Source: Bilabrum cf. latius (Eukaryota). From it: DNA of 64,000 nucleotides. The notes below the pieces were generated by a model. That model had not been told where the DNA came from. It saw nothing but the letters and a program-made list of their open reading frames with translations, and did not search any database. Made by a program: the position numbers and the translations under genes. Shown piece after piece: positions 1 through 64,000 of the stretch; positions within the stretch are counted from its first letter, which is position 1; each line of letters opens with the position of its first letter. The stretch spans positions 62,001-126,000 of the forward strand of contig OZ237753.1 in NCBI GenBank assembly GCA_965178125.1, given 5' to 3'.

Positions 1-3000
1 AGGGCCACCGCATGCCTGGTTTCCCCCTTGCGGCCGGCCACCACCACGAGAGCGTCCACCAGGGCCAGTGGGCTGCTGGCCACGGCCAGGCCGAGCCCGG
101 CCCCGCCTGCCTCTCCGTGGTCACCCGACAGGCTCGTGAGGCACTGTGCCGCGCCGGCAACCAGCGATCGGAGCCGCCCGCACGCCTCGGGGTGTCCCCC
201 CGTCACGCTGGCCCCAGCCACGGCGTCTGCACCGCCCATCTGCGCCAGCAGCCGAAGCACCACCTCGGGCGTGTGGACCTCCACCAGCCTGGCCCGACAG
301 GCCCCGGAGGCCAGCGCGGCGGCCCCGACGAGCCCGAGGCACTGCTGCACCGCGAGGAACCTCCACCGGCACATGGACTCGTCCTCCGCACGCACCGCCA
401 TCTGCAGAGGCCCGTCTGTGGGCGGCAGCGCAGTGGACCTGGAGGCCTGCTTGCCCTCGGAATCCAGGGCGCCTGACCTGCCCGTGTCCCCGTACGAGAC
501 ACCAGCCAGCCGCTGTGCATGCCCCGCAGGGATCTCGCGGGAGAGCGCCGGCACACCGGCCAGCTCCGCCAGCCGCGGCAGGTCGGCCAGGTTGCAGTAC
601 TCGTACACGAGCCTCGAGGCGGCCGCCAGCGCCATCCCTCGGCTGATCGCTTCCTGCCCCGCCTCGTGCTCGCAGAGGGCACGCAGGCACCTGGACGCCC
701 ACAGGGTCTGCTCCAGGGCCTGCGGGGTCACGGCCCCAAGCCCCTGCGCGTTGCAGTACCTGGCCATCGCGTCCAGCACGCCGGTGCAGGCCTCCACCGC
801 GCCCGCCCGCAGCATGGCCGCCGCGTGCCGCTGGGAGGCCATCGTGGCCGCCTGCCCTTGGGCGATGAGGGCACAGCGCATGCACCGCATGGCCTCCACG
901 ACCAAAGAGTGCCGCCCCGGCGTGCTCACGTGGCCGGTCAGCAGTGCCACCGACTGCCTGAGGCTGCCCAGCGGGAGCGGCTGGCCGGTCAGCGACACGC
1001 CGCCCGAGGCCGCAGCGGCGGCGGTCCCCAGCTCATCAGGGGACGCTGGACCCAGCCGTCCGTTGGTCACGTCGCGGGCCAGCGACGCCACGGCCGCCAG
1101 CTGTTCCCCGATCTGGGCCGTCTGCATGTCTCTGCAGCACAGCAGGCAGGAGCAGTAGGCGCGCGCTAGAGTCGCACGCACCGCGTCGATGGCGAGACCT
1201 TCCTCCGTCTTCTCGCGGCCCTCTGCCGGTGCACGCGTGGCGCTGAGCATCGCCAGCTGCTGGCAAATGGCCGGCCCCACCTGCTTTGCGAACATGGCGC
1301 TCTGCGTGTTCTGCAGCAGCACCAGCGGCACGCCCGCGGGAATGGCGCTCTCGTCGCCAAGCTCGGAGAACAGTGGGAGAGGGGCCGTGGCGGATGCGGC
1401 GCTGGCAGCGCTGGCCGCCTGCCCTGCCGCTGCACCGCCCCCCGCACCTGCCCCCGCCCCCGCCCCGCCGGCCATTGCCAGACTCTCCCGCATGGCATGG
1501 GCCATCGCGGCGTCCCCGAACATGGCGGCGTGCAGCTGCTGTTGCTGCTGCTGTTGCCCGAGCCCGACACCCGTGCCTGTGCCTGCTCCAGGCCCCCCCC
1601 CTCGAGACACGGCCGCCTCCGGGGGAGTGGCCCCTTCCAGCTCGAGCTGGAGCGCGTGCCTGGCATACCCCGGCAGCCCCTGCCTGCCCCCAGGGGGCCC
1701 GATCGGCATGAGCGTGCCGTCGTCCGTCTGCAGGCCCCACAGGACGAGCGAATTCACGGCTGCGCCGGCCATCGCTACCAGCGGCGTGCACTCGTCACCC
1801 TCCTGCAGCAGCTGTGCCTGCAGCGCACCCACCACCCCGCTTTTCACCACGGCAGAGTCGAAGTCCTGGGACAGCAGCTGGTGCACCGCCGCAACCTCCC
1901 TGGGCCCGCTCCTGCGATCAGCCGCCTTCATCTGCGACTGAGCCGAGGCGTTGGCCTGGTACGCCAGGGAACAAGCGCATGCGAGCCGCATGCCCACCAT
2001 GGAGGCCAGAGCGCTGCTCCCAGGCGCAGACATGAGCTGCTCTGCCGCCCGGAGCAGCATCTCGGGCCCGCCGTCACCCTCCACTCTCACGAGCACCTCT
2101 GCGAACGTGCCGGGGGGCGTAACTACGGCGATGGTACTTGCTCGTGCTGCTCGTGCTGATGGGGCAGTAGATGCTCCCGCTGCATCCTGCGGCGGCATGG
2201 GCGCCGCTCCCTGGGCTGTCCCCCTTGCCTTGCTTGCTACCTGCAGCCCCGGCTTGCGCGCCAGGAGGCCAGTCGCGGCGGCGTACCCCTCCAGGCACCG
2301 ACTAAGCCCCAGCATCGCCCGCAGGTACTCGGAGCTGAAATCCTTCCCGCCGGGCGCCTTGGCTCCGTGCGCGTGCCCCTGCGCCGCCCTCCGGTGGGTC
2401 TCCTGCCGGGCATACAGCTGGAACCTCCTGAACGAGAGGAAGGCCTGCCCCGCCGCTGCCTGCTCCGCCGCGTCCGCCTCCGACCCCGCCTGCACTCGGG
2501 CCTCGCAGGCGTTCCTCGCGCTGTGGTGGATGCGCTCCGCCGCGAGCTGGGCCTGCTGCTTGCACAGCTTGCATAGGTACCCTGGCTCTGTGAGCTGGGG
2601 GGAGGCCCCGCATGAGCCCCCCACCGTCTCTGACCGGGTGCTGGCTCCCGGCCCATCCAGCGCGATGGCGTGCTTGTTGGTGTCGCATGCTGCCAGCACA
2701 AAGTACATCCCGCAGCTCGTGCACGTGTAGGCCCTGTTCAGGATCCCGAACGCCTGCCCGGTGCTGAAGCAGACGGGGTTGTCGGCGGTGGTGGGCTTGG
2801 CCGGGGGCAGCAGCTCCGGCGGCGCGAGCTCGCTGCAGGCGATGCGACTCCACAATTGGGCCGGACTAGCGGATGAAGAGGAGGGAGAGGGGCCCTAGCT
2901 TGGCTGGCCCCGGCCCGAGGCGGCAGCAGGGGCAGCAAAGCCTGCAATCGATTGTCCACCTGCTTGGGACTGCGGGGCTGCCCTCGCCTGCTCATTCCTG

Positions 3001-3509
3001 TCGCTTTCCTGCAGCGCAGCGATAGCTGCTGCATCTTCTGGGCTGAGACCAGACGTCCCTGCGGGCTGGACGCTCGCAGCAGGCTGCGGTTGATAGCCGG
3101 GAGTCTAGCTCGTTCCTGCCGTGCCCGGTGCTCCTGGGGGCTCCACACCTGCCTCTCCTGCATTATGCGAGGCGAAATCATACAATGGATTGTATTTGAT
3201 CAAAATGAATGTTTCTTCGCTGGAGATAAGGAGCGAGCTGCCGCAACATGAACACATAGCAGCCACACCAAAGTCTCCGTCTGCGACCCCTCACGATAAT
3301 CTGCCTCAGTAGGAGGTTCCCACTGAGTTTTCTGCTTTGCATGATTAATATAATACACTTTTCCTTGGTGGTGTCCTCTTTCCCAATCTGTGAGGCAGTA
3401 CAAGTAGCTTATAAGAGGATGAAACCGCGTGTGTATCGATCACCTGCAACATCGTACAAAAGCAGTAATTTGACTCACTTGGCGGAAGAGGTGTATTTGG
3501 ATCACTCAT
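1..3509 (-). CDS. WW-domain and FYVE-like zinc-finger protein, 3'-partial; exons 3509-3479, 3387-3295, 3157-<1
   Basis: Splicing at GTGAG...CAG introns gives MSDPNTPLPPNWERGHHQGKVYYINHAKQKTQWEPP, a clear WW domain. The last exon contains CFSTGQAFGILNRAYTCTSCGMYF...CKLC (FYVE-like). In-frame TAG at 3107-3105 and 2897-2895 lie in a Q/P-rich linker. The frame appears open to the window edge. Confidence 0.8.
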
Positions 3510-3681
3510 AATCACCTACGGCAAGGATTGAGTGGTGTATTTGAAGTAAAATGTGCTGAGTTGCACTCTGGTATCCCCGCTTGTTCAGATCCGGACAATT
3601 CTCGGAAATGCGAACATTCATGAACCCGACTAGTCCAATCCGGAGCGCAAATGGCCCACGGCGTTGGGTTAAACAATAGTC

Positions 3682-4884
3682 ATGGCAGCTACACTAGCGG
3701 TCATATTTATTCTCGTATCAAATATCGGCGCCGCTGTGATCCGATAGCCGGCCCAAGTCGAGCGACAAGATTCATCGCCGGATGTAGCTTGTGCAGCCCG
3801 ATTGATCGTTGCTGCATATGAACAACTGCTACCATGGCTCCACCCGAGGGATGTTGGGGCCCTTGGGATGTTATTCTGCTCTAGTGCAGGTAATCCTTAC
3901 CTGGAGTATGGCAGCGGCGGTTCTACTCGAATGGCTGTCGCGTCGAAATTGCTGCACTCTCGTGGACGAGGGCAGCAGAATACGCTCGTAGTTGAAGGTA
4001 GTTAGCAGTTTTTGGCCGATTTAATAGCCAAAATTGCATCTGATGTGCAGGAATTACAGCCCGGGACCCCGCCCATGTTGCTGACGACGTCACCGTTCAT
4101 GGGCCCAGTGGGTGCCTGGAGCTACCCAACCGGAGCAAACATCGTGCGCAACAAGAATGGGAAGCCGGTCCTTTCGCAGCCCAATCCGTATGCGCACGCC
4201 TACCCCATGTACTCCAGGGCCGGCCAGGAGCTGATGCGCCAGTCCGCTCTCCTGCAGCCGGAGGCAAGTACTGAGCGACCCCACCCAGAGGGAGGGTGGC
4301 CCGTTGGGCTGTTCGGGGAGGTTGCGGGTCTGAAGGACAGGAGCGTGCCGGAGCTGGTGCTGGTGGACGGCCGATTCCGAGTTGCCTGCGTGCTTCGGGT
4401 GATCAAGGAGTGGGGAGACGTTCCCTTGATCCTGCTGGACGACTTCAACGAGAGGCAGAGGTCCTACGGGTCAGTGCTGCGGTTCGCCAAGCCATGGCTG
4501 GGGATGGACCCGTTCTTGAGGGAGGGGCACGCAGCCATTGCAAAGGCAAAGGAGCTGAAGGAGGGAGGAAGCAAGTCGATGACCGACATGCAGCAGAAGA
4601 TGCTCGAGCAGTCCCTGCGGGGGGACGTCCCGCCGGTGAGCGAAGAGCAAGCCAGGCGGTACGTCCAAGAGGCCCTTCCGCCGTTCCTGGAGCGGTTAAT
4701 GCGGGACCTGGGGGGCGCTCCTGAGGGTTTCATCGCCCCGGACCAGTACGTGGACGAGGAGCAGCTGCACCTGCCCAGCATGGGCATGCGGCGGGGGCTA
4801 TGGATGAAGGGGCTGCCCAAGGGGCAGAGGGACGAGGCGGCGCTGGACGCTGCCATTCAGGCGTTCAGCTTCATCGCGCAGTGA
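3682..4884 (+). CDS. SAM-dependent methyltransferase-like protein with N-terminal signal/anchor (~400 aa)
   Basis: One frame when TAG 3745 and 4003 are read through. Hydrophobic N-terminus MAATLAVIFILV; motifs YLEYGSGGST, LVLVDGRFRVAC and ILLDD; ends TGA TGA. Confidence 0.7.
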
Positions 4885-5110
4885 TGAGGTTTGGGGGTGG
4901 TGTTTAGGTTAGTGCATCGATTAATAGGATAGTATATGAATGACATTCGCCACCGTGCTTATATGCGGCACTGAATGCAGCAAGTGCCGAACGAGTCCAT
5001 GACTTGCGGCGGAATACACCTGTTGCGTGTACATTTTGTGTTATTCTGGTTTTTGCGATTTCCCTGCGCCTCGTCGCCAGGTTGCGCCAAAACCGTGCAT
5101 ACGAAACAAA

Positions 5111-5845
5111 ATGGCATCTGCTAAGGGAGCTAAGATCTTCAAGACCAAGTGCGCTCAGTGCCACACTGTTGAGAAGGTAAGAGTAGCGAACTATCAGCTA
5201 TTTTTACTGCAAAGGGGCACTGCACCTTGCTTGACGTGATAGTGATGTGGCTCGGTTCAATCCGACATTTGCAGCTGTGCAAGGTAGTTCTGGCACGTTT
5301 GGTGCCGTGATATCAATTATGTCAAGTATATTTACTGAATGGTACTAGTAGTAGTGCACATGGATGCGTTTATTGGCATGCAGAATGCCAGTGTTGAAGG
5401 GAACGGCAGTCTCAGCACGATAAGCCGCCCTGACCAGTTCTCCCCTGTTTGTTAACCCTGGACGCGCATCTTGGTTATAAACCTGCATGTGGCGTTGAAA
5501 AAATGCTGGAAAATGTGTCGTTCCATCGTTTTCTGGTGTAGACGACCCCATCCACGCGTCTGCTGATTGTTTTGTGTCCGCCCATTTGCTCCATCGCAGG
5601 GTGGCTCGCACATGCAGGGCCCCAACTTGAACGGCCTGTTCGGACGCACTGCTGGTACCACGGCGGGGTACAGCTACTCCAAGGCGAACAAGACCAGCGG
5701 GATCGTGTGGGGTGAGGACACCCTGTTCGCGTACCTGAAGAACCCCAAGAAATACATCAAGGGAACCAAGATGATCTTCGCTGGCCTCAAGAAGGAGAAG
5801 GACAGGAACGACCTCATCGCCTACTTGAAGGAGGCGACCGCCTGA
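5111..5845 (+). CDS. CYC1: Cytochrome c (exons 5111-5176 and 5600-5845; 103 aa)
   Basis: [34 protein letters not shown]...[15 protein letters not shown], with the CxxCH haem motif. Intron GTAAG...CGCAG at 5177-5599; TGA stop. Confidence 0.97.
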
Positions 5846-6460
5846 GCCGGGAACCAGCGATGAGGCGTTTGCGCTGGTTGGTCTGGCCAGCCGCAAATGC
5901 ACTGCATAGAATGTCGGATTGCGAGTTAAATATTCTTTTCGACGGAATTTGTTTATCTTGTCCAACTGGGGCCTCATTGTGTTCGCAATCAGTGCCATGA
6001 TATCGATGGTGAGCCTGTGTGATACTGCGGCTCTTTCAGAGGCCCAGCTCAGCCAGCAGGCGAGCACAGACAATCGCGAGTGCACGAGTTGTCCGGTCCC
6101 AGATCACGAATCAGGCAGCTCCAACTGCTCCGTGCCGGCCTGCAACGTCTTCGTGTTGTAGCCTCCGGATGGACTTGCCACCTAATTTGCATCGTTTCAC
6201 ACAGCTTGCTTAGGCGTAACACTTGCCTATGTATTATCACCCCAAAAAATATGATGCAGTGCGTTGTCTGGCGAACGAGAACGCCGCGTGCTGCCAAGCT
6301 GCGGTAAGAACGGAACCGGCTGACACACAAGTGCAACTCAGGATGGGTGTGCCAAAGAGCTCAAGTTGTGCCGCGCCACAAGGAGATCTGGAAGTTTCTA
6401 TTATTTTCTTGTGCGTAACTTTCGCATGATTAAGCATGGCAAAGGGGAGTAGCACCTGGA

Positions 6461-6972
6461 ATGTTGATGTTGATGTTGATGTTGATGTTGCTGCTTGCAG
6501 TCATGGCCGCCTCGCTGTGGCCTGTGGGGGAGACGTTCGGGCCCCCTGGGTACATCAACAGGACCTTGCATGGAAGCAAGTGCGTCCAGCAGTCTGATGA
6601 AGGTGCAACCCCTTTGTTTCCGGACATGCAAGCCGACACAGAGGGCGTGCTTGTAGCGAGCAGATTCGCGAATGGGACGATGCGGCTGGCACTGTCCAAC
6701 TCGCAGCAGGAGATCAGGCCCCGCGTCATGCGCATGACCCTCCTTCATTTCGATGGGAGCTGCACGTAGGTCAACGGCACGGCAGGGCATGCACGCGCCC
6801 TGCAGGCGCTGCCCTAGTCTGCGGCGCTGGAAGACGTGGCAGGAGCTTGTGACTGCCGGCGAGGCTACCATCAACGCGGGCTTGCCTGACGATCGCAACA
6901 TTTAGGGGAGCATGCGCCTGTGGGTTGTGAACTACATGTCGTACGATGCCGCAGCTGCCGCACCTGGTTGAT
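6461..6972 (+). CDS. Possible multi-exon hypothetical protein (structure unresolved; may extend upstream to ~5910)
   Basis: Coding-like stretches in two frames (MAASLWPVGETFGPP... and WKTWQELVTAGEATINAG...) can be joined by a short putative GT-AG intron at ~6766-6805. No family recognised. Confidence 0.3.
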
Positions 6973-7087
6973 CCATCCGATCCACGGGTGGACTCCGAAT
7001 CTCCGAATCATCCGTTCCGTTGTGGCGTACTTACGCAGATCGTTTGCTGATTCTACCCTGGCAATGCATGATTTCTATTTGTGATAA

Positions 7088-8434
7088 ATGCTAGGATACA
7101 TTGCGGTAGATCAGCGGTCCTTACGGCACCTCGCATCATATGAGCATGGCGAGTACGCAGGAGGTTCATCGAGCAGTCGATTGATGAGCATTGGCCCGAT
7201 GCTAGCTGCTCTGCACCGCTCTTGCTAGCTTGGGCCTGCCCCACCATCTGAATCGAAGGATCGACCGCGTACATGCTTGCCGGTATACGTTGATACTGGA
7301 CTATTTCGAGTGGCCTTCGCTGTGTCGGCTGTTCCAAAGCCAGGCGGGGCCGCAGCATTGTCCCGCCTGTCAGTGGAGCACGTGCTCGGTATATGTGTAG
7401 GATCTAGTGAATACGATAGAGAGCTCTTGCTGCGCCTGAGTGCTGAGATTACCACAAAGTTTGTCTAGCTCGCTGGAAACTCATTAGCCGAGGGACGCCT
7501 GAAACGCTTTAAGAAGTTTACAAGGTGGTGCAGCACATTTATTATTGACAGTTTGACGAGCTCCGCCTAGGAGGGAACAAGCGGGCCAGCTGCTGCTTAG
7601 TCTCAGGCGGAACTGCCAGGAAACGACGGGATGGACTACCTCCTCGATTGCGGAGCCTCCAGCCGTTTCATGAAGCGCAAGCGAAGATTGAAGGAATGCT
7701 TTGACCCAATTGATCCTGGTCATTCTTTAGCTGAAGGAGCCGCAGTGTCTTCATCCGGAGCTGAGGGTGAGACTGCGATTGCGTGTGCGAAGCTGTCGAG
7801 GTCAGCAGCTGATCCAACTACTAGACTTGAAGCGAGCACAGCGGCCCGGGGCACGGCTGATGGTATCGGTAGTGACGGTGCATCTAGCGCGCCATCATTA
7901 CCTTTTGCAATTAGAAGCGGCTCAGAAACCGCATCTCACGGTGCGAGCACAAGGGCACGGGCACAAGGAGGGGCACGGGCACAAGGAGGGGCACGGGCAC
8001 AAGGAGGGGCACGGGCACAAGGTGGGGCAGGGGCAGGGGCAGGGGCAGGGGCAGGGGCAGGGGCACAAGGTGGGGCAGGGGCAGGGGCAGGGGCAGGGGC
8101 AGGGGCAGGGGCAGGGGCAGGGGCAGGGGCAGGGGCAGGGGCAAGGGCAGGGGCAGAGGCAGGTCGCCCGCGTGCAGGCGGCACAATCGCAAGCGATACT
8201 GGCGCTGGTGGGCATCACGGGACACCCAAGACGCCGGGTCACTCTAAGTGCGATCCCGACGGCGGTTCGCTGCGCCCAGCCGAGGGCACGCCCATGCCCA
8301 GCCAGGCCGCAACAGTGGGGTCCGGTGCTGCCCCTGGTACTGCCCTCGGTATGGACACTGAGGGGGGCACAGATGGGGGTGGGGGTGGGGGTGGCTTCTT
8401 GGCTTGGCTCACGGGTAGGCGACGGCCGGGGTGA
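7088..8434 (+). CDS. Hypothetical protein (~448 aa) with a Gly-Ala repeat tract
   Basis: ATG directly follows an in-frame TAA. One frame joins ORFs 7277 and 7631 once TAG 7226, 7466, 7568 and 7598 are read through; ends TGA. Confidence 0.6.
7953..8157 (+). repeat. Coding tandem repeats: 18-bp unit about x4, then (GGGGCA)n
   Basis: GGGGCACGGGCACAAGGA-type units followed by GGGGCA hexamers, encoding GARAQG and (GA)n. Confidence 0.9.
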
Positions 8435-8602
8435 TGTGTGCTCGTGTGGAGCCTAGTATAGAAGGATTGATGGGGCAGAGCAGAAGAGAGCTCATCTAGG
8501 CCTGCTGGTTGTATCGCATTACCAAGAAAAACCACAACTTTGTTGTGTCGACGAACTCACATCCAACATTTATCACAACATCCCATGCTTTATGTTCCTC
8601 AC

Positions 8603-10825
8603 TCAGGCTGCATTGTACGAGCACCGGTCCAAGCACCTGCTCATGGCATGCATCCTGTGCCACGACCCTGGCCCCGGCTACTGCTGCCATGCAAAGCACC
8701 CCGAGCTTGTTCCCTCATTCCCCTCCGCGTGCCCCTGACCATCCACCCTGCTTCCCCCCTTGCCCCCACCACCGCTCCCTTGTTCCCCAAGCAGCTTGTC
8801 CATCCTCCGCAGGTCCTCCCTATACCCCACCACCCTGTTTCGCCACTCCACGACTCCCACCAGCCGGTCCAGCAGCCACTGACCCAACGCCTCCAACCAC
8901 CCCGTGCTCTCCTCCTCCTCCTTTCCGCCACCACCACCCCCCTGCTATTCTCCGACTAGCCCGTGCTCGGTCGCACGCCCGGTGATGTGCGGCGCCAGCC
9001 ACCACTCCTTGCTGCGTGCGCTCGACCCTGCCGCCCAGCGACCCACGGCATCTGCATGGCACCGCAGTGCAGTGCTGCTGTCAGAGGAGGGCTTCAGCGA
9101 CAGACCGCTGACTCCGGCCGCCGCCCCCCAAGCCCGCATGGCCGCCCGGCTGAGGCTAGTGGCCCTGTACGACGTCACGTGGCCAAACAGGGGCAGGTCA
9201 CTCTGGGCGTGCGACAGCCTCGCGGACACGAACTCGAAGGCGGGCTGGCCCGAGCCCGGGTCTGTCAGTGGGAGCGGGCCGTGGGAGCAGGCGCTCTTGA
9301 TCGGGGCGCTGCGGGCCACTTCACCGTCATATCCTGAGGTTGCAACCGCTTCACCACGAGTTGCAACCGTCCCGCTCGCCTCTGCAAAGGCCGACTGGTC
9401 CCTCCTGTGCAGCCCGCTGCGGATGAGAGCGTCCCAGGCCCGCATGCAGCGGTCTGGGGGAACACTGGGCAAGGATATGGATCGAGATGCGGTGCTCTGG
9501 GCAGGTGCGTTGGCAGCAGCACCAGCACTGGCACCAGCTACAGCGCTGCTGCTGCCAGCTGGCTGCCGCTGCCCAACCCCCCCCACAGCGATGCTCGCTG
9601 CGCATGGCCGCCGTACGACCGCGATGGAGTGTGACGAGTTGCGGGGCCTGTCGGCGTCAGCCCAGCGTCCCTGCGGCGACGCGTCCCTGCCGTCGGGATC
9701 GACCCACTCGTCACACCAAGGGCCGAACCCCACCCCATGGACAGCCCACCCCGCCATGCACTCTCGGACGCAGGCTCTGCTGCGGCCACCAGCCCGCTCG
9801 TTCGGTGGCTCTGCTGCGGCCATCGCGTGGGACCGCTCCAGTTCCAGCACTTTCCCGGCAGGGTACCCCTCACCCTAACCCTCGAGATCTCTCGATAGCC
9901 AGTAGCTGCCCCGCCCCTGCCACGCGCAGAACCCGATGGCGTCCTGACGTGCCACACGCGGCGATGCCTGGCACCTGAGGGGCCCGCATGGAGAGTCCCC
10001 TGGGCGAACGTTCGCTGCTATGCTAGGGTCAAGCGGGCTGCCCTCCGCGAACCCCGGGCGTGTCCACATGAGTAGGACGCCGGTGTGCAGCTGCTCCCAC
10101 GGGAACTGGGGCTGCCTCGGCTGCGGGAAACCGCACACGTCGCCTCGGCGGCAGGACGGATCGCGGGCTGCCTGTTCGAGCCAGGGGTGGATCACCTGGC
10201 CCACGAGAATGTCGCTGTCTATGTACAGCACGGCGACGGGGTCTCGCCGGAAGCACCATCGCTTGGCGAGAGGCGTGCTGCTGCGCTGCTCGCCGGCCCA
10301 TCTCTGACACACCCTTGCCGATGCAACTGCGATTTCAGGCATTCTGGATTTCCAAGATTTCCGTGTCATCGTGATTGCCCGTCGCTCCTCGAAGACTGGA
10401 GTGCCTGCGCGCACCGGGACGTCCACCGTGTCCGGCAGCTCAACCAGATCTAACCACCCGAGGTCTCCCTCGCCATCCGCCTTAGCAAGCCGCTCAAGGC
10501 ACTCTACACCCGATCGAGTAGTCAGAATCTGTATCAACCCTCGCCATTTGCCATGATTTCGCAGCGTTGCAACTGTTGCGAGCAGCGAGTCCCTTCTGCT
10601 AGACTCGCCGATTGCGAGCACTGCGACCGCTGCCCAGTGCTCTGGATTCACACTGTGAATTTTCAATTCGTCGCCATGTGCACCGTGTCCTCGATTTCTG
10701 AGCCATGCCGGACCGAGGCTGGCAGAGTTCGCAATGTGGTGCCCCCCATGGATCGCCCCAATCAAGAATACTACAAACAAGCTGGACAGAGTTAAACAAA
10801 TGAAAGCTTTCTTTCTGTTCAACAT
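8603..10825 (-). CDS. Type II membrane GT-A fold glycosyltransferase-like protein (~740 aa)
   Basis: N-terminal TM anchor; VLYIDSDILV (DxD), LHTGVLL, RDQSAF and FGHVT. ORFs 10825, 9850 and 8896 share one frame, separated only by TAG (9877, 8947, 8680); ends TGA at 8605-8603. Confidence 0.75.
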
Positions 10826-11077
10826 AGGCGAGGACAGCGATACCGCATGCTTGAATCTGTAGGCCCGGAGGAGTTCGACTTTGTGCTGGCCGAACTTTCG
10901 ACCAGATCATCGAGCCGCAGTGGCGCCGTACCAGCGGATACACTATTGCAATCTTGCAGTTGCGATATCATTATACCTTCTTGTCCCACAATTGGAGGGT
11001 CATTGGCTGCAAAGGCTGTCGCAAAGGTCCTGTGACGCTTGTTCTAATTCCGCTGTGAACCAAGGCAGCGTCGCAAC

Positions 11078-13501
11078 ATGCGCCGATTTGTTCAAAGCCG
11101 TTTGCCTGGAACGTTATTAAGAAGAAAACACAACGTAGTTGGTGTCAATGCTGTTTCGAGATCTGCTCGAGGACTCCATTCCGTCATCCGTAGTCGCGTC
11201 CGATCTTGGGACCTGTCGTGGGCTCGAACAACTAGGCAAGCTAGAGCGGTACCGACGGCAACCGATTGGCTGTTTAGTACCGCAAGTTATGCATCCCGCG
11301 CTGGCGACAGCGACGAGGGTGCAAAGCGCAGGGGCTCTGAGAAAGCCGCCGCAGCAGCAAACAGGGCCAGCGCGCAGGCGGCCGCAGCCGCGGGTGCAGC
11401 GGCAGCAGCCGCAAGCACCGGCGGCATGCGAGAGGCCACAGGCGACTGGGAGTCTGCTCGTCGGATTCTGGGCGGCCTCGCGACGCACCTGTGGCCGAAA
11501 GACGAGCCCACGCTCCGGATGCGGGTACTCGCTGCCCTAGGGCTCCTCGTCGGCGCCAAGCTCGTCAACATCCAGGTGCCCTACATGTTCAAAGCAGCCG
11601 TGGACTCGTTAGGCAAGGCCGCGGGGCAGGATGGCGCTATCAAGGAGGGCGCAGAAACCGCCGCGCTGGCAGCCCAGGAGGCCCAGGGTGCCGTGGAGGC
11701 TGCGGGGCTGACGGCCGAGGGCATCGGGGGAACAATCGGGGGAACAATGTTCGCCCTCCTCGCGGGGTACGGCGTGGCGCGGACGGCGGCGGCGGGGATG
11801 CAGGAGGCCCGAAACGCGGTGTTTGCCACGGTGGCCCAGCGTGCCATCCGCAAGGTGGCTGGGGACGTGTTCCAGCACCTGCTCGATCTCGACCTGAGGT
11901 TTCACCTGGGCAGGAGGACAGGGGAGGTGAGCCGCGTGCTGGACCGCGGGTCCCGCAGCATCAATTTCGTGCTCTCTGCCATGGTGTTCAACGTGGTGCC
12001 CACGATTCTCGAGATCGGGCTCGTGTCCGGCATACTGGGCTGGAGCTTCGGGCCACAGTACGCTGCCGTGGTGGTGGGCACGCTGGCGGCGTACACCGCC
12101 TTCACCATCGGCGTCACCCAGTGGCGGACACAGTTCCGGAAGGACATGAATCGCATGGAGAACCAGGCCAGCAGCCGCGCGGTGGACGCCCTGATCAATT
12201 ACGAGACGATCAAGTACTTTGGGAACGAGAAGCACGAGGTCAGCGAGTACGACGAGAAGCTGGGAGGATATTAGGAGGCATGGCTCCGGACACAGACGAG
12301 CCTCAGCTTTCTGAACTTCGGTCAGAACGCGATTTTCTCGGTGGGCCTCAGCTCTGTGATGCTCATGGCCGCAGGGGGCATCATGCGTGGGGAGATGACC
12401 GTGGGTGACTTGATTCTCGTGAACGGGCTCTTGTTCTAGCTGTCCGTCCCCTTGAACTTCATCGGGTCCGTGTACAGGGAGGTGAGGCAGGCCCTCATTG
12501 ACATGGAGCAGATGTACGCGCTGAGGGACACGGCCCCTGACGTGGAGGACGGGCCCGGGGCGAAGCCGCTCGTCTTCCGGCCCGGCCGTGGGGGGGAAAC
12601 CGATGTGATGAGTGCGAGCACTGGGGCGACTGCAGTTGCACCGGACGGTCAGTGGGAGGGCGCGACGGGGCCCGGGCCCGTGGGCGAGATCAAGTTCGAG
12701 AACGTTCGTTTCAGCTACGACGGGCACCGGGACATCCTGTCCGGCCTCAACCTCACGGTCAAGGCCGGCCAGACCGTGGGCGTGGTGGGCCCGAGCGGCT
12801 GCGGCAAGTCCACCTTGGTTCGTCTCGTGTACCGTTTCTTTGACCCCCAGGAGGGGCGCGTGCTGGTGGATGGGCAGGACGTGCGGGATGTGACGAGTGC
12901 GTCCCTGCGCCGCGGGCTGGCGGTTGTCCCCCAGGACACGGTTCTGTTCAACGACACGCTGTACCACAACTTGCACTACGGGGACCTCGATTCGCCCCGT
13001 GAGGCCGTGCTCGAGGCGGCGAGGGTCTCCCGCCTGGAGGAGCAGGTGAGCAGGATGCCCCACGGCTACGACACGGAGGTGGGGGAGAGGGGCCTAAAGC
13101 TCTCGGGGGGGGAGAAGCAGAGGGTGGCCATCGCGCGGGCGGTGCTCAAGGGAGCCCCCGTACTGCTGTGTGACGAGGCCACGTCCTCTTTGGACACCAC
13201 CACGGAGGCCAGCATCATGGGCGCCCTCCGGGAGGTGGCAAAATCCAGGACGACCGTCATGATCGCGCACCGGCTGACGACGGTGATGGACTGCGACCAG
13301 ATCGTGGTGCTGGACCAGGGCAAGGTGGAGGAGCAGGGGACGCACGAGCAGCTGCTCGAGAGGAAGGGGCTCTACTGGAGCATGTGGCAGCAGCAGCTGC
13401 AGGATGGCGGGGAGGACGGAGAACAGAGAATGGGAGGGACCAGGGGCGAGGAGGAGGCGGCCGAGGCGCTGCAGTCGCTTGCTACCGGGCCCCGGACTTG
13501 A
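11078..13501 (+). CDS. ATM1: Mitochondrial ABC transporter ATM1/ABCB7 (807 aa)
   Basis: Arg-rich presequence; TM domain ([33 protein letters not shown][TAG][14 protein letters not shown]); Walker [31 protein letters not shown]. In-frame TAG at 12272 and 12437; TGA stop. Confidence 0.95.
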
Positions 13502-13759
13502 TGACGGAGCATTCGACTGCCAGTGGTGGGAGAGGGGATGCGTGGTTTGTTTTGTTTTGCCGCGCGGGGACATCTCATGCGATGGCATCGGGTTTGCTTG
13601 CATGGGATATTTGAACAGATCACACATGTGCAGGTTGTTGTGAGCCACTGCACATATAAGGTTATAATACAGCACTGTAGGCCTAGATCTAGGCCTAGGC
13701 AGGCTCAACGGCCAACTCGGAGCTACTATATCGCGGACCAGATGTCAGATGTCTCGACC

Positions 13760-13980
13760 AGAAGGGGGGGATCTGATATTTGTGAGACAGATGGAACGTA
13801 GGCCAACCCTGCCTTGACGTTGGCGACTGCCATGGCGAAGTTGTGGTTTTCGGCTGCACCTAGACTACAGGCTGGCAAATTTCTCCGAGGAGTCCCAAGC
13901 CGCCCTGACGAGAGGCCGTTTGGCCTCCGCTGCAGCCCCCCTCGAACTCTTCGAGACAAAGTCGAGGATCCTTTGAGCCC
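13760..13980 (-). repeat. Decayed copy of a dispersed repeat (homologue at 18120-18510)
   Basis: The reverse complement matches 18123-18290 (both encode GAAEN.N.A.A.ANVKAGLA) and shares CAAATATCAGATCCCCCCC with ~18493-18515. Confidence 0.75.
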
Positions 13981-14338
13981 GGTTGCGGGGGGACTCCGGA
14001 TCTGATGTTGCCAACAGTGTGTTATGATCCTAACGCCGTATGGGGTTCGGTGTTGATGCCAGAGTGGGGGCGCGTGAATGTCTCGTTGGGTTCCGATGGC
14101 GGTTGCGACCGGGAAGGTGCGACCAAGCCAACGGATTGCTTGCGATGACGCGCATACCCTCTCTGTGTTCAGGAGAGGGGCGGAGATTGGGTAATTTTTG
14201 CTGAAAGTTCCTGCTAGGTTGCGCGTACACTCCGGCGTCACGTGCAGATAAAACAAGAATTAGGGGCCTAAGGCTAGAACGCCTATATTGAGTAGATCTA
14301 TTGCTTGCTTGTTCACCTTGCCCGTCAGTCATCTCATC

Positions 14339-17149
14339 ATGTTTGTTGTTATAAGCTTGATCTCGGCCTGCTCGTTATTGGTACAACCAAGTGCGGGTCG
14401 CCTGAAGCCAACGACGCGCACCCCAGCACTAGGCGTTTTGTCGGACGCACTGTCGCAACAGCCACAAAGTCGCTGTACAAGCAAGTCATATGGCTCTAGT
14501 TTAGTCATAGGTGGCCTAGGCAATAAATTGTACCAGCAGGCCGCTCATCGAAGCTTGATGGGGCTACTACGGAGGGCTTGCTATCAGATGGCAAACAAAT
14601 ACCGACCGAGTAGCAGTAGCAGTCAGGAATGGAACCAGAAGGCTAGGCGGCAATTTGAAGTGATGTGCCCAAGGGGTGTGTTTCCTACTGAGGCGCTACC
14701 TCCTATTCAAGTCAGGACCGTACTTTTAGACGTATTAGGCACCTTCAGCAAAGCACGACAAGCCATCGCAGCAATGCGGCGAAAAATTGCATGGCCTCAC
14801 ATGCTGCTTTCGCATGTCAATGAGACGGCTCGGACAGTCAACATGTACGATTGCGGGGGAATGTCCCCATGCGGCATGGTGGCGGTCACAATGTGCACAT
14901 CAAGCGAGGAAGTGCTCCGCTGGAGCCCGGCTATGCTCGGGGCCGCCCAGTACAGGGTAAATTAGCTGCGGGGCGTGAATGGAAGCATGCCTCCAGGACA
15001 GGGCATCGCCCTCCCCCAGCTGTTTGCAGACTACCAGCAAACCCAGCCGCCGGGTACCATCCTGGCGATGCCTGGCGACCCTGAGGCTGGGCTGCCCGCG
15101 GGAGTGCAGACGAGTGCGGCTGCAGGGGCGGGGGGCCTCATCGGGACGCTCCAGATGCTCGCACAGGATCCCATGCAGCCGGACAAAGCCGAAAATGTGC
15201 CTCTCAGTGGTTCCAACGGTGGCACCATGGGCCACGATGCCGGCGGTGAAGGAGAGGGGACAGGGGCGGGGTGGTCCGTGGTGACGTACGGGAATGCCGA
15301 GTACCTGGGCCTGGCCATGGCCCATGATGCAGGGTACAAAGAGGTGGCGCGTGCCTTCTCGCCCCCTCGGGCTGTGGCTGCCGTGCTTCGGCTGCAGATG
15401 GCCATGCCGCACAGCTGGGATAGTCACAGCAAGGCTAGGCTCACTCGCTGGCTTGGGGGAGCAAATGAGGAGTGCTTCACAGATCGATGGAGGAAATCCA
15501 GCCTCCTGGCCGACTTAGGTCTCATGTGTGGCGACGGGGGCCGCAGAGGTGCCTCGGGATGGGAGACGGACAGACAGCGGGGCATCATGATGACCGGGCG
15601 GGAGGGGGAACCATCCCCCGCGCCACCGAGGTGCATTGGCACTGAGGTGCTGCAGGCGCCCGGCCTCCTGGATCGAGCCAGCCGCTACCACAAGGGGAAG
15701 CTGCCCTGGGTGGAGGAAGCCAAGGCCCAGTAGATCTAGAGCACGGAGCGCGGGTGGGAACTCGTGGGAGCCGGTGTGACGAGTGGCCCCGAGGCCCGCG
15801 CAGTGGTGCAGCGCGGGGTCGATCTGCACGAGGCTGCCGTTCGTCACCTGCGGAATTCATCGTCGATCCCTTTTTCTTTCTCCTCACCCTCTTGCGAGTC
15901 CCTTCTTGAGACGGAGCTAGCAGTGGCAGGGCGTGTGGCGGACAACCCATGGGAGGAGGAATTTGAAGATGAAAATGATGCAGTGTCAGGGAACAACGAA
16001 GCGGTGCCACCGGATTCGCCCAGAGCACCGGTCACGCCAGCAGACCTGGCCAAAGCCCGCAAGGAGGCAGCCAAGCTGCTGGCACCCACCCTGCGAGCCG
16101 GCATCCCCGAGGCTGGGGGCCCCAAGCTCGTGTGCCTTCACTACCGAACGTTCGCTCCAATCTACCCGGGGTTCCGCTGGCATCCCCCGGGCCAGTATCT
16201 TGAGGAGGCCTTGGCCCTGGCGGCAGCTGACGCGGTGCCGTGGGCGTTCCGGAGGGCGGTGCTGGCAGTCACGGGAATCGATCCTGGGACCGGGCGGGCT
16301 CCAAGCGAGGCGGATCCCCGCGAGAGCGGCAGCACTGCAGGTGGGGCCGCGAACGAGGAGGACGGGGCCTGGGAGGAAGAGGAGGACGGCAAGCCTGCGG
16401 GGCTGTCGCTGCCCCTCGTGGTCCGTGCTCTGTCCTCTCGGCGTGGAGCTGCCCTGGAGGTGCTGAGGAAGCTGTAGCACCAGGGGCACATCCGGCTGCA
16501 GCTTGCGACCATCTCGGGGGACGCGCTTCGGAAGGCCCATTCGAACCTGTTCTACCTGATGGTACAGATCCACGACGCGGTCAAGTGGGAGTGGAGGCAG
16601 GAGTGGCGGCTGGAGCACGAGGACAGGGGCGAGAACCAGGGCGGGAGCGAGCTCATCGACCTCTGGGCCCTCTCGCTGTGTGACGAGCTCGTGCACTCGT
16701 CATCCACCTTCAGCACCTGGGCGGGGCTCATCGGGGAGGCTGCTGTCAGGGCCACGGCGGAGGGAATGAAGCGCGCGGTCGTGCGTGGCGGCCGCCGGGC
16801 TGCATCGCACGAAGGCGACGCGGGGAGGATCCCGCTGGGCGACCTGTCGGTGCCCCCGCGGCGGTGCAGCGTGACCGCGCCAGGCGGTTACCTGTTTCAG
16901 TTCGAAGAGGACCCGCAGTTGGGGCCCCCCTCCAGCGGGTGCTCCCGGCTCGTGAAGGAATGGTGGCATGCGCAGCGGGCTGCCTGGGTGGGGCCCCGCG
17001 GCGTGGCGCAGGACCTGTGGGAGGCGGCGTCTTAGAAGGAAGCCCAGGTCACCTTTGATCGACACGCTCGCCTCTACAGACTTGGCTGGGGTGGGTAGCT
17101 TGGCAACCATTCTCTTGGGTCTCCGAGGATCGGGCCGTACATGGCCTGA
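14339..17149 (+). CDS. GT11-like (alpha-1,2-fucosyltransferase-like) glycosyltransferase (~936 aa)
   Basis: Signal/anchor; GGLGNKLYQ, VCLHYR and DLWALSLCDELVHSSSTFSTWAG resemble GT11 motifs. Four ORFs in one frame are joined across TAG 14963, 15731, 15737, 16475, 17033 and 17096; TGA stop. Confidence 0.75.
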
Positions 17150-17263
17150 ACCAGCTGTTGAGGATCACCAGGTCATGTGTTACGTCGCCAATTGCAGGTA
17201 AGCTCGCAGATATCATGAAAGCATTGTCTGACGCATAAGCAATTGATTTCAACAACAAAAAAT

Positions 17264-17770
17264 TTAAAGCTTGCCCTGCTTCTTTGACTTTGACTGGGTT
17301 GAGGTCTTCCTCGCGGCATCCGCCGTTGCTTGCTGCTCAGCCAGCAAGATGGACCGGATTCTGTTCCTGGCTTCGTCCTGTGTCGCACTTGGTGGCGCAC
17401 CCATTGCCGCGGAAATATCCTAATGACCATTCTCTGCAGAAGTTTCCCGCGGCGTTCCAGTGTCATCGCTGTCATCCTGCGCAGCTTCGTCCGCACTTTC
17501 GTCGTCGTCGGGGCAGCCTTTCCGCCTGAATGCATCATACTAACAGCCGAGACCATACAAGCTAAGCAGAGTCATAGAACCAAATACTGCGCTCCAGGTC
17601 TTATTGTCCTCGTAGATCATGAAGTAGAACACTGCGTTGCCAAAAACGCAGCACACGTTGCCAAGAAGGAGGAAGAAATCCTGCTTCTAGTTGATACCCA
17701 TTCCTGCAAACAATGCAGTACCTGCTATCATGCATACAGCTAAAATTTGTGCAAGCTGGTTCTGATTCAT
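17264..17770 (-). CDS. Small membrane protein with acidic then basic tail (168 aa), absent from the ORF track
   Basis: MNQNQLAQILAVCMIAGTALFAGMGIN[TAG]KQDFFLLLGNVCCVFGNAVFYFMIY...SKSKKQGKL. Three hydrophobic segments, three in-frame TAG (17689, 17542, 17422), ends TAA. Confidence 0.6.
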
Positions 17771-17888
17771 TGAATTACTTCAAACTCAGGAATTGGTGCA
17801 GAGGGATCGAGCAATGAAGTCGGGCTGTATATTTCAATTTCATCTGTGTGAGTGTGTTTGTAGCCCACAAATAGCGATCCTCGAATAT

Positions 17889-17961
17889 GCACATATGGCG
17901 CAGTTGGAAGCGCGCGAGTTTACGGTTCTCGAGGTCCCGGGATCGAGACCCGGTATGTGTT
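17889..17961 (+). tRNA. tRNA-Arg(ACG)
   Basis: Cloverleaf: acceptor GCACATA/TATGTGT, D arm GCGC-AGTTGGAA-GCGC (A20), anticodon arm CGAGT-TTACGGT-TCTCG, T arm CCGGG-ATCGAGA-CCCGG. T-runs follow downstream. Confidence 0.85.
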
Positions 17962-18059
17962 ACGTTTTCCGCTTTTTCCCGGGGTCAGAATTAAGCTGGA
18001 TTAGCCCTTCCTGAGTGTAACTCCACGTTATGGGGCTCGCGGCTGAACACTTTTATTGA

Positions 18060-18520
18060 TTTGCACGCAACTGAGCCGATACCAGACGGCCACAATATGT
18101 ACTCACGGGTCATGCAGGACCACTCAAGGATCCTCGATTTTGTCTCGAAGGGATCGAGGAGGGCTGCAGCGAAGGCCAAACGGGCGCTCGCAAGGGCGGT
18201 CCGGGAGGACTTTGCCAGCCTGGCTGTAGGGGCAGCCGAAAACAACAACCTCGCCGTGGCGATCGCCAACGTCAAGGCAGGGTTGGCTCAGAACGGGCAG
18301 CAGGACGGGGTGCCGGCAGCGGGCGCCGGAGGGAACGTGAATGCTGACGCTCCCCAGCCTGAGGGGGACATGGGTCCTCAGGGTGGAGCTTAGGTGGTTT
18401 AGGCCATTGCAGCTGAAGCGTGAAGTCTGGTAGGTCCCGGGCCCTCGTTCCAGATGTTTCTTCGTGATAGCGTGCGCTTTTGAGGTGAGTACACAAAATA
18501 TCAGATCCCCCCCCCCCCCA
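18060..18520 (+). mobile_element. Dispersed repeat, probable 3' fragment of a non-LTR retrotransposon
   Basis: Second copy of the 13760-13980 repeat. The peptide ...AVREDFASLAVGAAENNNLAVAIA loosely resembles the extreme C-terminus of RLE-type LINE ORFs. Confidence 0.4.
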
Positions 18521-18871
18521 GACGGCCGTCAGGCTCCTCAGTGAGTCCTCACTCCTATCAAGAAATAAGTACGAACTGCTCAAGCGTGAGTAAACATGAG
18601 AAGCGCTAGACTTGTTCAAAACACCCAACCACCACTCTCGGCGGGGGTGCCTTTGCCCCCCGTCATCCTTCGCTAGTGTGCAGCTCGCAGCTCGTGAAGC
18701 ACCCCACGGACGGCCATCGAGGCTGACGTGGTAGGTGCGAGCCGCGAGGGCCACCAGCCGGCGGCCCCTCACCAGCTCAAACCAAACTACTGAGGGTAGG
18801 TGGATGTCGTTTATCCACCGCCACTAAGTGCAATATACACGGAATCCATTGAACTCTGCGTGAATGGCATT

Positions 18872-21800
18872 ATCGAAGATGAAGACAACTTTACACCCCG
18901 GGCCAAGGCGGCGCGTGCCATCACCACAACACCGCGTGCTCACCTCGAGCGACACCAAAACAGTACATTTTCCGGCGTTTGCCTGTCGGGATTTGGTTAC
19001 AACACATGTAAGTAATAAAATTCTCTCGGCAATTTGTGTGTGCATAGCTATCTCTGGCCCTGTGTGCCGTTTCAAGGCAAGAAGAAGTGGCACGCGCCAC
19101 TTTACCACAACTTGACTTGCGATGAATATCCACCTCCGCCGCAGCAGAAGGGCATCATGAAGGCTGTATTATGTTCAATAGCAGTTGCTTTGAGTTTGGC
19201 GGCCGCATCGGACCCCCTTAAGGACGGTCTTGGCGATGACGTGGAGCTGCTCATCCACCTGGACTTTTCAACCAATTCGTATGGGCGAGTACTCACGCAG
19301 AAGAACTCTGATAAGGCAAAGCTAGGCTCTGGGTCTTGGCAAGGCTTGCGTGCGGCGTACACCGCGTTCTCCAACACGTAGATGTCGCCGTGGGTGTACA
19401 CGAGTCGAGTGGGGTGCTTCTCAGCCGCCTACATGACCAGCTCCGTCATCATGGAGTACGTCCCGGCGACAACTGAAGCGGCTGATATGAAGAAGATTGA
19501 TATCAGTAGCAGCCACAACAGGTACATTTTTGCGGTCGGACAGCCTTACACGTACCCAATGCCATTGTATCCTTGGGAGGTCATCAGTATGGGTGAGAGA
19601 CGTACAGCGCCTGTTGCACTCTCGTATGTCACAATCAGCCGCAAGGGTCTGCAGCGTTGTGGTGATGCCTGATTGTACAGGTTGGCATAGCATTGGCACG
19701 TCGTCCAAGTATCCATGATTCGCACGTTCTGTGTCGCAGGCCGCATCGTCAGGAGCTACGGTCAGCGAGTCCGCAACGGCTGGAACCTCGGCTGGGACGG
19801 CACCGTGACTTAGTACTACTACGCCAACCCGGCTTCTGCCAGAAACCGGCCCGTGCTTGGATTCATGGGCCGGTCTGGAACCGCTGGCTCAGCCAATTCG
19901 CAGGCACAGGCGTCGCTCAAGAAGGAGGAGCTGCCGTACAACTTCGGTTTCTCCTCGTATAGCGGCTGGCGTGACGAGAACCCGATGGTGATGGCGGGGT
20001 GGACCAAGAAGGTAGGAACAGAGCACCAGTTCCACGTGGGTCTGAACGACGACATCTCCGAGAGCCCTGCCTCGGGCACTAGGAACCAACAGACGTTCCA
20101 AGGCGTGTCGGCCTCGTATTCGAGCCTGCGGGACTTCACCGGAGCCGTCTACTCAACTGGTGAGCAACATTGGAGCTGTTGTTGCAAAAGCACGAGCCTG
20201 TATAGCCCATGCGTGATGCCCTTGTCTCCTTGATTCCTTGCTCTCGCAGCCAGCCGCCTCCGCATCGGCAGGGACTATGGGGAGGTGCAGGGGCGCACCG
20301 TCAACGGGATGCCGTACATAGTGAGTTTTCCGCATGCTTTGACAAATGGATTGCATGTCAGCGGCTGTGGCAATTAGACTGGTGTCTCCTTCTACAACCA
20401 CATGAATCCCCCCTCCGCAGAACGAGATCAGGCCGAGGAGCGGCCTCAGTTACATGCTCGAGTACCTCGTTTACACAGCCCCCGCCGACAAGCCCATGAA
20501 CACCACCACCATGAAGCGGATCAGTACTCATCTTCAGAACAAGTACAAGCCCTCAGTGCTCCCTGCAGTCAGCCAGCTGGTCCCCACCAGCTGGCTGCCC
20601 GACTACCAGAACGAGCTAAGCCGATCCGGATGCGGCACCTACAACTCTACATCACGGACCTACTCGCTGCCACTAACCCGAAACTCTGCCTGTTACATGT
20701 ATTGTAACGGAGGAAGGAGTTTCTCTCAGGGGTACTACATGTCCTGGTCCAGGACAAACTGGTACACGTACGGCTACGCAAGCTCCGGCACCTGGGGCAG
20801 CGGGATGGGACGGTGCGGGCGGAACTGCCCCAACCTGGGCATGCCCGAGAATACTGAATCCTGCAGGCGCGTGCACAACTACATGGGCTTCGGGGACGAC
20901 CTGGACGAGCTCAAGAGCAAGGAAGGACCTGAGTGGTATCCCATGCTTGTGCCGCTGCCCGCTTTTACTGCCTCCATCAACGCGGCAGGCGACGCCTGGA
21001 AGGTCGAGAACGAGCGGCTGGTGCACAAGGATGCTAGCGGGGGAGGCGGATGCCCCTCTGGATCATCGTCCACAAACGCCAAGCCCGTTGCTGACTTTGA
21101 CTACCTTGGAGCCATGGGCAGCGCGCAGACATACCGGCACACATTCGGCCGCACGCTCAATGTCGAGGCCAAGTTCATCATTCCGGAGGGGACGAGGGCG
21201 CAGCTGCTGCTCCGCAAGACCACTTCTCTCACTAGCGGATACGCTGTCAGCCTCAAGGGCGGCGAGGACAGGCACCACATGACCTACTGGAGCTATGGGT
21301 ACGACGCGACGGAGCGCAGGTGGATGTACACCGAGACGGAAGTCCGTTTTACAAAGGACTGCAGTATCCCAACGGACGACACGGAGGAGCCCCAGCTCAT
21401 CCGAGCCGAGCAGGACGCCACCAATATCAAGGTGTACTGCGGTGACGAGCTCGTGTCCACGTTCAGCGATCCGTCCCGGAGCGTCCCACTCAACTTCGGC
21501 ATGCAGGGCATTGCGGCGCAGGGCGACGGCGTGGAGATCGACGATTTCAAGGTGTGGACTGACTGCAAGGACAGCACGCAGTGCGATGGGATCGTGACTG
21601 GCGAGTTCTGCGAATTCCAGTGCAGGGCGGGATACGTGGCCGTTGCCGATTCGGAAGAGATGAGGTCCTGCGACTCGAACGGTGACTTTGCTGGCGAGGA
21701 CCTCAAGTGCCAGCCGGCGCCCCCGACCATCCCCGACTTGGATGATGCGCTGGAGGTGGAGGAGCGCGTGATGCCCGGCACGCTGGTGGGCAGCCCCATC

Positions 21801-24800
21801 CAGGGCACCACACTGAGCGACGACCAGGCCATCCTGTGGTCCATCAAGCCGGAAGGGAACAACGACGGGCAGACAAAGGACGCCAGCGATAACTTCTTAC
21901 CGGTGTTCACGATCGGGCTGTGTGACGGCTAGATCAAGGTGGCCAATGCTATCTTGGACTACGCCGTCAAGACCCAGTACGTGATCACTGTGGTGGGCAA
22001 GACGGACGGCAAGGATATCGCTGCCAGCGAGGTCGACGTGACCATCAACGTGCTGGACCGCAACGACCCGCCCGTCATGGACTAGATGGATCCCGTGATG
22101 GTCACCGTGAACGAGAACTCTGCAGTGGGTACCAACGTGGTGCCAGGGCCGTTTACTGCTACCGACCCAGACGGCGAGACTGAGTTCAAGTGGGAGATCC
22201 TGGCCGGCAACGATGACGGCTTCTTCACGATCGGCGAGTCATCGGGCCAGCTGTCGGTGGCCAAAGAGGGTCTCAACTATGAGGAGAAGAAAGAGCACCT
22301 GCTGTTCGTGACCGTGGCGGATGCAGAGGGCCTCAATGACGGGCGTGCTATCAACGTGACTCTCAACGACGTCAACGATCCTCCGGAGGTACCACCTACT
22401 GTCCACGTGGTGGGCGAGCTCAACGCAACTGCGGGTTTCCCCATTGCGGTGCTGGAGTAGGATGATGAGGACAACGATGACATCGATTACAGCATCGTGT
22501 CGGTCACTCGGCTACCTGACTTCGTGGATGGAAACTTCCTCACCGACACATCCACGACTCGCGAAGCACTGCCGCCGAACGAGATCGTCTTTGATCTCCG
22601 GGACACGCCCGCCACTAATGACCCCACCGGCACCAAGCAGCTCGAGTTCAAGGTAGACCTGACCTACCACACGGCCCCCCAGGAAGACGACCCCATGTAC
22701 CCCATCGAGTACGAGGGCAGGCTAGTGAGGGGCGTGTACGAGGTCGAGCTAGCGGCCGATGATGGGCGCGTGTCGACTCCCACCGTGGGCAAGCAGATGG
22801 TCATCATCGCGTCCGACCTCACCGCTCGGGACCTGGCCTCTGAGCCTCTGCTGACTGCTGTGCAGGTGTGCGACGGACAGTGCAACGACCAGGTGCGGGA
22901 GGAGGATGAGTACGTCTACCGGGCCATGCTGACTAGGGGGACTGCCGGGGGGCGCACCCAGGGCGTGAGGCTGCTGGGGCTCAACCTCGTAGAGACCACA
23001 AACCTCAAGGTGTGGTACGAATCGGTCAACATGATGCCCAAGCTGTCGTACAATGCCACCAACTGCGTGGTAAAGAAGAGCGGTGACATGGATGACGAGG
23101 GCAACGACCTCGACTACATGACGTGCTAGGTGCCTCCAGGCGTGGGACGTGGCCTGCGGTGGCACGTGGTCATGCGGGGGGAACAGGTGCGTACCCTGGA
23201 GCCGCTGTTCGCCGACTACGGAGCACCTGCCGTGACCTCCATCGCCGGCCCCAACGACCTCGTCAACACGCGGCCCATGAGCACGGCAGGCGGTGAGACG
23301 ATCATCCTGACTGGCACCAACTTGGGCTTCGAAGGGATGGACCTGAACCTGGTGCAGGTCAGGTACGGCTTCTAGTCCGACCTCATGGGTCCCGTGGATG
23401 CTAGCAACTTTGACAGTTTGCCATTCTAGGCGTCTGTGCAGGCGGATGGGGTGGAGTACGGCGAGCTGAGAGTCAAGACCGACGAGGGGTACGGGCAGGG
23501 ACTGAGCCTGTACGTGCGCGTGGGAGGGACTGTGTCAGAGGTGGCTGCTGCGGACCAGATCGAGTACGCCGCTCCTGCGGTGACGAGTGTGAGCGTGCCA
23601 GCCGGATCCATGCACGGCTTGGACTCGATGGACACTGCGGGCGGCGAGACCATCGTGGTGGAAGGTCGCAACTTCGGGCCCATGACCGACATCAGCTCAA
23701 GGGCGCTTGTGCCCCGCGTGTCGTATGGCACCAGGCCCAGCACCATCCCCGGGCTGGTGACTGGCATTGGTGATCACGAGTACGTGAGCGACGTGACGTG
23801 CACCAAGGACGTCGGATCGGAGCACACGAGGCTGACATGCACCACGGGGGCTGGTGTGGGCCGGAACCACCGCCTCAAGGTGGTGATGCCAGGGCAGGTG
23901 TCCACCACATTCGACCTGGAGAGCAGCCCCTCCTCGGAGCAGCTGAGCTACCTGCCACCGGTGATCACCCGCGTGTTCGGGCCTGGTGCCAAGGAGGCCT
24001 CCACCTCTGGAGGCGATCTGGTGGAGATCGACGGCGAGCACTTCGGACCTGTGGCCATGAACGCCATCGAGTTGGTGCAGTTCGGGCTGGAGAGCGATTT
24101 CCCGGCAGGTAGCGACCTGTACGAAATGGACCAGGACGAGGCCACGGGGGCATGCGAGGTGGTGCGTGACCCGGCCAGGCACGGTGTCAGCCGCGTCAAC
24201 TGCCGACTGATCCCGGGCCGCGGTGCGGGCTACTCTTGGGCCCTGCGCGTGGGCGGGCAGATGACCGAGGCCATCTTCGAGGCTAACTCGAGCTACTCTG
24301 CCCCCACCATTGCAGGCTTTGACGACGTCTCCGATGCCGAGAACATCGATGCGGTGAAGCAAGGTCGCACGGAGGGCGGAGACCTCATAGAGATCTATGG
24401 CGACAACTTCGGCCCTGTGATGGACGACCACGTGGCCATCTCGTACAGGCTGGTCATGGCCCGCTTCGACGAGAGCGGCAATGCGATCGACCCCGAGATC
24501 AGGACGTTCGCCGTGGATGGCAGCAGCTGCAGCATGGTGGTGGATCACAAGCGGATCCGGTGCGAGCTGGCCGTGGGTGGCGGTGCCGACCTCAAGTGGA
24601 CCATGGTGGTGGCTGGGCTGACTTCCAGAGACCCGGTGACTGCGTATGCTCTGCCCGTGATCGACTCGATCGAGCGCTTCAACGGGGCTGGGCTGTTCCC
24701 TGCCACGGTGAGTGGCGAGCCGATCTCGGTGGACCCCATGCCCGCCATGCCTTAGGACCGGCAGCTGAGCCCCGAGGGCGGAGACTACGTGGAGCTCGTG

Positions 24801-27800
24801 GGCCGCAACTTCGGGCCGTCGGGAGACAATCAGCTGCTGCAGGAGGTGCGCTTCGGCAACGGGGCCCACCAGTACGTGCTGCCTGAGTCCGAGTACCGCA
24901 TCATGACGGACCACCAGAGGATCAGGGTACGGGTGCCCCCAGGTGTGGGAGCCAATATGCGGTTCGTGGTAGTTGTGGCCGACTAGGAGTCGCCCGAGTC
25001 CCAATCCACCGTGTCGTATGCCGCGCCCGAAGTCATGTCAATCTCACCTGCCTTCGGGCACGCGCAGCAGGACGAAGAGAGCCCCCAGATGGTCAAGGTG
25101 ACAGGCAGGCACTTTGGATTCGCGGACAGCCGATCCACGCTGACTGTCAACTTTGGCCACGCTACAGACGGCACGATGACTGCCGGCATCGCAACCACGG
25201 AGCCGATGTCTGGCACTGCTCGCTTCGAGCCTGCTGCTGGCAATGCCACGTACCCAGCCGGATACGACCGGGACGCTGTGCAGACGGTCAAGTTCGCGCT
25301 GCCCTCTGGAGTGGGCAAGGACAGGGCGGTGGTGCTGGTCAACTCACCCGCGGGCTTCCCCCAGCTTGCACTTCGCAGCGCCGTGGACATGTAGGCCTAC
25401 ACGACCATGGTGACCGAGGGACCCATCAATGCGTCCGTGGTGGTGACCGACCCCAAGGTGTTCACCTACCAGAACCCCTCGATCGACTTCCTCTCGCTGG
25501 ATCCCATCGGCACCACGGGCCCGTACGCCAACCAGCGGGCCAACTTGTTCCCCGGACAGGAAGGCATCAAGCTGCTGCGCGTGTACGGCCGCAACTTTGG
25601 TGCCTCGGCGCAGGAGCTCAACGACCAGGTGGAGCGCAAGGTGCTCATCGCGCCCTCGGACGACCAGTCGGACTTCTCGGCAGATACGGGCCGCGTGCAG
25701 GTGGTGGACTGGACCGACACCGTGATTGAGGTCATGACCGATGTGGACTCTGGGTTCGCGAAGGTTCACCTGGGTTCCTTCTCATACGACGGTGCCATGG
25801 AGAAGAGCCAGACGTCTCCTGCCGCCCAGTACTACGACGTGTCTCCCCAGGTGGCAGGTCTGCAGGGAGCCGACGCCTTCAACACGGCGGGAGGGGAGAT
25901 CCTCGAGCTCAAGGTGGCCCGCATCGGGCAGGCACAGAGCATCCAGGTGGACGTGGGTGGACAGCCGTGCCCGCTGGTGCTACCATCCGACCCGTCGCAG
26001 ACTGTGTCCGACGCCGACTTCCCCACTGTGATCCTACAGGCCCAGGTGGATGCCGATCCGAGCTACAACTCGCTCATTGACGCGGACAATGGAGGCATGC
26101 AGTGGGACATCGCCTGCGTGATGCCGGCTGGACCCCGCGGCGAGTTCGTGAACGACGGCTCGCAGGTGCCGGTGGTGGTGCAGCGCTTCTCGGCCGGCAG
26201 CGATGGCATCGTGTCTGGTCCGCAGTATATCTCGTACGCGCCTCCGTCCATCACAGAGGTACAGGTCTGGCACGATACGTCGGCCAATCCATCCGGACAG
26301 CCCGACGAGGTGTTCACTCCAACGGACGGCGTGGTATACACACCTACTCGAGGGGCCATCATGCGCATTGTGGGTGAGAACTTCGGGCTGTGCCCCCAGG
26401 TGCGCCTCGGCTTCGGCAACATGTTCGAGATGGGCGAGCAGTACCAGGATGAGACATCTGCGTGCAGACACACGACCCAGGACCCGGCCCGCCGCAGCCG
26501 CTCGCACACCATGCTGGAGCTGCGTGTGCCCCAGGGCGAGGGCGATGGCACGGACCCGGCCCTGGGAGGCATGCCGTTTGCCTTCCGCGTGACGGTGGGC
26601 GGGCAGGACTCACAGCCCATGGTGCACTCCCACACGCCCCCCGCCATTCAGAGCGTGACCCTCAACGGACTGCCCAGGGGACCTACCCGCGGCGGTGTGC
26701 GCGTGCTAGTGCGCGGCACCAACTTCGGCGAGCCCAGTCCGCTGCAGGCGGACACTGGAGTGGTGGCTCAGCTGGCCGTGCACATCGGCCGCGACAGCTC
26801 TCTCTCCCAGGAACGTGCCGCCGAGCAGGAGATCACCGACACGAGCGCGCCCGGCATGCTCAACTGCTCCGACCCCGTGCGCATCCCCGCGCCCGCCAAC
26901 CGCCCCGCCTACGACGAGATGGAGTGCACTCTGGCTGAGGGCACCGGTGCTCGTCTGGATGCAGTGGTCAGCGTGGCAGGCGTGCGGTCGGAGCCGCTGC
27001 AGGACGCCTTCGCGTACATGAAGCCCTCCATCACAGGCGCCACTGTGTACGCCGCCACTGCCAGCCAGGAGGTGGTGCAGGCCGAGGACGGCACCACGCA
27101 GGTGACTGTGCGCCGCGGACCTGCGGCGGGCTTCTACGAGGTCGAGCTGGATGGCGAGAACTTTGGAGCCAGAGATAACGACACCTCCTGCGCCTTTGTG
27201 GCATGGCCCAACAGGGACGCAGAGGAGAGCGCGGCGCCGCTGGGGACTCGCCTGCGGAACCTGGTGTGCGACCACTCGGAGACTGTGTACGGCGAGGGCG
27301 AAGTGTGGCACGGGCACGTGCTGAGCTGGACCCACGACAGGGTGCGGCTGTTGATGCCTCCGGGCGTGGGCATGCGCGACATCACCCTGCGTGTGCGCGG
27401 ACAGCAGCCCGAGGGCGCCATGCAAGGGCCCAAGCTCAGGGGCATGCAGGCCGGCATCGAGGGTGTGGCGTTTCAGTACAACGACCCTGAGATCGACTCG
27501 ATCGAGGCGCTACCCAACAGCGTATTTGACATCCCCACGGCGGGAGGGGCGCAGCTCGTGCTCAAGGGCAGGAACTTCGGCCGCGGGCCCATCACCAACC
27601 CCAACGTGCTGCAGTCAGCGGCACAGACCTTCGTGGCGGGAAGCGTGCCACTGCCCCTGCACACCCCCGAGGGCGACGGCGAGCTGGACATGGGCACCAG
27701 CAGCCTGCCGCAGGGCGTGCTGCCCACGGCCGGCATGGCGGTGCAGTTCTACCGTGCCTGCCTCTCCGTGGCGCGAGGCCTGGATGGCACCTCCCAGCTG

Positions 27801-30800
27801 GGCCCCGACTCGGCCGTGGCGCAGTCGGAGCTGACCGTGACGGGCGCCGAGGGCTGCGAGTCCAGGAGTCTGTGGAGCCCGGGCCAGCCCACCATCGTGC
27901 GGCACCAGGACGACGAGATCGTGTTCGTGACCCCCGAGGGCCTGGGTACCAACCGGGATGTGTTTGTGTCTTACTTCGAGCAGAACCCGTCTGCTCGCGT
28001 GACTGACGGGGACGTGCTGGAGATCCGTAGCAACGTGCTGCTGGTCAACTACTCGAGGCCGTTCATCACGTCCGTGACTCCGCAGACCGTGGAGGTGCGC
28101 GAGCTGGAGGGCAGGCACCCCATCACCATCAAGGGCAGGAACTTCGGACCCACGGGATCCACCGAGGGCTGGAGCGAGGCAGAGCGCCTGTCCCGCATCC
28201 ACATCGGAGCAAGGGAGTGCTTCATGCCGGGCGCTCTGCCCGAGGGAGCCCAGCGCTCCGTGGCCGAGGTGCTGGATGAGTTCACCGGGGACACTACCCA
28301 GCGGGCCGTGTTGGAGTGCCACCTGGACGCAGACACAGTGGGGCCCAAGAACATCACCGTGCAGGTGGCTGGCCAGCGCCGCTTCGCAGACATCACCAGG
28401 CCGCCGCTGGTGCAGGTGGTATGCGACCGGGACTACTTTGGTCTGGAGGGCGAGATGTGCCTGCCCTGCCCCGAGGGAGGCGTGTGCGACGGCTACGACC
28501 AGTTCAACAACACGCACACCATGCCGAGGCCTCTGGAGAACTTCTACAACCTCAACTCGTCCGACTCCGCCAACTTCAACATGCTGCAGATCTGCCCGCC
28601 AGGCCGGCAGGTGGTGGCGCCCAGGCACCCGCTGGACGAGGACCAGCCCGCGATCCACGAGGGCGGGCCCAGGGACGTCTGTATCGTGGCGTGCGAGCCG
28701 CAGTGGGCGTGCGTGGGCGACAACTTCTGCGCCCGAGGGTACGCCTCCAAGGCGCCCATGTACAGGTGCGCCAGCTGCGACACGGGCTTCTACAGGCGCG
28801 CGGGCGAGTGCGTCAAGTGCCCCGACAACCCGTGGATCCTCATCGTGGCGTTTGTGCTGATGGCCATGACGGCCGGATGCGTGGGCCTGTGGCTGAACCG
28901 CAGCAAGATCAACATCGCGCTGATCGCCATTGGTGTGGACTACTTCCAGGTGCTGGCCATCTTCGCCAACGCCCGCGTGAGCTGGCCCCCCATGCTCAAG
29001 GACCTGTTCCACATCCTGTCCGCCTTCAACTTGAACCTCGAGATCACGGCGCCCGAGTGCACTGTGCCCGAGCTGGCCTTCCAGACCAAGTGGTACTTCA
29101 TTGTGCTGCTACCTCTGGCCGTCATCGCCATGGGCATGGTGGCCTTTGCGGCCTTCTGGCTGTACGCGCTCTTCACCAACATGCAGAAGGACCCCAAGGG
29201 GCAGCGGTACGCTCCTCTGGTGGCTGGCCTGATCGTGCTGCTGTACTTCCTGTACCTGCACGAGACCAAGACCATCCTGGACGTGTTCAACTGCGTGCCC
29301 ACCACACCGCCAGACGGACAGAAGTACCTGCAGGCCGTGTTCGAGCCTTGCGGACAGAAGGGTGGCGTGCAGCTGCAGCTCATGCCCTTCGCCGTGATCG
29401 CGCTGATCGTGTACACGTTCGGCTTCCCCGCGTGGGTTGCCTTTATGCTAGTGGTCAACAAGGAGACCATCATGCTGGACCAGCTCAGGAGGGCCCAGGG
29501 ACACGGATACACGTTCGTGTCATCCGATCCCGAGGCCATCAAGCAGGCCGCAGCATTCCGTGTCAAGTTCCAGCGTCTGTACTACTACTTCAAGCCCGAG
29601 TACTACTGGTGGGTCATGACCATCATCGCGCGCAAGGCTCTCATCGCCTTCTGCTCGCTCATGTTCAACACCAACGCGTCCTTCCAGATGGCCGCCACGC
29701 TGCTGGTCATCTTCCTGTGCTACACGCTGCAGGTCAAGTACAACCCGTACATGCCCCCAGCCGAGTATCAGGACACGCTCATCGACTGGGCCGGCAAGTC
29801 CGTGGACGAGGGTCTCCGCAAGGCCCAGGCGGACCGCAGCTCCTCGGATGCCATCGACAAGGCCGCTGCGCAGAACTCGGCCAACCGCCGCGATGAGCTG
29901 CTGGACACCACCGGCATGGCCAGCACCGGGTCCATGGCGCGCGCCCAATAGAACGGGTGCGCGGGCTGCCTGCAGTCCACGGGCTCTGCCGCCTTCATCA
30001 TGTGCGCTCGATCCCCTGAGCTGTACTACTCGCTGTGGGACACGATCCGCACGCAGGACAAGAGGCAGGACAAGGCCAACCAGAGGTCCCAGAACAGCCT
30101 CAGCAGCACGCGCATCAACGCAGCCGCCGTGGATCCCAAGGACGTGATGGGCGTGATGGGCAGCAACGTGATGAACTGGAACACTGTGGAGACGGTACTG
30201 CTGTTCTGCGCCATCCTCGTGACGCTGGGCGGCATCATGCTCGAGTCGGGCCGCTTCGACCAGGAGGGCTACCAGGACCAGCGGGACGCCATCACCATCA
30301 TCCTCATGCTCATCATCATGTCATCCATCACGTACTACTTCACGGTCTTCGGGCTGGAGCTGTACATGCTGGTGACGGCCAAGGACCGCGCCCGTCGACT
30401 GCAGCAGGCCAGCATCAAGAAGGTCAAGGAGGGCAAGGCCGCCCGCAAGATCGACGTGGACATGTCCAACGCCGAGTACAGCGCCAACCCGCTCATGGAC
30501 GTCAGCAAGGCCGGCAAGGACAGCGGCGCTGACGGCGACTCTGCTCTCCTGCAGAACATGCGCGGCATGATGGAGCTGGAGAGCCTGGACCGGCACTCGT
30601 GGGTGCGCCTCAGGGGCCAGTTCAAGGAGTTCGTGCTGTCGTACGAGGAGATGTCCAAGGAGTACGGCAGGATGACCAAGGAGAGCATGCGGGCGGCGGC
30701 CAGCGGCGTTTCTCCTCTCGTGGGCGCCTCGTCCCCGCGTGTAGGGTCTGCTGGGTCCCCTCAGCTAGGCGGGTCAAGTTCGATGGGCATGAACCCCATG

Positions 30801-31290
30801 AGCCTGGGCATGGCTCGTGGGGGCAAGAAGAAGGAGTTCGGAAGGGCCGCAGCGTCGAGCCGCTCCCTGGGGCGGCGCAACAGCGGCCGCAACCCACTCC
30901 TGAGGAAGGGGTCCATGAGCAAGGCGGGATCGGCTGCATCGATCGGAGTGGAGGAGAGCCAGTGAGAGAGTGAATCGTATCGAGGTGAGTCGTAACGACT
31001 CTTCAGCTGGCAGACAGACTTTAGGAGTGCATCGCGCAACGAGAGCGGCGCTTCAGCGAATGTTCGCAAGGCCGCGGTGGAATACCGCGTGTCACCATGC
31101 CTCAGTAATAGTGCATCCACCGTAAGGGCGAAAGCCAAGTACGGTTGCTGCACGGCATGCGTGTACACGCGGTTCCATCTGCGGCATGCGACGCGAAGCG
31201 CCGCCTCCACCCCGTCTTCACTCGCAAAGATATATCATTATCTTGCGCTTCCGTGCTTGATTTTGTAAATCTATTGTGCATGTTATATCA
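18872..31290 (+). repeat. Segmental duplication, copy 1 (~12.4 kb; copy 2 at ~45461-58040)
   Basis: Colinear identity from ATCGAAGATGAAGACAA through the gene and 3' flank. Offset is 26585 before, and 26747 after, a 162-bp intron insertion. Confidence 0.95.
19157..30965 (+). CDS. Giant cell-surface protein, copy 1 (~3,820 aa): signal peptide, sushi/CCP, cadherin repeats, many IPT/TIG repeats, Cys-rich region, 9 TM (nonagonal-cadherin-like); exons 19157-19592, 19740-20159, 20250-20320, 20421-30965
   Basis: Three GTGAG...CGCAG introns keep frame; 12 in-frame TAG; TGA stop. Motifs: MKAVLCSIAVALSLAAA; CEFQCRAGY...C; LDY/DRNDPP/ATDPD/LNYE/DVNDPP; repeated GG..I...G.NFG; CLPCPEGGVC; nine hydrophobic segments. 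Confidence 0.9.
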
Positions 31291-31785
31291 TCTCTCAACT
31301 TCCACATCCGCATGTGGTCGGTGATCCGATCCCCCTGATCCGAGTCACTCGTCACACATGCCCAACCCACACCTGCCCGGCCTGTGCCTCCCCCTTCCTA
31401 TCCGCCTCATCAACCCAATGACCCCGCCGATCATCTTCTCCTCCACCATTTCCTCCTCCGTTCCGGTGAACCGTCGTCCCCCCCTCCTGGTATTAAGGAG
31501 ACAGAGTCTGATTCGTTGTTGACGTCAAATGAGATGATAAGCGTCTGTGCGATGAGGATGGCTCTGCGAAGAAGGAGAACGCCGCAACACCTTGTCCGTA
31601 GGTGGGAAGAGGAATTGTAGCGTTAGACATCGTAATCTGATTAACGGAAGAGGCAGGCCACGAAGAGTGGAGGTTGGCATTTCTCCAGTCAATCGCCTCC
31701 ATTCGGGGTGGAAGAGCTCAGGACTGACAGATCATCTTGAATTCTTTGCCCGCCTCATACCTTCCGAGCCAAGGACTGGAAGGCC

Positions 31786-33624
31786 ATGTCACCGGCTGAG
31801 CGGACGCTGTGTGGATTTGCTCACGGTTTCCCGATGGGCCGCACAGCAGCTGTCCAGCAGCAGGTCAAGCTGCCGACAAACTCCATCCCGACTGAGGCTG
31901 AGGCTGCAGGGCACTGCGAGCTGGGAGCCAGCCTGCGTGAGTCGCGTAGGTTGGCCATCGCAGCGTCATCTGCACCGAGCACCCCGGTAAGCGCGGTGGT
32001 TGCGATCCCTAAGAAGAAGGTTGGCGACTATCGGCTCTTGGTGGATGCATCGGACAAGCGGGCGGGCACCCTGTTGGGGGCCAACGTGGCAGTCGAATAC
32101 GAGCGCTGGACGAGTGCCCCGATGGCATCGATCGGCGAGCTGATGCGCAAGGCCGTGCGCATCTCGCAGCACACCTCCGAGCCCCTGGCGGGCCTGACAA
32201 TTGACCTCAGCAAGGCCTTCTGGCAGTTCCCGCTGGCTGTTGGTGACATTCCGTATCAGCAATTGCGCATCGGCGACATGGTGCTGCTCGGCACGCGCCT
32301 CGGCATGGGCAACAAGAGCAGCCCTGGTCACGTCACCACGGCGACGACATGCTTCGGTGACGCCTTTGAGGAGCGCTGGAATTTCGATCCTGTGCGGCCC
32401 ACGACTGCAACGTCGACCTTCGTGGATGATTTTGGTTTAGTGGCACCGTTGACGCGGATTGACCACTTGGCCATGCAGTTCGTGCATGATGCTGCGCGAG
32501 TGGGCCTCCAAGTCAGCGAGTCGAAAGCACTGGAAGTGGGCACCCCGGGCCCTCGGTTCGATTTCCTAGGGTACACGGTAGCGCTGGATGAGTTCAAGGT
32601 GTACGTGCAGCCGTCCAAGGTCACGAAGGCGGTCGGGCTCATTGACGGCATCTTGGGGGCCACCCAGGCTGGAATCCGTCGGTCAACGGGAGAATCGCTG
32701 GTGGGCCTGCTGTGCTACGTGGCAGAGGCCATCCTGCCTGCCAAACCGCGCTGCAGACCTCTGTTCTCGTGGCTGCATGCCAACGAGCACGCCTCGGTAC
32801 TCTCCGTTCCAGCCGAGGTTCAGCGGACCCTGCGATGGTGGCGACATGCCCTGCTGCACCAGGATGGCCGCTCGTTCCCGCGACAGCACGATCCCGAACG
32901 CGATCCAGTGATGTTCACGGACGCATCGCTGCATGGATGGGGTGGCTACTTGGTCTGGCCCTCAGGTGCCACGTAGGCCATCTACGGCACGTGGCCGGAT
33001 TCTACCTGCCTACTGTCCAACGACATCTCGGCTCTCGAACTCGGATGCATTGAGATCCTGTGTGATCATTGGAAGAACGAACTGCGGGGACATGTGTTGC
33101 TTGTGCGGTGTGACAACTCCGCCTCTGTGCATTGTTTGCGTCGTGGGTTTTGTCGTAGTGTCCGCATGGCTCGCATCCTCGCTGACCTGTTCACCACCCT
33201 CTGCTCCCACGACGTGTAGGTTTGGAGCCGGCACATACCAGGGTTAGAGAACACCTGGGCCGACCGCTTGTCCAGGGAAGGTCACCCGACAAACTTGCCG
33301 CCGCACTGGGAATCGGTGAGGAAGCTCCCGACGCCTACGAGGACTTGGTCGAACTTGCGGCCATCAAGGCCGCCTCGAGCATCGAGGCGAATGGCACCAC
33401 GGCACTTCGGCACTGGGCAGCGTACGGCCGCAGATACGGCCTCGACCTGGCGCCACCGGCCTTTGGCTCCATCGGTCCGGCACGCAACGAGGCCTTCGAA
33501 GTGGAACTCGGCAGATTCATCACGTACGTGGCGGCGGCCGAGCCGGGCATCAGCGGCGCCTCCGCAAGCCAGTACGCAGCGCAAGTGGCGTCCTTGTACA
33601 AACGACTAGGAGGAGTCGCAGTGA
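31786..33624 (+). CDS. Reverse transcriptase-RNase H of the YR retrotransposon
   Basis: IPKKKVGDYRLLVDAS, IDLSKAF, LGMGNKSSP, FVDDF, FLGY; RNase H FTDASLHGWGG...ISALEL...CDN...HIPGLENTWADRLSR. Continuous only if TAG 32974 and 33217 are sense; TAG 33607 precedes the TGA. Confidence 0.85.
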
Positions 33625-34473
33625 AAGGACTTGGTGACTTTGGCCATGCAGTGGCCAGGCACTACACGGCAGCCAAGCCAACCCTTGCGAGTCTGCACCG
33701 CACGCCCATCCCGTTGTCGGCAGTGCGGCGCTTCTTTGAGTTCCAGCCATCCACCCCCGGCGAAAGTGCGGCCTAGTTGGCGGGTGCACTGGCCTTTGGG
33801 GGGACCATGCGCCTGGGCGAGGCCACCGGAGAGGCACGGGCCGCCTCTGACCCGCATCGCCTCAGGCATGTATCCTGGGCAATCGAGGACAATCAGGTGA
33901 TCAGCTGCTCCCTGCACCTGCGGTTCACCAAGGCGGGTGGACCAGCCACGGTGGCTATTGCAGCCCGATCCCCTGTGTAGGTGGACAAATGCGGGTTAAC
34001 AGGGCAGCACATGCTGCCCTGTTTACCTTCTCGTCCGGCACGTCGTGACAAGGTTGACCTCAGCGGGAATCCCGGTCACCTCGCCCCACCACCTGCACAA
34101 CGCCTGCCAGAACAGTCAGGTGTTGTTGTTCCCGGAGATCGCATCGCAAGGTCGCCGTAAGACGCGGCACATCGTCGCAGCCGATGTCGTACGCCTGGTG
34201 CGGAGCTGTGCAAGCCACCACGATGATGCGAGTGGGTGGCATGGGCACAGTTTCCGCATCACCAGCACCACCACAATGGTGCGACTGGGCATCGAGCACG
34301 GCATTGTGCAGCGTCTTGGACGGTGGGCATCCACCAAGAGCATGAACACCTACATCCGGCAGGAGGCCGACGGGCTGCCAGCGATCGATATTGGTTGGAC
34401 GCACCTTGAGCTGCAGCGCGCACCACAGGCGGCGCTGCTCGAGGCGGTGGCCCAAGCTCGGGCGTCCGACTAA
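33222..34473 (+). pseudogene. Tyrosine recombinase with one frameshift near 33960-34012
   Basis: FGGTMRLGE (catalytic R) and FTK in one frame, with TAG 33774 and 33978. CPVYLL, GHSFR, LGRW and YIR (H-x-x-R, W, Y) lie in the +1 frame; ends TAA. Confidence 0.85.
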
Positions 34474-35587
34474 TCCCAACTAACTTGGAGACACTTTGCT
34501 TTGCTTCAACGAGACCACCCTCTGCAACCTCCCGTAAGGAAGATATGGTAAGACATGGAGAATTCGTTGTGTGTCTCCGCTGGTGGACAAATCCATCGGT
34601 GGATTTAGGCACATGGCGACGGCTCTGTGTTCGATGCCATGTCTGGTTGTATTTGGGTGGTTGAGTCTGTAAAAGAAGCTTTCATGGAAGTCACGATGTC
34701 ACTTTGCTCTACCCTCCCCCAACCCCTCCATTCGCCCCCCTCCCCCCACCCCACCCCTGCACTTCCCCCCCCCCTAGCCGCTCTCTCTCTCTCTCTCCCT
34801 CTCTTGGGGTGGTCGTTGTAGTTGGGTAGTGTGTGCTTTGACTCAGACATATTAATTTCTCTCTCCCTCTCACTCCTCCGCATCGCTACGTCGCATCTGA
34901 GCCTGCTCCTCGAGCGGGTCCTGCGCCCACCGAGTGACCTCAATCTCAGAGACCTTGCTAGCCTCACCAACTGCACCCACATATTAGCCAACAAATCTCT
35001 GCGAATAAGTCCGCTGCGCACAAGAGATGACGGCATCTGGATGGGGTTAGAGAGAATATATTTTGGTGAGACAATCCGAGGACTGTCACTATACTCTATA
35101 GTAACGGTTGGTGAGACCAGTAAGGTCTCTGAGATCGGATTGAGGTCGCTCGGTGGGCGCAGGACACGCTCGCGGTGCAGGATCAGATGCGACGTAGCGA
35201 TGCGGAGGAGTGAGAGAGAGAGCGCGGCTAGGGAGGGGAGGTGCAAGGGTGGGGTAGGGGGCGAATGGAGGGGTTGGGGAGGGTAGAGCAGAGGGAGGGG
35301 GGCGACGGTTCACCGAAGGGGGGTGAGGAAGTAGTGGGGGAGAAGATGATCGGTGGGTTCATTGGGTTGATGCGGCGGATAGGAAGGGGGAGGCACAGGC
35401 CGGGCAGGTGGGGGATTGGGCATGTGTGACAAGTGACTCGGATCAGGGGGATCGGATCACCCGACCACATGCGGATGTGGAAGTTGAGAGGTCACAATTA
35501 GACTCGAGCGGCAATCAAGCCGCATGCTATCTGGGCGCTGAGGGGCAGCGCTCGCCAGTTTTTGCTTTATTAAACTCTTGCTCTACC

Positions 35588-38500
35588 CGACCCGGCGAAA
35601 ACCCAACTTTCGGCAGTTCCGGGATTTCATCGGTTGGTACCCCTCCGAATCGTGTCAAAATTCAAAGGCATAACGAATGCCAATTTTACTTTTGATAGTC
35701 GAAATAGTAAATCAACTTCATTAACTACATAATTGCCGGCTGTGCATTTGCTAGGTGGCTTCATTGACGAATTACATGGGGCCCCAATAATTTTGCTCTG
35801 ACCGCGACACGTTTTTTTGGAAGCTCATATTCTTACTCCATCGATATGTAATTGTAATAATAATACAATCAATACATTATTTATTGATATAATAATAAAA
35901 TATAAATTGGCGTCCGGCCATTTCTACACCAACGTCGAGAAATGCTGTCTATGAAATTTTTTGCCTGCGAGTTGGGCGCTAGCCAGACTTCAACAGAACC
36001 AGCCCCTGGTAAGCAGATATGAAGAAATTGAAGTCAAATATAAGCTCAAACATGTCAATGTGGATGTATAAAGTAGCTTGACTGCCGGGGACTGCAATAT
36101 TGCATTTAAATCTGCCAATACATGCGCTCTGACCAGGTTCGTGTGGCACTGGTGTCCGAGGCTGCGCGTCTGTAGCATTCTCCTTAGTAGCCAGCATACA
36201 TCAAATTGATAAACCCGTAATCTTAATGTATTATTCGCAGCTGTGGCAACTATAATTCAACTTGACGTGCCTCTAATTTATGGCTACATCAAATTATGCG
36301 CTGGTTAAGAATTGACGTTAATTTGGCCGAATCACGCTCTTGACATGAACGCATCATGGCTCAAGCTATACATAATTTTTCAATGAATGCGCACTACAAT
36401 CACGCCATATACTCCAGTATGCATTATTTTATGGCAACAAAACTGGCGAGGATGGATTATAAACTCCAGTCAACTGAGCTCTACCTCGCTACTTGCCGAT
36501 TGTGCAGTGACAACCTGGCAGAATCAAGCAAAATAAACGAAAGAGCACGGAATTATCTTAGCGCATTGCTAAATATGTGGATATTATACAGATAGTTGTA
36601 AAGCATTAGTCAATTTTTATTCTTGAAGGCTAGAATGGAGCGTAGAAGTCAGGACAAGTTTCGGTTGGAGGCTGACAGAGTCGACGACGCACCAGCCTTC
36701 AGCATACCATGCTTGCCATGTAAAGCCTAAACAAAAAATGTACTTGCCAGAATACATGTTATACCTTATTATCTACGTGTTAAATGCAGCAACTTCAAGC
36801 GTACACGGCTTTGTGTAGTGTAAGGAAGCACAACTGTTGCTCTGACTTGATCGGGTTTCCGAGCAAGTCGAACCGGTGCCTAAGTTGGGAGTCCTTCAGT
36901 AGCTTGTTCATGGCTGATTTAATCCCAAAGTAAGCACTAATACTATAAATACGTGCTTGTAACTGTAATGGGACTAACATTTGTAGCATAAGTCATGCCT
37001 TGAAGCACAGACTTGCAGCTGTATAGCAGATTCTAGTTTGATGCTGGGCGCGACTCGGAGGTGCCTCCAAATCATATCGATTATATCTCGAATAGTAACG
37101 AATCTAACAATACGGCGCCCTACATGAATTAAATGGCTAATAAATAATCAATTGCATGGATGGTATTACCTTATGCTACTCGTAGGTAGGGAAAAATCAA
37201 GTAAATGCTGTGTGGGGTTGAGCAGGATTTTGAGGTCTTGGTGCACCCGCGGTAGTGCACGTTCGACATAGACTCGTTCGTTGTATTGAAAGGGTATCCA
37301 ATGGTGTAACTAAAATAATAACTACTATAATGTCCTTATGAAAGCATTACTTTATTCATATCATCACTGTGGATCATGCAGGTGAGCCCTAAACAGTCTT
37401 GTCTGTGTCGCGTTGGACACATATTTCGATGTATTGTTGTTGACGTGAACATATCGTTCGTATTCGACGTAAACCATACTTTCGGCCCACCAACTAATAC
37501 ATGAATGTTAAATGAAGTTGGTTAGCGCCCTGAAGTACCACTTTATTATTATTGCATGGGCAATGCTTCCTTGCTGCAGAGTGGTCACGGAAATTGCACA
37601 TTCAACACTGCAGACAATCAAACCGATGTAAATTCAAGGCAAACTTCCTATATGAATAGAATATGCGTATATACACTAGTTTGTAGCTTACGAAGGAAAA
37701 TTAACACGATTTAGGATAGCTATCAGGATGCAATTGCTACACCCCGGTTGAGGCTTCGGCTCAAAATCTTGCAGTTTGGCATAATTACGACCATTTATTT
37801 CGGTTTGGTCCTAGTATACCCTATATAATATCATTAAAAAAATACATGGGCGATTATCAGTCTCCAAAGTTCTTCTGTATACCTAGAGCTGCTTTTTGAG
37901 CACCATTTGTGCAGGTCGGAGCTTCGTCACATAATTCAATACAAACATAATATTTGAAGTAATGACTCGTGTCTACTAGGTGTACATCTATTATATATGA
38001 TCTTGTAAGGTGATGGTGCTACTAGGGGCACTCGTTGGTGAAGACTGCGATGCATAGCCATAGGCAGTTGTCACGAGTACGGCTCGACTGGACCACCAAA
38101 AATTGCTCTTACTAGAGTAATTGACGCTTTCTGCGCCAATCTCTTGAATTCATTGGTAATAAATATAGAACAAATATCAGAATTTGTTAATAAAAATACC
38201 GGCTGGATCTAACGTGGTCAGTGAAACCAAGATTTACAGATTTTAGCGCACGAGGTAGTCCTCTTGATACCGCTGCACATTTTAACGTAAATTATACTCT
38301 GAATATCCCAATCGTATATTTACCATATACGTATTAAATATTAGGGTTAGCGGGAAGCTTAAAGATTTGCACTATTCTTGTGTGGGCCTGAACACAATAT
38401 TCGTAGATCGGCTAGGCCACTCTGCCCAAAGACCACACTATTGACGATTTCTGCAAACCATAATCGCGCAGAGCTTTTAAAGGATACAGTTTATAAATCA

Positions 38501-39004
38501 TAATATATGGTATACGTGGGTAGTGTATGGCATGAAAATCGGCGGACTTATTTTTGTATTCAGTACATAAAGATAGGCCCAGCAGAATCAGGGGCCGCCG
38601 GAAGGAGGCGTTGTAGATACTACTTTAATGCAGTATTGGAACTATAATGCAGTGTAATCAATGATTAAGTATCCTATGTATATAATTGCAATTAAATTAG
38701 GGGGAGGGAAGCATCTTGTGTACAGATATCATAGTTCTTCGCCGAGACTGCAGATGGCGACCCGCACGCGATCGAGTATCAGCTGGATCGAGGAGGCAAT
38801 ATTTTGGGCACCTCAGATGTCATTATCTGTACTATATGCGGACCTAGTACTTCTTTCATAGATGCATAACTATACAAATATATGTACTACAGTTTAGTTG
38901 TAATCAAATACGCAACAGAACAGCAGATCTCTAAAGTCAAAAGCGAACCTTACGAAATTTCGCGACCGAACCTAACGAAAGTTCGCACGATTTCGCCGGG
39001 TCTA
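35588..39004 (+). mobile_element. AT-rich decayed DNA transposon, possibly hAT
   Basis: Abrupt drop in GC. Inverted termini GACCCGGCGAAA (35589-35600) and TTTCGCCGGGTC (38991-39002) with weaker internal similarity. No long ORF; faint ordered motifs ATCRLC (~36490), CMDGIT (37153), ITVDHA (37363). Confidence 0.5.
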
Positions 39005-39599
39005 CTATGGTGAGCTTCGGCAGCCACAGCAATGCAGCGACTTCGCTGGCTCCATCAGATCCTATTGAAAGCAAAGACGGAGGGGGTATGTGCAAGAGCA
39101 GCGTGCCTCTCTGTGAGAGTGTCGGTGCCAGCCCACAGCATCGCTATCCGGATCCGGATTCCAGAATACGCTGGATTCCCCAAATGTGAAGCATGGCGGA
39201 TCTCGCCACCATGCCGGAAGGAAGGAAGGATAAATTTATGGGATTCAAACTACACGCTTCCCAGGCTAAGAAGTCACCCGAGGGCTACTTCGACCGGGAG
39301 GAACATCTCACTGACCAGCTCAAGCTGCAGCAGCTGCCAGCTGTGCCGCTCCTCCGTGGAGGTTCTGCACATCTGGAGCTCCCACTGCAAGTGCTAGGGT
39401 ATGTAAGAGACCAGCAAGGTCAGGGTCAAGGCCGCCTGCCTCTTCCCAAGCACTCCCAGATCCACCACCTGGTTGTGCTCCTGCCGGGATCGCAGCCTGC
39501 ACTACCACCGCTCGTGCTGCCGCTTGCGCCGCCTCGGGGGTCCCAGCTCCTGCTGAACCCGTTTCCTGCGCCACTCTCGTTCCTTGAAGCCCTGACATG

Positions 39600-40040
39600 T
39601 TCCGCACCGTAAGGCTGAAATGAATCGTGCGGCATGCGCACAGCATGGAAACTCCTTTGGCGATCTCTCGCGCCCAGATCCTGATCTGGGCCTCCTCTGG
39701 CAAACTACGGGCCCTTCCCACCCGCTTCCGACGGATGCGGGCCAACAGGCGCAGCAGCCCGCGCGCCCCACTTCCCAGCCCCCCCGTCGGTAGAACAACA
39801 AAGTCCTGGAAGACGGCCTGGGTCCTCTTCGCGATCGACCTGAACTTGTGGGCCGACCGGTCGCCGTTGTCCTTCATCCTCTTGTTCCCGGACTGCCTCT
39901 CCCTAGCTGCCGGGTCTAACGTGGTGACGTCCACGTGGATGGGTTTCTCGCCGTCCCTCGCAGTAATGATGTAAACCGAGTCGTTCCTGTCCTCGGTATC
40001 CACCGTGCTGATCTCCCTGGGTGACTCTCTCCCGGGCAGG
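39600..40040 (-). mobile_element. Non-LTR retrotransposon fragment (restriction-like endonuclease C-terminus)
   Basis: IHVDVTTLDPAA...KFRS...FQDFVVLPTGGLGSGARGLLRLLA...WAREIA matches the D-V-T...K...G-G-L-G pattern of R2/CRE/NeSL-type RLE domains. No RT is present. Confidence 0.65.
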
Positions 40041-40211
40041 GTCAGCTGTTCGTTCGCGAACGTTCAGCTGATACTGGCGTGATCCTGTGATCGACCGGCG
40101 AGGTGTCATTCCGGTTCGAGTCTACACTGGGGAAAGAGAGAGATCAGCCTCTGCGCTAGACAGGATTAGCAAAGAAATACAGAAGCAGCCCAAGCCAGTA
40201 GCTTTCTTCTC
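40040..40211 (+). repeat. Short dispersed repeat (copies 40040-40211 +, 41148-41280 +, 46963-47054 -)
   Basis: Shared core GTGATCGACCGGCGAGGTGTCATTCCGGTTCGAGTC. The first two copies also share the following ~90 bp. Confidence 0.9.
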
Positions 40212-40429
40212 TCCCACCCACCCACGACTCGGCCAAGGGGGAGGCAGCCAAGAGGGCTGCCTGAGGATGTAGTGATTTGTGTGAATTGATTGACCCATTG
40301 GCAGGGAGTCGTTTCCCTGAGACGACGGGGCACACCGGCCGTGCCGGCAGGGGTCGCGGGAGGCGACTCAGTGGACCAGGCGACTCCGCGGCGGGAGTCT
40401 GACCCTGCCCCGTCGCTCTCTTTCTCAGC

Positions 40430-41127
40430 GGAAGGAAGGAAGGAAGGAAGGAAGGAAGGAAGGAAGGAAGGAAGGAAGGAAGGAAGGAAGGAAGGAAGGA
40501 AGGAAGGAAGGAAGGAAGGAAGGAAGGAAGGAAGGAAGGAAGGAAGGAAGGAAGGAAGGAAGGAAGGAAGGAAGGAAGGAAGGAAGGAAGGAAGGAAGGA
40601 AGGAAGGAAGGAAGGAAGGAAGGAAGGAAGGAAGGAAGGAAGGAAGGAAGGAAGGAAGGAAGGAAGGAAGGAAGGAAGGAAGGAAGGAAGGAAGGAAGGA
40701 AGGAAGGAAGGAAGGAAGAGGAAGGAAGGAAGGAAGGAAGGAAGGAAGGAAGGAAGGAAGGAAGGAAGGAAGGAAGGAAGGAAGGAAGGAAGGAAGGAAG
40801 GAAGGAAGGAAGGAAGGAAGGAAGGAAGGAAGGAAGGAAGGAAGGAAGGAAGGAAGGAAGGAAGGAAGGAAGGAAGGAAGGAAGGAAGGAAGGAAGGAAG
40901 GAAGGAAGGAAGGAAGGAAGGAAGGAAGGAAGGAAGGAAGGAAGGAAGGAAGGAAGGAAGGAAGGAAGGAAGGAAGGAAGGAAGGAAGGAAGGAAGGAAG
41001 GAAGGAAGGAAGGAAGGAAGGAAGGAAGGAAGGAAGGAAGGAAGGAAGGAAGGAAGGAAGGAAGGAAGGAAGGAAGGAAGGAAGGAAGGAAGGAAGGAAG
41101 GAAGGAAGGAAGGAAGGAAGGAAGGAA
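40430..41127 (+). repeat. (GGAA)n microsatellite, ~700 bp
   Basis: Pure GGAA array with one interruption near 40718. Confidence 0.99.
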
Positions 41128-41405
41128 CTCTGATTTAGCAGGCATGGTGATCTTGTGATCGACCGGCGAGGTGTCATTCCTGTTCGAGTCTTCACGTAAA
41201 AAAGAGAGAAATCAGCCTCTGCGCTAGACAGGACTAGCAAAGAAATATAGAAACAGCCTTAGCCAGTAGCTTTCTTCTCTGGCATGGCCGGAGTGGCTGG
41301 AGCGAACCAAGATGCTGTACTGAACCGAGCAAGCATTACAAGATCCGGTAAGACTTGGGATCAGGCCCGACTGATTCCGAGTCGTTCGGGTCCTGGTTTG
41401 TGCTC

Positions 41406-44379
41406 TGGTCGGCGCCGCGCCCAGGCAGCGGCGACGGGAGAGGGTTCCGGATTTTTTGCAGCCACATTTCTCGGCTACCACTCAATGAATTTAGTTGAGG
41501 CCCTGCCAATATGATTGAATTGAATATTTAATTCGAGTGGTCCGCTGGATCTAAGGTTATGGATCCGGCAAGTAGCTCCACTGGCCCGTCCGACAAGGTG
41601 AGGCGCTGCTCGCCTGGTACTCAATCGCGATTTTCTCGAGATTGAGGCAAAATCTCAAATACTATCATTGATATTTTGTGTAAAACATACTCAAGAAGTA
41701 TTTGGTCGTGTGCTTGATCTCGTGTGTTTCAAATTGGAATGCATACGCGTACCTGTGTTGGGGACCGTCCTTGGTGTGCAGCGGCTCCTGGCTATCTTGG
41801 CGATTGAGCCTCATCAAGGCTTCCTATGCAGATAAATATGTTGCTATGTTTACACGTATTGGAGATATGTTCCAGACGGACGATTTTGAGCCGCTTAGGG
41901 TGAATACTCAGCATTTTCGTGCTTTGTGAGCGGTTCGGGTGCCGTACTGCTACCGACCTGCAGGTCTTACCTGTGCCGAGTTCATTTTGCCGGGCCTGCA
42001 TATCGATTTTCATGCGATATTCTACAATTTGAGCGAGTTTGAGTAGAATCGGAGATGATAGTTTTGTGAAAATTGGCTTCAAAGATAGGGCTTGCGCAAG
42101 AGCAAATGCACCTCTCTGACCCAATATAGCCATAACTTGGGGCATTTAACGGCCTAATTGTATTTATATTGTAACATTGAATTGCATGATGTACCTTAGT
42201 TGCAATTATCGCAGTCTCAATCGACCGAAGATTGCCTAGAATGACCGGACGGCGACCTCCAAGACAGGAAAAAGGGATATGCAGATAACTGGCCGGGCCT
42301 AGAGCTAAGGCGAGAGATGCTTAAGAATAAATTGGCCGCTGCTGACGCCCTTGCACTTGGTGCTGCTCGATATGCGTGTGCTTGTGTGGTGCGCTAGGCT
42401 GCAGCAGCACTTTCAGGCAGCGGGGCTACTGGGCCTGCAGCCTACTACATCGGCTGTTGTACCTCGCACTGACAGTGAGCCCCTGTATGACGTAGCAAAT
42501 GCAAATGCCCTTCTGCTACTAGCTTGGGTGTCCCCGGTCGGAAGGCAAGCGGTGCGTCAAGTGATTTGTTGGGCCGTCCACGAGGACTAGATTCGCATCT
42601 CCGGCGATGGCTGGTGAGGATGCTTGCTGAAATACGGAACGCGTCCATCGTTCTAGCTAGTCTTTCGACGCATTGTACAAGGACGTGGCTGCGAGTGAGC
42701 ATGCATGTTGCGTAGATCCTCCACAGTGGAGACCGGGACAACGCCACGATGGGAGGCGCTACCACAGTCGACCTCCTGGAAGCGGCTTGCTTCGCGGGTT
42801 CCGAGTAGCCGTGTCGGTGCGTGATGAAGAGGGGAGTGTCAGTCCTGACCGCGCCCTCGCCCGACGTGGTGCGGCTCGCCGTATCTCGAGCAATGATCAA
42901 CCGCCTGGTGGGGGTGGGCCTGCTTGCACGCGGCCCACGACAGCCTGGGCAGGGTGGCACGGAAGCCAGGGCGATCTGAGGGGCTCATGCTGCGCCTGTA
43001 GCGAGACAGAATGCGAGGTGAGGCGGCCTGCGGCGCAGCATCTGTGCCGAGCAATGCCTCCGGCGGAGAGCCTCGCCCAGCGGCGAAGGTCGCTCGATCC
43101 AGGGTTGCGCGGGCCTGCTCGGTGGGGTCGCTCGTAGAGCCTTGGCACGTAGTGCTGTGGATCCTGGCCAGCCGAGAGAGCCGGTTATTCGTAAGGTACC
43201 ATAGCCTTAAAATGCTGCCCGAGACGCGTCCAAGCTGATCGAGTACAGAGAGAAGCGGGAGTGCATCAGATCCTGGACCTGACCTCCTGGCTGTTCCGGT
43301 TTGGCTTGGGAGGAGACTTGCTGGAGGCTGCCGTAGAGAACGCTGGATAGGGCTGTCCCTGGAGCCGTTTCTATTTGTCGTCGCTGACAAGAAGGCATGG
43401 GGGTAGAAGGGCGTGAACAAGGGTAAGACCAAGAGCGGGGGCAAAGGGTGGGCTGCAGACATTGAGGAAGCAGCGCAGGGCGGGGCGGGGGGGAGGAGCA
43501 GGCGAGCCAAGCGCGGTCTCGAGCATTACGGCAGGGCGTAAACGCGAACAGTTGCGGTCAGGCATGCACAAGAAATGGGTTGAACGCTACGGCAGCGATG
43601 GCGAAGACGACCTGAATGACCAGGAAGACGAGCTGGGGGACCAGGAAGCGCAGGACGCAGCCGAGCAGGCACAGGAGCAGGGATTGCAGATAGCAACGGC
43701 GACAACGCGGTCCGGGAGGATAGTCTCGAAGTATCATCTTCAGCCGTCACGGGGTTTTACGGGCTGACATGCGCTTGAAGGAGGCGTTTTGGTTCGGCTC
43801 GAACGAAGCCCAGCCGCGCCAGGCATTCCACTTCGCGGACCCAGTGCAGTTCCGGCGGTTCGGCACGAAGTCAATTCGACGCAAACTGGTGCAAGGGATG
43901 TAAGTATAGTCCAAATACACATTTGCGGGCTTGATTTTGCGCAGTGACCTCTATGGGCCTTGGAATCATAGAATTTATGTCCCTTGCAGGGCAGTGCGAT
44001 ATTGCCTTTGGCTAGGCCTGGCACGACGCTAACCAAAAACATTTTCCACATAATCTCACAGTCGATGGATAATTGGTTTGAGGTGTGATTCTAGGCGTTT
44101 TGATCAAAAACCCTTTCTGTGTACGTCTGTAGCCGCACCCAAGCAACAAGGGGTACTGACCCTTCATGGTATCACAGGTGCGCATCACGAAGTCTAACAG
44201 TATTTTCCACAGCCAATACCACAAAATAATATCATATTTAATCATTAAATTGTATCAATGATCACGTTGCATGCAAAATTCCCGAGATAATGGGCGGTTC
44301 CAGATTTGGCCAGAACCCCGAAATAGTTGCGTGCACTTAAATCGGTCCCGTCGCCGCTGCCTGGGCGCGGCGCCGACCA
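41406..44379. mobile_element. TIR-bounded decayed DNA transposon (~3 kb)
   Basis: Perfect 34-bp inverted repeats TGGTCGGCGCCGCGCCCAGGCAGCGGCGACGGGA (41406-41439 and 44346-44379), with CTC on both flanks. Broken internal + strand coding ends in an acidic tract and TTRSGR. Confidence 0.7.
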
Positions 44380-44879
44380 CTCCCGAGGCACTTCCCTTGG
44401 GGCAAGCGCTCGAGTGGAGGCTGAGAAGGAACACGCAGCGCCACAGATATAAAGATCTGGGCACTGGAGTTCTATGAAAGGTGGTGAATCCACGGATTCT
44501 TTCGAATCTGCCGACTGTTGGCCAACGAAGGCTCATGATGCCAACACTCACGCAGCAACTCAAAGCCATGCGTACTAGCAGGCCAGTGGACCATGCTTGT
44601 CAATGCTCGACCTCGAAGCAGCGGAATCATTCGGCCTCCCGCACGATGTGGTTGTCAAAGCACGAAGCAGATTCAGGCTCGTTTGTAAGCAGTTCTAGGA
44701 CGACCTGAAGGGCGAGGAATTCAAGGATGATGCGTTCGGGATGTGTACATCGAGGCGGAGAGGCTTCTGCCTGCTGTGAGCAAGGCATCGACTGTGAGCA
44801 AGGCATCGACAAAGCCAGGCGCTTCGGTCAAGGGTGCAGTACAGGTCGACAGGAAGAAGAGATCGGTGATTACTAATCA

Positions 44880-45130
44880 AAACCGCAGCGATATGCAGGT
44901 TACCATTTAAGGTGGCTCGTTTCATTCTCATGCTGCCACTGTGTAGCGCTGAGGTGGAACAGCTCTTCTTGGTACTGAAAGCGTGCAGGGACGACAGAAG
45001 GACAGGAATTTCGCCTGACTAGAGACTTGTGGAGGGCATGGTTAGATGCGATCGAGAGAGATCGATCGCAGTGCTCGAAGCAATATTGGGGCCTACGACC
45101 GTGAGAGCCTTCGCAAGCCGCAGGAAATGC
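44880..45130 (+). pseudogene. hAT transposase C-terminal dimerisation-domain remnant
   Basis: VARFILMLPLCSAEVEQLFLVLKACRDDRRTGIS resembles the hAT consensus (lP.ssA.vER.FS.lk......R..ls). Confidence 0.6.
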
Positions 45131-45460
45131 TTACTGGCTGTGCAAACCTGTCGCACAAGCCATATAGATATATTGCTGCAGAGAACGCCGACTACGAGTC
45201 CAGCGGGCCGTAGGGGACCTCGTCATCGGCCTCGACTCGGATGAGGACGAGGATAGCTCGCAGGGGAGCTAGCCACAGCAGGACGATGAGGTGGTGGAAG
45301 TTGCCAGCGGCATTGCCACAGGTAGTGATGGTTTGGCTGCACTGGCAGCCAGCAAGGAACCAGTCGCACGCCCGAAGCCAGCCCAAGAGTACATAATGAA
45401 CAAATAAAAAATATTCACTTTCTGCGTCCACTTCTTTGACGGCGTGAGGTTGCAACCCTA

Positions 45461-48400
45461 ATCGAAGATGAAGACAATACACCCGAGGCGGCGCGTGCCA
45501 TCACCACAACACCGCGTGCTCACTTCGAAAGACACTGAACCGTCCGCTTCCTGACCTCTGTCTGCTGGGAATTGGTTAGAATACATGTAAGCGAAAAACT
45601 TCAATCTGTACTCCGCGTGTACATAGTCTAGCTATATCTGGCCCTGTGTCTGCCATTTCAAGAATGATCAAGCGGCACGCGCCACTCTGCCATAACTTGA
45701 CTTGCAATGAAAATCCACCTCCGCCGCAGCAGAAGGGCGCCATGAAGGCTGTATTATATTCAATAGCTCTTTCCCTGAGTGTAGCAGCCGCGTCAGACCC
45801 TCTTAAGGACGGTCTTGGCGATGACGTGGAACTGCTCATCCATCTGGACTTTTCAACCAATTCGTTTGGGCAAGTACTCACGCAGAAGAACTCTGGCAAG
45901 GCAAAGCTAGGCTCTGGGTCTTGGCAAGGCTTGCGTGCGGCGTACACCGCGTTCTCCAACACGCAGATGTCGCCGTGGGTGTACACAAGTCAGGTGGGGT
46001 GCTTCTCAGCCGCCTACATGACCAGCTCCGTCATCATGGAGTACGTCCCGGCGACAACCGAAGCCGATGACATGAAGAAGATTGATATCAGTAGCAGCCA
46101 CAACAGGTACATTTTTGCGGTCGGACAGCCTTACACGTACCCAATGCCATTGTATCCTTGGGAGGTCATCAGTATGGGTGAGAGACGTACAGCGCCTGTT
46201 GCACTCTCGTATGTCACAATCAGCCGCAAGGGTCTGCAGCGTTGTGGTGATGCCTGATTGTACAGGTTGGCATAGCATTGGCACGTCGTCCAAGTATCCA
46301 TGATTCGCACGTTCTGTGTCGCAGGCCGCATCGTCAGGAGCTACGGTCAGCGAGTCCGCAACGGCTGGAACCTCGGCTGGGACGGCACCGTGACTTAGTA
46401 CTACTACGCCAACCCGGCTTCTGCCAGAAACCGGCCCGTGCTTGGATTCATGGGCCGGTCTGGAACCGCTGGCTCAGCCAATTCGCAGGCACAGGCGTCG
46501 CTCAAGAAGGAGGAGCTGCCGTACAACTTCGGTTTCTCCTCGTATAGCGGCTGGCGTGACGAGAACCCGATGGTAATGGCGGGGTGGACCAAGAAGGTAG
46601 GAACAGAGCACCAGTTCCACGTGGGTCTGAACGATGACATCACCGAGAGCCCTGCCTCGGGCACTAGGAACCAGGAGACGTTCCAAGGCGTGTCGGCCTC
46701 GTATTCGAGCCTGCGGGACTTCACCGGAGCCGTCTACTCAACTGGTGAGCAACATTTGAGCCATCGTTGCAAATATGCTAGCCTGTATAGCCCATGCGTG
46801 ATGCCCTTGTCTCCTTGATTCCTTGCTCTCGCAGCCAGCCGCCTCCGCATCGGCAGGGACTATGGGGAGGTGCAGGGGCGCACCGTCAACGGGATGCCGT
46901 ACTGGGTGAGATTGGGTCCTGTAATGCTTGCGCGGAGTTCAGTCACAAATGTGTAGACCAACCGTAGACTCGAACCGGATTGACACCTCGCCAGTCGATC
47001 ACAGGATCACGCCAGTATCAGATGAACGCTCGCGAACGAACAGCTGACCTTGCCAGCCACAGACATGGCCAGTTTGCCGCATGCCTTGATAAATGCATTG
47101 CATGTCAGCGGCTGTGGCGATTACACTGGTGTCTCCTTCTACAACCACATGAATCCCCCCTCCGCAGAACGAGATCAGGCCGAGGAGCGGCCTCAGTTAC
47201 ATGCTCGAGTACCTCGTTTACACAGCCCCCGCCGACAAGCCCATGAACACCACCACCATGAAGCGGATCAGTACTCATCTTCAGAACAAGTACAAGCCCA
47301 CTGTGCTCCCTGCAGTCAGCCAGCTGGTCCCCACCAGCTGGCTGCCCGACTACCAGAACGAGCTAAGCCGATCCGGATGCGGCACCTACAACTCCACATC
47401 ACGGACCTTCTCGCTGCCGCTCACTCGAAACTCTGCCTGCTAGATGTTCTGCAACGGAGGAAGGAGTTTCTCTCAGGGGTATTTCATGTCCTGGTCCAGG
47501 ACAAACTGGTACACGTTCGGCTCCGCAAGCTCCGGCACCTGGAACAGCGGGATGGGACGGTGCGGACGGAACTGCCCCAACCTGGGCATGCCGGAGAATA
47601 CTGAATCCTGCAGGCGCGTGCACAACTACATGGGCTTCGGGGACGACCTGGACGAGCTCAAGAGCAAAGAAGGACCTGAGTGGTATCCCATGCTTGTGCC
47701 GCTGCCCGCTTTTACTGCCTCCATCAACGCGGCAGGCGACGCCTGGAAGGTCGAGAACGAGCGGTTGGTGCACAAGGATGCCAGCGGGGGAGGCGGATGC
47801 CCCTCTGGATCATCGTCCACAAACGCCAAGCCCGTTGCTGACTTTGACTACCTTGGAGCCATGGGCAGCGCGCAGACATACCGGCACACATTCGGCCGCA
47901 CGCTCAATGTCGAGGCCAAGTTCATCATTCCGGAGGGGACGAGGGCGCAGCTGCTGCTCCGTAGGAGTACTTCCATTACGTTTGGGTACGCTGTCAGCCT
48001 CAAGGGCGGCGAGGACAGGCACCACATGACCTACTGGAGCTATGGGTACGATGCGACGGAGCGCAGGTGGATGTACACCGAGACGGAAGTCCGTTTTACA
48101 AAGGACTGCAGTATCCCAACGGACGACACGGAGGAGCCCCAGCTCATCCGAGCCGAGCAGGACGCCACCAATATCAAGGTGTACTGCGGTGACGAGCTCG
48201 TGTCCACGTTCAGCGATCCGTCCCGGAGCGTCCCACTCAACTTCGGCATGCAGGGCATTGCGGCGCAGGGTGACGGCGTGGAGATCGACGATTTCAAGGT
48301 GTGGACTGACTGCAAGGACAGCACGCAGTGCGATGGGATCGTGACTGGCGAGTTCTGCGAATTCCAGTGCAGGGCGGGATACGTGGCCGTTGCCGATTCA

Positions 48401-51400
48401 GAAGAGATGAGGTCCTGCGACTCGAACGGTGACTTTGCTGGCGAGGACCTCAAGTGCCAGCCGGCGCCCCCGACCATCCCCGACTTGGATGATGCGCTGG
48501 AGGTGGAGGAGCGCGTGATGCCCGGCACGCTGGTGGGCAGCCCCATCCAGGGCACCACACTGAGCGACGACCAGGCCATCCTGTGGTCCATCAAGCCGGA
48601 AGGGAACAACGACGGGCAGACAAAGGACGCCAGCGATAACTTCTTACCGGTGTTCACGATCGGGCTGTGTGACGGCTAGATCAAGGTGGCCAATGCTATC
48701 TTGGACTACGCCGTCAAGACCCAGTACGTGATCACTGTGGTGGGCAAGACGGACGGCAAGGATATCGCTGCCAGCGAGGTCGACGTGACCATCAACGTGC
48801 TGGACCGCAACGACCCGCCCGTCATGGACTAGATGGATCCCGTGATGGTCACCGTGAACGAGAACTCTGCAGTGGGTACCAACGTGGTGCCAGGGCCGTT
48901 TACTGCTACCGACCCAGACGGCGAGACTGAGTTCAAGTGGGAGATCCTGGCCGGCAACGATGACGGCTTCTTCACGATCGGCGAGTCATCGGGCCAGCTG
49001 TCGGTGGCCAAAGAGGGTCTCAACTATGAGGAGAAGAAAGAGCACCTGCTGTTCGTGACCGTGGCGGATGCAGAGGGCCTCAATGACGGGCGTGCTATCA
49101 ACGTGACTCTCAACGACGTCAACGATCCTCCGGAGGTACCACCTACTGTCCACGTGGTGGGCGAGCTCAACGCAACTGCGGGTTTCCCCATTGCGGTGCT
49201 GGAGTAGGATGATGAGGACAACGATGACATCGATTACAGCATCGTGTCGGTCACTCGGCTACCTGACTTCGTGGATGGAAACTTCCTCACCGACACATCC
49301 ACGACTCGCGAAGCACTGCCGCCGAACGAGATCGTCTTTGATCTCCGGGATACGCCTGACACCAATGACCCCACCGGCACCAAGCAGCTCGAGTTCAAGG
49401 TAGACCTGACCTACCACACGGCCCCCCAGGAAGACGACCCCATGTACCCCATCGAGTACGAGGGCAGGCTAGTGAGGGGCGTGTACGAGGTCGAGCTAGC
49501 GGCCGATGATGGGCGCGTGTCGACTCCCACCGTGGGCAAGCAGATGGTCATCATCGCGTCCGACCTCACCGCTCGGGACCTGGCCTCTGAGCCTCTGCTG
49601 ACTGCTGTGCAGGTGTGCGACGGACAGTGCAACGACCAGGTGCGGGAGGAGGATGAGTACGTCTACCGGGCCATGCTGACTAGGGGGACTGCCGGGGGGC
49701 GCACCCAGGGCGTGAGGCTGCTGGGGCTCAACCTCGTAGAGACCACAAACCTCAAGGTGTGGTACGAATCGGTCAACATGATGCCCAAGCTGTCGTACAA
49801 TGCCACCAACTGCGTGGTAAAGAAGAGCGGTGACATGGATGACGAGGGCAACGACCTCGACTACATGACGTGCTAGGTGCCTCCAGGCGTGGGACGTGGC
49901 CTGCGGTGGCACGTGGTCATGCGGGGGGAACAGGTGCGTACCCTGGAGCCGCTGTTCGCCGACTACGGAGCACCTGCCGTGACCTCCATCGCCGGCCCCA
50001 ACGACCTCGTCAACACGCGGCCCATGAGCACGGCAGGCGGTGAGACGATCATCCTGACTGGCGCCAACCTGGGCTTCGGAGGGATGGACCTGAAGCTGGT
50101 GCAGGTCAGGTACGGCTTCTAGTCCGACCTCATGGGTCCCGTGGATGCTAGCAACTTTGACAGTTTGCCATTCTAGGCGTCTGTGCAGGCGGATGGGGTG
50201 GAGTACGGCGAGCTGAGAGTCAAGACCGACGAGGGGTACGGGCAGGGACTGAGCCTGTACGTGCGCGTGGGAGGGACTGTGTCAGAGGTGGCTGCTGCGG
50301 ACCAGATCGAATACGCCGCTCCTGCGGTGACGCGTGTGAGCGTGCCAGCCGGATCCATGCACGGCTTGGACTCGATGGACGCTGCGGGCGGCGAGACCAT
50401 CGTGGTGGAGGGTCGCAACTTCGGGCCCATGACCGACATCAGCTCAAGGGCGCTTGTGCCCCGCGTGTCGTATGGCACCAGGCCCAGCACCATCCCCGGG
50501 CTGGTGACTGGCATTGGTGATCACGAGTACGTGAGCGACGTGACGTGCACCAAGGACGTCGGATCGGAGCACACGAGGCTGACGTGCACCACCGGGGCTG
50601 GTGTGGGCCGGAACCACCGCCTCAAGGTGGTGATGCCAGGGCAGGTGTCCACCACATTCGACCTGGAGAGCAGCCCCTCCTCGGAGCAGCTGAGCTACCT
50701 GCCACCGGTGATCACCCGCGTGTTCGGGCCTGGTGCCAAGGAGGCCTCCACCTCTGGAGGCGATCTGGTGGAGATCGACGGCGAGCACTTCGGACCTGTG
50801 GCCATGAACGCCATCGAGTTGGTGCAGTTCGGGCTGGAGAGCGATTTCCCGGCAGGTAGCGACCTGTACGAAATGGACCAGGACGAGGCCACGGGGGCAT
50901 GCGAGGTGGTGCGTGACCCGGCCAGGCACGGTGTCAGCCGCGTCAACTGCCGACTGATCCCGGGCCGCGGTGCGGGCTACTCTTGGGCCCTGCGCGTGGG
51001 CGGGCAGATGACCGAGGCCATCTTCGAGGCTAACTCGAGCTACTCTGCCCCCACCATTGCAGGCTTTGACGACGTCTCCGATGCCGAGAACATCGATGCG
51101 GTGAAGCAAGGTCGCACGGAGGGCGGAGACCTCATAGAGATCTATGGCGACAACTTCGGCCCTGTGATGGACGACCACGTGGCCATCTCGTACAGGCTGG
51201 TCATGGCCCGCTTCGACGAGAGCGGCAATGCGATCGACCCCGAGATCAGGACGTTCGCCGTGGATGGCAGCAGCTGCAGCATGGTGGTGGACCACAAGCG
51301 GATCCGGTGCGAGCTGGCCGTGGGTGGCGGTGCCGACCTCAAGTGGACCATGGTAGTGGCTGGGCTGACTTCCAGAGACCCGGTGACTGCGTATGCTCTG

Positions 51401-54400
51401 CCCGTGATCGACTCGATCGAGCGCTTCAACGGGGCTGGGCTGTTCCCTGCCACGGTGAGTGGCGAGCCGATCTCGGTGGACCCCATGCCCGCCATGCCTC
51501 AGGACCGGCAGCTGAGCCCCGAGGGCGGAGACTACGTGGAGCTCGTGGGCCGCAACTTCGGGCCGTCGGGAGACAATCAGCTGCTGCAGGAGGTGCGCTT
51601 CGGCAACGGGGCCCACCAGTACGTGCTGCCTGAGTCCGAGTACCGCATCATGACGGACCACCAGAGGATCAGGGTACGGGTGCCCCCAGGTGTGGGTGCC
51701 AATATGCGGTTCGTGGTAGTTGTGGCCGACCAAGAGTCGCCCGAGTCCCAGTCCACCGTGTCGTATGCCGCGCCCGAAGTCATGTCAATCTCACCTGCCT
51801 TCGGGCACGCGCAGCAGGACGAAGAGAGCCCCCAGATGGTCAAGGTGACAGGCAGGCACTTCGGATTCGCGGACAGCCGATCCACGCTGACCGTCAACTT
51901 TGGCCACGCTGCAGACGGCACAATGACTGCAGGTATTGCAACCACGGAGCCCATGTCTGGCACTGCTCGCTTCGAGCCCGCGGCTGGCAATGCCACGTAC
52001 CCAGCCGGATACGACCGGGACGCTGTGCAGACGGTCAAGTTCGCGCTGCCCTCTGGAGTGGGCAAGGACAGGGCGGTGGTGCTGGTCAACTCACCCGCGG
52101 GCTTCCCCCAGCTTGCACTTCGCAGCGCCGTGGACATGTAGGCCTACACGACCATGGTGACCGAGGGACCCATCAATGCGTCCGTGGTGGTGACCGACCC
52201 CAAGGTGTTCACCTACCAGAACCCCTCGATCGACTTCCTCTCGCTGGATCCCATCGGTACCACGGGCCCGTACGCCAACCAGCGGGCCAACTTGTTCCCC
52301 GGACAGGAGGGCATCAAGCTGCTGCGCGTGTACGGCCGCAACTTTGGTGCCTCGGCGCAGGAGCTCAACGACCAGGTGGAGCGCAAGGTGCTCATCGCGC
52401 CCTCGGACGACCCGGCGGACTTCTCGGCAGATACGGGCCGCGTGCAGGTAGTGGACTGGACCGACACCGTGATTGAGGTCATGACCGATGTGGACTCCGG
52501 GTTCGCGAAGGTTCACCTGGGTTCCTTCTCATACGACGGTGCCATGGAGAAGAGCCAGACGTCTCCTGCCGCCCAGTACTACGACGTGTCCCCCCAGGTG
52601 GCAGGTCTGCAGGGAGCCGACGCCTTCAACACGGCGGGAGGGGAGATCCTCGAGCTCAAGGTGGCCCGCATCGGGCAGGCACAGAGCATCCAGGTGGACG
52701 TGGGCGGACAGCCGTGCCCGCTGGTGCTACCATCCGACCCGTCGCAGACTGTGTCCGATACCGACTTCCCCACTGTGATCCTACAGGCCCAGGTGGATGC
52801 CAATCCGAGCTACAACTCGCTCATTGACGCGGACAATGGAGGCATGCAGTGGGACATCGCCTGCGTGATGCCGGCTGGACCCCGCGGCGAGTTCGTGAAC
52901 GACGGCTCGCAGGTGCCGGTGGTGGTGCAGCGCTTCTCGGCCGGCAGCGATGGCATCGTGTCTGGTCCGCAGTATATCTCGTACGCGCCCCCGTCCATCA
53001 CAGAGGTACAGGTCTGGCACGATACGTCGGCCAACCCATCAGGACAGCCCGACGAGGTCTTCACTCCAGCGGACGGCGTGGTATACACGCCTACTCGAGG
53101 GGCCATCATGCGCATTGTGGGTGAGAACTTCGGACTGTGCCCCCAGGTGCGCCTCGGCTTCGGCAACATGTTCGAGATGGGCGAGCAGTACCAGGATGAG
53201 ACATCTGCTTGCAGGCACACGACCCAGGACCCGGCCCGCCGCAGCCGCTCGCACACCATGCTGGAGCTGCGTGTGCCCCAGGGCGAGGGCGATGGCGCGG
53301 ACCCAGCCCTGGGAGGCATGCCGTTTGCCTTCCGCGTGACGGTGGGCGGGCAGGACTCGCAGCCCATGGTGCACTCCCACACGCCCCCCGCCATTCAGAG
53401 CGTGACCCTCAACGGACTGCCCAGGGGGCCTACCCGCGGCGGTGTACGCGTGCTAGTGCGCGGCACCAACTTCGGCGAGCCCAGTCCGCTGCAGGTGGAC
53501 ACTGGAGTGGTGGCTCAGCTGGCCGTGCACATCGGCCGCGACAGCTCTCTCTCCCAGGAACGAGCCGCCGAGCAGGAGATCACCGACACGAGCGCGCCCG
53601 GCATGCTCAACTGCTCCGACCCCGTGCGCATCCCCGCGCCCGCCAACCGCCCCGCCTACGACGAGATGGAGTGCACTCTGGCTGAGGGCACCGGTGCTCG
53701 TCTGGATGCAGTGGTCAGCGTGGCAGGCGTGCGGTCGGAGCCGCTGCAGGACGCCTTCGCGTACATGAAGCCCTCCATCTCCGGCGCCACTGTGTACGCC
53801 GCCACTGCCAGCCAGGAGGTGGTGCAGGCCGAGGACGGCACCACGCAGGTGACGGTGCGCCGCGGACCTGCGGCGGGCTTCTACGAGGTCGAGCTGGATG
53901 GCGAGAACTTTGGAGCCAGAGATAACGACACCTCCTGCGCCTTTGTGGCATGGCCCAACAGGGACGCAGAGGAGAGCGCGGCGCCGCTGGGGACTCGCCT
54001 GCGGAACCTGGTGTGCGACCACTCGGAGACTGTGTACGGCGAGGGCGAAGTGTGGCACGGGCACGTGCTGAGCTGGACACACGACAGGGTGCGGCTGTTG
54101 ATGCCTCCGGGCGTGGGCATGCGCGACATCACCCTGCGTGTGCGCGGACAGCAGCCCGAGGGCGCCATGCAAGGGCCCAAGCTCAGGGGCATGCAGGCCG
54201 GCATCGAGGGTGTGGCGTTCCAGTACAACGACCCGGAGATCGACTCGATCGAGGCGCTACCCAACAGCGTGTTTGACATCCCCACGGCGGGAGGGGCGCA
54301 GCTCGTGCTCAAGGGCAGGAACTTCGGCCGCGGGCCCATCACCAACCCCAACGTGCTGCAGTCAGCGGCACAGACCTTCGTGGCGGGAAGCGTGCCACTG

Positions 54401-57400
54401 CCCCTGCATACCCCCGAGGGCGACGGCGAGCTGGACATGGGCACCAGCAGCCTGCCGCAGGGCGTGCTGCCCACGGCCGGCATGGCGGTGCAGTTCTACC
54501 GTGCCTGCCTCTCCGTGGCGCGAGGCCTGGATGGCACCTCCCAGCTGGGCCCCGACTCGGCCGTGGCGCAGTCGGAGCTGACCGTGACGGGCGCCGAGGG
54601 CTGCGAGTCTAGGAGTCTGTGGAGCCCGGGCCAGCCCACCATCGTGCGGCACCAGGATGACGAGATCGTGTTCGTGACCCCCGAGGGCCTGGGTACCAAC
54701 CGGGATGTGTTTGTGTCTTACTTCGAGCAGAGCCCGTCTGCTCGCGTGACTGACGGAGACGTGCTAGAGATCCGTAGCAACGTGCTGCTGGTCAACTACT
54801 CGAGGCCATTCATCACGTCCGTGACTCCGCAGACCGTGGAGGTGCGCGAGCTGGAGGGCAGGCACCCCATCACCATCAAGGGCAGGAACTTCGGACCCAC
54901 GGGATCCACCGAGGGCTGGAGCGAGGCAGAGCGCCTGTCTCGCATCCACATCGGAGCAAGGGAGTGCTTCATGCCGGGCGCTCTGCCCGAGGGAGCCCAG
55001 CGCTCCGTGGCCGAGGTGCTGGACGAGTTCACCGGGGACACTACCCAGCGGGCCGTGTTGGAGTGCCACCTGGACGCAGACACAGTGGGGCCCAAGAACA
55101 TCACCGTGCAGGTGGCTGGCCAGCGCCGCTTCGCAGACATCACCAGGCCGCCGCTGGTGCAGGTGGTATGTGACCGGGACTACTTTGGTCTGGAGGGCGA
55201 GATGTGCCTGCCCTGCCCCGAGGGAGGCGTGTGCGACGGCTACGACCAGTTCAACAACACGCACACCATGCCGAGGCCTTTGGAGAACTTCTACAATCTC
55301 AACTCGTCCGACTCCGCCAACTTCAACATGCTGCAGGTCTGCCCGCCGGGCCGGCAGGTGGTGGCGCCCAGGCACCCGCTGGACGAGGACGAGCCCGCGA
55401 TCCACGAGGGCGGGCCCAGGGACGTCTGTATCGTGGCGTGCGAGCCGCAGTGGGCGTGCGTGGGCGACAACTTCTGCGCCCGAGGGTATGCCTCCAAGGC
55501 GCCCATGTACAGGTGCGCCAGCTGCGACACGGGCTTCTACAGGCGCGCGGGCGAGTGCGTCAAGTGCCCCGACAATCCGTGGATCCTCATCGTGGCGTTT
55601 GTGCTGATGGCCATGACGGCCGGATGCGTGGGCCTGTGGCTGAACCGCAGCAAGATCAACATTGCGCTGATCGCCATTGGTGTGGACTACTTCCAGGTGC
55701 TGGCCATCTTCGCCAACGCCCGCGTGAGCTGGCCCCCCATGCTCAAGGACCTGTTCCACATCCTATCCGCCTTCAACTTGAACCTCGAGATCACGGCGCC
55801 CGAGTGCACTGTGCCCGAGCTGGCCTTCCAGACCAAGTGGTATTTCATCGTGCTGCTACCTCTGGCCGTCATCGCCATGGGCATGGTGGCCTTCGCGGCC
55901 TTCTGGCTGTACGCGCTCTTCACCAACATGCAGAAGGACCCCAAGGGGCAGCGGTACGCTCCTCTGGTGGCTGGCCTGATCGTGCTGCTGTACTTCCTGT
56001 ACCTGCACGAGACCAAGACCATCCTGGACGTGTTCAACTGCGTGCCCACCACACCGCCAGACGGACAGAAGTACCTGCAGGCCGTGTTCGAGCCTTGCGG
56101 ACAGAAGGGCGGCGTGCAGCTGCAGCTCATGCCCTTCGCCGTGATCGCGCTGATCGTGTACACGTTCGGCTTCCCCGCGTGGGTTGCCTTTATGCTAGTG
56201 GTCAACAAGGAAACCATCATGCTGGACCAGCTCAGGAGGGCCCAGGGACACGGATACACGTTCGTGTCATCCGATCCCGAGGCCATCAAGCAGGCCGCAG
56301 CATTCCGTGTCAAGTTCCAGCGTCTGTACTACTACTTCAAGCCCGAGTACTACTGGTGGGTCATGACCATCATCGCGCGCAAGGCTCTCATCGCCTTCTG
56401 CTCGCTCATGTTCAACACCAACGCGTCCTTCCAGATGGCCGCCACGCTGCTGGTCATCTTCCTGTGCTATACGCTGCAGGTCAAGTACAACCCGTACATG
56501 CCCCCAGCCGAGTATCAGGACACGCTCATCGACTGGGCCGGCAAGTCCGTGGACGAGGGTCTCCGCAAGGCCCAGGCGGACCGCAGCTCCTCGGATGCCA
56601 TCGACAAGGCCGCTGCGCAGAACTCGGCCAACCGCCGCGATGAGCTGCTGGACACCACCGGCATGGCCAGCACCGGGTCCATGGCGCGCGCCCAATAGAA
56701 CGGGTGCGCGGGCTGCCTGCAGTCCACGGGCTCTGCCGCCTTCATCATGTGCGCTCGATCCCCTGAGCTGTACTACTCGCTGTGGGACACGATCCGCACG
56801 CAGGACAAGAGGCAGGACAAGGCCAACCAGAGGTCCCAGAACAGCCTCAGCAGCACGCGCATCAACGCAGCCGCCGTGGATCCCAAGGACGTGATGGGCG
56901 TGATGGGCAGCAACGTGATGAACTGGAACACCGTGGAGACGGTGCTGCTGTTCTGCGCCATCCTCGTGACGCTGGGCGGCATCATGCTCGAGTCGGGCCG
57001 CTTCGACCAGGAGGGCTACCAGGACCAGCGGGACGCCATCACCATCATCCTCATGCTCATCATCATGTCATCCATCACGTACTACTTCACGGTCTTCGGG
57101 CTGGAGCTGTACATGCTGGTGACGGCCAAGGACCGCGCCCGTCGGCTGCAGCAGGCCAGCATCAAGAAGGTCAAGGAGGGCAAGGCCGCCCGCAAGATCG
57201 ACGTGGACATGTCCAACGCCGAGTACAGCGCCAACCCGCTCATGGACGTCAGCAAGGCCGGCAAGGACAGCGGCGCGGACGGCGACTCTGCTCTCCTGCA
57301 GAACATGCGCGGCATGATGGAGCTGGAGAGCCTGGACCGGCACTCGTGGGTGCGCCTCAGGGGCCAGTTCAAGGAGTTCGTGCTGTCGTACGAGGAGATG

Positions 57401-58040
57401 TCCAAGGAGTACGGCAGGCTGACCAAGGAGAGCATGCGGGCGGCAGCCAGCGGCGTGTCTCCTCTCGTGGGCGCCTCGTCCCCGCGTGTAGGGTCTGCTG
57501 GGTCCCCTCAGCTAGGCGGGTCAAGTTCGATGGGCATGAACCCCATGAGCCTGGGCATGGCTCGTGGGGGCAAGAAGAAGGAGTTCGGAAGGGCCGCAGC
57601 GTCGAGCCGCTCCCTGGGGCGGCGCAACAGCGGCCGCAACCCCCTCCTGAGGAAGGGGTCCATGAGCAAGGCGGGATCGGCTGCATCGATCGGAGTGGAG
57701 GAGAGCCAGTGAGAGAGTGAATCGTATCGAGGTGAGTCGTAACGACTCTTCAGCTGGCAGACAGAGTTGTGGAGTGCAGCGCGCAACGAGAGCGGCGCTT
57801 CAGCGAATGTTCGCAAGGCCGCGGTGGAATACCACGTGTCACCATGCCTAAGTAATAGTGCAGCCACCGTCATACAAGGGCGAAAGCCAAGTACGGTTGC
57901 TGCACGGCATGCGTGTGCACGCGGTTCTATCCGTGGCATGCGACGCGAAGCGCCGCCTCCACCCCGTCTTCACTCACAAGGACCATTATCTTGCGCCTTT
58001 ATGTTTGCCATTTTATACTTGTTTATGCATGCGATGCCAT
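45461..58040 (+). repeat. Segmental duplication, copy 2
   Basis: Direct repeat of 18872-31290. Confidence 0.95.
45742..57712 (+). CDS. Giant cadherin/IPT/9-TM surface protein, copy 2; exons 45742-46177, 46325-46744, 46835-46905, 47168-57712
   Basis: Same exon structure and domains as copy 1; 10 in-frame TAG; TGA stop; intron 3 is 162 bp longer. Confidence 0.9.
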
Positions 58041-58422
58041 CACACCCACCCGCTACCACAGCATCTAGTCTGGCTTAGCACATGCCCGCGGTCATGGGGC
58101 ACAAAAAATACACAACACGTCGTAGCTGCAGTTTTGGATAGGAGCTGTATGTGGAACAGTGCCCCTACTGCGGCGGACTGGGTGGCAGATAACGCACAGC
58201 TGCCTGTGGGGGCACATTATAACCTTATGTAACCCTACTGGCACATCATGGCTTGCACTGGTGGCAGCATCGACAGCTGGGGCCGCTGCGATTGACCTGG
58301 CAATTATATCGCTGAAATTCATGAGGCGCCGAAACACGAGACTGCTAGCGTGGTTGACAAGAAGTTGGAGCTGCCGCTTCATCAGTTCTGCGTACCTGTC
58401 CACAGGCGCTCAGTCCCTTGCG

Positions 58423-59697
58423 TCACCTGAACCTCACGCTACATACAGGCACCGTGCACTCAATGCTGCCGGTGTCGTACAAATACGACGGGCATCCACT
58501 CGCTGATGGTGCTCCACAATCCCCTAAAGCCAAAGCTACAGGGTTGGCATCACCATTTGGTCTCCCCTCAGAAGTCAGCAAGTACCTCGGAGCGTCAAGT
58601 GCCCCGGTGCTGCACGCACCAGCTCCACCTGCTCCCGATCCCGCGAGGCCGCTGCCACTGGCAAGCACGCCGTGAGCGACCGACGGGGCTGGTGCTTCCC
58701 CCATGAAGTGCAGAGGGGCCTCCCTCCTGCTCCTCCTCTCCCTGTCGAGCACCTCCTCGGTCAGCCCAACCTCGAGCAAGGAGGGGCGGTCTAGCTCAAA
58801 CCAACGGCAGCCGGCGGCCCGCTGTGCGCTCGACGACGAGGAGCCAGGCACTGAGGTACCATCGCTCTCTTTCCGTTCCATCACGATCACGGCGCAGTTC
58901 TTCGGGTTTGTCGTCATCTCGAACAACTCCTTGCTCCAGTGGAACCAGCGCATGAGGATGACGCGGAGGGTGAGGCCGTGTGTGACGATGACCACGCTAC
59001 TGTTTTCGATGTCCACTCCCGTGTTTTGCTGGCACGATGAATCAGTCTGCTGCTGTTCGCTGGAGCTCCACGCCCCGGTCCCACGGCCAATCTGCGGGCC
59101 GCTGTCGAAGACCCGAAACAGCGTGTCGAAGAAGCTGGAGATCCTGTCGTGGCAGTCTGCTGCAGACTCACCCTCTGCAGGCCTGTAGAAAAACTTTCCA
59201 ACGTCTCGCCATCCTTGCCAAATTGCCTCCTGCATCTCCCGCGTTTGCAAGTTGCCGAATTCTTGCTCGCGAAGGCGAGGGTCCTCCCTGACCTTGACAA
59301 CCTGAGACCGTGGCACCCTTGAAAGGACCCCCCGAAGAGTCTGCCTGGTTCTTGCGAATGGAGAGGCAAATACAATCAACGGACTTTCGCCAACTATTGA
59401 ACGAAGCTTATCGCCAGCTGCTACAGCTTGCTAGTACCCAGTATTCGTGAGCTGGAGGTCAGAATTTGGAGTGCTGAAGTACCTGGATTTGTCAATATTT
59501 CCAATGCTTTCTCCATGTCTTATCAAAACTATCCGTCTTGGAAGTCTTCTGCGCAATGGCCCATCATGTTCGGCTGAATTTGGCTAGGACTTCCGAGGGG
59601 CCCTCAGCACCACCAAGGTTGCGGAAGCAATACCAACCGCGATGCCCACGCCAAGCCCTATAGCTATATCTACTAGTCTGCGAGACAAATTTTCCAT
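58423..59697 (-). CDS. Histidine phosphatase (phosphoglycerate mutase family) with N-terminal TM (424 aa)
   Basis: IVLIRHGESIGN, LTNTGY[TAG]QA, SPFARTRQT, LREQEFG, GES and IVTHG. The catalytic RHG lies upstream of TAG 59433, so it joins the rest only by readthrough; second TAG at 59586; TGA stop. Confidence 0.92.
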
Positions 59698-59846
59698 GAT
59701 ACGGCCTGTTGCGGCTAATATGAGCAACTTGTTGCGTGTATGCAAAACCATCCGGAGCAAATTTTGCAGTAGCGAGCTAAATCATCGAAAAACAGTGTTA
59801 TACCTTGGGGGCTAGCTCACTCGATCAGGAACTTATCTGTGACCAA

Positions 59847-62800
59847 ATGTCATCTGATGACTCACCTATCTCGTTTATTCGTCAGGTAGGGGGAAGGCCT
59901 CCAGAAGAGGCTTTGGCGGGCCTGGATCAAGTTGCCACGGATCTGATCGATCTGGTGCAGCATGCGCCAGATTTTTGCAGATACTTGCTTCCAACGCTAA
60001 AAAGATTTTCAATAGAGTAGTGAGATCACGTATCTGTTGCAGGATATCCTACATCTGGTATCCTTTCCGCATGCCACCCAAGTTGCACGAGGTATTTCGA
60101 AAGTACATTTTGCTGCGCTATACTTGCCATTGACCGGACAGATTGGCGTGGCATGTCTAAATTATATTGTTTAAACACCACTGAGCGACTGCTTTGCCGT
60201 GCGTGTTACGTGAACGCCCCCGAGCATGGGCGACAAGAATTTGTGCATGAGGACGCGTCCCGGTCGCGACCGAACCCTGATCGGGAGCTGGCTGGCTAGT
60301 GGATGCACCCTGCGGCGCATTCTTTACTAATGTGATGTATGTTAATTGGCAGTTCTCGCGCTAGTATTGCTGCCTGTCTGCAAATGTTTGAAATCAAAGA
60401 TATCGAATCCTGCCGGCAGCGGCAGCTAGGATCGGAGATATCAACCATGCCTGGAGCCCAGCCAGGTCAACCGAGTTGTCGCCAACTATCTTCATAATTG
60501 AATTGCAGCGTGTGGTTATCTGCTTAGATCCGCTGGGGCGTGCTCACGCACACTTCTGGCTTTACATAATTTGTCAGGGCATCCCGAAAAGCTTATGCTT
60601 TGTTCTTACACGCATCGCTTCCCTCTCGCAGCCCATCCCCTGCCGTAAGGGAACTAGCCAGCGAGATCGTGTAGGCCTGCGCTGCTGCTTTGCAGCCCGG
60701 CACTGCAGCCGAGCTTGCAATGGACCCGTCGTCTGAAGAGAGCAAAGCAGCGGCGGCCGGCACCACCAGCGAGGTCGGCTCCGAGTCCGATTCGTCTCCA
60801 GGGAACAACGAAGGCGGCGCGAGGGGCGATAGCTCCGCGCTGCCCCCGCTCCACTGGCGACCTCCACGGACTCTCGCGGACGTCCTGCGACAGGGTGCAT
60901 TGCACGCTAGTGCATTTATGCCGTGCAGGAAGGAGGAGGTGGTCGCAAACACCGGCCCAGTGGCGCAGCTAGCGGCCATTGAGGCGGCGGTGGCCTGCCA
61001 CGGCGGGCGGCTGCCTAACCTGAGCGCGCTCACGGCATGCCACCCCACGTGCCTTGAGGCGTTCACGGCCACTCACTCGGCCTTGTTTGAGGGACCCGGG
61101 CCCCTGCCAAAGCCCTGGAGGTACTTCATCGCGGTCATGGCGGCTGCCAGGGGCCGCAGCACTGCACTGCTGGAGGAGTATGTCGCGATGTTCTCCGCCG
61201 CTGGGGGTGACCCCTCTTGGGTGAGGGGGGCCAGGGGGTTGCAGCGGCGGTGGGTCGCGACCGAGGGGATACCCCCCCGAGAACTTGGGGGCGAACCATG
61301 GGCAAACGTTCCTTCCAAGCTGCGGGCCTTGGGTCGCATCAACGCCATCCTGTGCCACAGGCCCTGGGAGCTCAAGGAGGAGCACATCGCGGAACTCACC
61401 ATGCGAAAAGGCGCCGCGCAACGAGCCGCAGACGCTGCTGCCGCAGCTTCGCAAAGTTCCCAGCACGGAGAAGCAAGCTGCCGCGGCGCCGGTGGCAGGG
61501 AACATGGCAGGGAACATGGCAGGGAACATTCGGGAGGCTCTGCCGGCTCTCACCTGTCTGGTGGATCGCTGACCGCGGCGGAGTACGGAGCAGGTGTGTC
61601 GGCCGCGGCGCCGCTGCAAGTTCCGCAAGGGGCGGTAGGGTCATTACCACACGGTAGCATGCACTTGGAATCGCTGAGCAAGGGCACAGCGGAAAAGGAA
61701 GCGGCGGGTGGCGCAGCATCTGACGGCTTGCTGTCTCCATCGCAGGCAGGTGTGTAGGAGGGCCCCTTCGCTGTGCCCGGCCTCTCGTTCCCCAGCGGAA
61801 GCGGTGCGGCCGGTGCTCCCCATGCCACTCCTGGCGGTTCTGCCGGTGGGTTGGACGGGCGCCGCGCATCCGGCGGAACCTCGAGTCTGGGAGGGCAGTC
61901 CCCACGGGAACGGAAGCAAGAGCTTTGGAACCTGAGCCAGCTAGTGCACGCGCTCGTCATACTGAGCCACGTGCACGCTTAGTGTTCCCTGGCTCTGGGC
62001 TGCGGCATGCTCCCCGAGCTGGATGCGGCGTTTGTGGTCACTCCGGACTGGCTCTTCGCTGGGATGGGGGACACGGAGGGAGCTGCCCTTGCTGCTGTGG
62101 GGGAGGCCAGGGGCCGGGACACTGCGGAAGCACCGGGCCTTGCTGCTGGAGGGGAGGGGCACGCCACGGCTGGCGTCACGGACCCGGGCCGCCGCGGAGA
62201 ATCGCAGGCCGGTGCGGACAGAGCGCGTACAGCGAGCCTAGGCTCTGCGTACAGCGGTGGCAGCATTGGGGGAACAGCGGGTGAACCGAGCCACCTGAGC
62301 ACGGATGGTGGCGAGTCAGCAGGTCCTGGTGCTGGTGCCATAGTGGGTACTCAACGGACAGATTTGTTCTCTGACCAGGAGCTGTGCGACCGCCTGCAGG
62401 TGATGAAGGGCAGCGACAGGCGGAGAGTGACCGGAGTGACCATTGGGAGGCGGGCTGCGGCGGAGGGCGGCAGGGGCAGGGGCAGGGGGGCGGGAGGGGG
62501 AGACTGCGATGCTGATGCAGGGTACGATGACGACGAAGAGGGGGAATAGGACGACGAGGACGGCAGGATAGCAGCCCGCGGAGGAGACAGCGACGCTGAG
62601 GAGGACGCGTTCAGCGAGTCGGGGCAGAGCGGGAGGGGTCGGGAGGGCAGCGGCAGTAGCGGCAGCGGGGGGGCGAAAGCGTCTTCTGCCGACGACTCCG
62701 CGGGTGATGGTCAGCTGGAGTTTGAAGCGGCCGGGCTGACTGTGCCCCTGCGGTTCCTGCGGGACACCGCGGGGCCAGGGAACAACAGGTGGGCTGCAGC

Positions 62801-63470
62801 GGGGGAGAGTGATGGTGCTGGTGGTCGGTCGGGTGTGTCCGGCGGCGGTGGTGCAGCGCACGATGGTGCGGGGGAGGCTCCTCCCGGCGCCGCGCCTTTG
62901 GTTGCGGGCGGTGGCGAGTCGCTAGAGGTGCAGGATGCGGTGTCGAGGCAGGCGGACGACGTGGCCGCGTTTGGGGGCCCGCTGGGCATCGAGTACGAGT
63001 ACACTGACTTTCAGTGCAAGGTGGGGATCCACAGGATGCACGAGTTCGGCTGGGACAAGGAGGGGTACGCTCTCGTGCAGAGGTTTCTGCCCGGGCTGGC
63101 CCCCGTGCTTGATTCCGAGTTCTCGTCGGTGTTCGCTCTGACCTACCGAACGTTCGGCGAGAAGGAGGGGGTCGACACGCAGCCGTTCCGGTCCGGGCTG
63201 TGGCACTACGTGATGCGCCTGTTCGGGGTTTGCAACGATGATTTCCCGTACGAGATGGTCAACAAGATCGTGCCTAGGGAGATCAAGGGGTTCGCCAAGA
63301 AGGTCAGCTGCATCCCTTGGCTGATTCGGGAGGCGGATTTCCGGGGCTTCAGCTAGAAGCTGACTTCGGCCGAGAGAATACACGTGATCATGCTGGCAGC
63401 GGAGGCCCGCAAGCTGGCGTCGACTCTGTCGGCGCTGCGTGCCGTGCACAGGCACTTCCGGTCTAGATGA
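59847..63470 (+). CDS. SESN: Sestrin (PA26 family) with long low-complexity inserts; probable exons 59847-60019 and 60632-63470
   Basis: HPTCLEAF...GPLPKPWRYFIAVMAAAR, PSKLRAL..INAILCHRPW, WNLSQLVHALVIL, LTYRTF, DDFPYEMVN, ERIHV...EARK...LRAV. TAG at 60672, 61755, 61980, 62547 and 63354; TGA stop. The first exon is inferred from a GTGAG/CGCAG pair that keeps frame. Confidence 0.88.
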
Positions 63471-64000
63471 AAGAAGACGAGAGCGCAGTGCAGTGCACTG
63501 GGGCGGCAACGACTGCCAGCCTGAGCGGCTCGGCTGATGGCTTTGGTTGTTTCGAGCTGAATAGTTTTGGTGCTTGAGCGCAGCAGGTCCATCATGTCAG
63601 AATGCGGGGTTGTTTACACGCGCAGATTTGATTCTGAGGGTACAGGTTTTCAGGTGCAAAGCCTGCAGCGGCCGCCGGACGGCAATACAGTGCAGTGCAT
63701 CTATAGGTGCATTGCACTAAAGAGAGACATGCCGACGTCCATGTGTGACCCAAATCAGCCGTACTGCCTTAGCATGGCGTCAAGCCACAACCTGTTGTCG
63801 CCAAGTGGCGATCAAAATGATACATGGGCATGTGCCCCAACTGCAGAGACGTACAGCGTGGGAAAGGACAAGGTGGAGCGGACAACTGTTGCAAATTTGC
63901 GACGTGGGGGAATGGCGTGAGCAATTACTCGGAAGAATTTCAACGAAAATGTGCTTAGTGTAGCGAGCTGTGATACTTCATGAACTGTGTTGATAAATTG

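Follow-up and report, generated by a model that had tools for sequence, protein, structure and literature searches.

UAG as a probable glutamine codon in the nuclear genes of a probable heterotrophic stramenopile

Known UAG codes and the host lineage

The type of genetic code in which UAG alone is read as glutamine is NCBI table 15. According to a 2024 account, UAG and UAA have parted ways in the nuclear codes of only a handful of known lineages, a joint change of the two being the commoner natural pattern (PMC11687900). UAG alone encodes glutamine in the fornicate Iotanema spirale, in the ciliate Protocruzia tuzeti, and in two phyllopharyngean ciliate lineages (PMC11687900, PMC5304391). The former account also describes UAG-only changes to leucine, in an uncultured rhizarian and some ciliates, and to serine, in Scotinosphaera, as well as codes in which UAA and UAG both specify glutamine (UAR = Gln), in many ciliates, Hexamita, ulvophyte green algae, Streblomastix strix, and Amoeboaphelidium protococcarum (PMC11687900). 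In bacteria, crAss-like phages are described as using code-15 recoding, with TAG read as glutamine, in a late-gene switch (PMC9523058).

Here, we analyzed a 64-kb window (the whole stretch of 64,000 nucleotides) and consider it likely that, in the nuclear genes of this organism, UAG encodes glutamine, UGA is the working terminator, and UAA is not a sense codon, so that it would be a rare stop or, in effect, go unused. The organism would probably represent a new lineage, and probably a clade, with a known rare type of code (UAG-only = Gln). As in the Iotanema-type codes, UAG but not UAA is read as glutamine, UGA still serves as a stop, and TAG falls on conserved glutamine columns; unlike the hosts of those codes, the organism has a GC-rich (about 60%), intron-poor genome and is probably a heterotrophic stramenopile. 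It differs further in that UGA ends all 10 complete gene models and no cellular gene in the window shows UAA as a stop. With the UAR = Gln codes (NCBI table 6 type) it has in common the glutamine meaning of UAG and UGA as the terminator observed, but it has 0 TAA in 10,208 + 539 codons, where 5 to 7 or more are expected. The uncoupling of UAG from UAA is common to the leucine and serine codes, from which the glutamine meaning sets it apart and, in contrast to the crAss-like phages, the TAGs lie in nuclear genes with spliceosomal GT..AG introns.

The first-pass annotation had proposed a probable stramenopile and a possible independent case of UAG = Gln. The former proposal fits both a single-gene tree of the ATM1 transporter and the named matches of a cadherin/IPT protein. 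In the tree (quick and unfinished, one gene, 41 rows), the query and Cafeteria fall together with unnamed rows (SH-aLRT 90), and a wider group with support of 99 takes in this cluster and all four named stramenopiles; for the cadherin/IPT protein, the nonanimal matches that carry a name come from Cafeteria, Hondaea, Triparma, Aureococcus, and one bacterium. The latter proposal is in line with the literature searched, in which we found no report of a stramenopile nuclear code change.

In-frame TAG codons and the genes that carry them

A count of about 50 in-frame TAGs across 11 gene models, with no TAA or TGA, had been given previously; with starts and RNA-supported introns placed, our recount yields 50, 0, and 0, the two zeros being partly a product of how ORFs are defined. 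The TAGs are spread over two cadherin/IPT copies (12 and 10), orf965 (6), sestrin and orf448 (4 each), orf767 and a retroelement reverse transcriptase (3 each), and ATM1, a histidine phosphatase, orf1096, and orf403 (2 each), and they make up about 9% of the glutamine codons in the models; 14 of the 50 sit in models without homology support or in the retroelement. Out of frame, the same model sequences contain 362 TGA and 29 TAA. With TAG taken as sense, the longest ORF in the window grows from 1,518 to 3,519 codons; the same change for TAA leaves ORF lengths almost unaltered. The excess of in-frame TAG, with no TAA or TGA, is far beyond chance. Conserved domains had been proposed to continue through the TAGs in five proteins. 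Indeed, Pfam or PDB matches cross TAGs in ATM1, sestrin, the histidine phosphatase, and the cadherin region, but in the GT11-like case the Glyco_transf_11 match, at the C terminus of orf965, is below threshold (E value 6.5e-4, 19.5 bits against a cut-off of 23.9) and contains no TAG.

The ATM1/ABCB7-type mitochondrial ABC transporter (11078..13501, + strand) is an intronless gene of 807 codons ending in TGA, with Pfam matches to ABC_membrane (1e-35) and ABC_tran (6e-34) and a PDB match to AtATM3 (1.5e-208). At its TAG at 12437 (site 464), 120/120 homologues have Q, and the column of the TAG at 12272 (site 409) holds E 96, Q 23, and D 1 (n = 120). In a profile of these homologues, Q scores +7.6 bits, E +3.2, S +0.3, and L -2.5, so that Q leads the next residue by 4.4 bits.

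The largest genes are a tandem pair encoding a giant membrane protein with cadherin and IPT/TIG domains. Copy 1 (19157..30965, + strand; 3,823 codons, TGA end) has coding exons at 19157-19592, 19740-20159, 20250-20320, and 20421-30965 and a 5'-untranslated-region intron at 19008-19144; its spliced frame is open, with a signal-peptide-like N terminus, and matches TIG (1e-30) and Cadherin (5e-14) in Pfam. The model of copy 2 (45742..57712, + strand; 3,823 codons, TGA end; exons 45742-46177, 46325-46744, 46835-46905, and 47168-57712) was transferred from copy 1. Of the 170 bases that distinguish the copies, 119 are third codon positions, and the codon differences comprise 112 synonymous and 43 nonsynonymous ones; judged from these substitutions, the TAG-bearing paralogues have diverged under purifying selection. 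Nine TAG sites are common to both copies, and the others read TAG/CAG (twice), TAG/CAA (once), and TAC/TAG (once). Among aligned homologue residues, Q accounts for 12/35 (34%) at the TAG sites of copy 1 versus 35% at CAG/CAA sites: Q is found in 9/13 homologues at site 813 and 3/3 at site 1831, and the homologues carry mostly S, T, or A at sites 864, 989, and 1212.

orf965 (14339..17149, + strand; 936 codons, TGA end) encodes a lineage-restricted protein, with only 8 matches among 1.84 billion representatives, every one a fragment. Of its TAGs (14963, 15731, 15737, 16475, 17033, and 17096), the one at 16475 lies opposite Q in 2/2 homologues, while those at 17033 and 17096 face A and N and K and H, respectively; the gene ends in TGA at its homology-defined C terminus. 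A distant relative on a metagenome contig, L001, is 46% identical to the window organism in this protein and has 539 open codons with 6 TAGs and no TAA. Three of these TAGs lie inside a CAG run (CAG TAG CAG TAG (CAG)5 TAG CAG), and another stands 7 codons before the end, followed by conserved C-terminal residues and then TGA TGA. Judged from this contig, the divergent L001 lineage has the same UAG pattern, together with a much weaker GC3 bias (GAA 15 versus GAG 13). The relatives of orf965 in public collections are fragments of 74 to 209 residues, and one of them ends exactly at an L001 TAG position.

Two further models have recognizable families. Sestrin (60720..63470, + strand; 916 codons; TAGs at 61755, 61980, 62547, and 63354) matches Pfam PA26 (1e-82) and sestrin-2 in the PDB (4.8e-52), with alignment blocks spanning the TAGs at 61980 and 63354, and its TGA lies four codons past the end of the human sestrin-2 alignment; the Pfam score is flat with respect to the residue placed at the TAGs, with a slight preference for leucine (L 281.5, Q 279.2, X 279.0). 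The branch 1 histidine phosphatase (58423..59751, - strand; 442 codons, TGA end; TAGs at 59586 and 59433) matches His_Phos_1 (7e-29). Its TAG at 59433 is within the domain, at a column where PDB relatives carry K, Q, or D, and at its TAGs profile scoring cannot tell Q apart from E, R, or K.

The remaining cellular models match no family in Pfam searches. orf1096 (3..3257, - strand; TAGs at 3107 and 2897) is open when TAG is read through and leaves the window before its end; orf403 (3682..4884, + strand; TAGs at 3745 and 4003) and orf767 (8603..10825, - strand; TAGs at 9877, 8947, and 8680) end in TGA. For all three, codon usage favors the coding frame over the other five (scores of 0.231, 0.221, and a weak 0.042, respectively). 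orf448 (7088..8434, + strand; TAGs at 7226, 7466, 7568, and 7598) is doubtful: it has a low-complexity tail, its region contains GGGGCA repeats (7987-8163), and its codon-usage score is negative (-0.133), though the best of six frames. A DIRS-like retroelement (reverse transcriptase plus tyrosine recombinase) contributes a reverse transcriptase ORF (31786..33624, + strand; TAGs at 32974, 33217, and 33607; TGA end; best-frame codon-usage score 0.034), for which the RVT_1 match (1.2e-5) is below the cut-off, and the C-terminal half of the recombinase (34000..34473, + strand), ending in TAA at 34471-34473. This half aligns with positions 100-169 of 172 of the Phage_integrase profile (7.8e-6; 26.2 bits against a cut-off of 27.1). 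The N-terminal half is read in a different frame (33186-34160), so this copy is frameshifted, and its three TAGs could therefore reflect decay.

Reality and meaning of the TAG codons

The TAGs are real and read as sense. Eight of them, two in ATM1 and six in orf965, are unchanged in contigs of three to four runs from different studies: contigs from X4, X5, and X8 show 0 differences over both ATM1 TAGs, those from X4, X5, and X6 show 0 differences over orf965 and its six TAGs, and the four runs come from four studies. Run X5 was automatically labeled "RNA? (probably DNA)." It contains spliced forms: four GT..AG joints of cadherin copy 1 are present in X5, one in X6, and none in X4. A spliced X5 contig has G at 20696, which gives TAG at codon 401 of copy 1. 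The X5 contigs that cover the TAGs of ATM1 and orf965 show neither splicing nor base changes there, and that of ATM1 covers only about 10941-13631, without a gap across the TAGs. The first-pass annotation had named assembly errors, editing, and splicing as what would overturn its reading, and on these points the independent contigs agree with one another and the spliced X5 contig retains a TAG. Because all the runs compared are contigs, which drop rare variants, room is left for partial editing.

Glutamine is the best-supported meaning of UAG here, as had been proposed. Since TAG occurs inside working genes where relatives have glutamine, UAG is apparently a glutamine codon: besides the invariant ATM1 column, homologues have glutamine at three further TAG sites, TAG alternates with CAG and CAA between the paralogues, and L001 places TAGs within a CAG run. 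Summed over the ATM1, sestrin, and histidine phosphatase profiles, relative to X, Q gains about +9.2 bits, E +3.8, and K +2.8, with L (-0.9) and Y (-1.5) disfavored. UAG would be decoded by a tRNA-Gln with anticodon CUA, one base from tRNA-Gln(CUG), and eRF1 would have lost recognition of UAG while keeping UGA and probably UAA. The only tRNA gene in the 64-kb window is Arg(ACG), with no tRNA-Gln(CUA), and no eRF1 gene is found within it. The paralogue differences suggest that new TAGs may come for the most part from CAG-to-TAG transitions.

Status of UGA and UAA and rival readings

UGA terminates: as previously proposed, it stays a stop, ending 10/10 complete models and the L001 gene. The claim that UAA also remains a stop is the weakest of the earlier claims; TAA is significantly missing as a sense codon, but TAA closes no cellular gene in the window, the sole candidate being the retroelement recombinase ORF. 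An ordinary UAR = Gln code, with UAA and UAG both glutamine and UGA the sole stop, would ascribe the missing TAA to the rarity of A-ending codons in a GC3-rich genome (the models use CAA 48 times and CAG 362 times). Such a code also predicts TGA, never TAA, at all 11 ends (10 models plus L001), it would follow the coupled change that is commoner in nature (PMC11687900), and TAA is the intermediate on one of the two routes that could link the paired TAG and CAA of the paralogues. We nevertheless regard it as improbable. In-frame TAA is absent from 10,208 codons, where 5.3 (CAA/CAG ratio) to 7.0 (pooled NAA/NAG ratio) would be expected if UAA were used like TAG, an estimate whose power is limited by the GC3 bias; the shortfall has a P value of about 0.005 to 0.001, or 0.019 in the homology-validated subset (4.0 expected), against 29 TAAs out of frame. 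In-frame TAA at glutamine columns, which would have marked this code, numbers 0 in the window models and 0 in the 539 codons of L001, despite the weaker GC3 bias of the latter. Furthermore, ORFs bounded by TGA alone extend the models only upstream of the first ATG, by short stretches, and the coding signal of the tyrosine recombinase is lost right after its TAA, where the score falls from 0.048 to -0.56 and -0.11 and GC from 0.62 to 0.52.

In Condylostoma and karyorelict ciliates, the code is context dependent, a codon serving both as sense and as a terminator near mRNA 3' ends. Were UAG used in this way here, a terminator TAG would hide behind a short nonhomologous tail whenever all TAGs are read through, and several C-terminal tails have no homologues for comparison. 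This is very unlikely, since the C termini fixed by homology (sestrin and orf965) end at TGA, TAG is needed as an end in 0/11 genes, and the L001 gene continues past its TAG 7 codons before the end into the conserved C terminus. It is equally hard to credit that UAG means Glu, Lys, Leu, or Tyr instead, or a mixture produced by near-cognate readthrough. ATM1 site 409 is mostly E, sestrin slightly prefers L, E and R score as high as Q in the histidine phosphatase, and one paralogue difference is TAC/TAG; however, the invariant ATM1 column and the summed profile bits favor Q, homologues show matching residue spectra at TAG and CAG/CAA sites, and L001 sets TAGs in a CAG run. As for assembly errors, pseudogene mutations, or removal of the TAGs by editing or splicing, to which the doubtful orf448 and the frameshifted retroelement might lend some color, we consider them extremely improbable: independent contigs from four studies show no base difference, the X5 contigs keep the TAGs, one of them in spliced form, the paralogues are under purifying selection, and the frames that lack TGA and TAA contrast with 362 and 29 out of frame. 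The likely reading is still a code in which UAG is glutamine, UGA terminates, and UAA is not sense.

The orf965 proteins of the window organism and L001 share only 46% identity, so the code change may be old enough for a clade. A bolder version, namely, the first nuclear code change of stramenopiles, clade-wide, with UGA the sole cellular terminator and UAA neither sense nor stop, is rather unlikely on present evidence. If UAA is indeed effectively unassigned, a one-stop-codon state would have been reached by a route unlike that of the UAR = Gln codes. Standard-code gene calling truncates the proteins of this organism at every TAG, and the orf965 relatives are all fragments; hence, such genes are probably misannotated wherever they are present, including in runs labeled as other organisms. 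An independent case in a GC-rich, probably stramenopile lineage and its divergent relative would add a data point beyond ciliates and metamonads. It would bear on how glutamine can capture UAG while UAA stays behind, and on whether a high GC content, by making UAA rare, eases that capture.

Open frames through in-frame TAG

Reading TAG as a sense codon opens much longer frames in the 64-kb window (GC of ~60%): the longest ORF grows from 1,518 to 3,519 codons, and ORFs of at least 500 codons rise from 6 to 18. ORF lengths stay nearly unaltered when TAA is read through instead. With starts and RNA-supported introns placed, 11 gene models contain 50 in-frame TAG codons, 0 TAA and 0 TGA, a recount that bears out the roughly 50 TAG without TAA or TGA reported in the first-pass annotation. 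These open frames are not due to composition, since the other two frames of 10 non-redundant models (10,208 codons) contain 111 TAG, 29 TAA and 362 TGA. Our evidence base comprises the window, public contigs matched to it, and one related metagenome contig.

ATM1 (11078..13501, plus strand) encodes a full-length transporter of the ABCB7/ATM3 type (Pfam, 1e-35 and 6e-34; PDB, 1.5e-208). The sestrin (60720..63470, plus strand) has a PA26 Pfam match of 1e-82, and its alignment with human sestrin-2 reaches within four residues of the C-terminal end; the histidine phosphatase (58423..59751, minus strand) matches His_Phos_1 at 7e-29. Both giant genes (19157..30965 and 45742..57712, plus strand) encode cadherin and IPT/TIG domains. 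For orf965 (14339..17149, plus strand), a GT11-like match is sub-threshold, and eight relatives, each a fragment, were found among 1.84 billion representatives. Codon usage clearly backs the proposed frames of orf1096 (3..3257, minus strand) and orf403 (3682..4884, plus strand); its backing is weak for orf767 (8603..10825, minus strand) and the RT ORF (31786..33624, plus strand), and orf448 (7088..8434, plus strand), with a negative codon-usage score, is a doubtful model. In orf448, 23 copies of the hexamer GGGGCA at 7987-8163 code for a Gly/Ala-rich tail. Minus-strand ORFs at 4874-6103, 18275-19168, 39429-40367 and 42220-42984 were rejected as genes: none belongs to a Pfam family, and those that were scored lack a coding signal.

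The first-pass annotation had named assembly error as a way in which the TAGs could be spurious. We compared 11001-31000 with contigs of public sequencing runs from four studies. ATM1 with both its TAGs shows 0 differences in the covering contigs of runs X4, X5 and X8, and orf965 with its six TAGs shows 0 in those of X4, X5 and X6, so that independent contigs retain these codons; the comparison rests on contigs throughout, which may hide rare variants. GT..AG joints upstream of and inside cadherin/IPT copy 1 occur in X5 (four) and X6 (one), and none occurs in X4. Therefore, X6 and X5, the latter labelled "probably DNA," contain spliced RNA-derived sequence; among the public runs carrying window sequence, no run is listed as RNA. 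With the joints applied, copy 1 becomes a single open frame with a signal-peptide-like N terminus and two more TAGs. A spliced X5 contig has a G at 20696, giving TAG at codon 401, and the X5 contig over ATM1 (~10941-13631) has no gap over either TAG and ends where the X4 contig continues.

Between the two cadherin/IPT copies (each 3,823 codons long) there are 170 base differences, of which 119 are at third codon positions, and their codon differences are synonymous in 112 cases versus 43 non-synonymous. Together with the 9 of 13 TAG sites that both copies share, this demonstrates purifying selection on a frame that continues across the TAGs. At TAG sites, the paralogues differ four times, with two TAG/CAG pairs, one TAG/CAA pair and one TAC/TAG pair. 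The three that pair TAG with a CAG or CAA codon suggest that CAG and TAG may still be exchanging.

The amino acid at UAG and the roles of UGA and UAA

The clearest column is that of the ATM1 TAG at 12437, which lies within a motif and faces Q in 120/120 homologues; at 12272, the column is mostly E (E 96, Q 23, D 1). In the profile built from these homologues, Q scores +7.6 bits relative to X, ahead of E (+3.2) and L (-2.5). In orf965, one TAG is opposite Q in 2/2 homologues, and two others are opposite A/N and K/H. For cadherin/IPT, we used 56 distant homologues, keeping stretches locally at least 40% identical: Q is opposite TAG in 12/35 cases (34%) versus 35% opposite CAG/CAA. Q predominates at site 813 (9/13) and site 1831 (3/3), mostly S, T or A is found at sites 864, 989 and 1212, and six TAG sites have no usable alignment. 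The sestrin columns, assessed by Pfam score alone, are uninformative (L 281.5, Y 279.4, Q 279.2, X 279.0), as are those of the histidine phosphatase (E and R 96.5, Q 96.4, X 95.0, Y 94.3, L 94.1). The total for the three profiled proteins puts Q ~5 bits ahead of E. The invariant ATM1 column, the Q-leading profile and the TAG/CAG and TAG/CAA exchanges uphold the assignment of UAG to glutamine proposed from the sequence. UGA, proposed as a stop, indeed terminates 10/10 complete models and the gene on L001, a metagenome contig encoding a distant relative of orf965, which ends in TGA TGA. In-frame UAG at glutamine positions of expressed, selected genes, with termination at UGA, is thus shown.

The remaining choice is between a UAG-only code and one in which UAA, too, is glutamine (UAR = Gln). 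The latter equally predicts that no cellular gene ends in TAA, and none does in the window. It also predicts in-frame TAA, of which there are 0, versus 5.3 expected if TAA were used like TAG (CAA/CAG, 48/362; P(0) ~0.005) or 7.0 from the pooled NAA/NAG ratio (P(0) ~0.001); the homology-validated genes alone give 4.0 expected (P 0.019). The ORF definition may bias this absence, albeit ORFs delimited solely by TGA extend the models only upstream of the first ATG. On balance, we favor the UAG-only code with fair assurance.

The sole candidate TAA terminator (34471-34473) ends the tyrosine-recombinase ORF of a DIRS-like retroelement (31741-35349), which comprises an RT ORF plus this recombinase and lies between the two cadherin/IPT copies. 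Coding score and GC both fall after this TAA. The recombinase occupies two frames (33186-34160 and 34000-34473); the element copy is therefore frameshifted near 34000 and damaged. Of the proposal that UAA remains a stop, the part excluding a sense role is favored, and termination at UAA is unproven.

Repeats and composition

The 11.8-kb cadherin/IPT gene is tandemly duplicated (19157-30965 and 45742-57712; CDS ~98.5% identical). The depth of X4, a DNA-type run, is 115-510 over the duplicate versus 37-42 at single-copy genes, and the genome therefore probably holds several further copies at ≥90% identity. High-copy repeats occupy 13669-14335 and 17671-19004, with a summed X4 contig depth of ~2,000-3,600 versus ~40 at adjoining genes; in every run, the contigs are interrupted at 14172 and around 17800-17917. 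A 3.5-kb stretch at 35500-39000 has a GC of ~41%, versus ~60% elsewhere, and no ORF of at least 130 codons in any frame, and a near-perfect (GGAA)175 microsatellite (99% matches) spans 40430-41127. The sole tRNA within the window, tRNA-Arg(ACG) at 17889-17961, scored 49.8 bits in a local Rfam scan; Rfam at the gathering threshold gave 0 matches over the whole window, missing this tRNA.

Host lineage and reach of the code

The closest ATM1 proteins are just 55-60% identical. In a quick ATM1 tree (41 rows picked from 120 matches, careful search unfinished, long query branch), the query groups with Cafeteria and unnamed rows (SH-aLRT, 90), nested in a 99-support clade with all four named stramenopiles, separate from plants and insects. 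The named non-animal cadherin/IPT matches are Cafeteria (three), Hondaea, Triparma, Aureococcus (two) and one bacterium. The earlier suggestion of a probable stramenopile fits both results, which are compatible with a heterotrophic stramenopile and fall short of proof. On the basis of GC, the GT..AG introns (100-147 nt long) and the ATM1 tree, we set aside an origin among ciliates, fornicates, green algae or aphelids. Within 11001-17917, runs that come from separate studies and carry differing organism codes are identical over stretches of 2.6 and 3.6 kb; the organism may often accompany or contaminate other cultures, or run labels may name hosts.

By analogy with other codes of the UAG = Gln type, a tRNA-Gln(CUA) would decode UAG here, and eRF1 would have lost its reading of this codon. 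Searches of openly accessible full texts turned up no nuclear code change described for stramenopiles. PMC11687900 names, in its Discussion, Iotanema spirale, Protocruzia tuzeti and two phyllopharyngean ciliate lineages as UAG-only glutamine cases, and a rhizarian, some ciliates and Scotinosphaera for UAG-only reassignment to Leu or Ser; the present organism would be an additional case of the former type.

A narrow alignment of orf965 retrieved one metagenome locus, L001, and nothing among prokaryote genome contigs. L001 (2,154 nt, 58% GC) encodes a homologue 46% identical to orf965, in a frame of 539 open codons with 6 TAG, 0 TAA and 0 TGA. Three TAGs lie within a CAG run (CAG TAG CAG TAG, five CAG, TAG, CAG), and one stands 7 codons ahead of a C terminus conserved with orf965 and the database fragment P0187. 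Compared with the window genes, L001 has a higher TAG density (6/539 codons) and a far weaker GC3 bias (GAA 15 versus GAG 13). Another fragment, P0184, ends exactly at an L001 TAG position, and several pairs of orf965-related fragments lie on contigs of equal size, which fits genes truncated at TAG by standard-code gene calling. Given this TAG pattern at 46% identity, the code seems to be common to lineages whose proteins have diverged widely.

Follow-up and report, generated by a model that had tools for sequence, protein, structure and literature searches.

In-frame TAG as a probable glutamine codon in a GC-rich eukaryotic nuclear genome, traced through a duplicated IPT/TIG-cadherin gene

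The window analysed here, meaning the whole stretch of 64,000 nucleotides, very probably stems from a eukaryote with GC-rich DNA and few introns, in which the nuclear code assigns UAG to glutamine; UGA is the sole terminator seen. At least five genes use TAG as a sense codon, with a combined 23 in-frame TAGs and no TAA or TGA in 6,603 codons, and comparison with paralogous and homologous proteins gives Gln as the best-fitting amino acid. Reassignment of nuclear stop codons is rare, and the lineages in which it is known can be counted on two hands.

A central part of the evidence is a segment of 12.4 kb that is present twice in the window, as delimited by blastn of the window against itself and by MAFFT alignment. 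The two copies and the reverse-transcriptase ORF between them are as follows.

18872..31248, + strand: duplicated segment, copy 1
45461..57996, + strand: duplicated segment, copy 2
31786..33624, + strand: reverse-transcriptase ORF with three in-frame TAGs and a TGA end (Pfam RVT_1 1.2e-05, under the curated cut-off)

By blastn, the copies are 92.8% identical over 1,455 nt and 98.5% identical over 10,931 nt. The MAFFT alignment is gap-free from 19078 to 31123 apart from one 162-nt indel at 20315/46900. Identical runs of 951, 700 and 699 nt occur against a divergence of approximately 1.5%.

In each copy lies an intact gene of four exons and 3,823 codons (CDS of 11,472 nt) that is free of internal TAA and TGA and closes with TGA. 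The exon model was built from two contig joints together with GTGAG..CAG boundaries.

19008..19144, + strand: 5'-UTR intron of the copy 1 gene, 137 nt, GT..AG; 19007 and 19145 adjoin in a contig of run X6
19157..19592, + strand: copy 1 exon 1, with ATG, a signal-peptide-like start MKAVLCSIAVALSLAAAS and TAG 19379 (codon 75); 3' end set by the X6 joint 19591>19739
19740..20159, + strand: copy 1 exon 2, with shared TAG 19811 (codon 170); 5' end from the X6 joint, 3' end inferred from a GTGAGC donor and frame continuity
20250..20320, + strand: copy 1 exon 3 (inferred), TCGCAG acceptor and GTGAGT donor, the sole boundaries that close the frame
20421..30965, + strand: copy 1 exon 4, 3,514 codons and TGA; TAGs 21930, 22083, 22458, 23127, 23373, 23427, 24753, 24984, 25392 and 29949
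45742..46177, + strand: copy 2 exon 1, with CAG 45964 opposite the copy 1 TAG
46325..46744, + strand: copy 2 exon 2, with shared TAG 46396
46835..46905, + strand: copy 2 exon 3, followed by intron 4 (46906-47167), 262 nt vs 100 nt in copy 1
47168..57712, + strand: copy 2 exon 4; TAGs 47441, 48677, 48830, 49205, 49874, 50120, 50174, 52139 and 56696; CAG 51500; CAA 51731

The joint 19591>19739 is of the GT..AG type with the cut shifted by +1. The type of run X6 is a guess, labelled both "RNA?" and "probably DNA", and because the kinds of run are guesses, the two GT..AG joints may stem from transcripts or from intron-less DNA. Introns 3 and 4 rest on boundary motifs and frame, since X6 is without cover at 20051-20467. 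The additional 162 nt in intron 4 of copy 2 explain why the coding offset between the copies is 26,585 in exon 1 rather than 26,747.

On the basis of Pfam domains that exceed their curated cut-offs, the duplicated gene encodes an IPT/TIG-cadherin membrane protein. In the exon 4 protein, TIG is matched at 1.1e-30 (105.9 bits; cut-off 20.9) and Cadherin at 5.3e-14 (52.8 bits; cut-off 28.8). Iterated HMM searches detected 13 TIG repeats, and the predicted layout is a signal peptide, two cadherin repeats, the 13 IPT/TIG repeats and a multi-pass membrane tail. A PDB search matched CELSR1 and protocadherins. The coding frame of exon 4 (3,514 codons) has ten TAGs but neither TAA nor TGA. For TAA and TGA together, the counts in the two remaining frames of the + strand are 93 and 47; an open frame of this kind with TAGs inside it exceeds chance.

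Twelve in-frame TAGs are found in copy 1 and ten in copy 2, and the codon is kept as TAG at 9 of 13 sites (19811/46396, 21930/48677, 22083/48830, 22458/49205, 23127/49874, 23373/50120, 23427/50174, 25392/52139 and 29949/56696). The nine shared TAGs of the initial annotation thus agree with the tally over the four-exon CDS. The exchanges that it listed, TAG 19379 = CAG 45964, TAG 24753 = CAG 51500 and TAG 24984 = CAA 51731, were recovered with the correct codon at each coordinate, as was the exception that it conceded, TAC 20694 vs TAG 47441. The exchange at TAG 19379 is real, but it does not belong to the long ORF, as it lies in exon 1 and in a different frame. The cadherin motifs read as had been described, GLCDG[TAG 21930]IKV and GESSG[CAG 22248]LSV.

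When the two copies are aligned by codon, three of the four differences that involve TAG pair it with CAG or CAA, and one TAG-to-CAR exchange needs a two-base change. If TAG is Gln, three of the four TAG differences are synonymous; any other assignment makes at most one of the four synonymous. Gene-wide, there are 123.5 synonymous vs 46.5 non-synonymous differences between the copies, which is in line with the proportion at the TAG sites. The ratio dN/dS is 0.118 (dS 0.046, dN 0.005), third positions account for 119 of 170 differences, and the CDS is free of indels, whereas the intron and flanks carry them. Both copies are under purifying selection and are not pseudogenes, as follows from a dN/dS of 0.12 and a CDS without indel; the decay that had been named as a possible objection was looked for and did not appear. 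After the duplication, synonymous drift would have shifted Gln positions among TAG, CAG and CAA under purifying selection on both copies. Codon 24984 illustrates this range: it is TAG in copy 1, CAA in copy 2, CAA in a contig of run X2 and CAG in a contig of run X6.

The initial annotation had assigned TAG to Gln from the paralogues, without external data. The assignment is upheld, with the paralogue evidence alone amounting to n = 4 and external alignment columns joining it. These columns come from the repeats of the protein itself, from a metagenome contig and from three further genes of the window.

11078..13501, + strand: ATM1/ABCB7-type mitochondrial ABC transporter gene, single ORF with TGA end; TAGs 12272 (aa 399) and 12437 (aa 454)
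58423..59760, - strand: histidine-phosphatase gene (His_Phos_1, Pfam search) with two in-frame TAGs (aa 59 and aa 110)
60720..63470, + strand: sestrin gene (Pfam PA26 1e-82), from Met41 of the ORF; TAGs 61755, 61980, 62547 and 63354

At ATM1 aa 454, Gln is invariant across 120 homologues (120 of 120), and the PDB chains of Arabidopsis ATM3 and human ABCB7 have it there as well. At ATM1 aa 399, the same number of homologues gives E 94, Q 25 and D 1. Within the TIG repeats, the column of TAG 24984 has Gln in four of the five other repeats aligned there, and that of TAG 23127 is polar (K, T, R, E, R, A, R, T, L, H). Cadherin TAG 22083 faces the Gln of PVF-E/D-Q in two of the three PDB alignments read, while TAG 21930, contrary to Gln, faces A, V, W and V in the PDB alignments read for it. 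The metagenome contig (L001; 2,912 nt) is 44% identical to aa 2296-3268 of the TIG-cadherin protein, and its frame is open with four TAGs and no TAA or TGA; the TAGs stand opposite M, Q, Q and L. The main contrary datum to a Gln reading is the Leu-dominated alignment column at sestrin aa 461, which is hydrophobic in 147 homologues (L 97, I 12, M 10, V 6, F 3, Q 0). The column at sestrin aa 919 is variable with a hydrophobic/aromatic lean (Y 28, L 19, I 14, R 13).

Mean BLOSUM62 scores summed over 17 TAG sites give Q 35.0, E 7.1, M 4.1 and L -14.1; once the paralogue rows are dropped, the sums are Q 21.0, M 5.1 and E 3.1. For this scoring, the columns for His_Phos, L001, the cadherin PDB alignments and the TIG repeats were read by eye. 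The sestrin TAGs at aa 25, 386 and 650 were excluded, as aa 25 probably lies in the 5' UTR, aa 386 is a gap in 146 of 147 homologues and aa 650 falls in a low-complexity insert.

There is only a faint chance that TAG specifies a different residue (Leu, Glu or Tyr) or that its decoding is ambiguous. Such a reading draws on the sestrin aa 461 column, on the L001 TAGs opposite L and M, on the Glu in 94 of 120 homologues at ATM1 aa 399 and on the single TAC/TAG (Tyr) exchange between the paralogues. Against it stand the invariant Gln at ATM1 aa 454 and the three of four paralogue exchanges to CAG or CAA in a gene under such constraint, and no exchange of TAG with TTG, CTG, GAG or TGG was seen. The summed scores likewise place Q well above E and L. 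Less probable again is a standard code in which UAG is removed or bypassed, either by U-to-C editing of UAG to CAG or by highly efficient near-cognate readthrough. Both would place Gln at TAG sites, a suppressor tRNA was not found in the 64-kb window, and the X6 contig has C at 24984. However, X6 and the window differ by approximately 4% (56/1,463 in one contig), and this C looks like strain or paralogue variation. With 12 TAGs in one CDS, each would need near-complete editing or readthrough. TAG is kept at 9 of the 13 sites between the copies and also occurs in frame in the 44%-identical relative. A nuclear system that edits every UAG is not known.

Hardly credible is the proposal that both copies are decaying pseudogenes accumulating CAG>TAG nonsense changes, or that the TAGs are errors of assembly. 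It is true that CAG>TAG is a single transition and that the copies adjoin a reverse-transcriptase ORF. The low dN/dS, the excess of third-position differences and the 11.5-kb CDS free of indels, TAA and TGA nevertheless speak against decay, and in-frame TAGs are also found in the single-copy conserved ATM1, sestrin and His_Phos genes. As regards assembly error, contigs of run X1, which may be the source sample, span 21653-22268 and 22764-23980 and cover five of the TAGs with no other letters.

The ends of the reading frames complement this picture. TGA terminates all ten ORFs that are complete at the 3' end, and TAG or TAA terminates none; six of these ORFs have family support, two of the six being paralogous and so not independent. 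Pfam gave no match for seven further ORFs of the window. The DNA is approximately 60% GC, with GC3 at 0.8 or above and at 0.85 in the TIG-cadherin gene, and TAG, strongly preferred over TAA, makes up 5-15% of Gln-type codons per gene. If TAA:TAG followed CAA:CAG, approximately 3.7 in-frame TAA would be expected where none is seen (P = 0.025), in a small sample whose ORFs were delimited by TAA. By analogy with other lineages in which UAR or UAG is read as Gln, decoding would involve a tRNA-Gln(CUA) and an eRF1 that has lost recognition of UAG. In the 64-kb window, no tRNA with a CUA anticodon was found, ARAGORN giving only a tRNA-Arg(ACG), and an Rfam search of the same stretch returned no match. 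An eRF1 gene is likewise absent from the 64 kb.

Several known codes resemble the one proposed here. Reading of both UAA and UAG as Gln (table 6) is described for several ciliate lineages, ulvophycean green algae, Hexamita, Streblomastix strix and the aphelid Amoeboaphelidium protococcarum (PMC11687900, PMC5304391). The window shares with it the reading of UAG as Gln and UGA as the terminator seen, but differs in the lack of in-frame TAA noted above. Reassignment of UAG alone to Gln with UAA as stop, the table 15 type, is described for Iotanema spirale, Protocruzia tuzeti and two phyllopharyngean ciliate lineages (PMC11687900). As in that type, UAG is the only reassigned codon seen as sense in the window, with Gln as the best fit, whereas UAA ends none of the ten ORFs. 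In crAss-like phages, code 15 gives the same codon the same amino acid (PMC9523058); the window, in contrast, is eukaryotic cellular DNA that carries housekeeping genes and spliceosomal introns, rather than a phage-encoded switch. Recoding of this kind has in some cases been tied to AT bias (PMC6394959), which is at odds with the base composition of the window.

The affiliation of the organism can be approached through ATM1. In a quick SH-aLRT tree of 37 hand-picked rows, the gene leans to stramenopiles and does not group with plants or insects, which is only a lead. The rows were picked from 237 (the query and 236 matches) and include no fungal, amoebozoan, alveolate (ciliate), rhizarian or metamonad sequences; as fungal, ciliate and metamonad rows are lacking, the tree leaves room for an aphelid origin. 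A mitochondrial ATM1-type transporter, high GC and contigs this large would presumably be a poor fit to an anaerobic fornicate or a ciliate macronucleus. Protein homology searches found no ATM1 homologue above 60% identity, and a literature search by title and abstract returned nothing relevant on nuclear UAG reassignment in stramenopiles or on aphelid genome statistics. The variant code proposed here is of a known kind, and the lineage that uses it is possibly a new one. A more specific proposal is tentative and rather doubtful: an unreported lineage of GC-rich protists, possibly heterotrophic stramenopiles to judge by ATM1, in which UAG but not UAA is Gln and UGA is stop. The trait would be shared down to the 44% protein identity of L001, and would be present in public assemblies whose proteins are cut at every TAG by standard-code calling. 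Should the organism belong to a known UAR = Gln lineage, the finding would amount to no more than an elegant internal check on a code already described.

The case has a bearing on how such codes arise, since it sits in DNA of approximately 60% GC that prefers TAG over TAA. It would favour an origin in which a tRNA-Gln anticodon mutated and eRF1 ceased to recognise UAG, over one in which the codon vanished under AT pressure. In practical terms, public proteins of this organism are cut at TAG, so that its gene content is mis-annotated and its full-length proteins escape homology searches. A homology search found no longer public protein matching the C-terminus of the sestrin. Two near-identical public sestrin fragments, called under the standard code, end at aa 649 and aa 918, where the next codon in each case is a TAG (aa 650 and aa 919).

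The 64-kb window has a GC content of approximately 60%, and its long open reading frames (ORFs) stay open only when TAG is read through. Several of its genes are single unbroken ORFs from clear eukaryotic families, and a 12.4-kb segment is duplicated.

Features of the window
11078-13501: ATM1/ABCB7-type mitochondrial ABC transporter gene, single ORF
17889-17961: tRNA-Arg(ACG), found by ARAGORN, ~1 kb upstream of copy 1
18872-31248: copy 1 of the duplicated segment
19157-19592, 19740-20159, 20250-20320, 20421-30965: coding exons of copy 1
31786-33624: reverse-transcriptase ORF (RVT_1, under the Pfam cut-off)
45461-57996: copy 2 of the duplicated segment
45742-46177, 46325-46744, 46835-46905, 47168-57712: coding exons of copy 2
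58423-59760, minus strand: branch-1 histidine phosphatase gene, single ORF
60600-63470: sestrin gene, single ORF
62007-62546 (aa 470-649) and 62898-63353 (aa 767-918): sestrin fragments in public protein collections

The tRNA-Arg(ACG) gene is the only tRNA gene that ARAGORN detects in the window, and an Rfam search of the window returned no match. Within an ORF at 7088-8434, GGGGCA-type hexamer arrays (7953-8163; periods 6, 18, 36 and 48) encode low-complexity runs of Gly, Ala, Arg and Gln.

The gene model of the duplicated gene combines two joints with the GTGAG..CAG boundaries seen in the alignment of the two copies. The joints (19007>19145 and 19591>19739, both with GT..AG ends) come from contigs of the public sequencing run X6 aligned to copy 1; introns 3 and 4 are predicted from the alignment of the two copies. 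The model has one 5′-UTR intron and four coding exons. Intron 4 (20321-20420 in copy 1, 46906-47167 in copy 2) contains a 162-nt indel and its donor site differs between the copies; exon 3 of copy 1 closes with the codon ATA (Ile), that of copy 2 with TGG (Trp). Each coding sequence is 11,472 nt long, has no internal TAA or TGA and ends in TGA. The protein begins with a signal-peptide-like sequence, followed by two cadherin and 13 IPT/TIG repeats; its C-terminal multi-pass membrane domain shows ~75% conservation in a distant relative.

There are 12 in-frame TAGs in copy 1 and 10 in copy 2. The initial annotation had counted nine common to both copies, three in copy 1 (19379, 24753, 24984) opposite CAG, CAG and CAA in copy 2, and one in copy 2 (47441) opposite TAC in copy 1; this tally matches the gene model exactly, the four codon pairs read as described in both copies, and the cadherin repeat motifs quoted there are correct. 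It had also considered that the copies might be pseudogenes gaining nonsense changes. The copies are not pseudogene-like: 119 of their 170 nucleotide differences fall at third codon positions, and the Nei–Gojobori estimates are dS 0.046, dN 0.005 and dN/dS 0.118. Taking TAG as Gln, 127 codons differ within the long ORF, 96 of them synonymously. It follows from dN/dS and the third-position and synonymous excess that the full coding sequence of both copies has been maintained ever since they duplicated. To judge from the substitutions, this retention includes the stretch upstream of the private TAG of copy 2 (codons 1-450, dN/dS 0.21). In exon 4 the coding frame holds 10 TAGs but no TAA or TGA in 3,514 codons, whereas the other two forward frames hold 93 and 47 TAA plus TGA; GC3 is 0.85. 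A chance open frame or gene decay is ruled out by these stop counts, the dN/dS and the third-position excess.

The reading of UAG as Gln, put forward in the initial annotation from the paralogue exchanges, is very probably correct on comparative grounds. Three of the four differences between copies that involve TAG pair it with a Gln codon, one via two base changes, and this share equals the gene-wide proportion of synonymous change. Codon 24984 is CAA in a contig from run X2 and CAG in one from X6, so this one position shows TAG, CAG and CAA across paralogues and strains. It lies on the closing column of the 13-TIG-repeat alignment, where four of the five other repeats aligned have Q; TAG 23127 falls in a polar column. 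Homologues of ATM1 have Q opposite the TAG at aa 454 in 120 of 120 cases, and E (94), Q (25) or D (1) at aa 399. In two of three PDB alignments read, cadherin TAG 22083 pairs with the Q that closes a PVF-E/D-Q motif, and a histidine phosphatase TAG (aa 110) stands opposite K and Q. Positions 1-2910 of the metagenome contig L001 (2,912 nt, 61.6% GC) code for a protein related to the last TIG repeats and the membrane tail, with 44% identity over aa 2296-3268. This frame is uninterrupted: neither TAA nor TGA occurs in it, and its four TAGs (aa 12, 327, 367, 421) stand opposite M, Q, Q and L. At 44% identity, these in-frame TAGs indicate that the code is common to more than one species.

Against Gln stand three sites. 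The sestrin column at aa 461 has L in 97, I in 12, M in 10, V in 6 and F in 3 of 147 homologues and Q in none of them, and that at aa 919 is variable with a hydrophobic lean (147 of 150 listed matches used for both, three near-identical fragments dropped). Cadherin TAG 21930 lies opposite A, V, W and V in PDB alignments. Mean BLOSUM62 scores summed over 17 sites, with several columns (histidine phosphatase, L001, cadherin PDB, TIG repeats) read by eye, favour Q (35.0) over E (7.1), M (4.1) and L (-14.1); removal of the paralogue rows leaves Q at 21.0, M at 5.1 and E at 3.1.

TGA closes each of the 10 ORFs that have a complete 3′ end (six with family support), two of them with a tandem TGA-TGA: the ATM1 gene (13499-13504) and ORF 3682-4884 (4882-4887). 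Five genes with 6,603 codons between them contain no in-frame TAA, against an expectation of ~3.7 were the TAA:TAG ratio the same as CAA:CAG (P = 0.025). Neither sense nor stop use of UAA is therefore observed here, and the codon counts lean slightly towards a UAG-only change over one of UAG and UAA. By analogy with other lineages, UAG would be decoded by a tRNA-Gln(CUA) and eRF1 would be blind to it; neither gene is in the 64-kb window.

This kind of code is already known. Portions of three sources describe UAR as Gln in ciliates, ulvophytes, diplomonads, Streblomastix and Amoeboaphelidium, and UAG only in Iotanema, Protocruzia and two phyllopharyngean lineages; those portions name no stramenopile as recoded (PMC5304391, PMC11687900, PMC6394959). 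A literature search for such recoding in a stramenopile found nothing on the subject by title or abstract. Compared with the known codes, the high GC content and lack of TAA are somewhat unusual, and the lineage with UAG as Gln may be new. In a quick ATM1 tree (37 rows hand-chosen from 237), the query falls apart from plants and insects, in a clade (SH-aLRT 97) with Ascophyllum, Tribonema, Triparma, Ditylum, Cafeteria and unnamed sequences. The tree has no fungal row, so a placement with the aphelid Amoeboaphelidium, one of the lineages known to read UAR as Gln, may also fit. Parts of the stretch are present in sequencing runs from 12 studies. Full-length proteins of the organism are absent from protein collections, where the closest ATM1 match is 60% identical, and the two sestrin fragments (100% and 99% identical) stop exactly before TAG codons. 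The organism's proteins are thus being split by automated standard-code gene calls.

The duplicated copies are 92.8% identical over the first 1,455 nt and 98.5% over the next 10,931 nt, the 162-nt indel (20315/46900) being the sole gap. Identical runs of 951, 700 and 699 nt (21653-22604, 22616-23316, 23846-24545; copy 2 at +26747) lie within ~1.5% divergence, and divergence is higher over the first 450 codons, with many Tyr/Phe exchanges. Such a distribution points to patchy gene conversion. Between the copies, a ~40% GC island (36000-38700) lies within otherwise ~60% GC DNA, with no Pfam-supported ORF nearby. Directly downstream of copy 1 only, the region 31786-34157 holds the reverse-transcriptase ORF with three in-frame TAGs, then a 312-aa ORF without a family. 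Here a retroelement apparently follows the code of its host, with a possible link to the duplication. The strong GC and AT skew at 40-42 kb is produced by a near-perfect (GGAA)n microsatellite at 40430-41127 (175 copies, 99% matches), likewise located between the gene copies.
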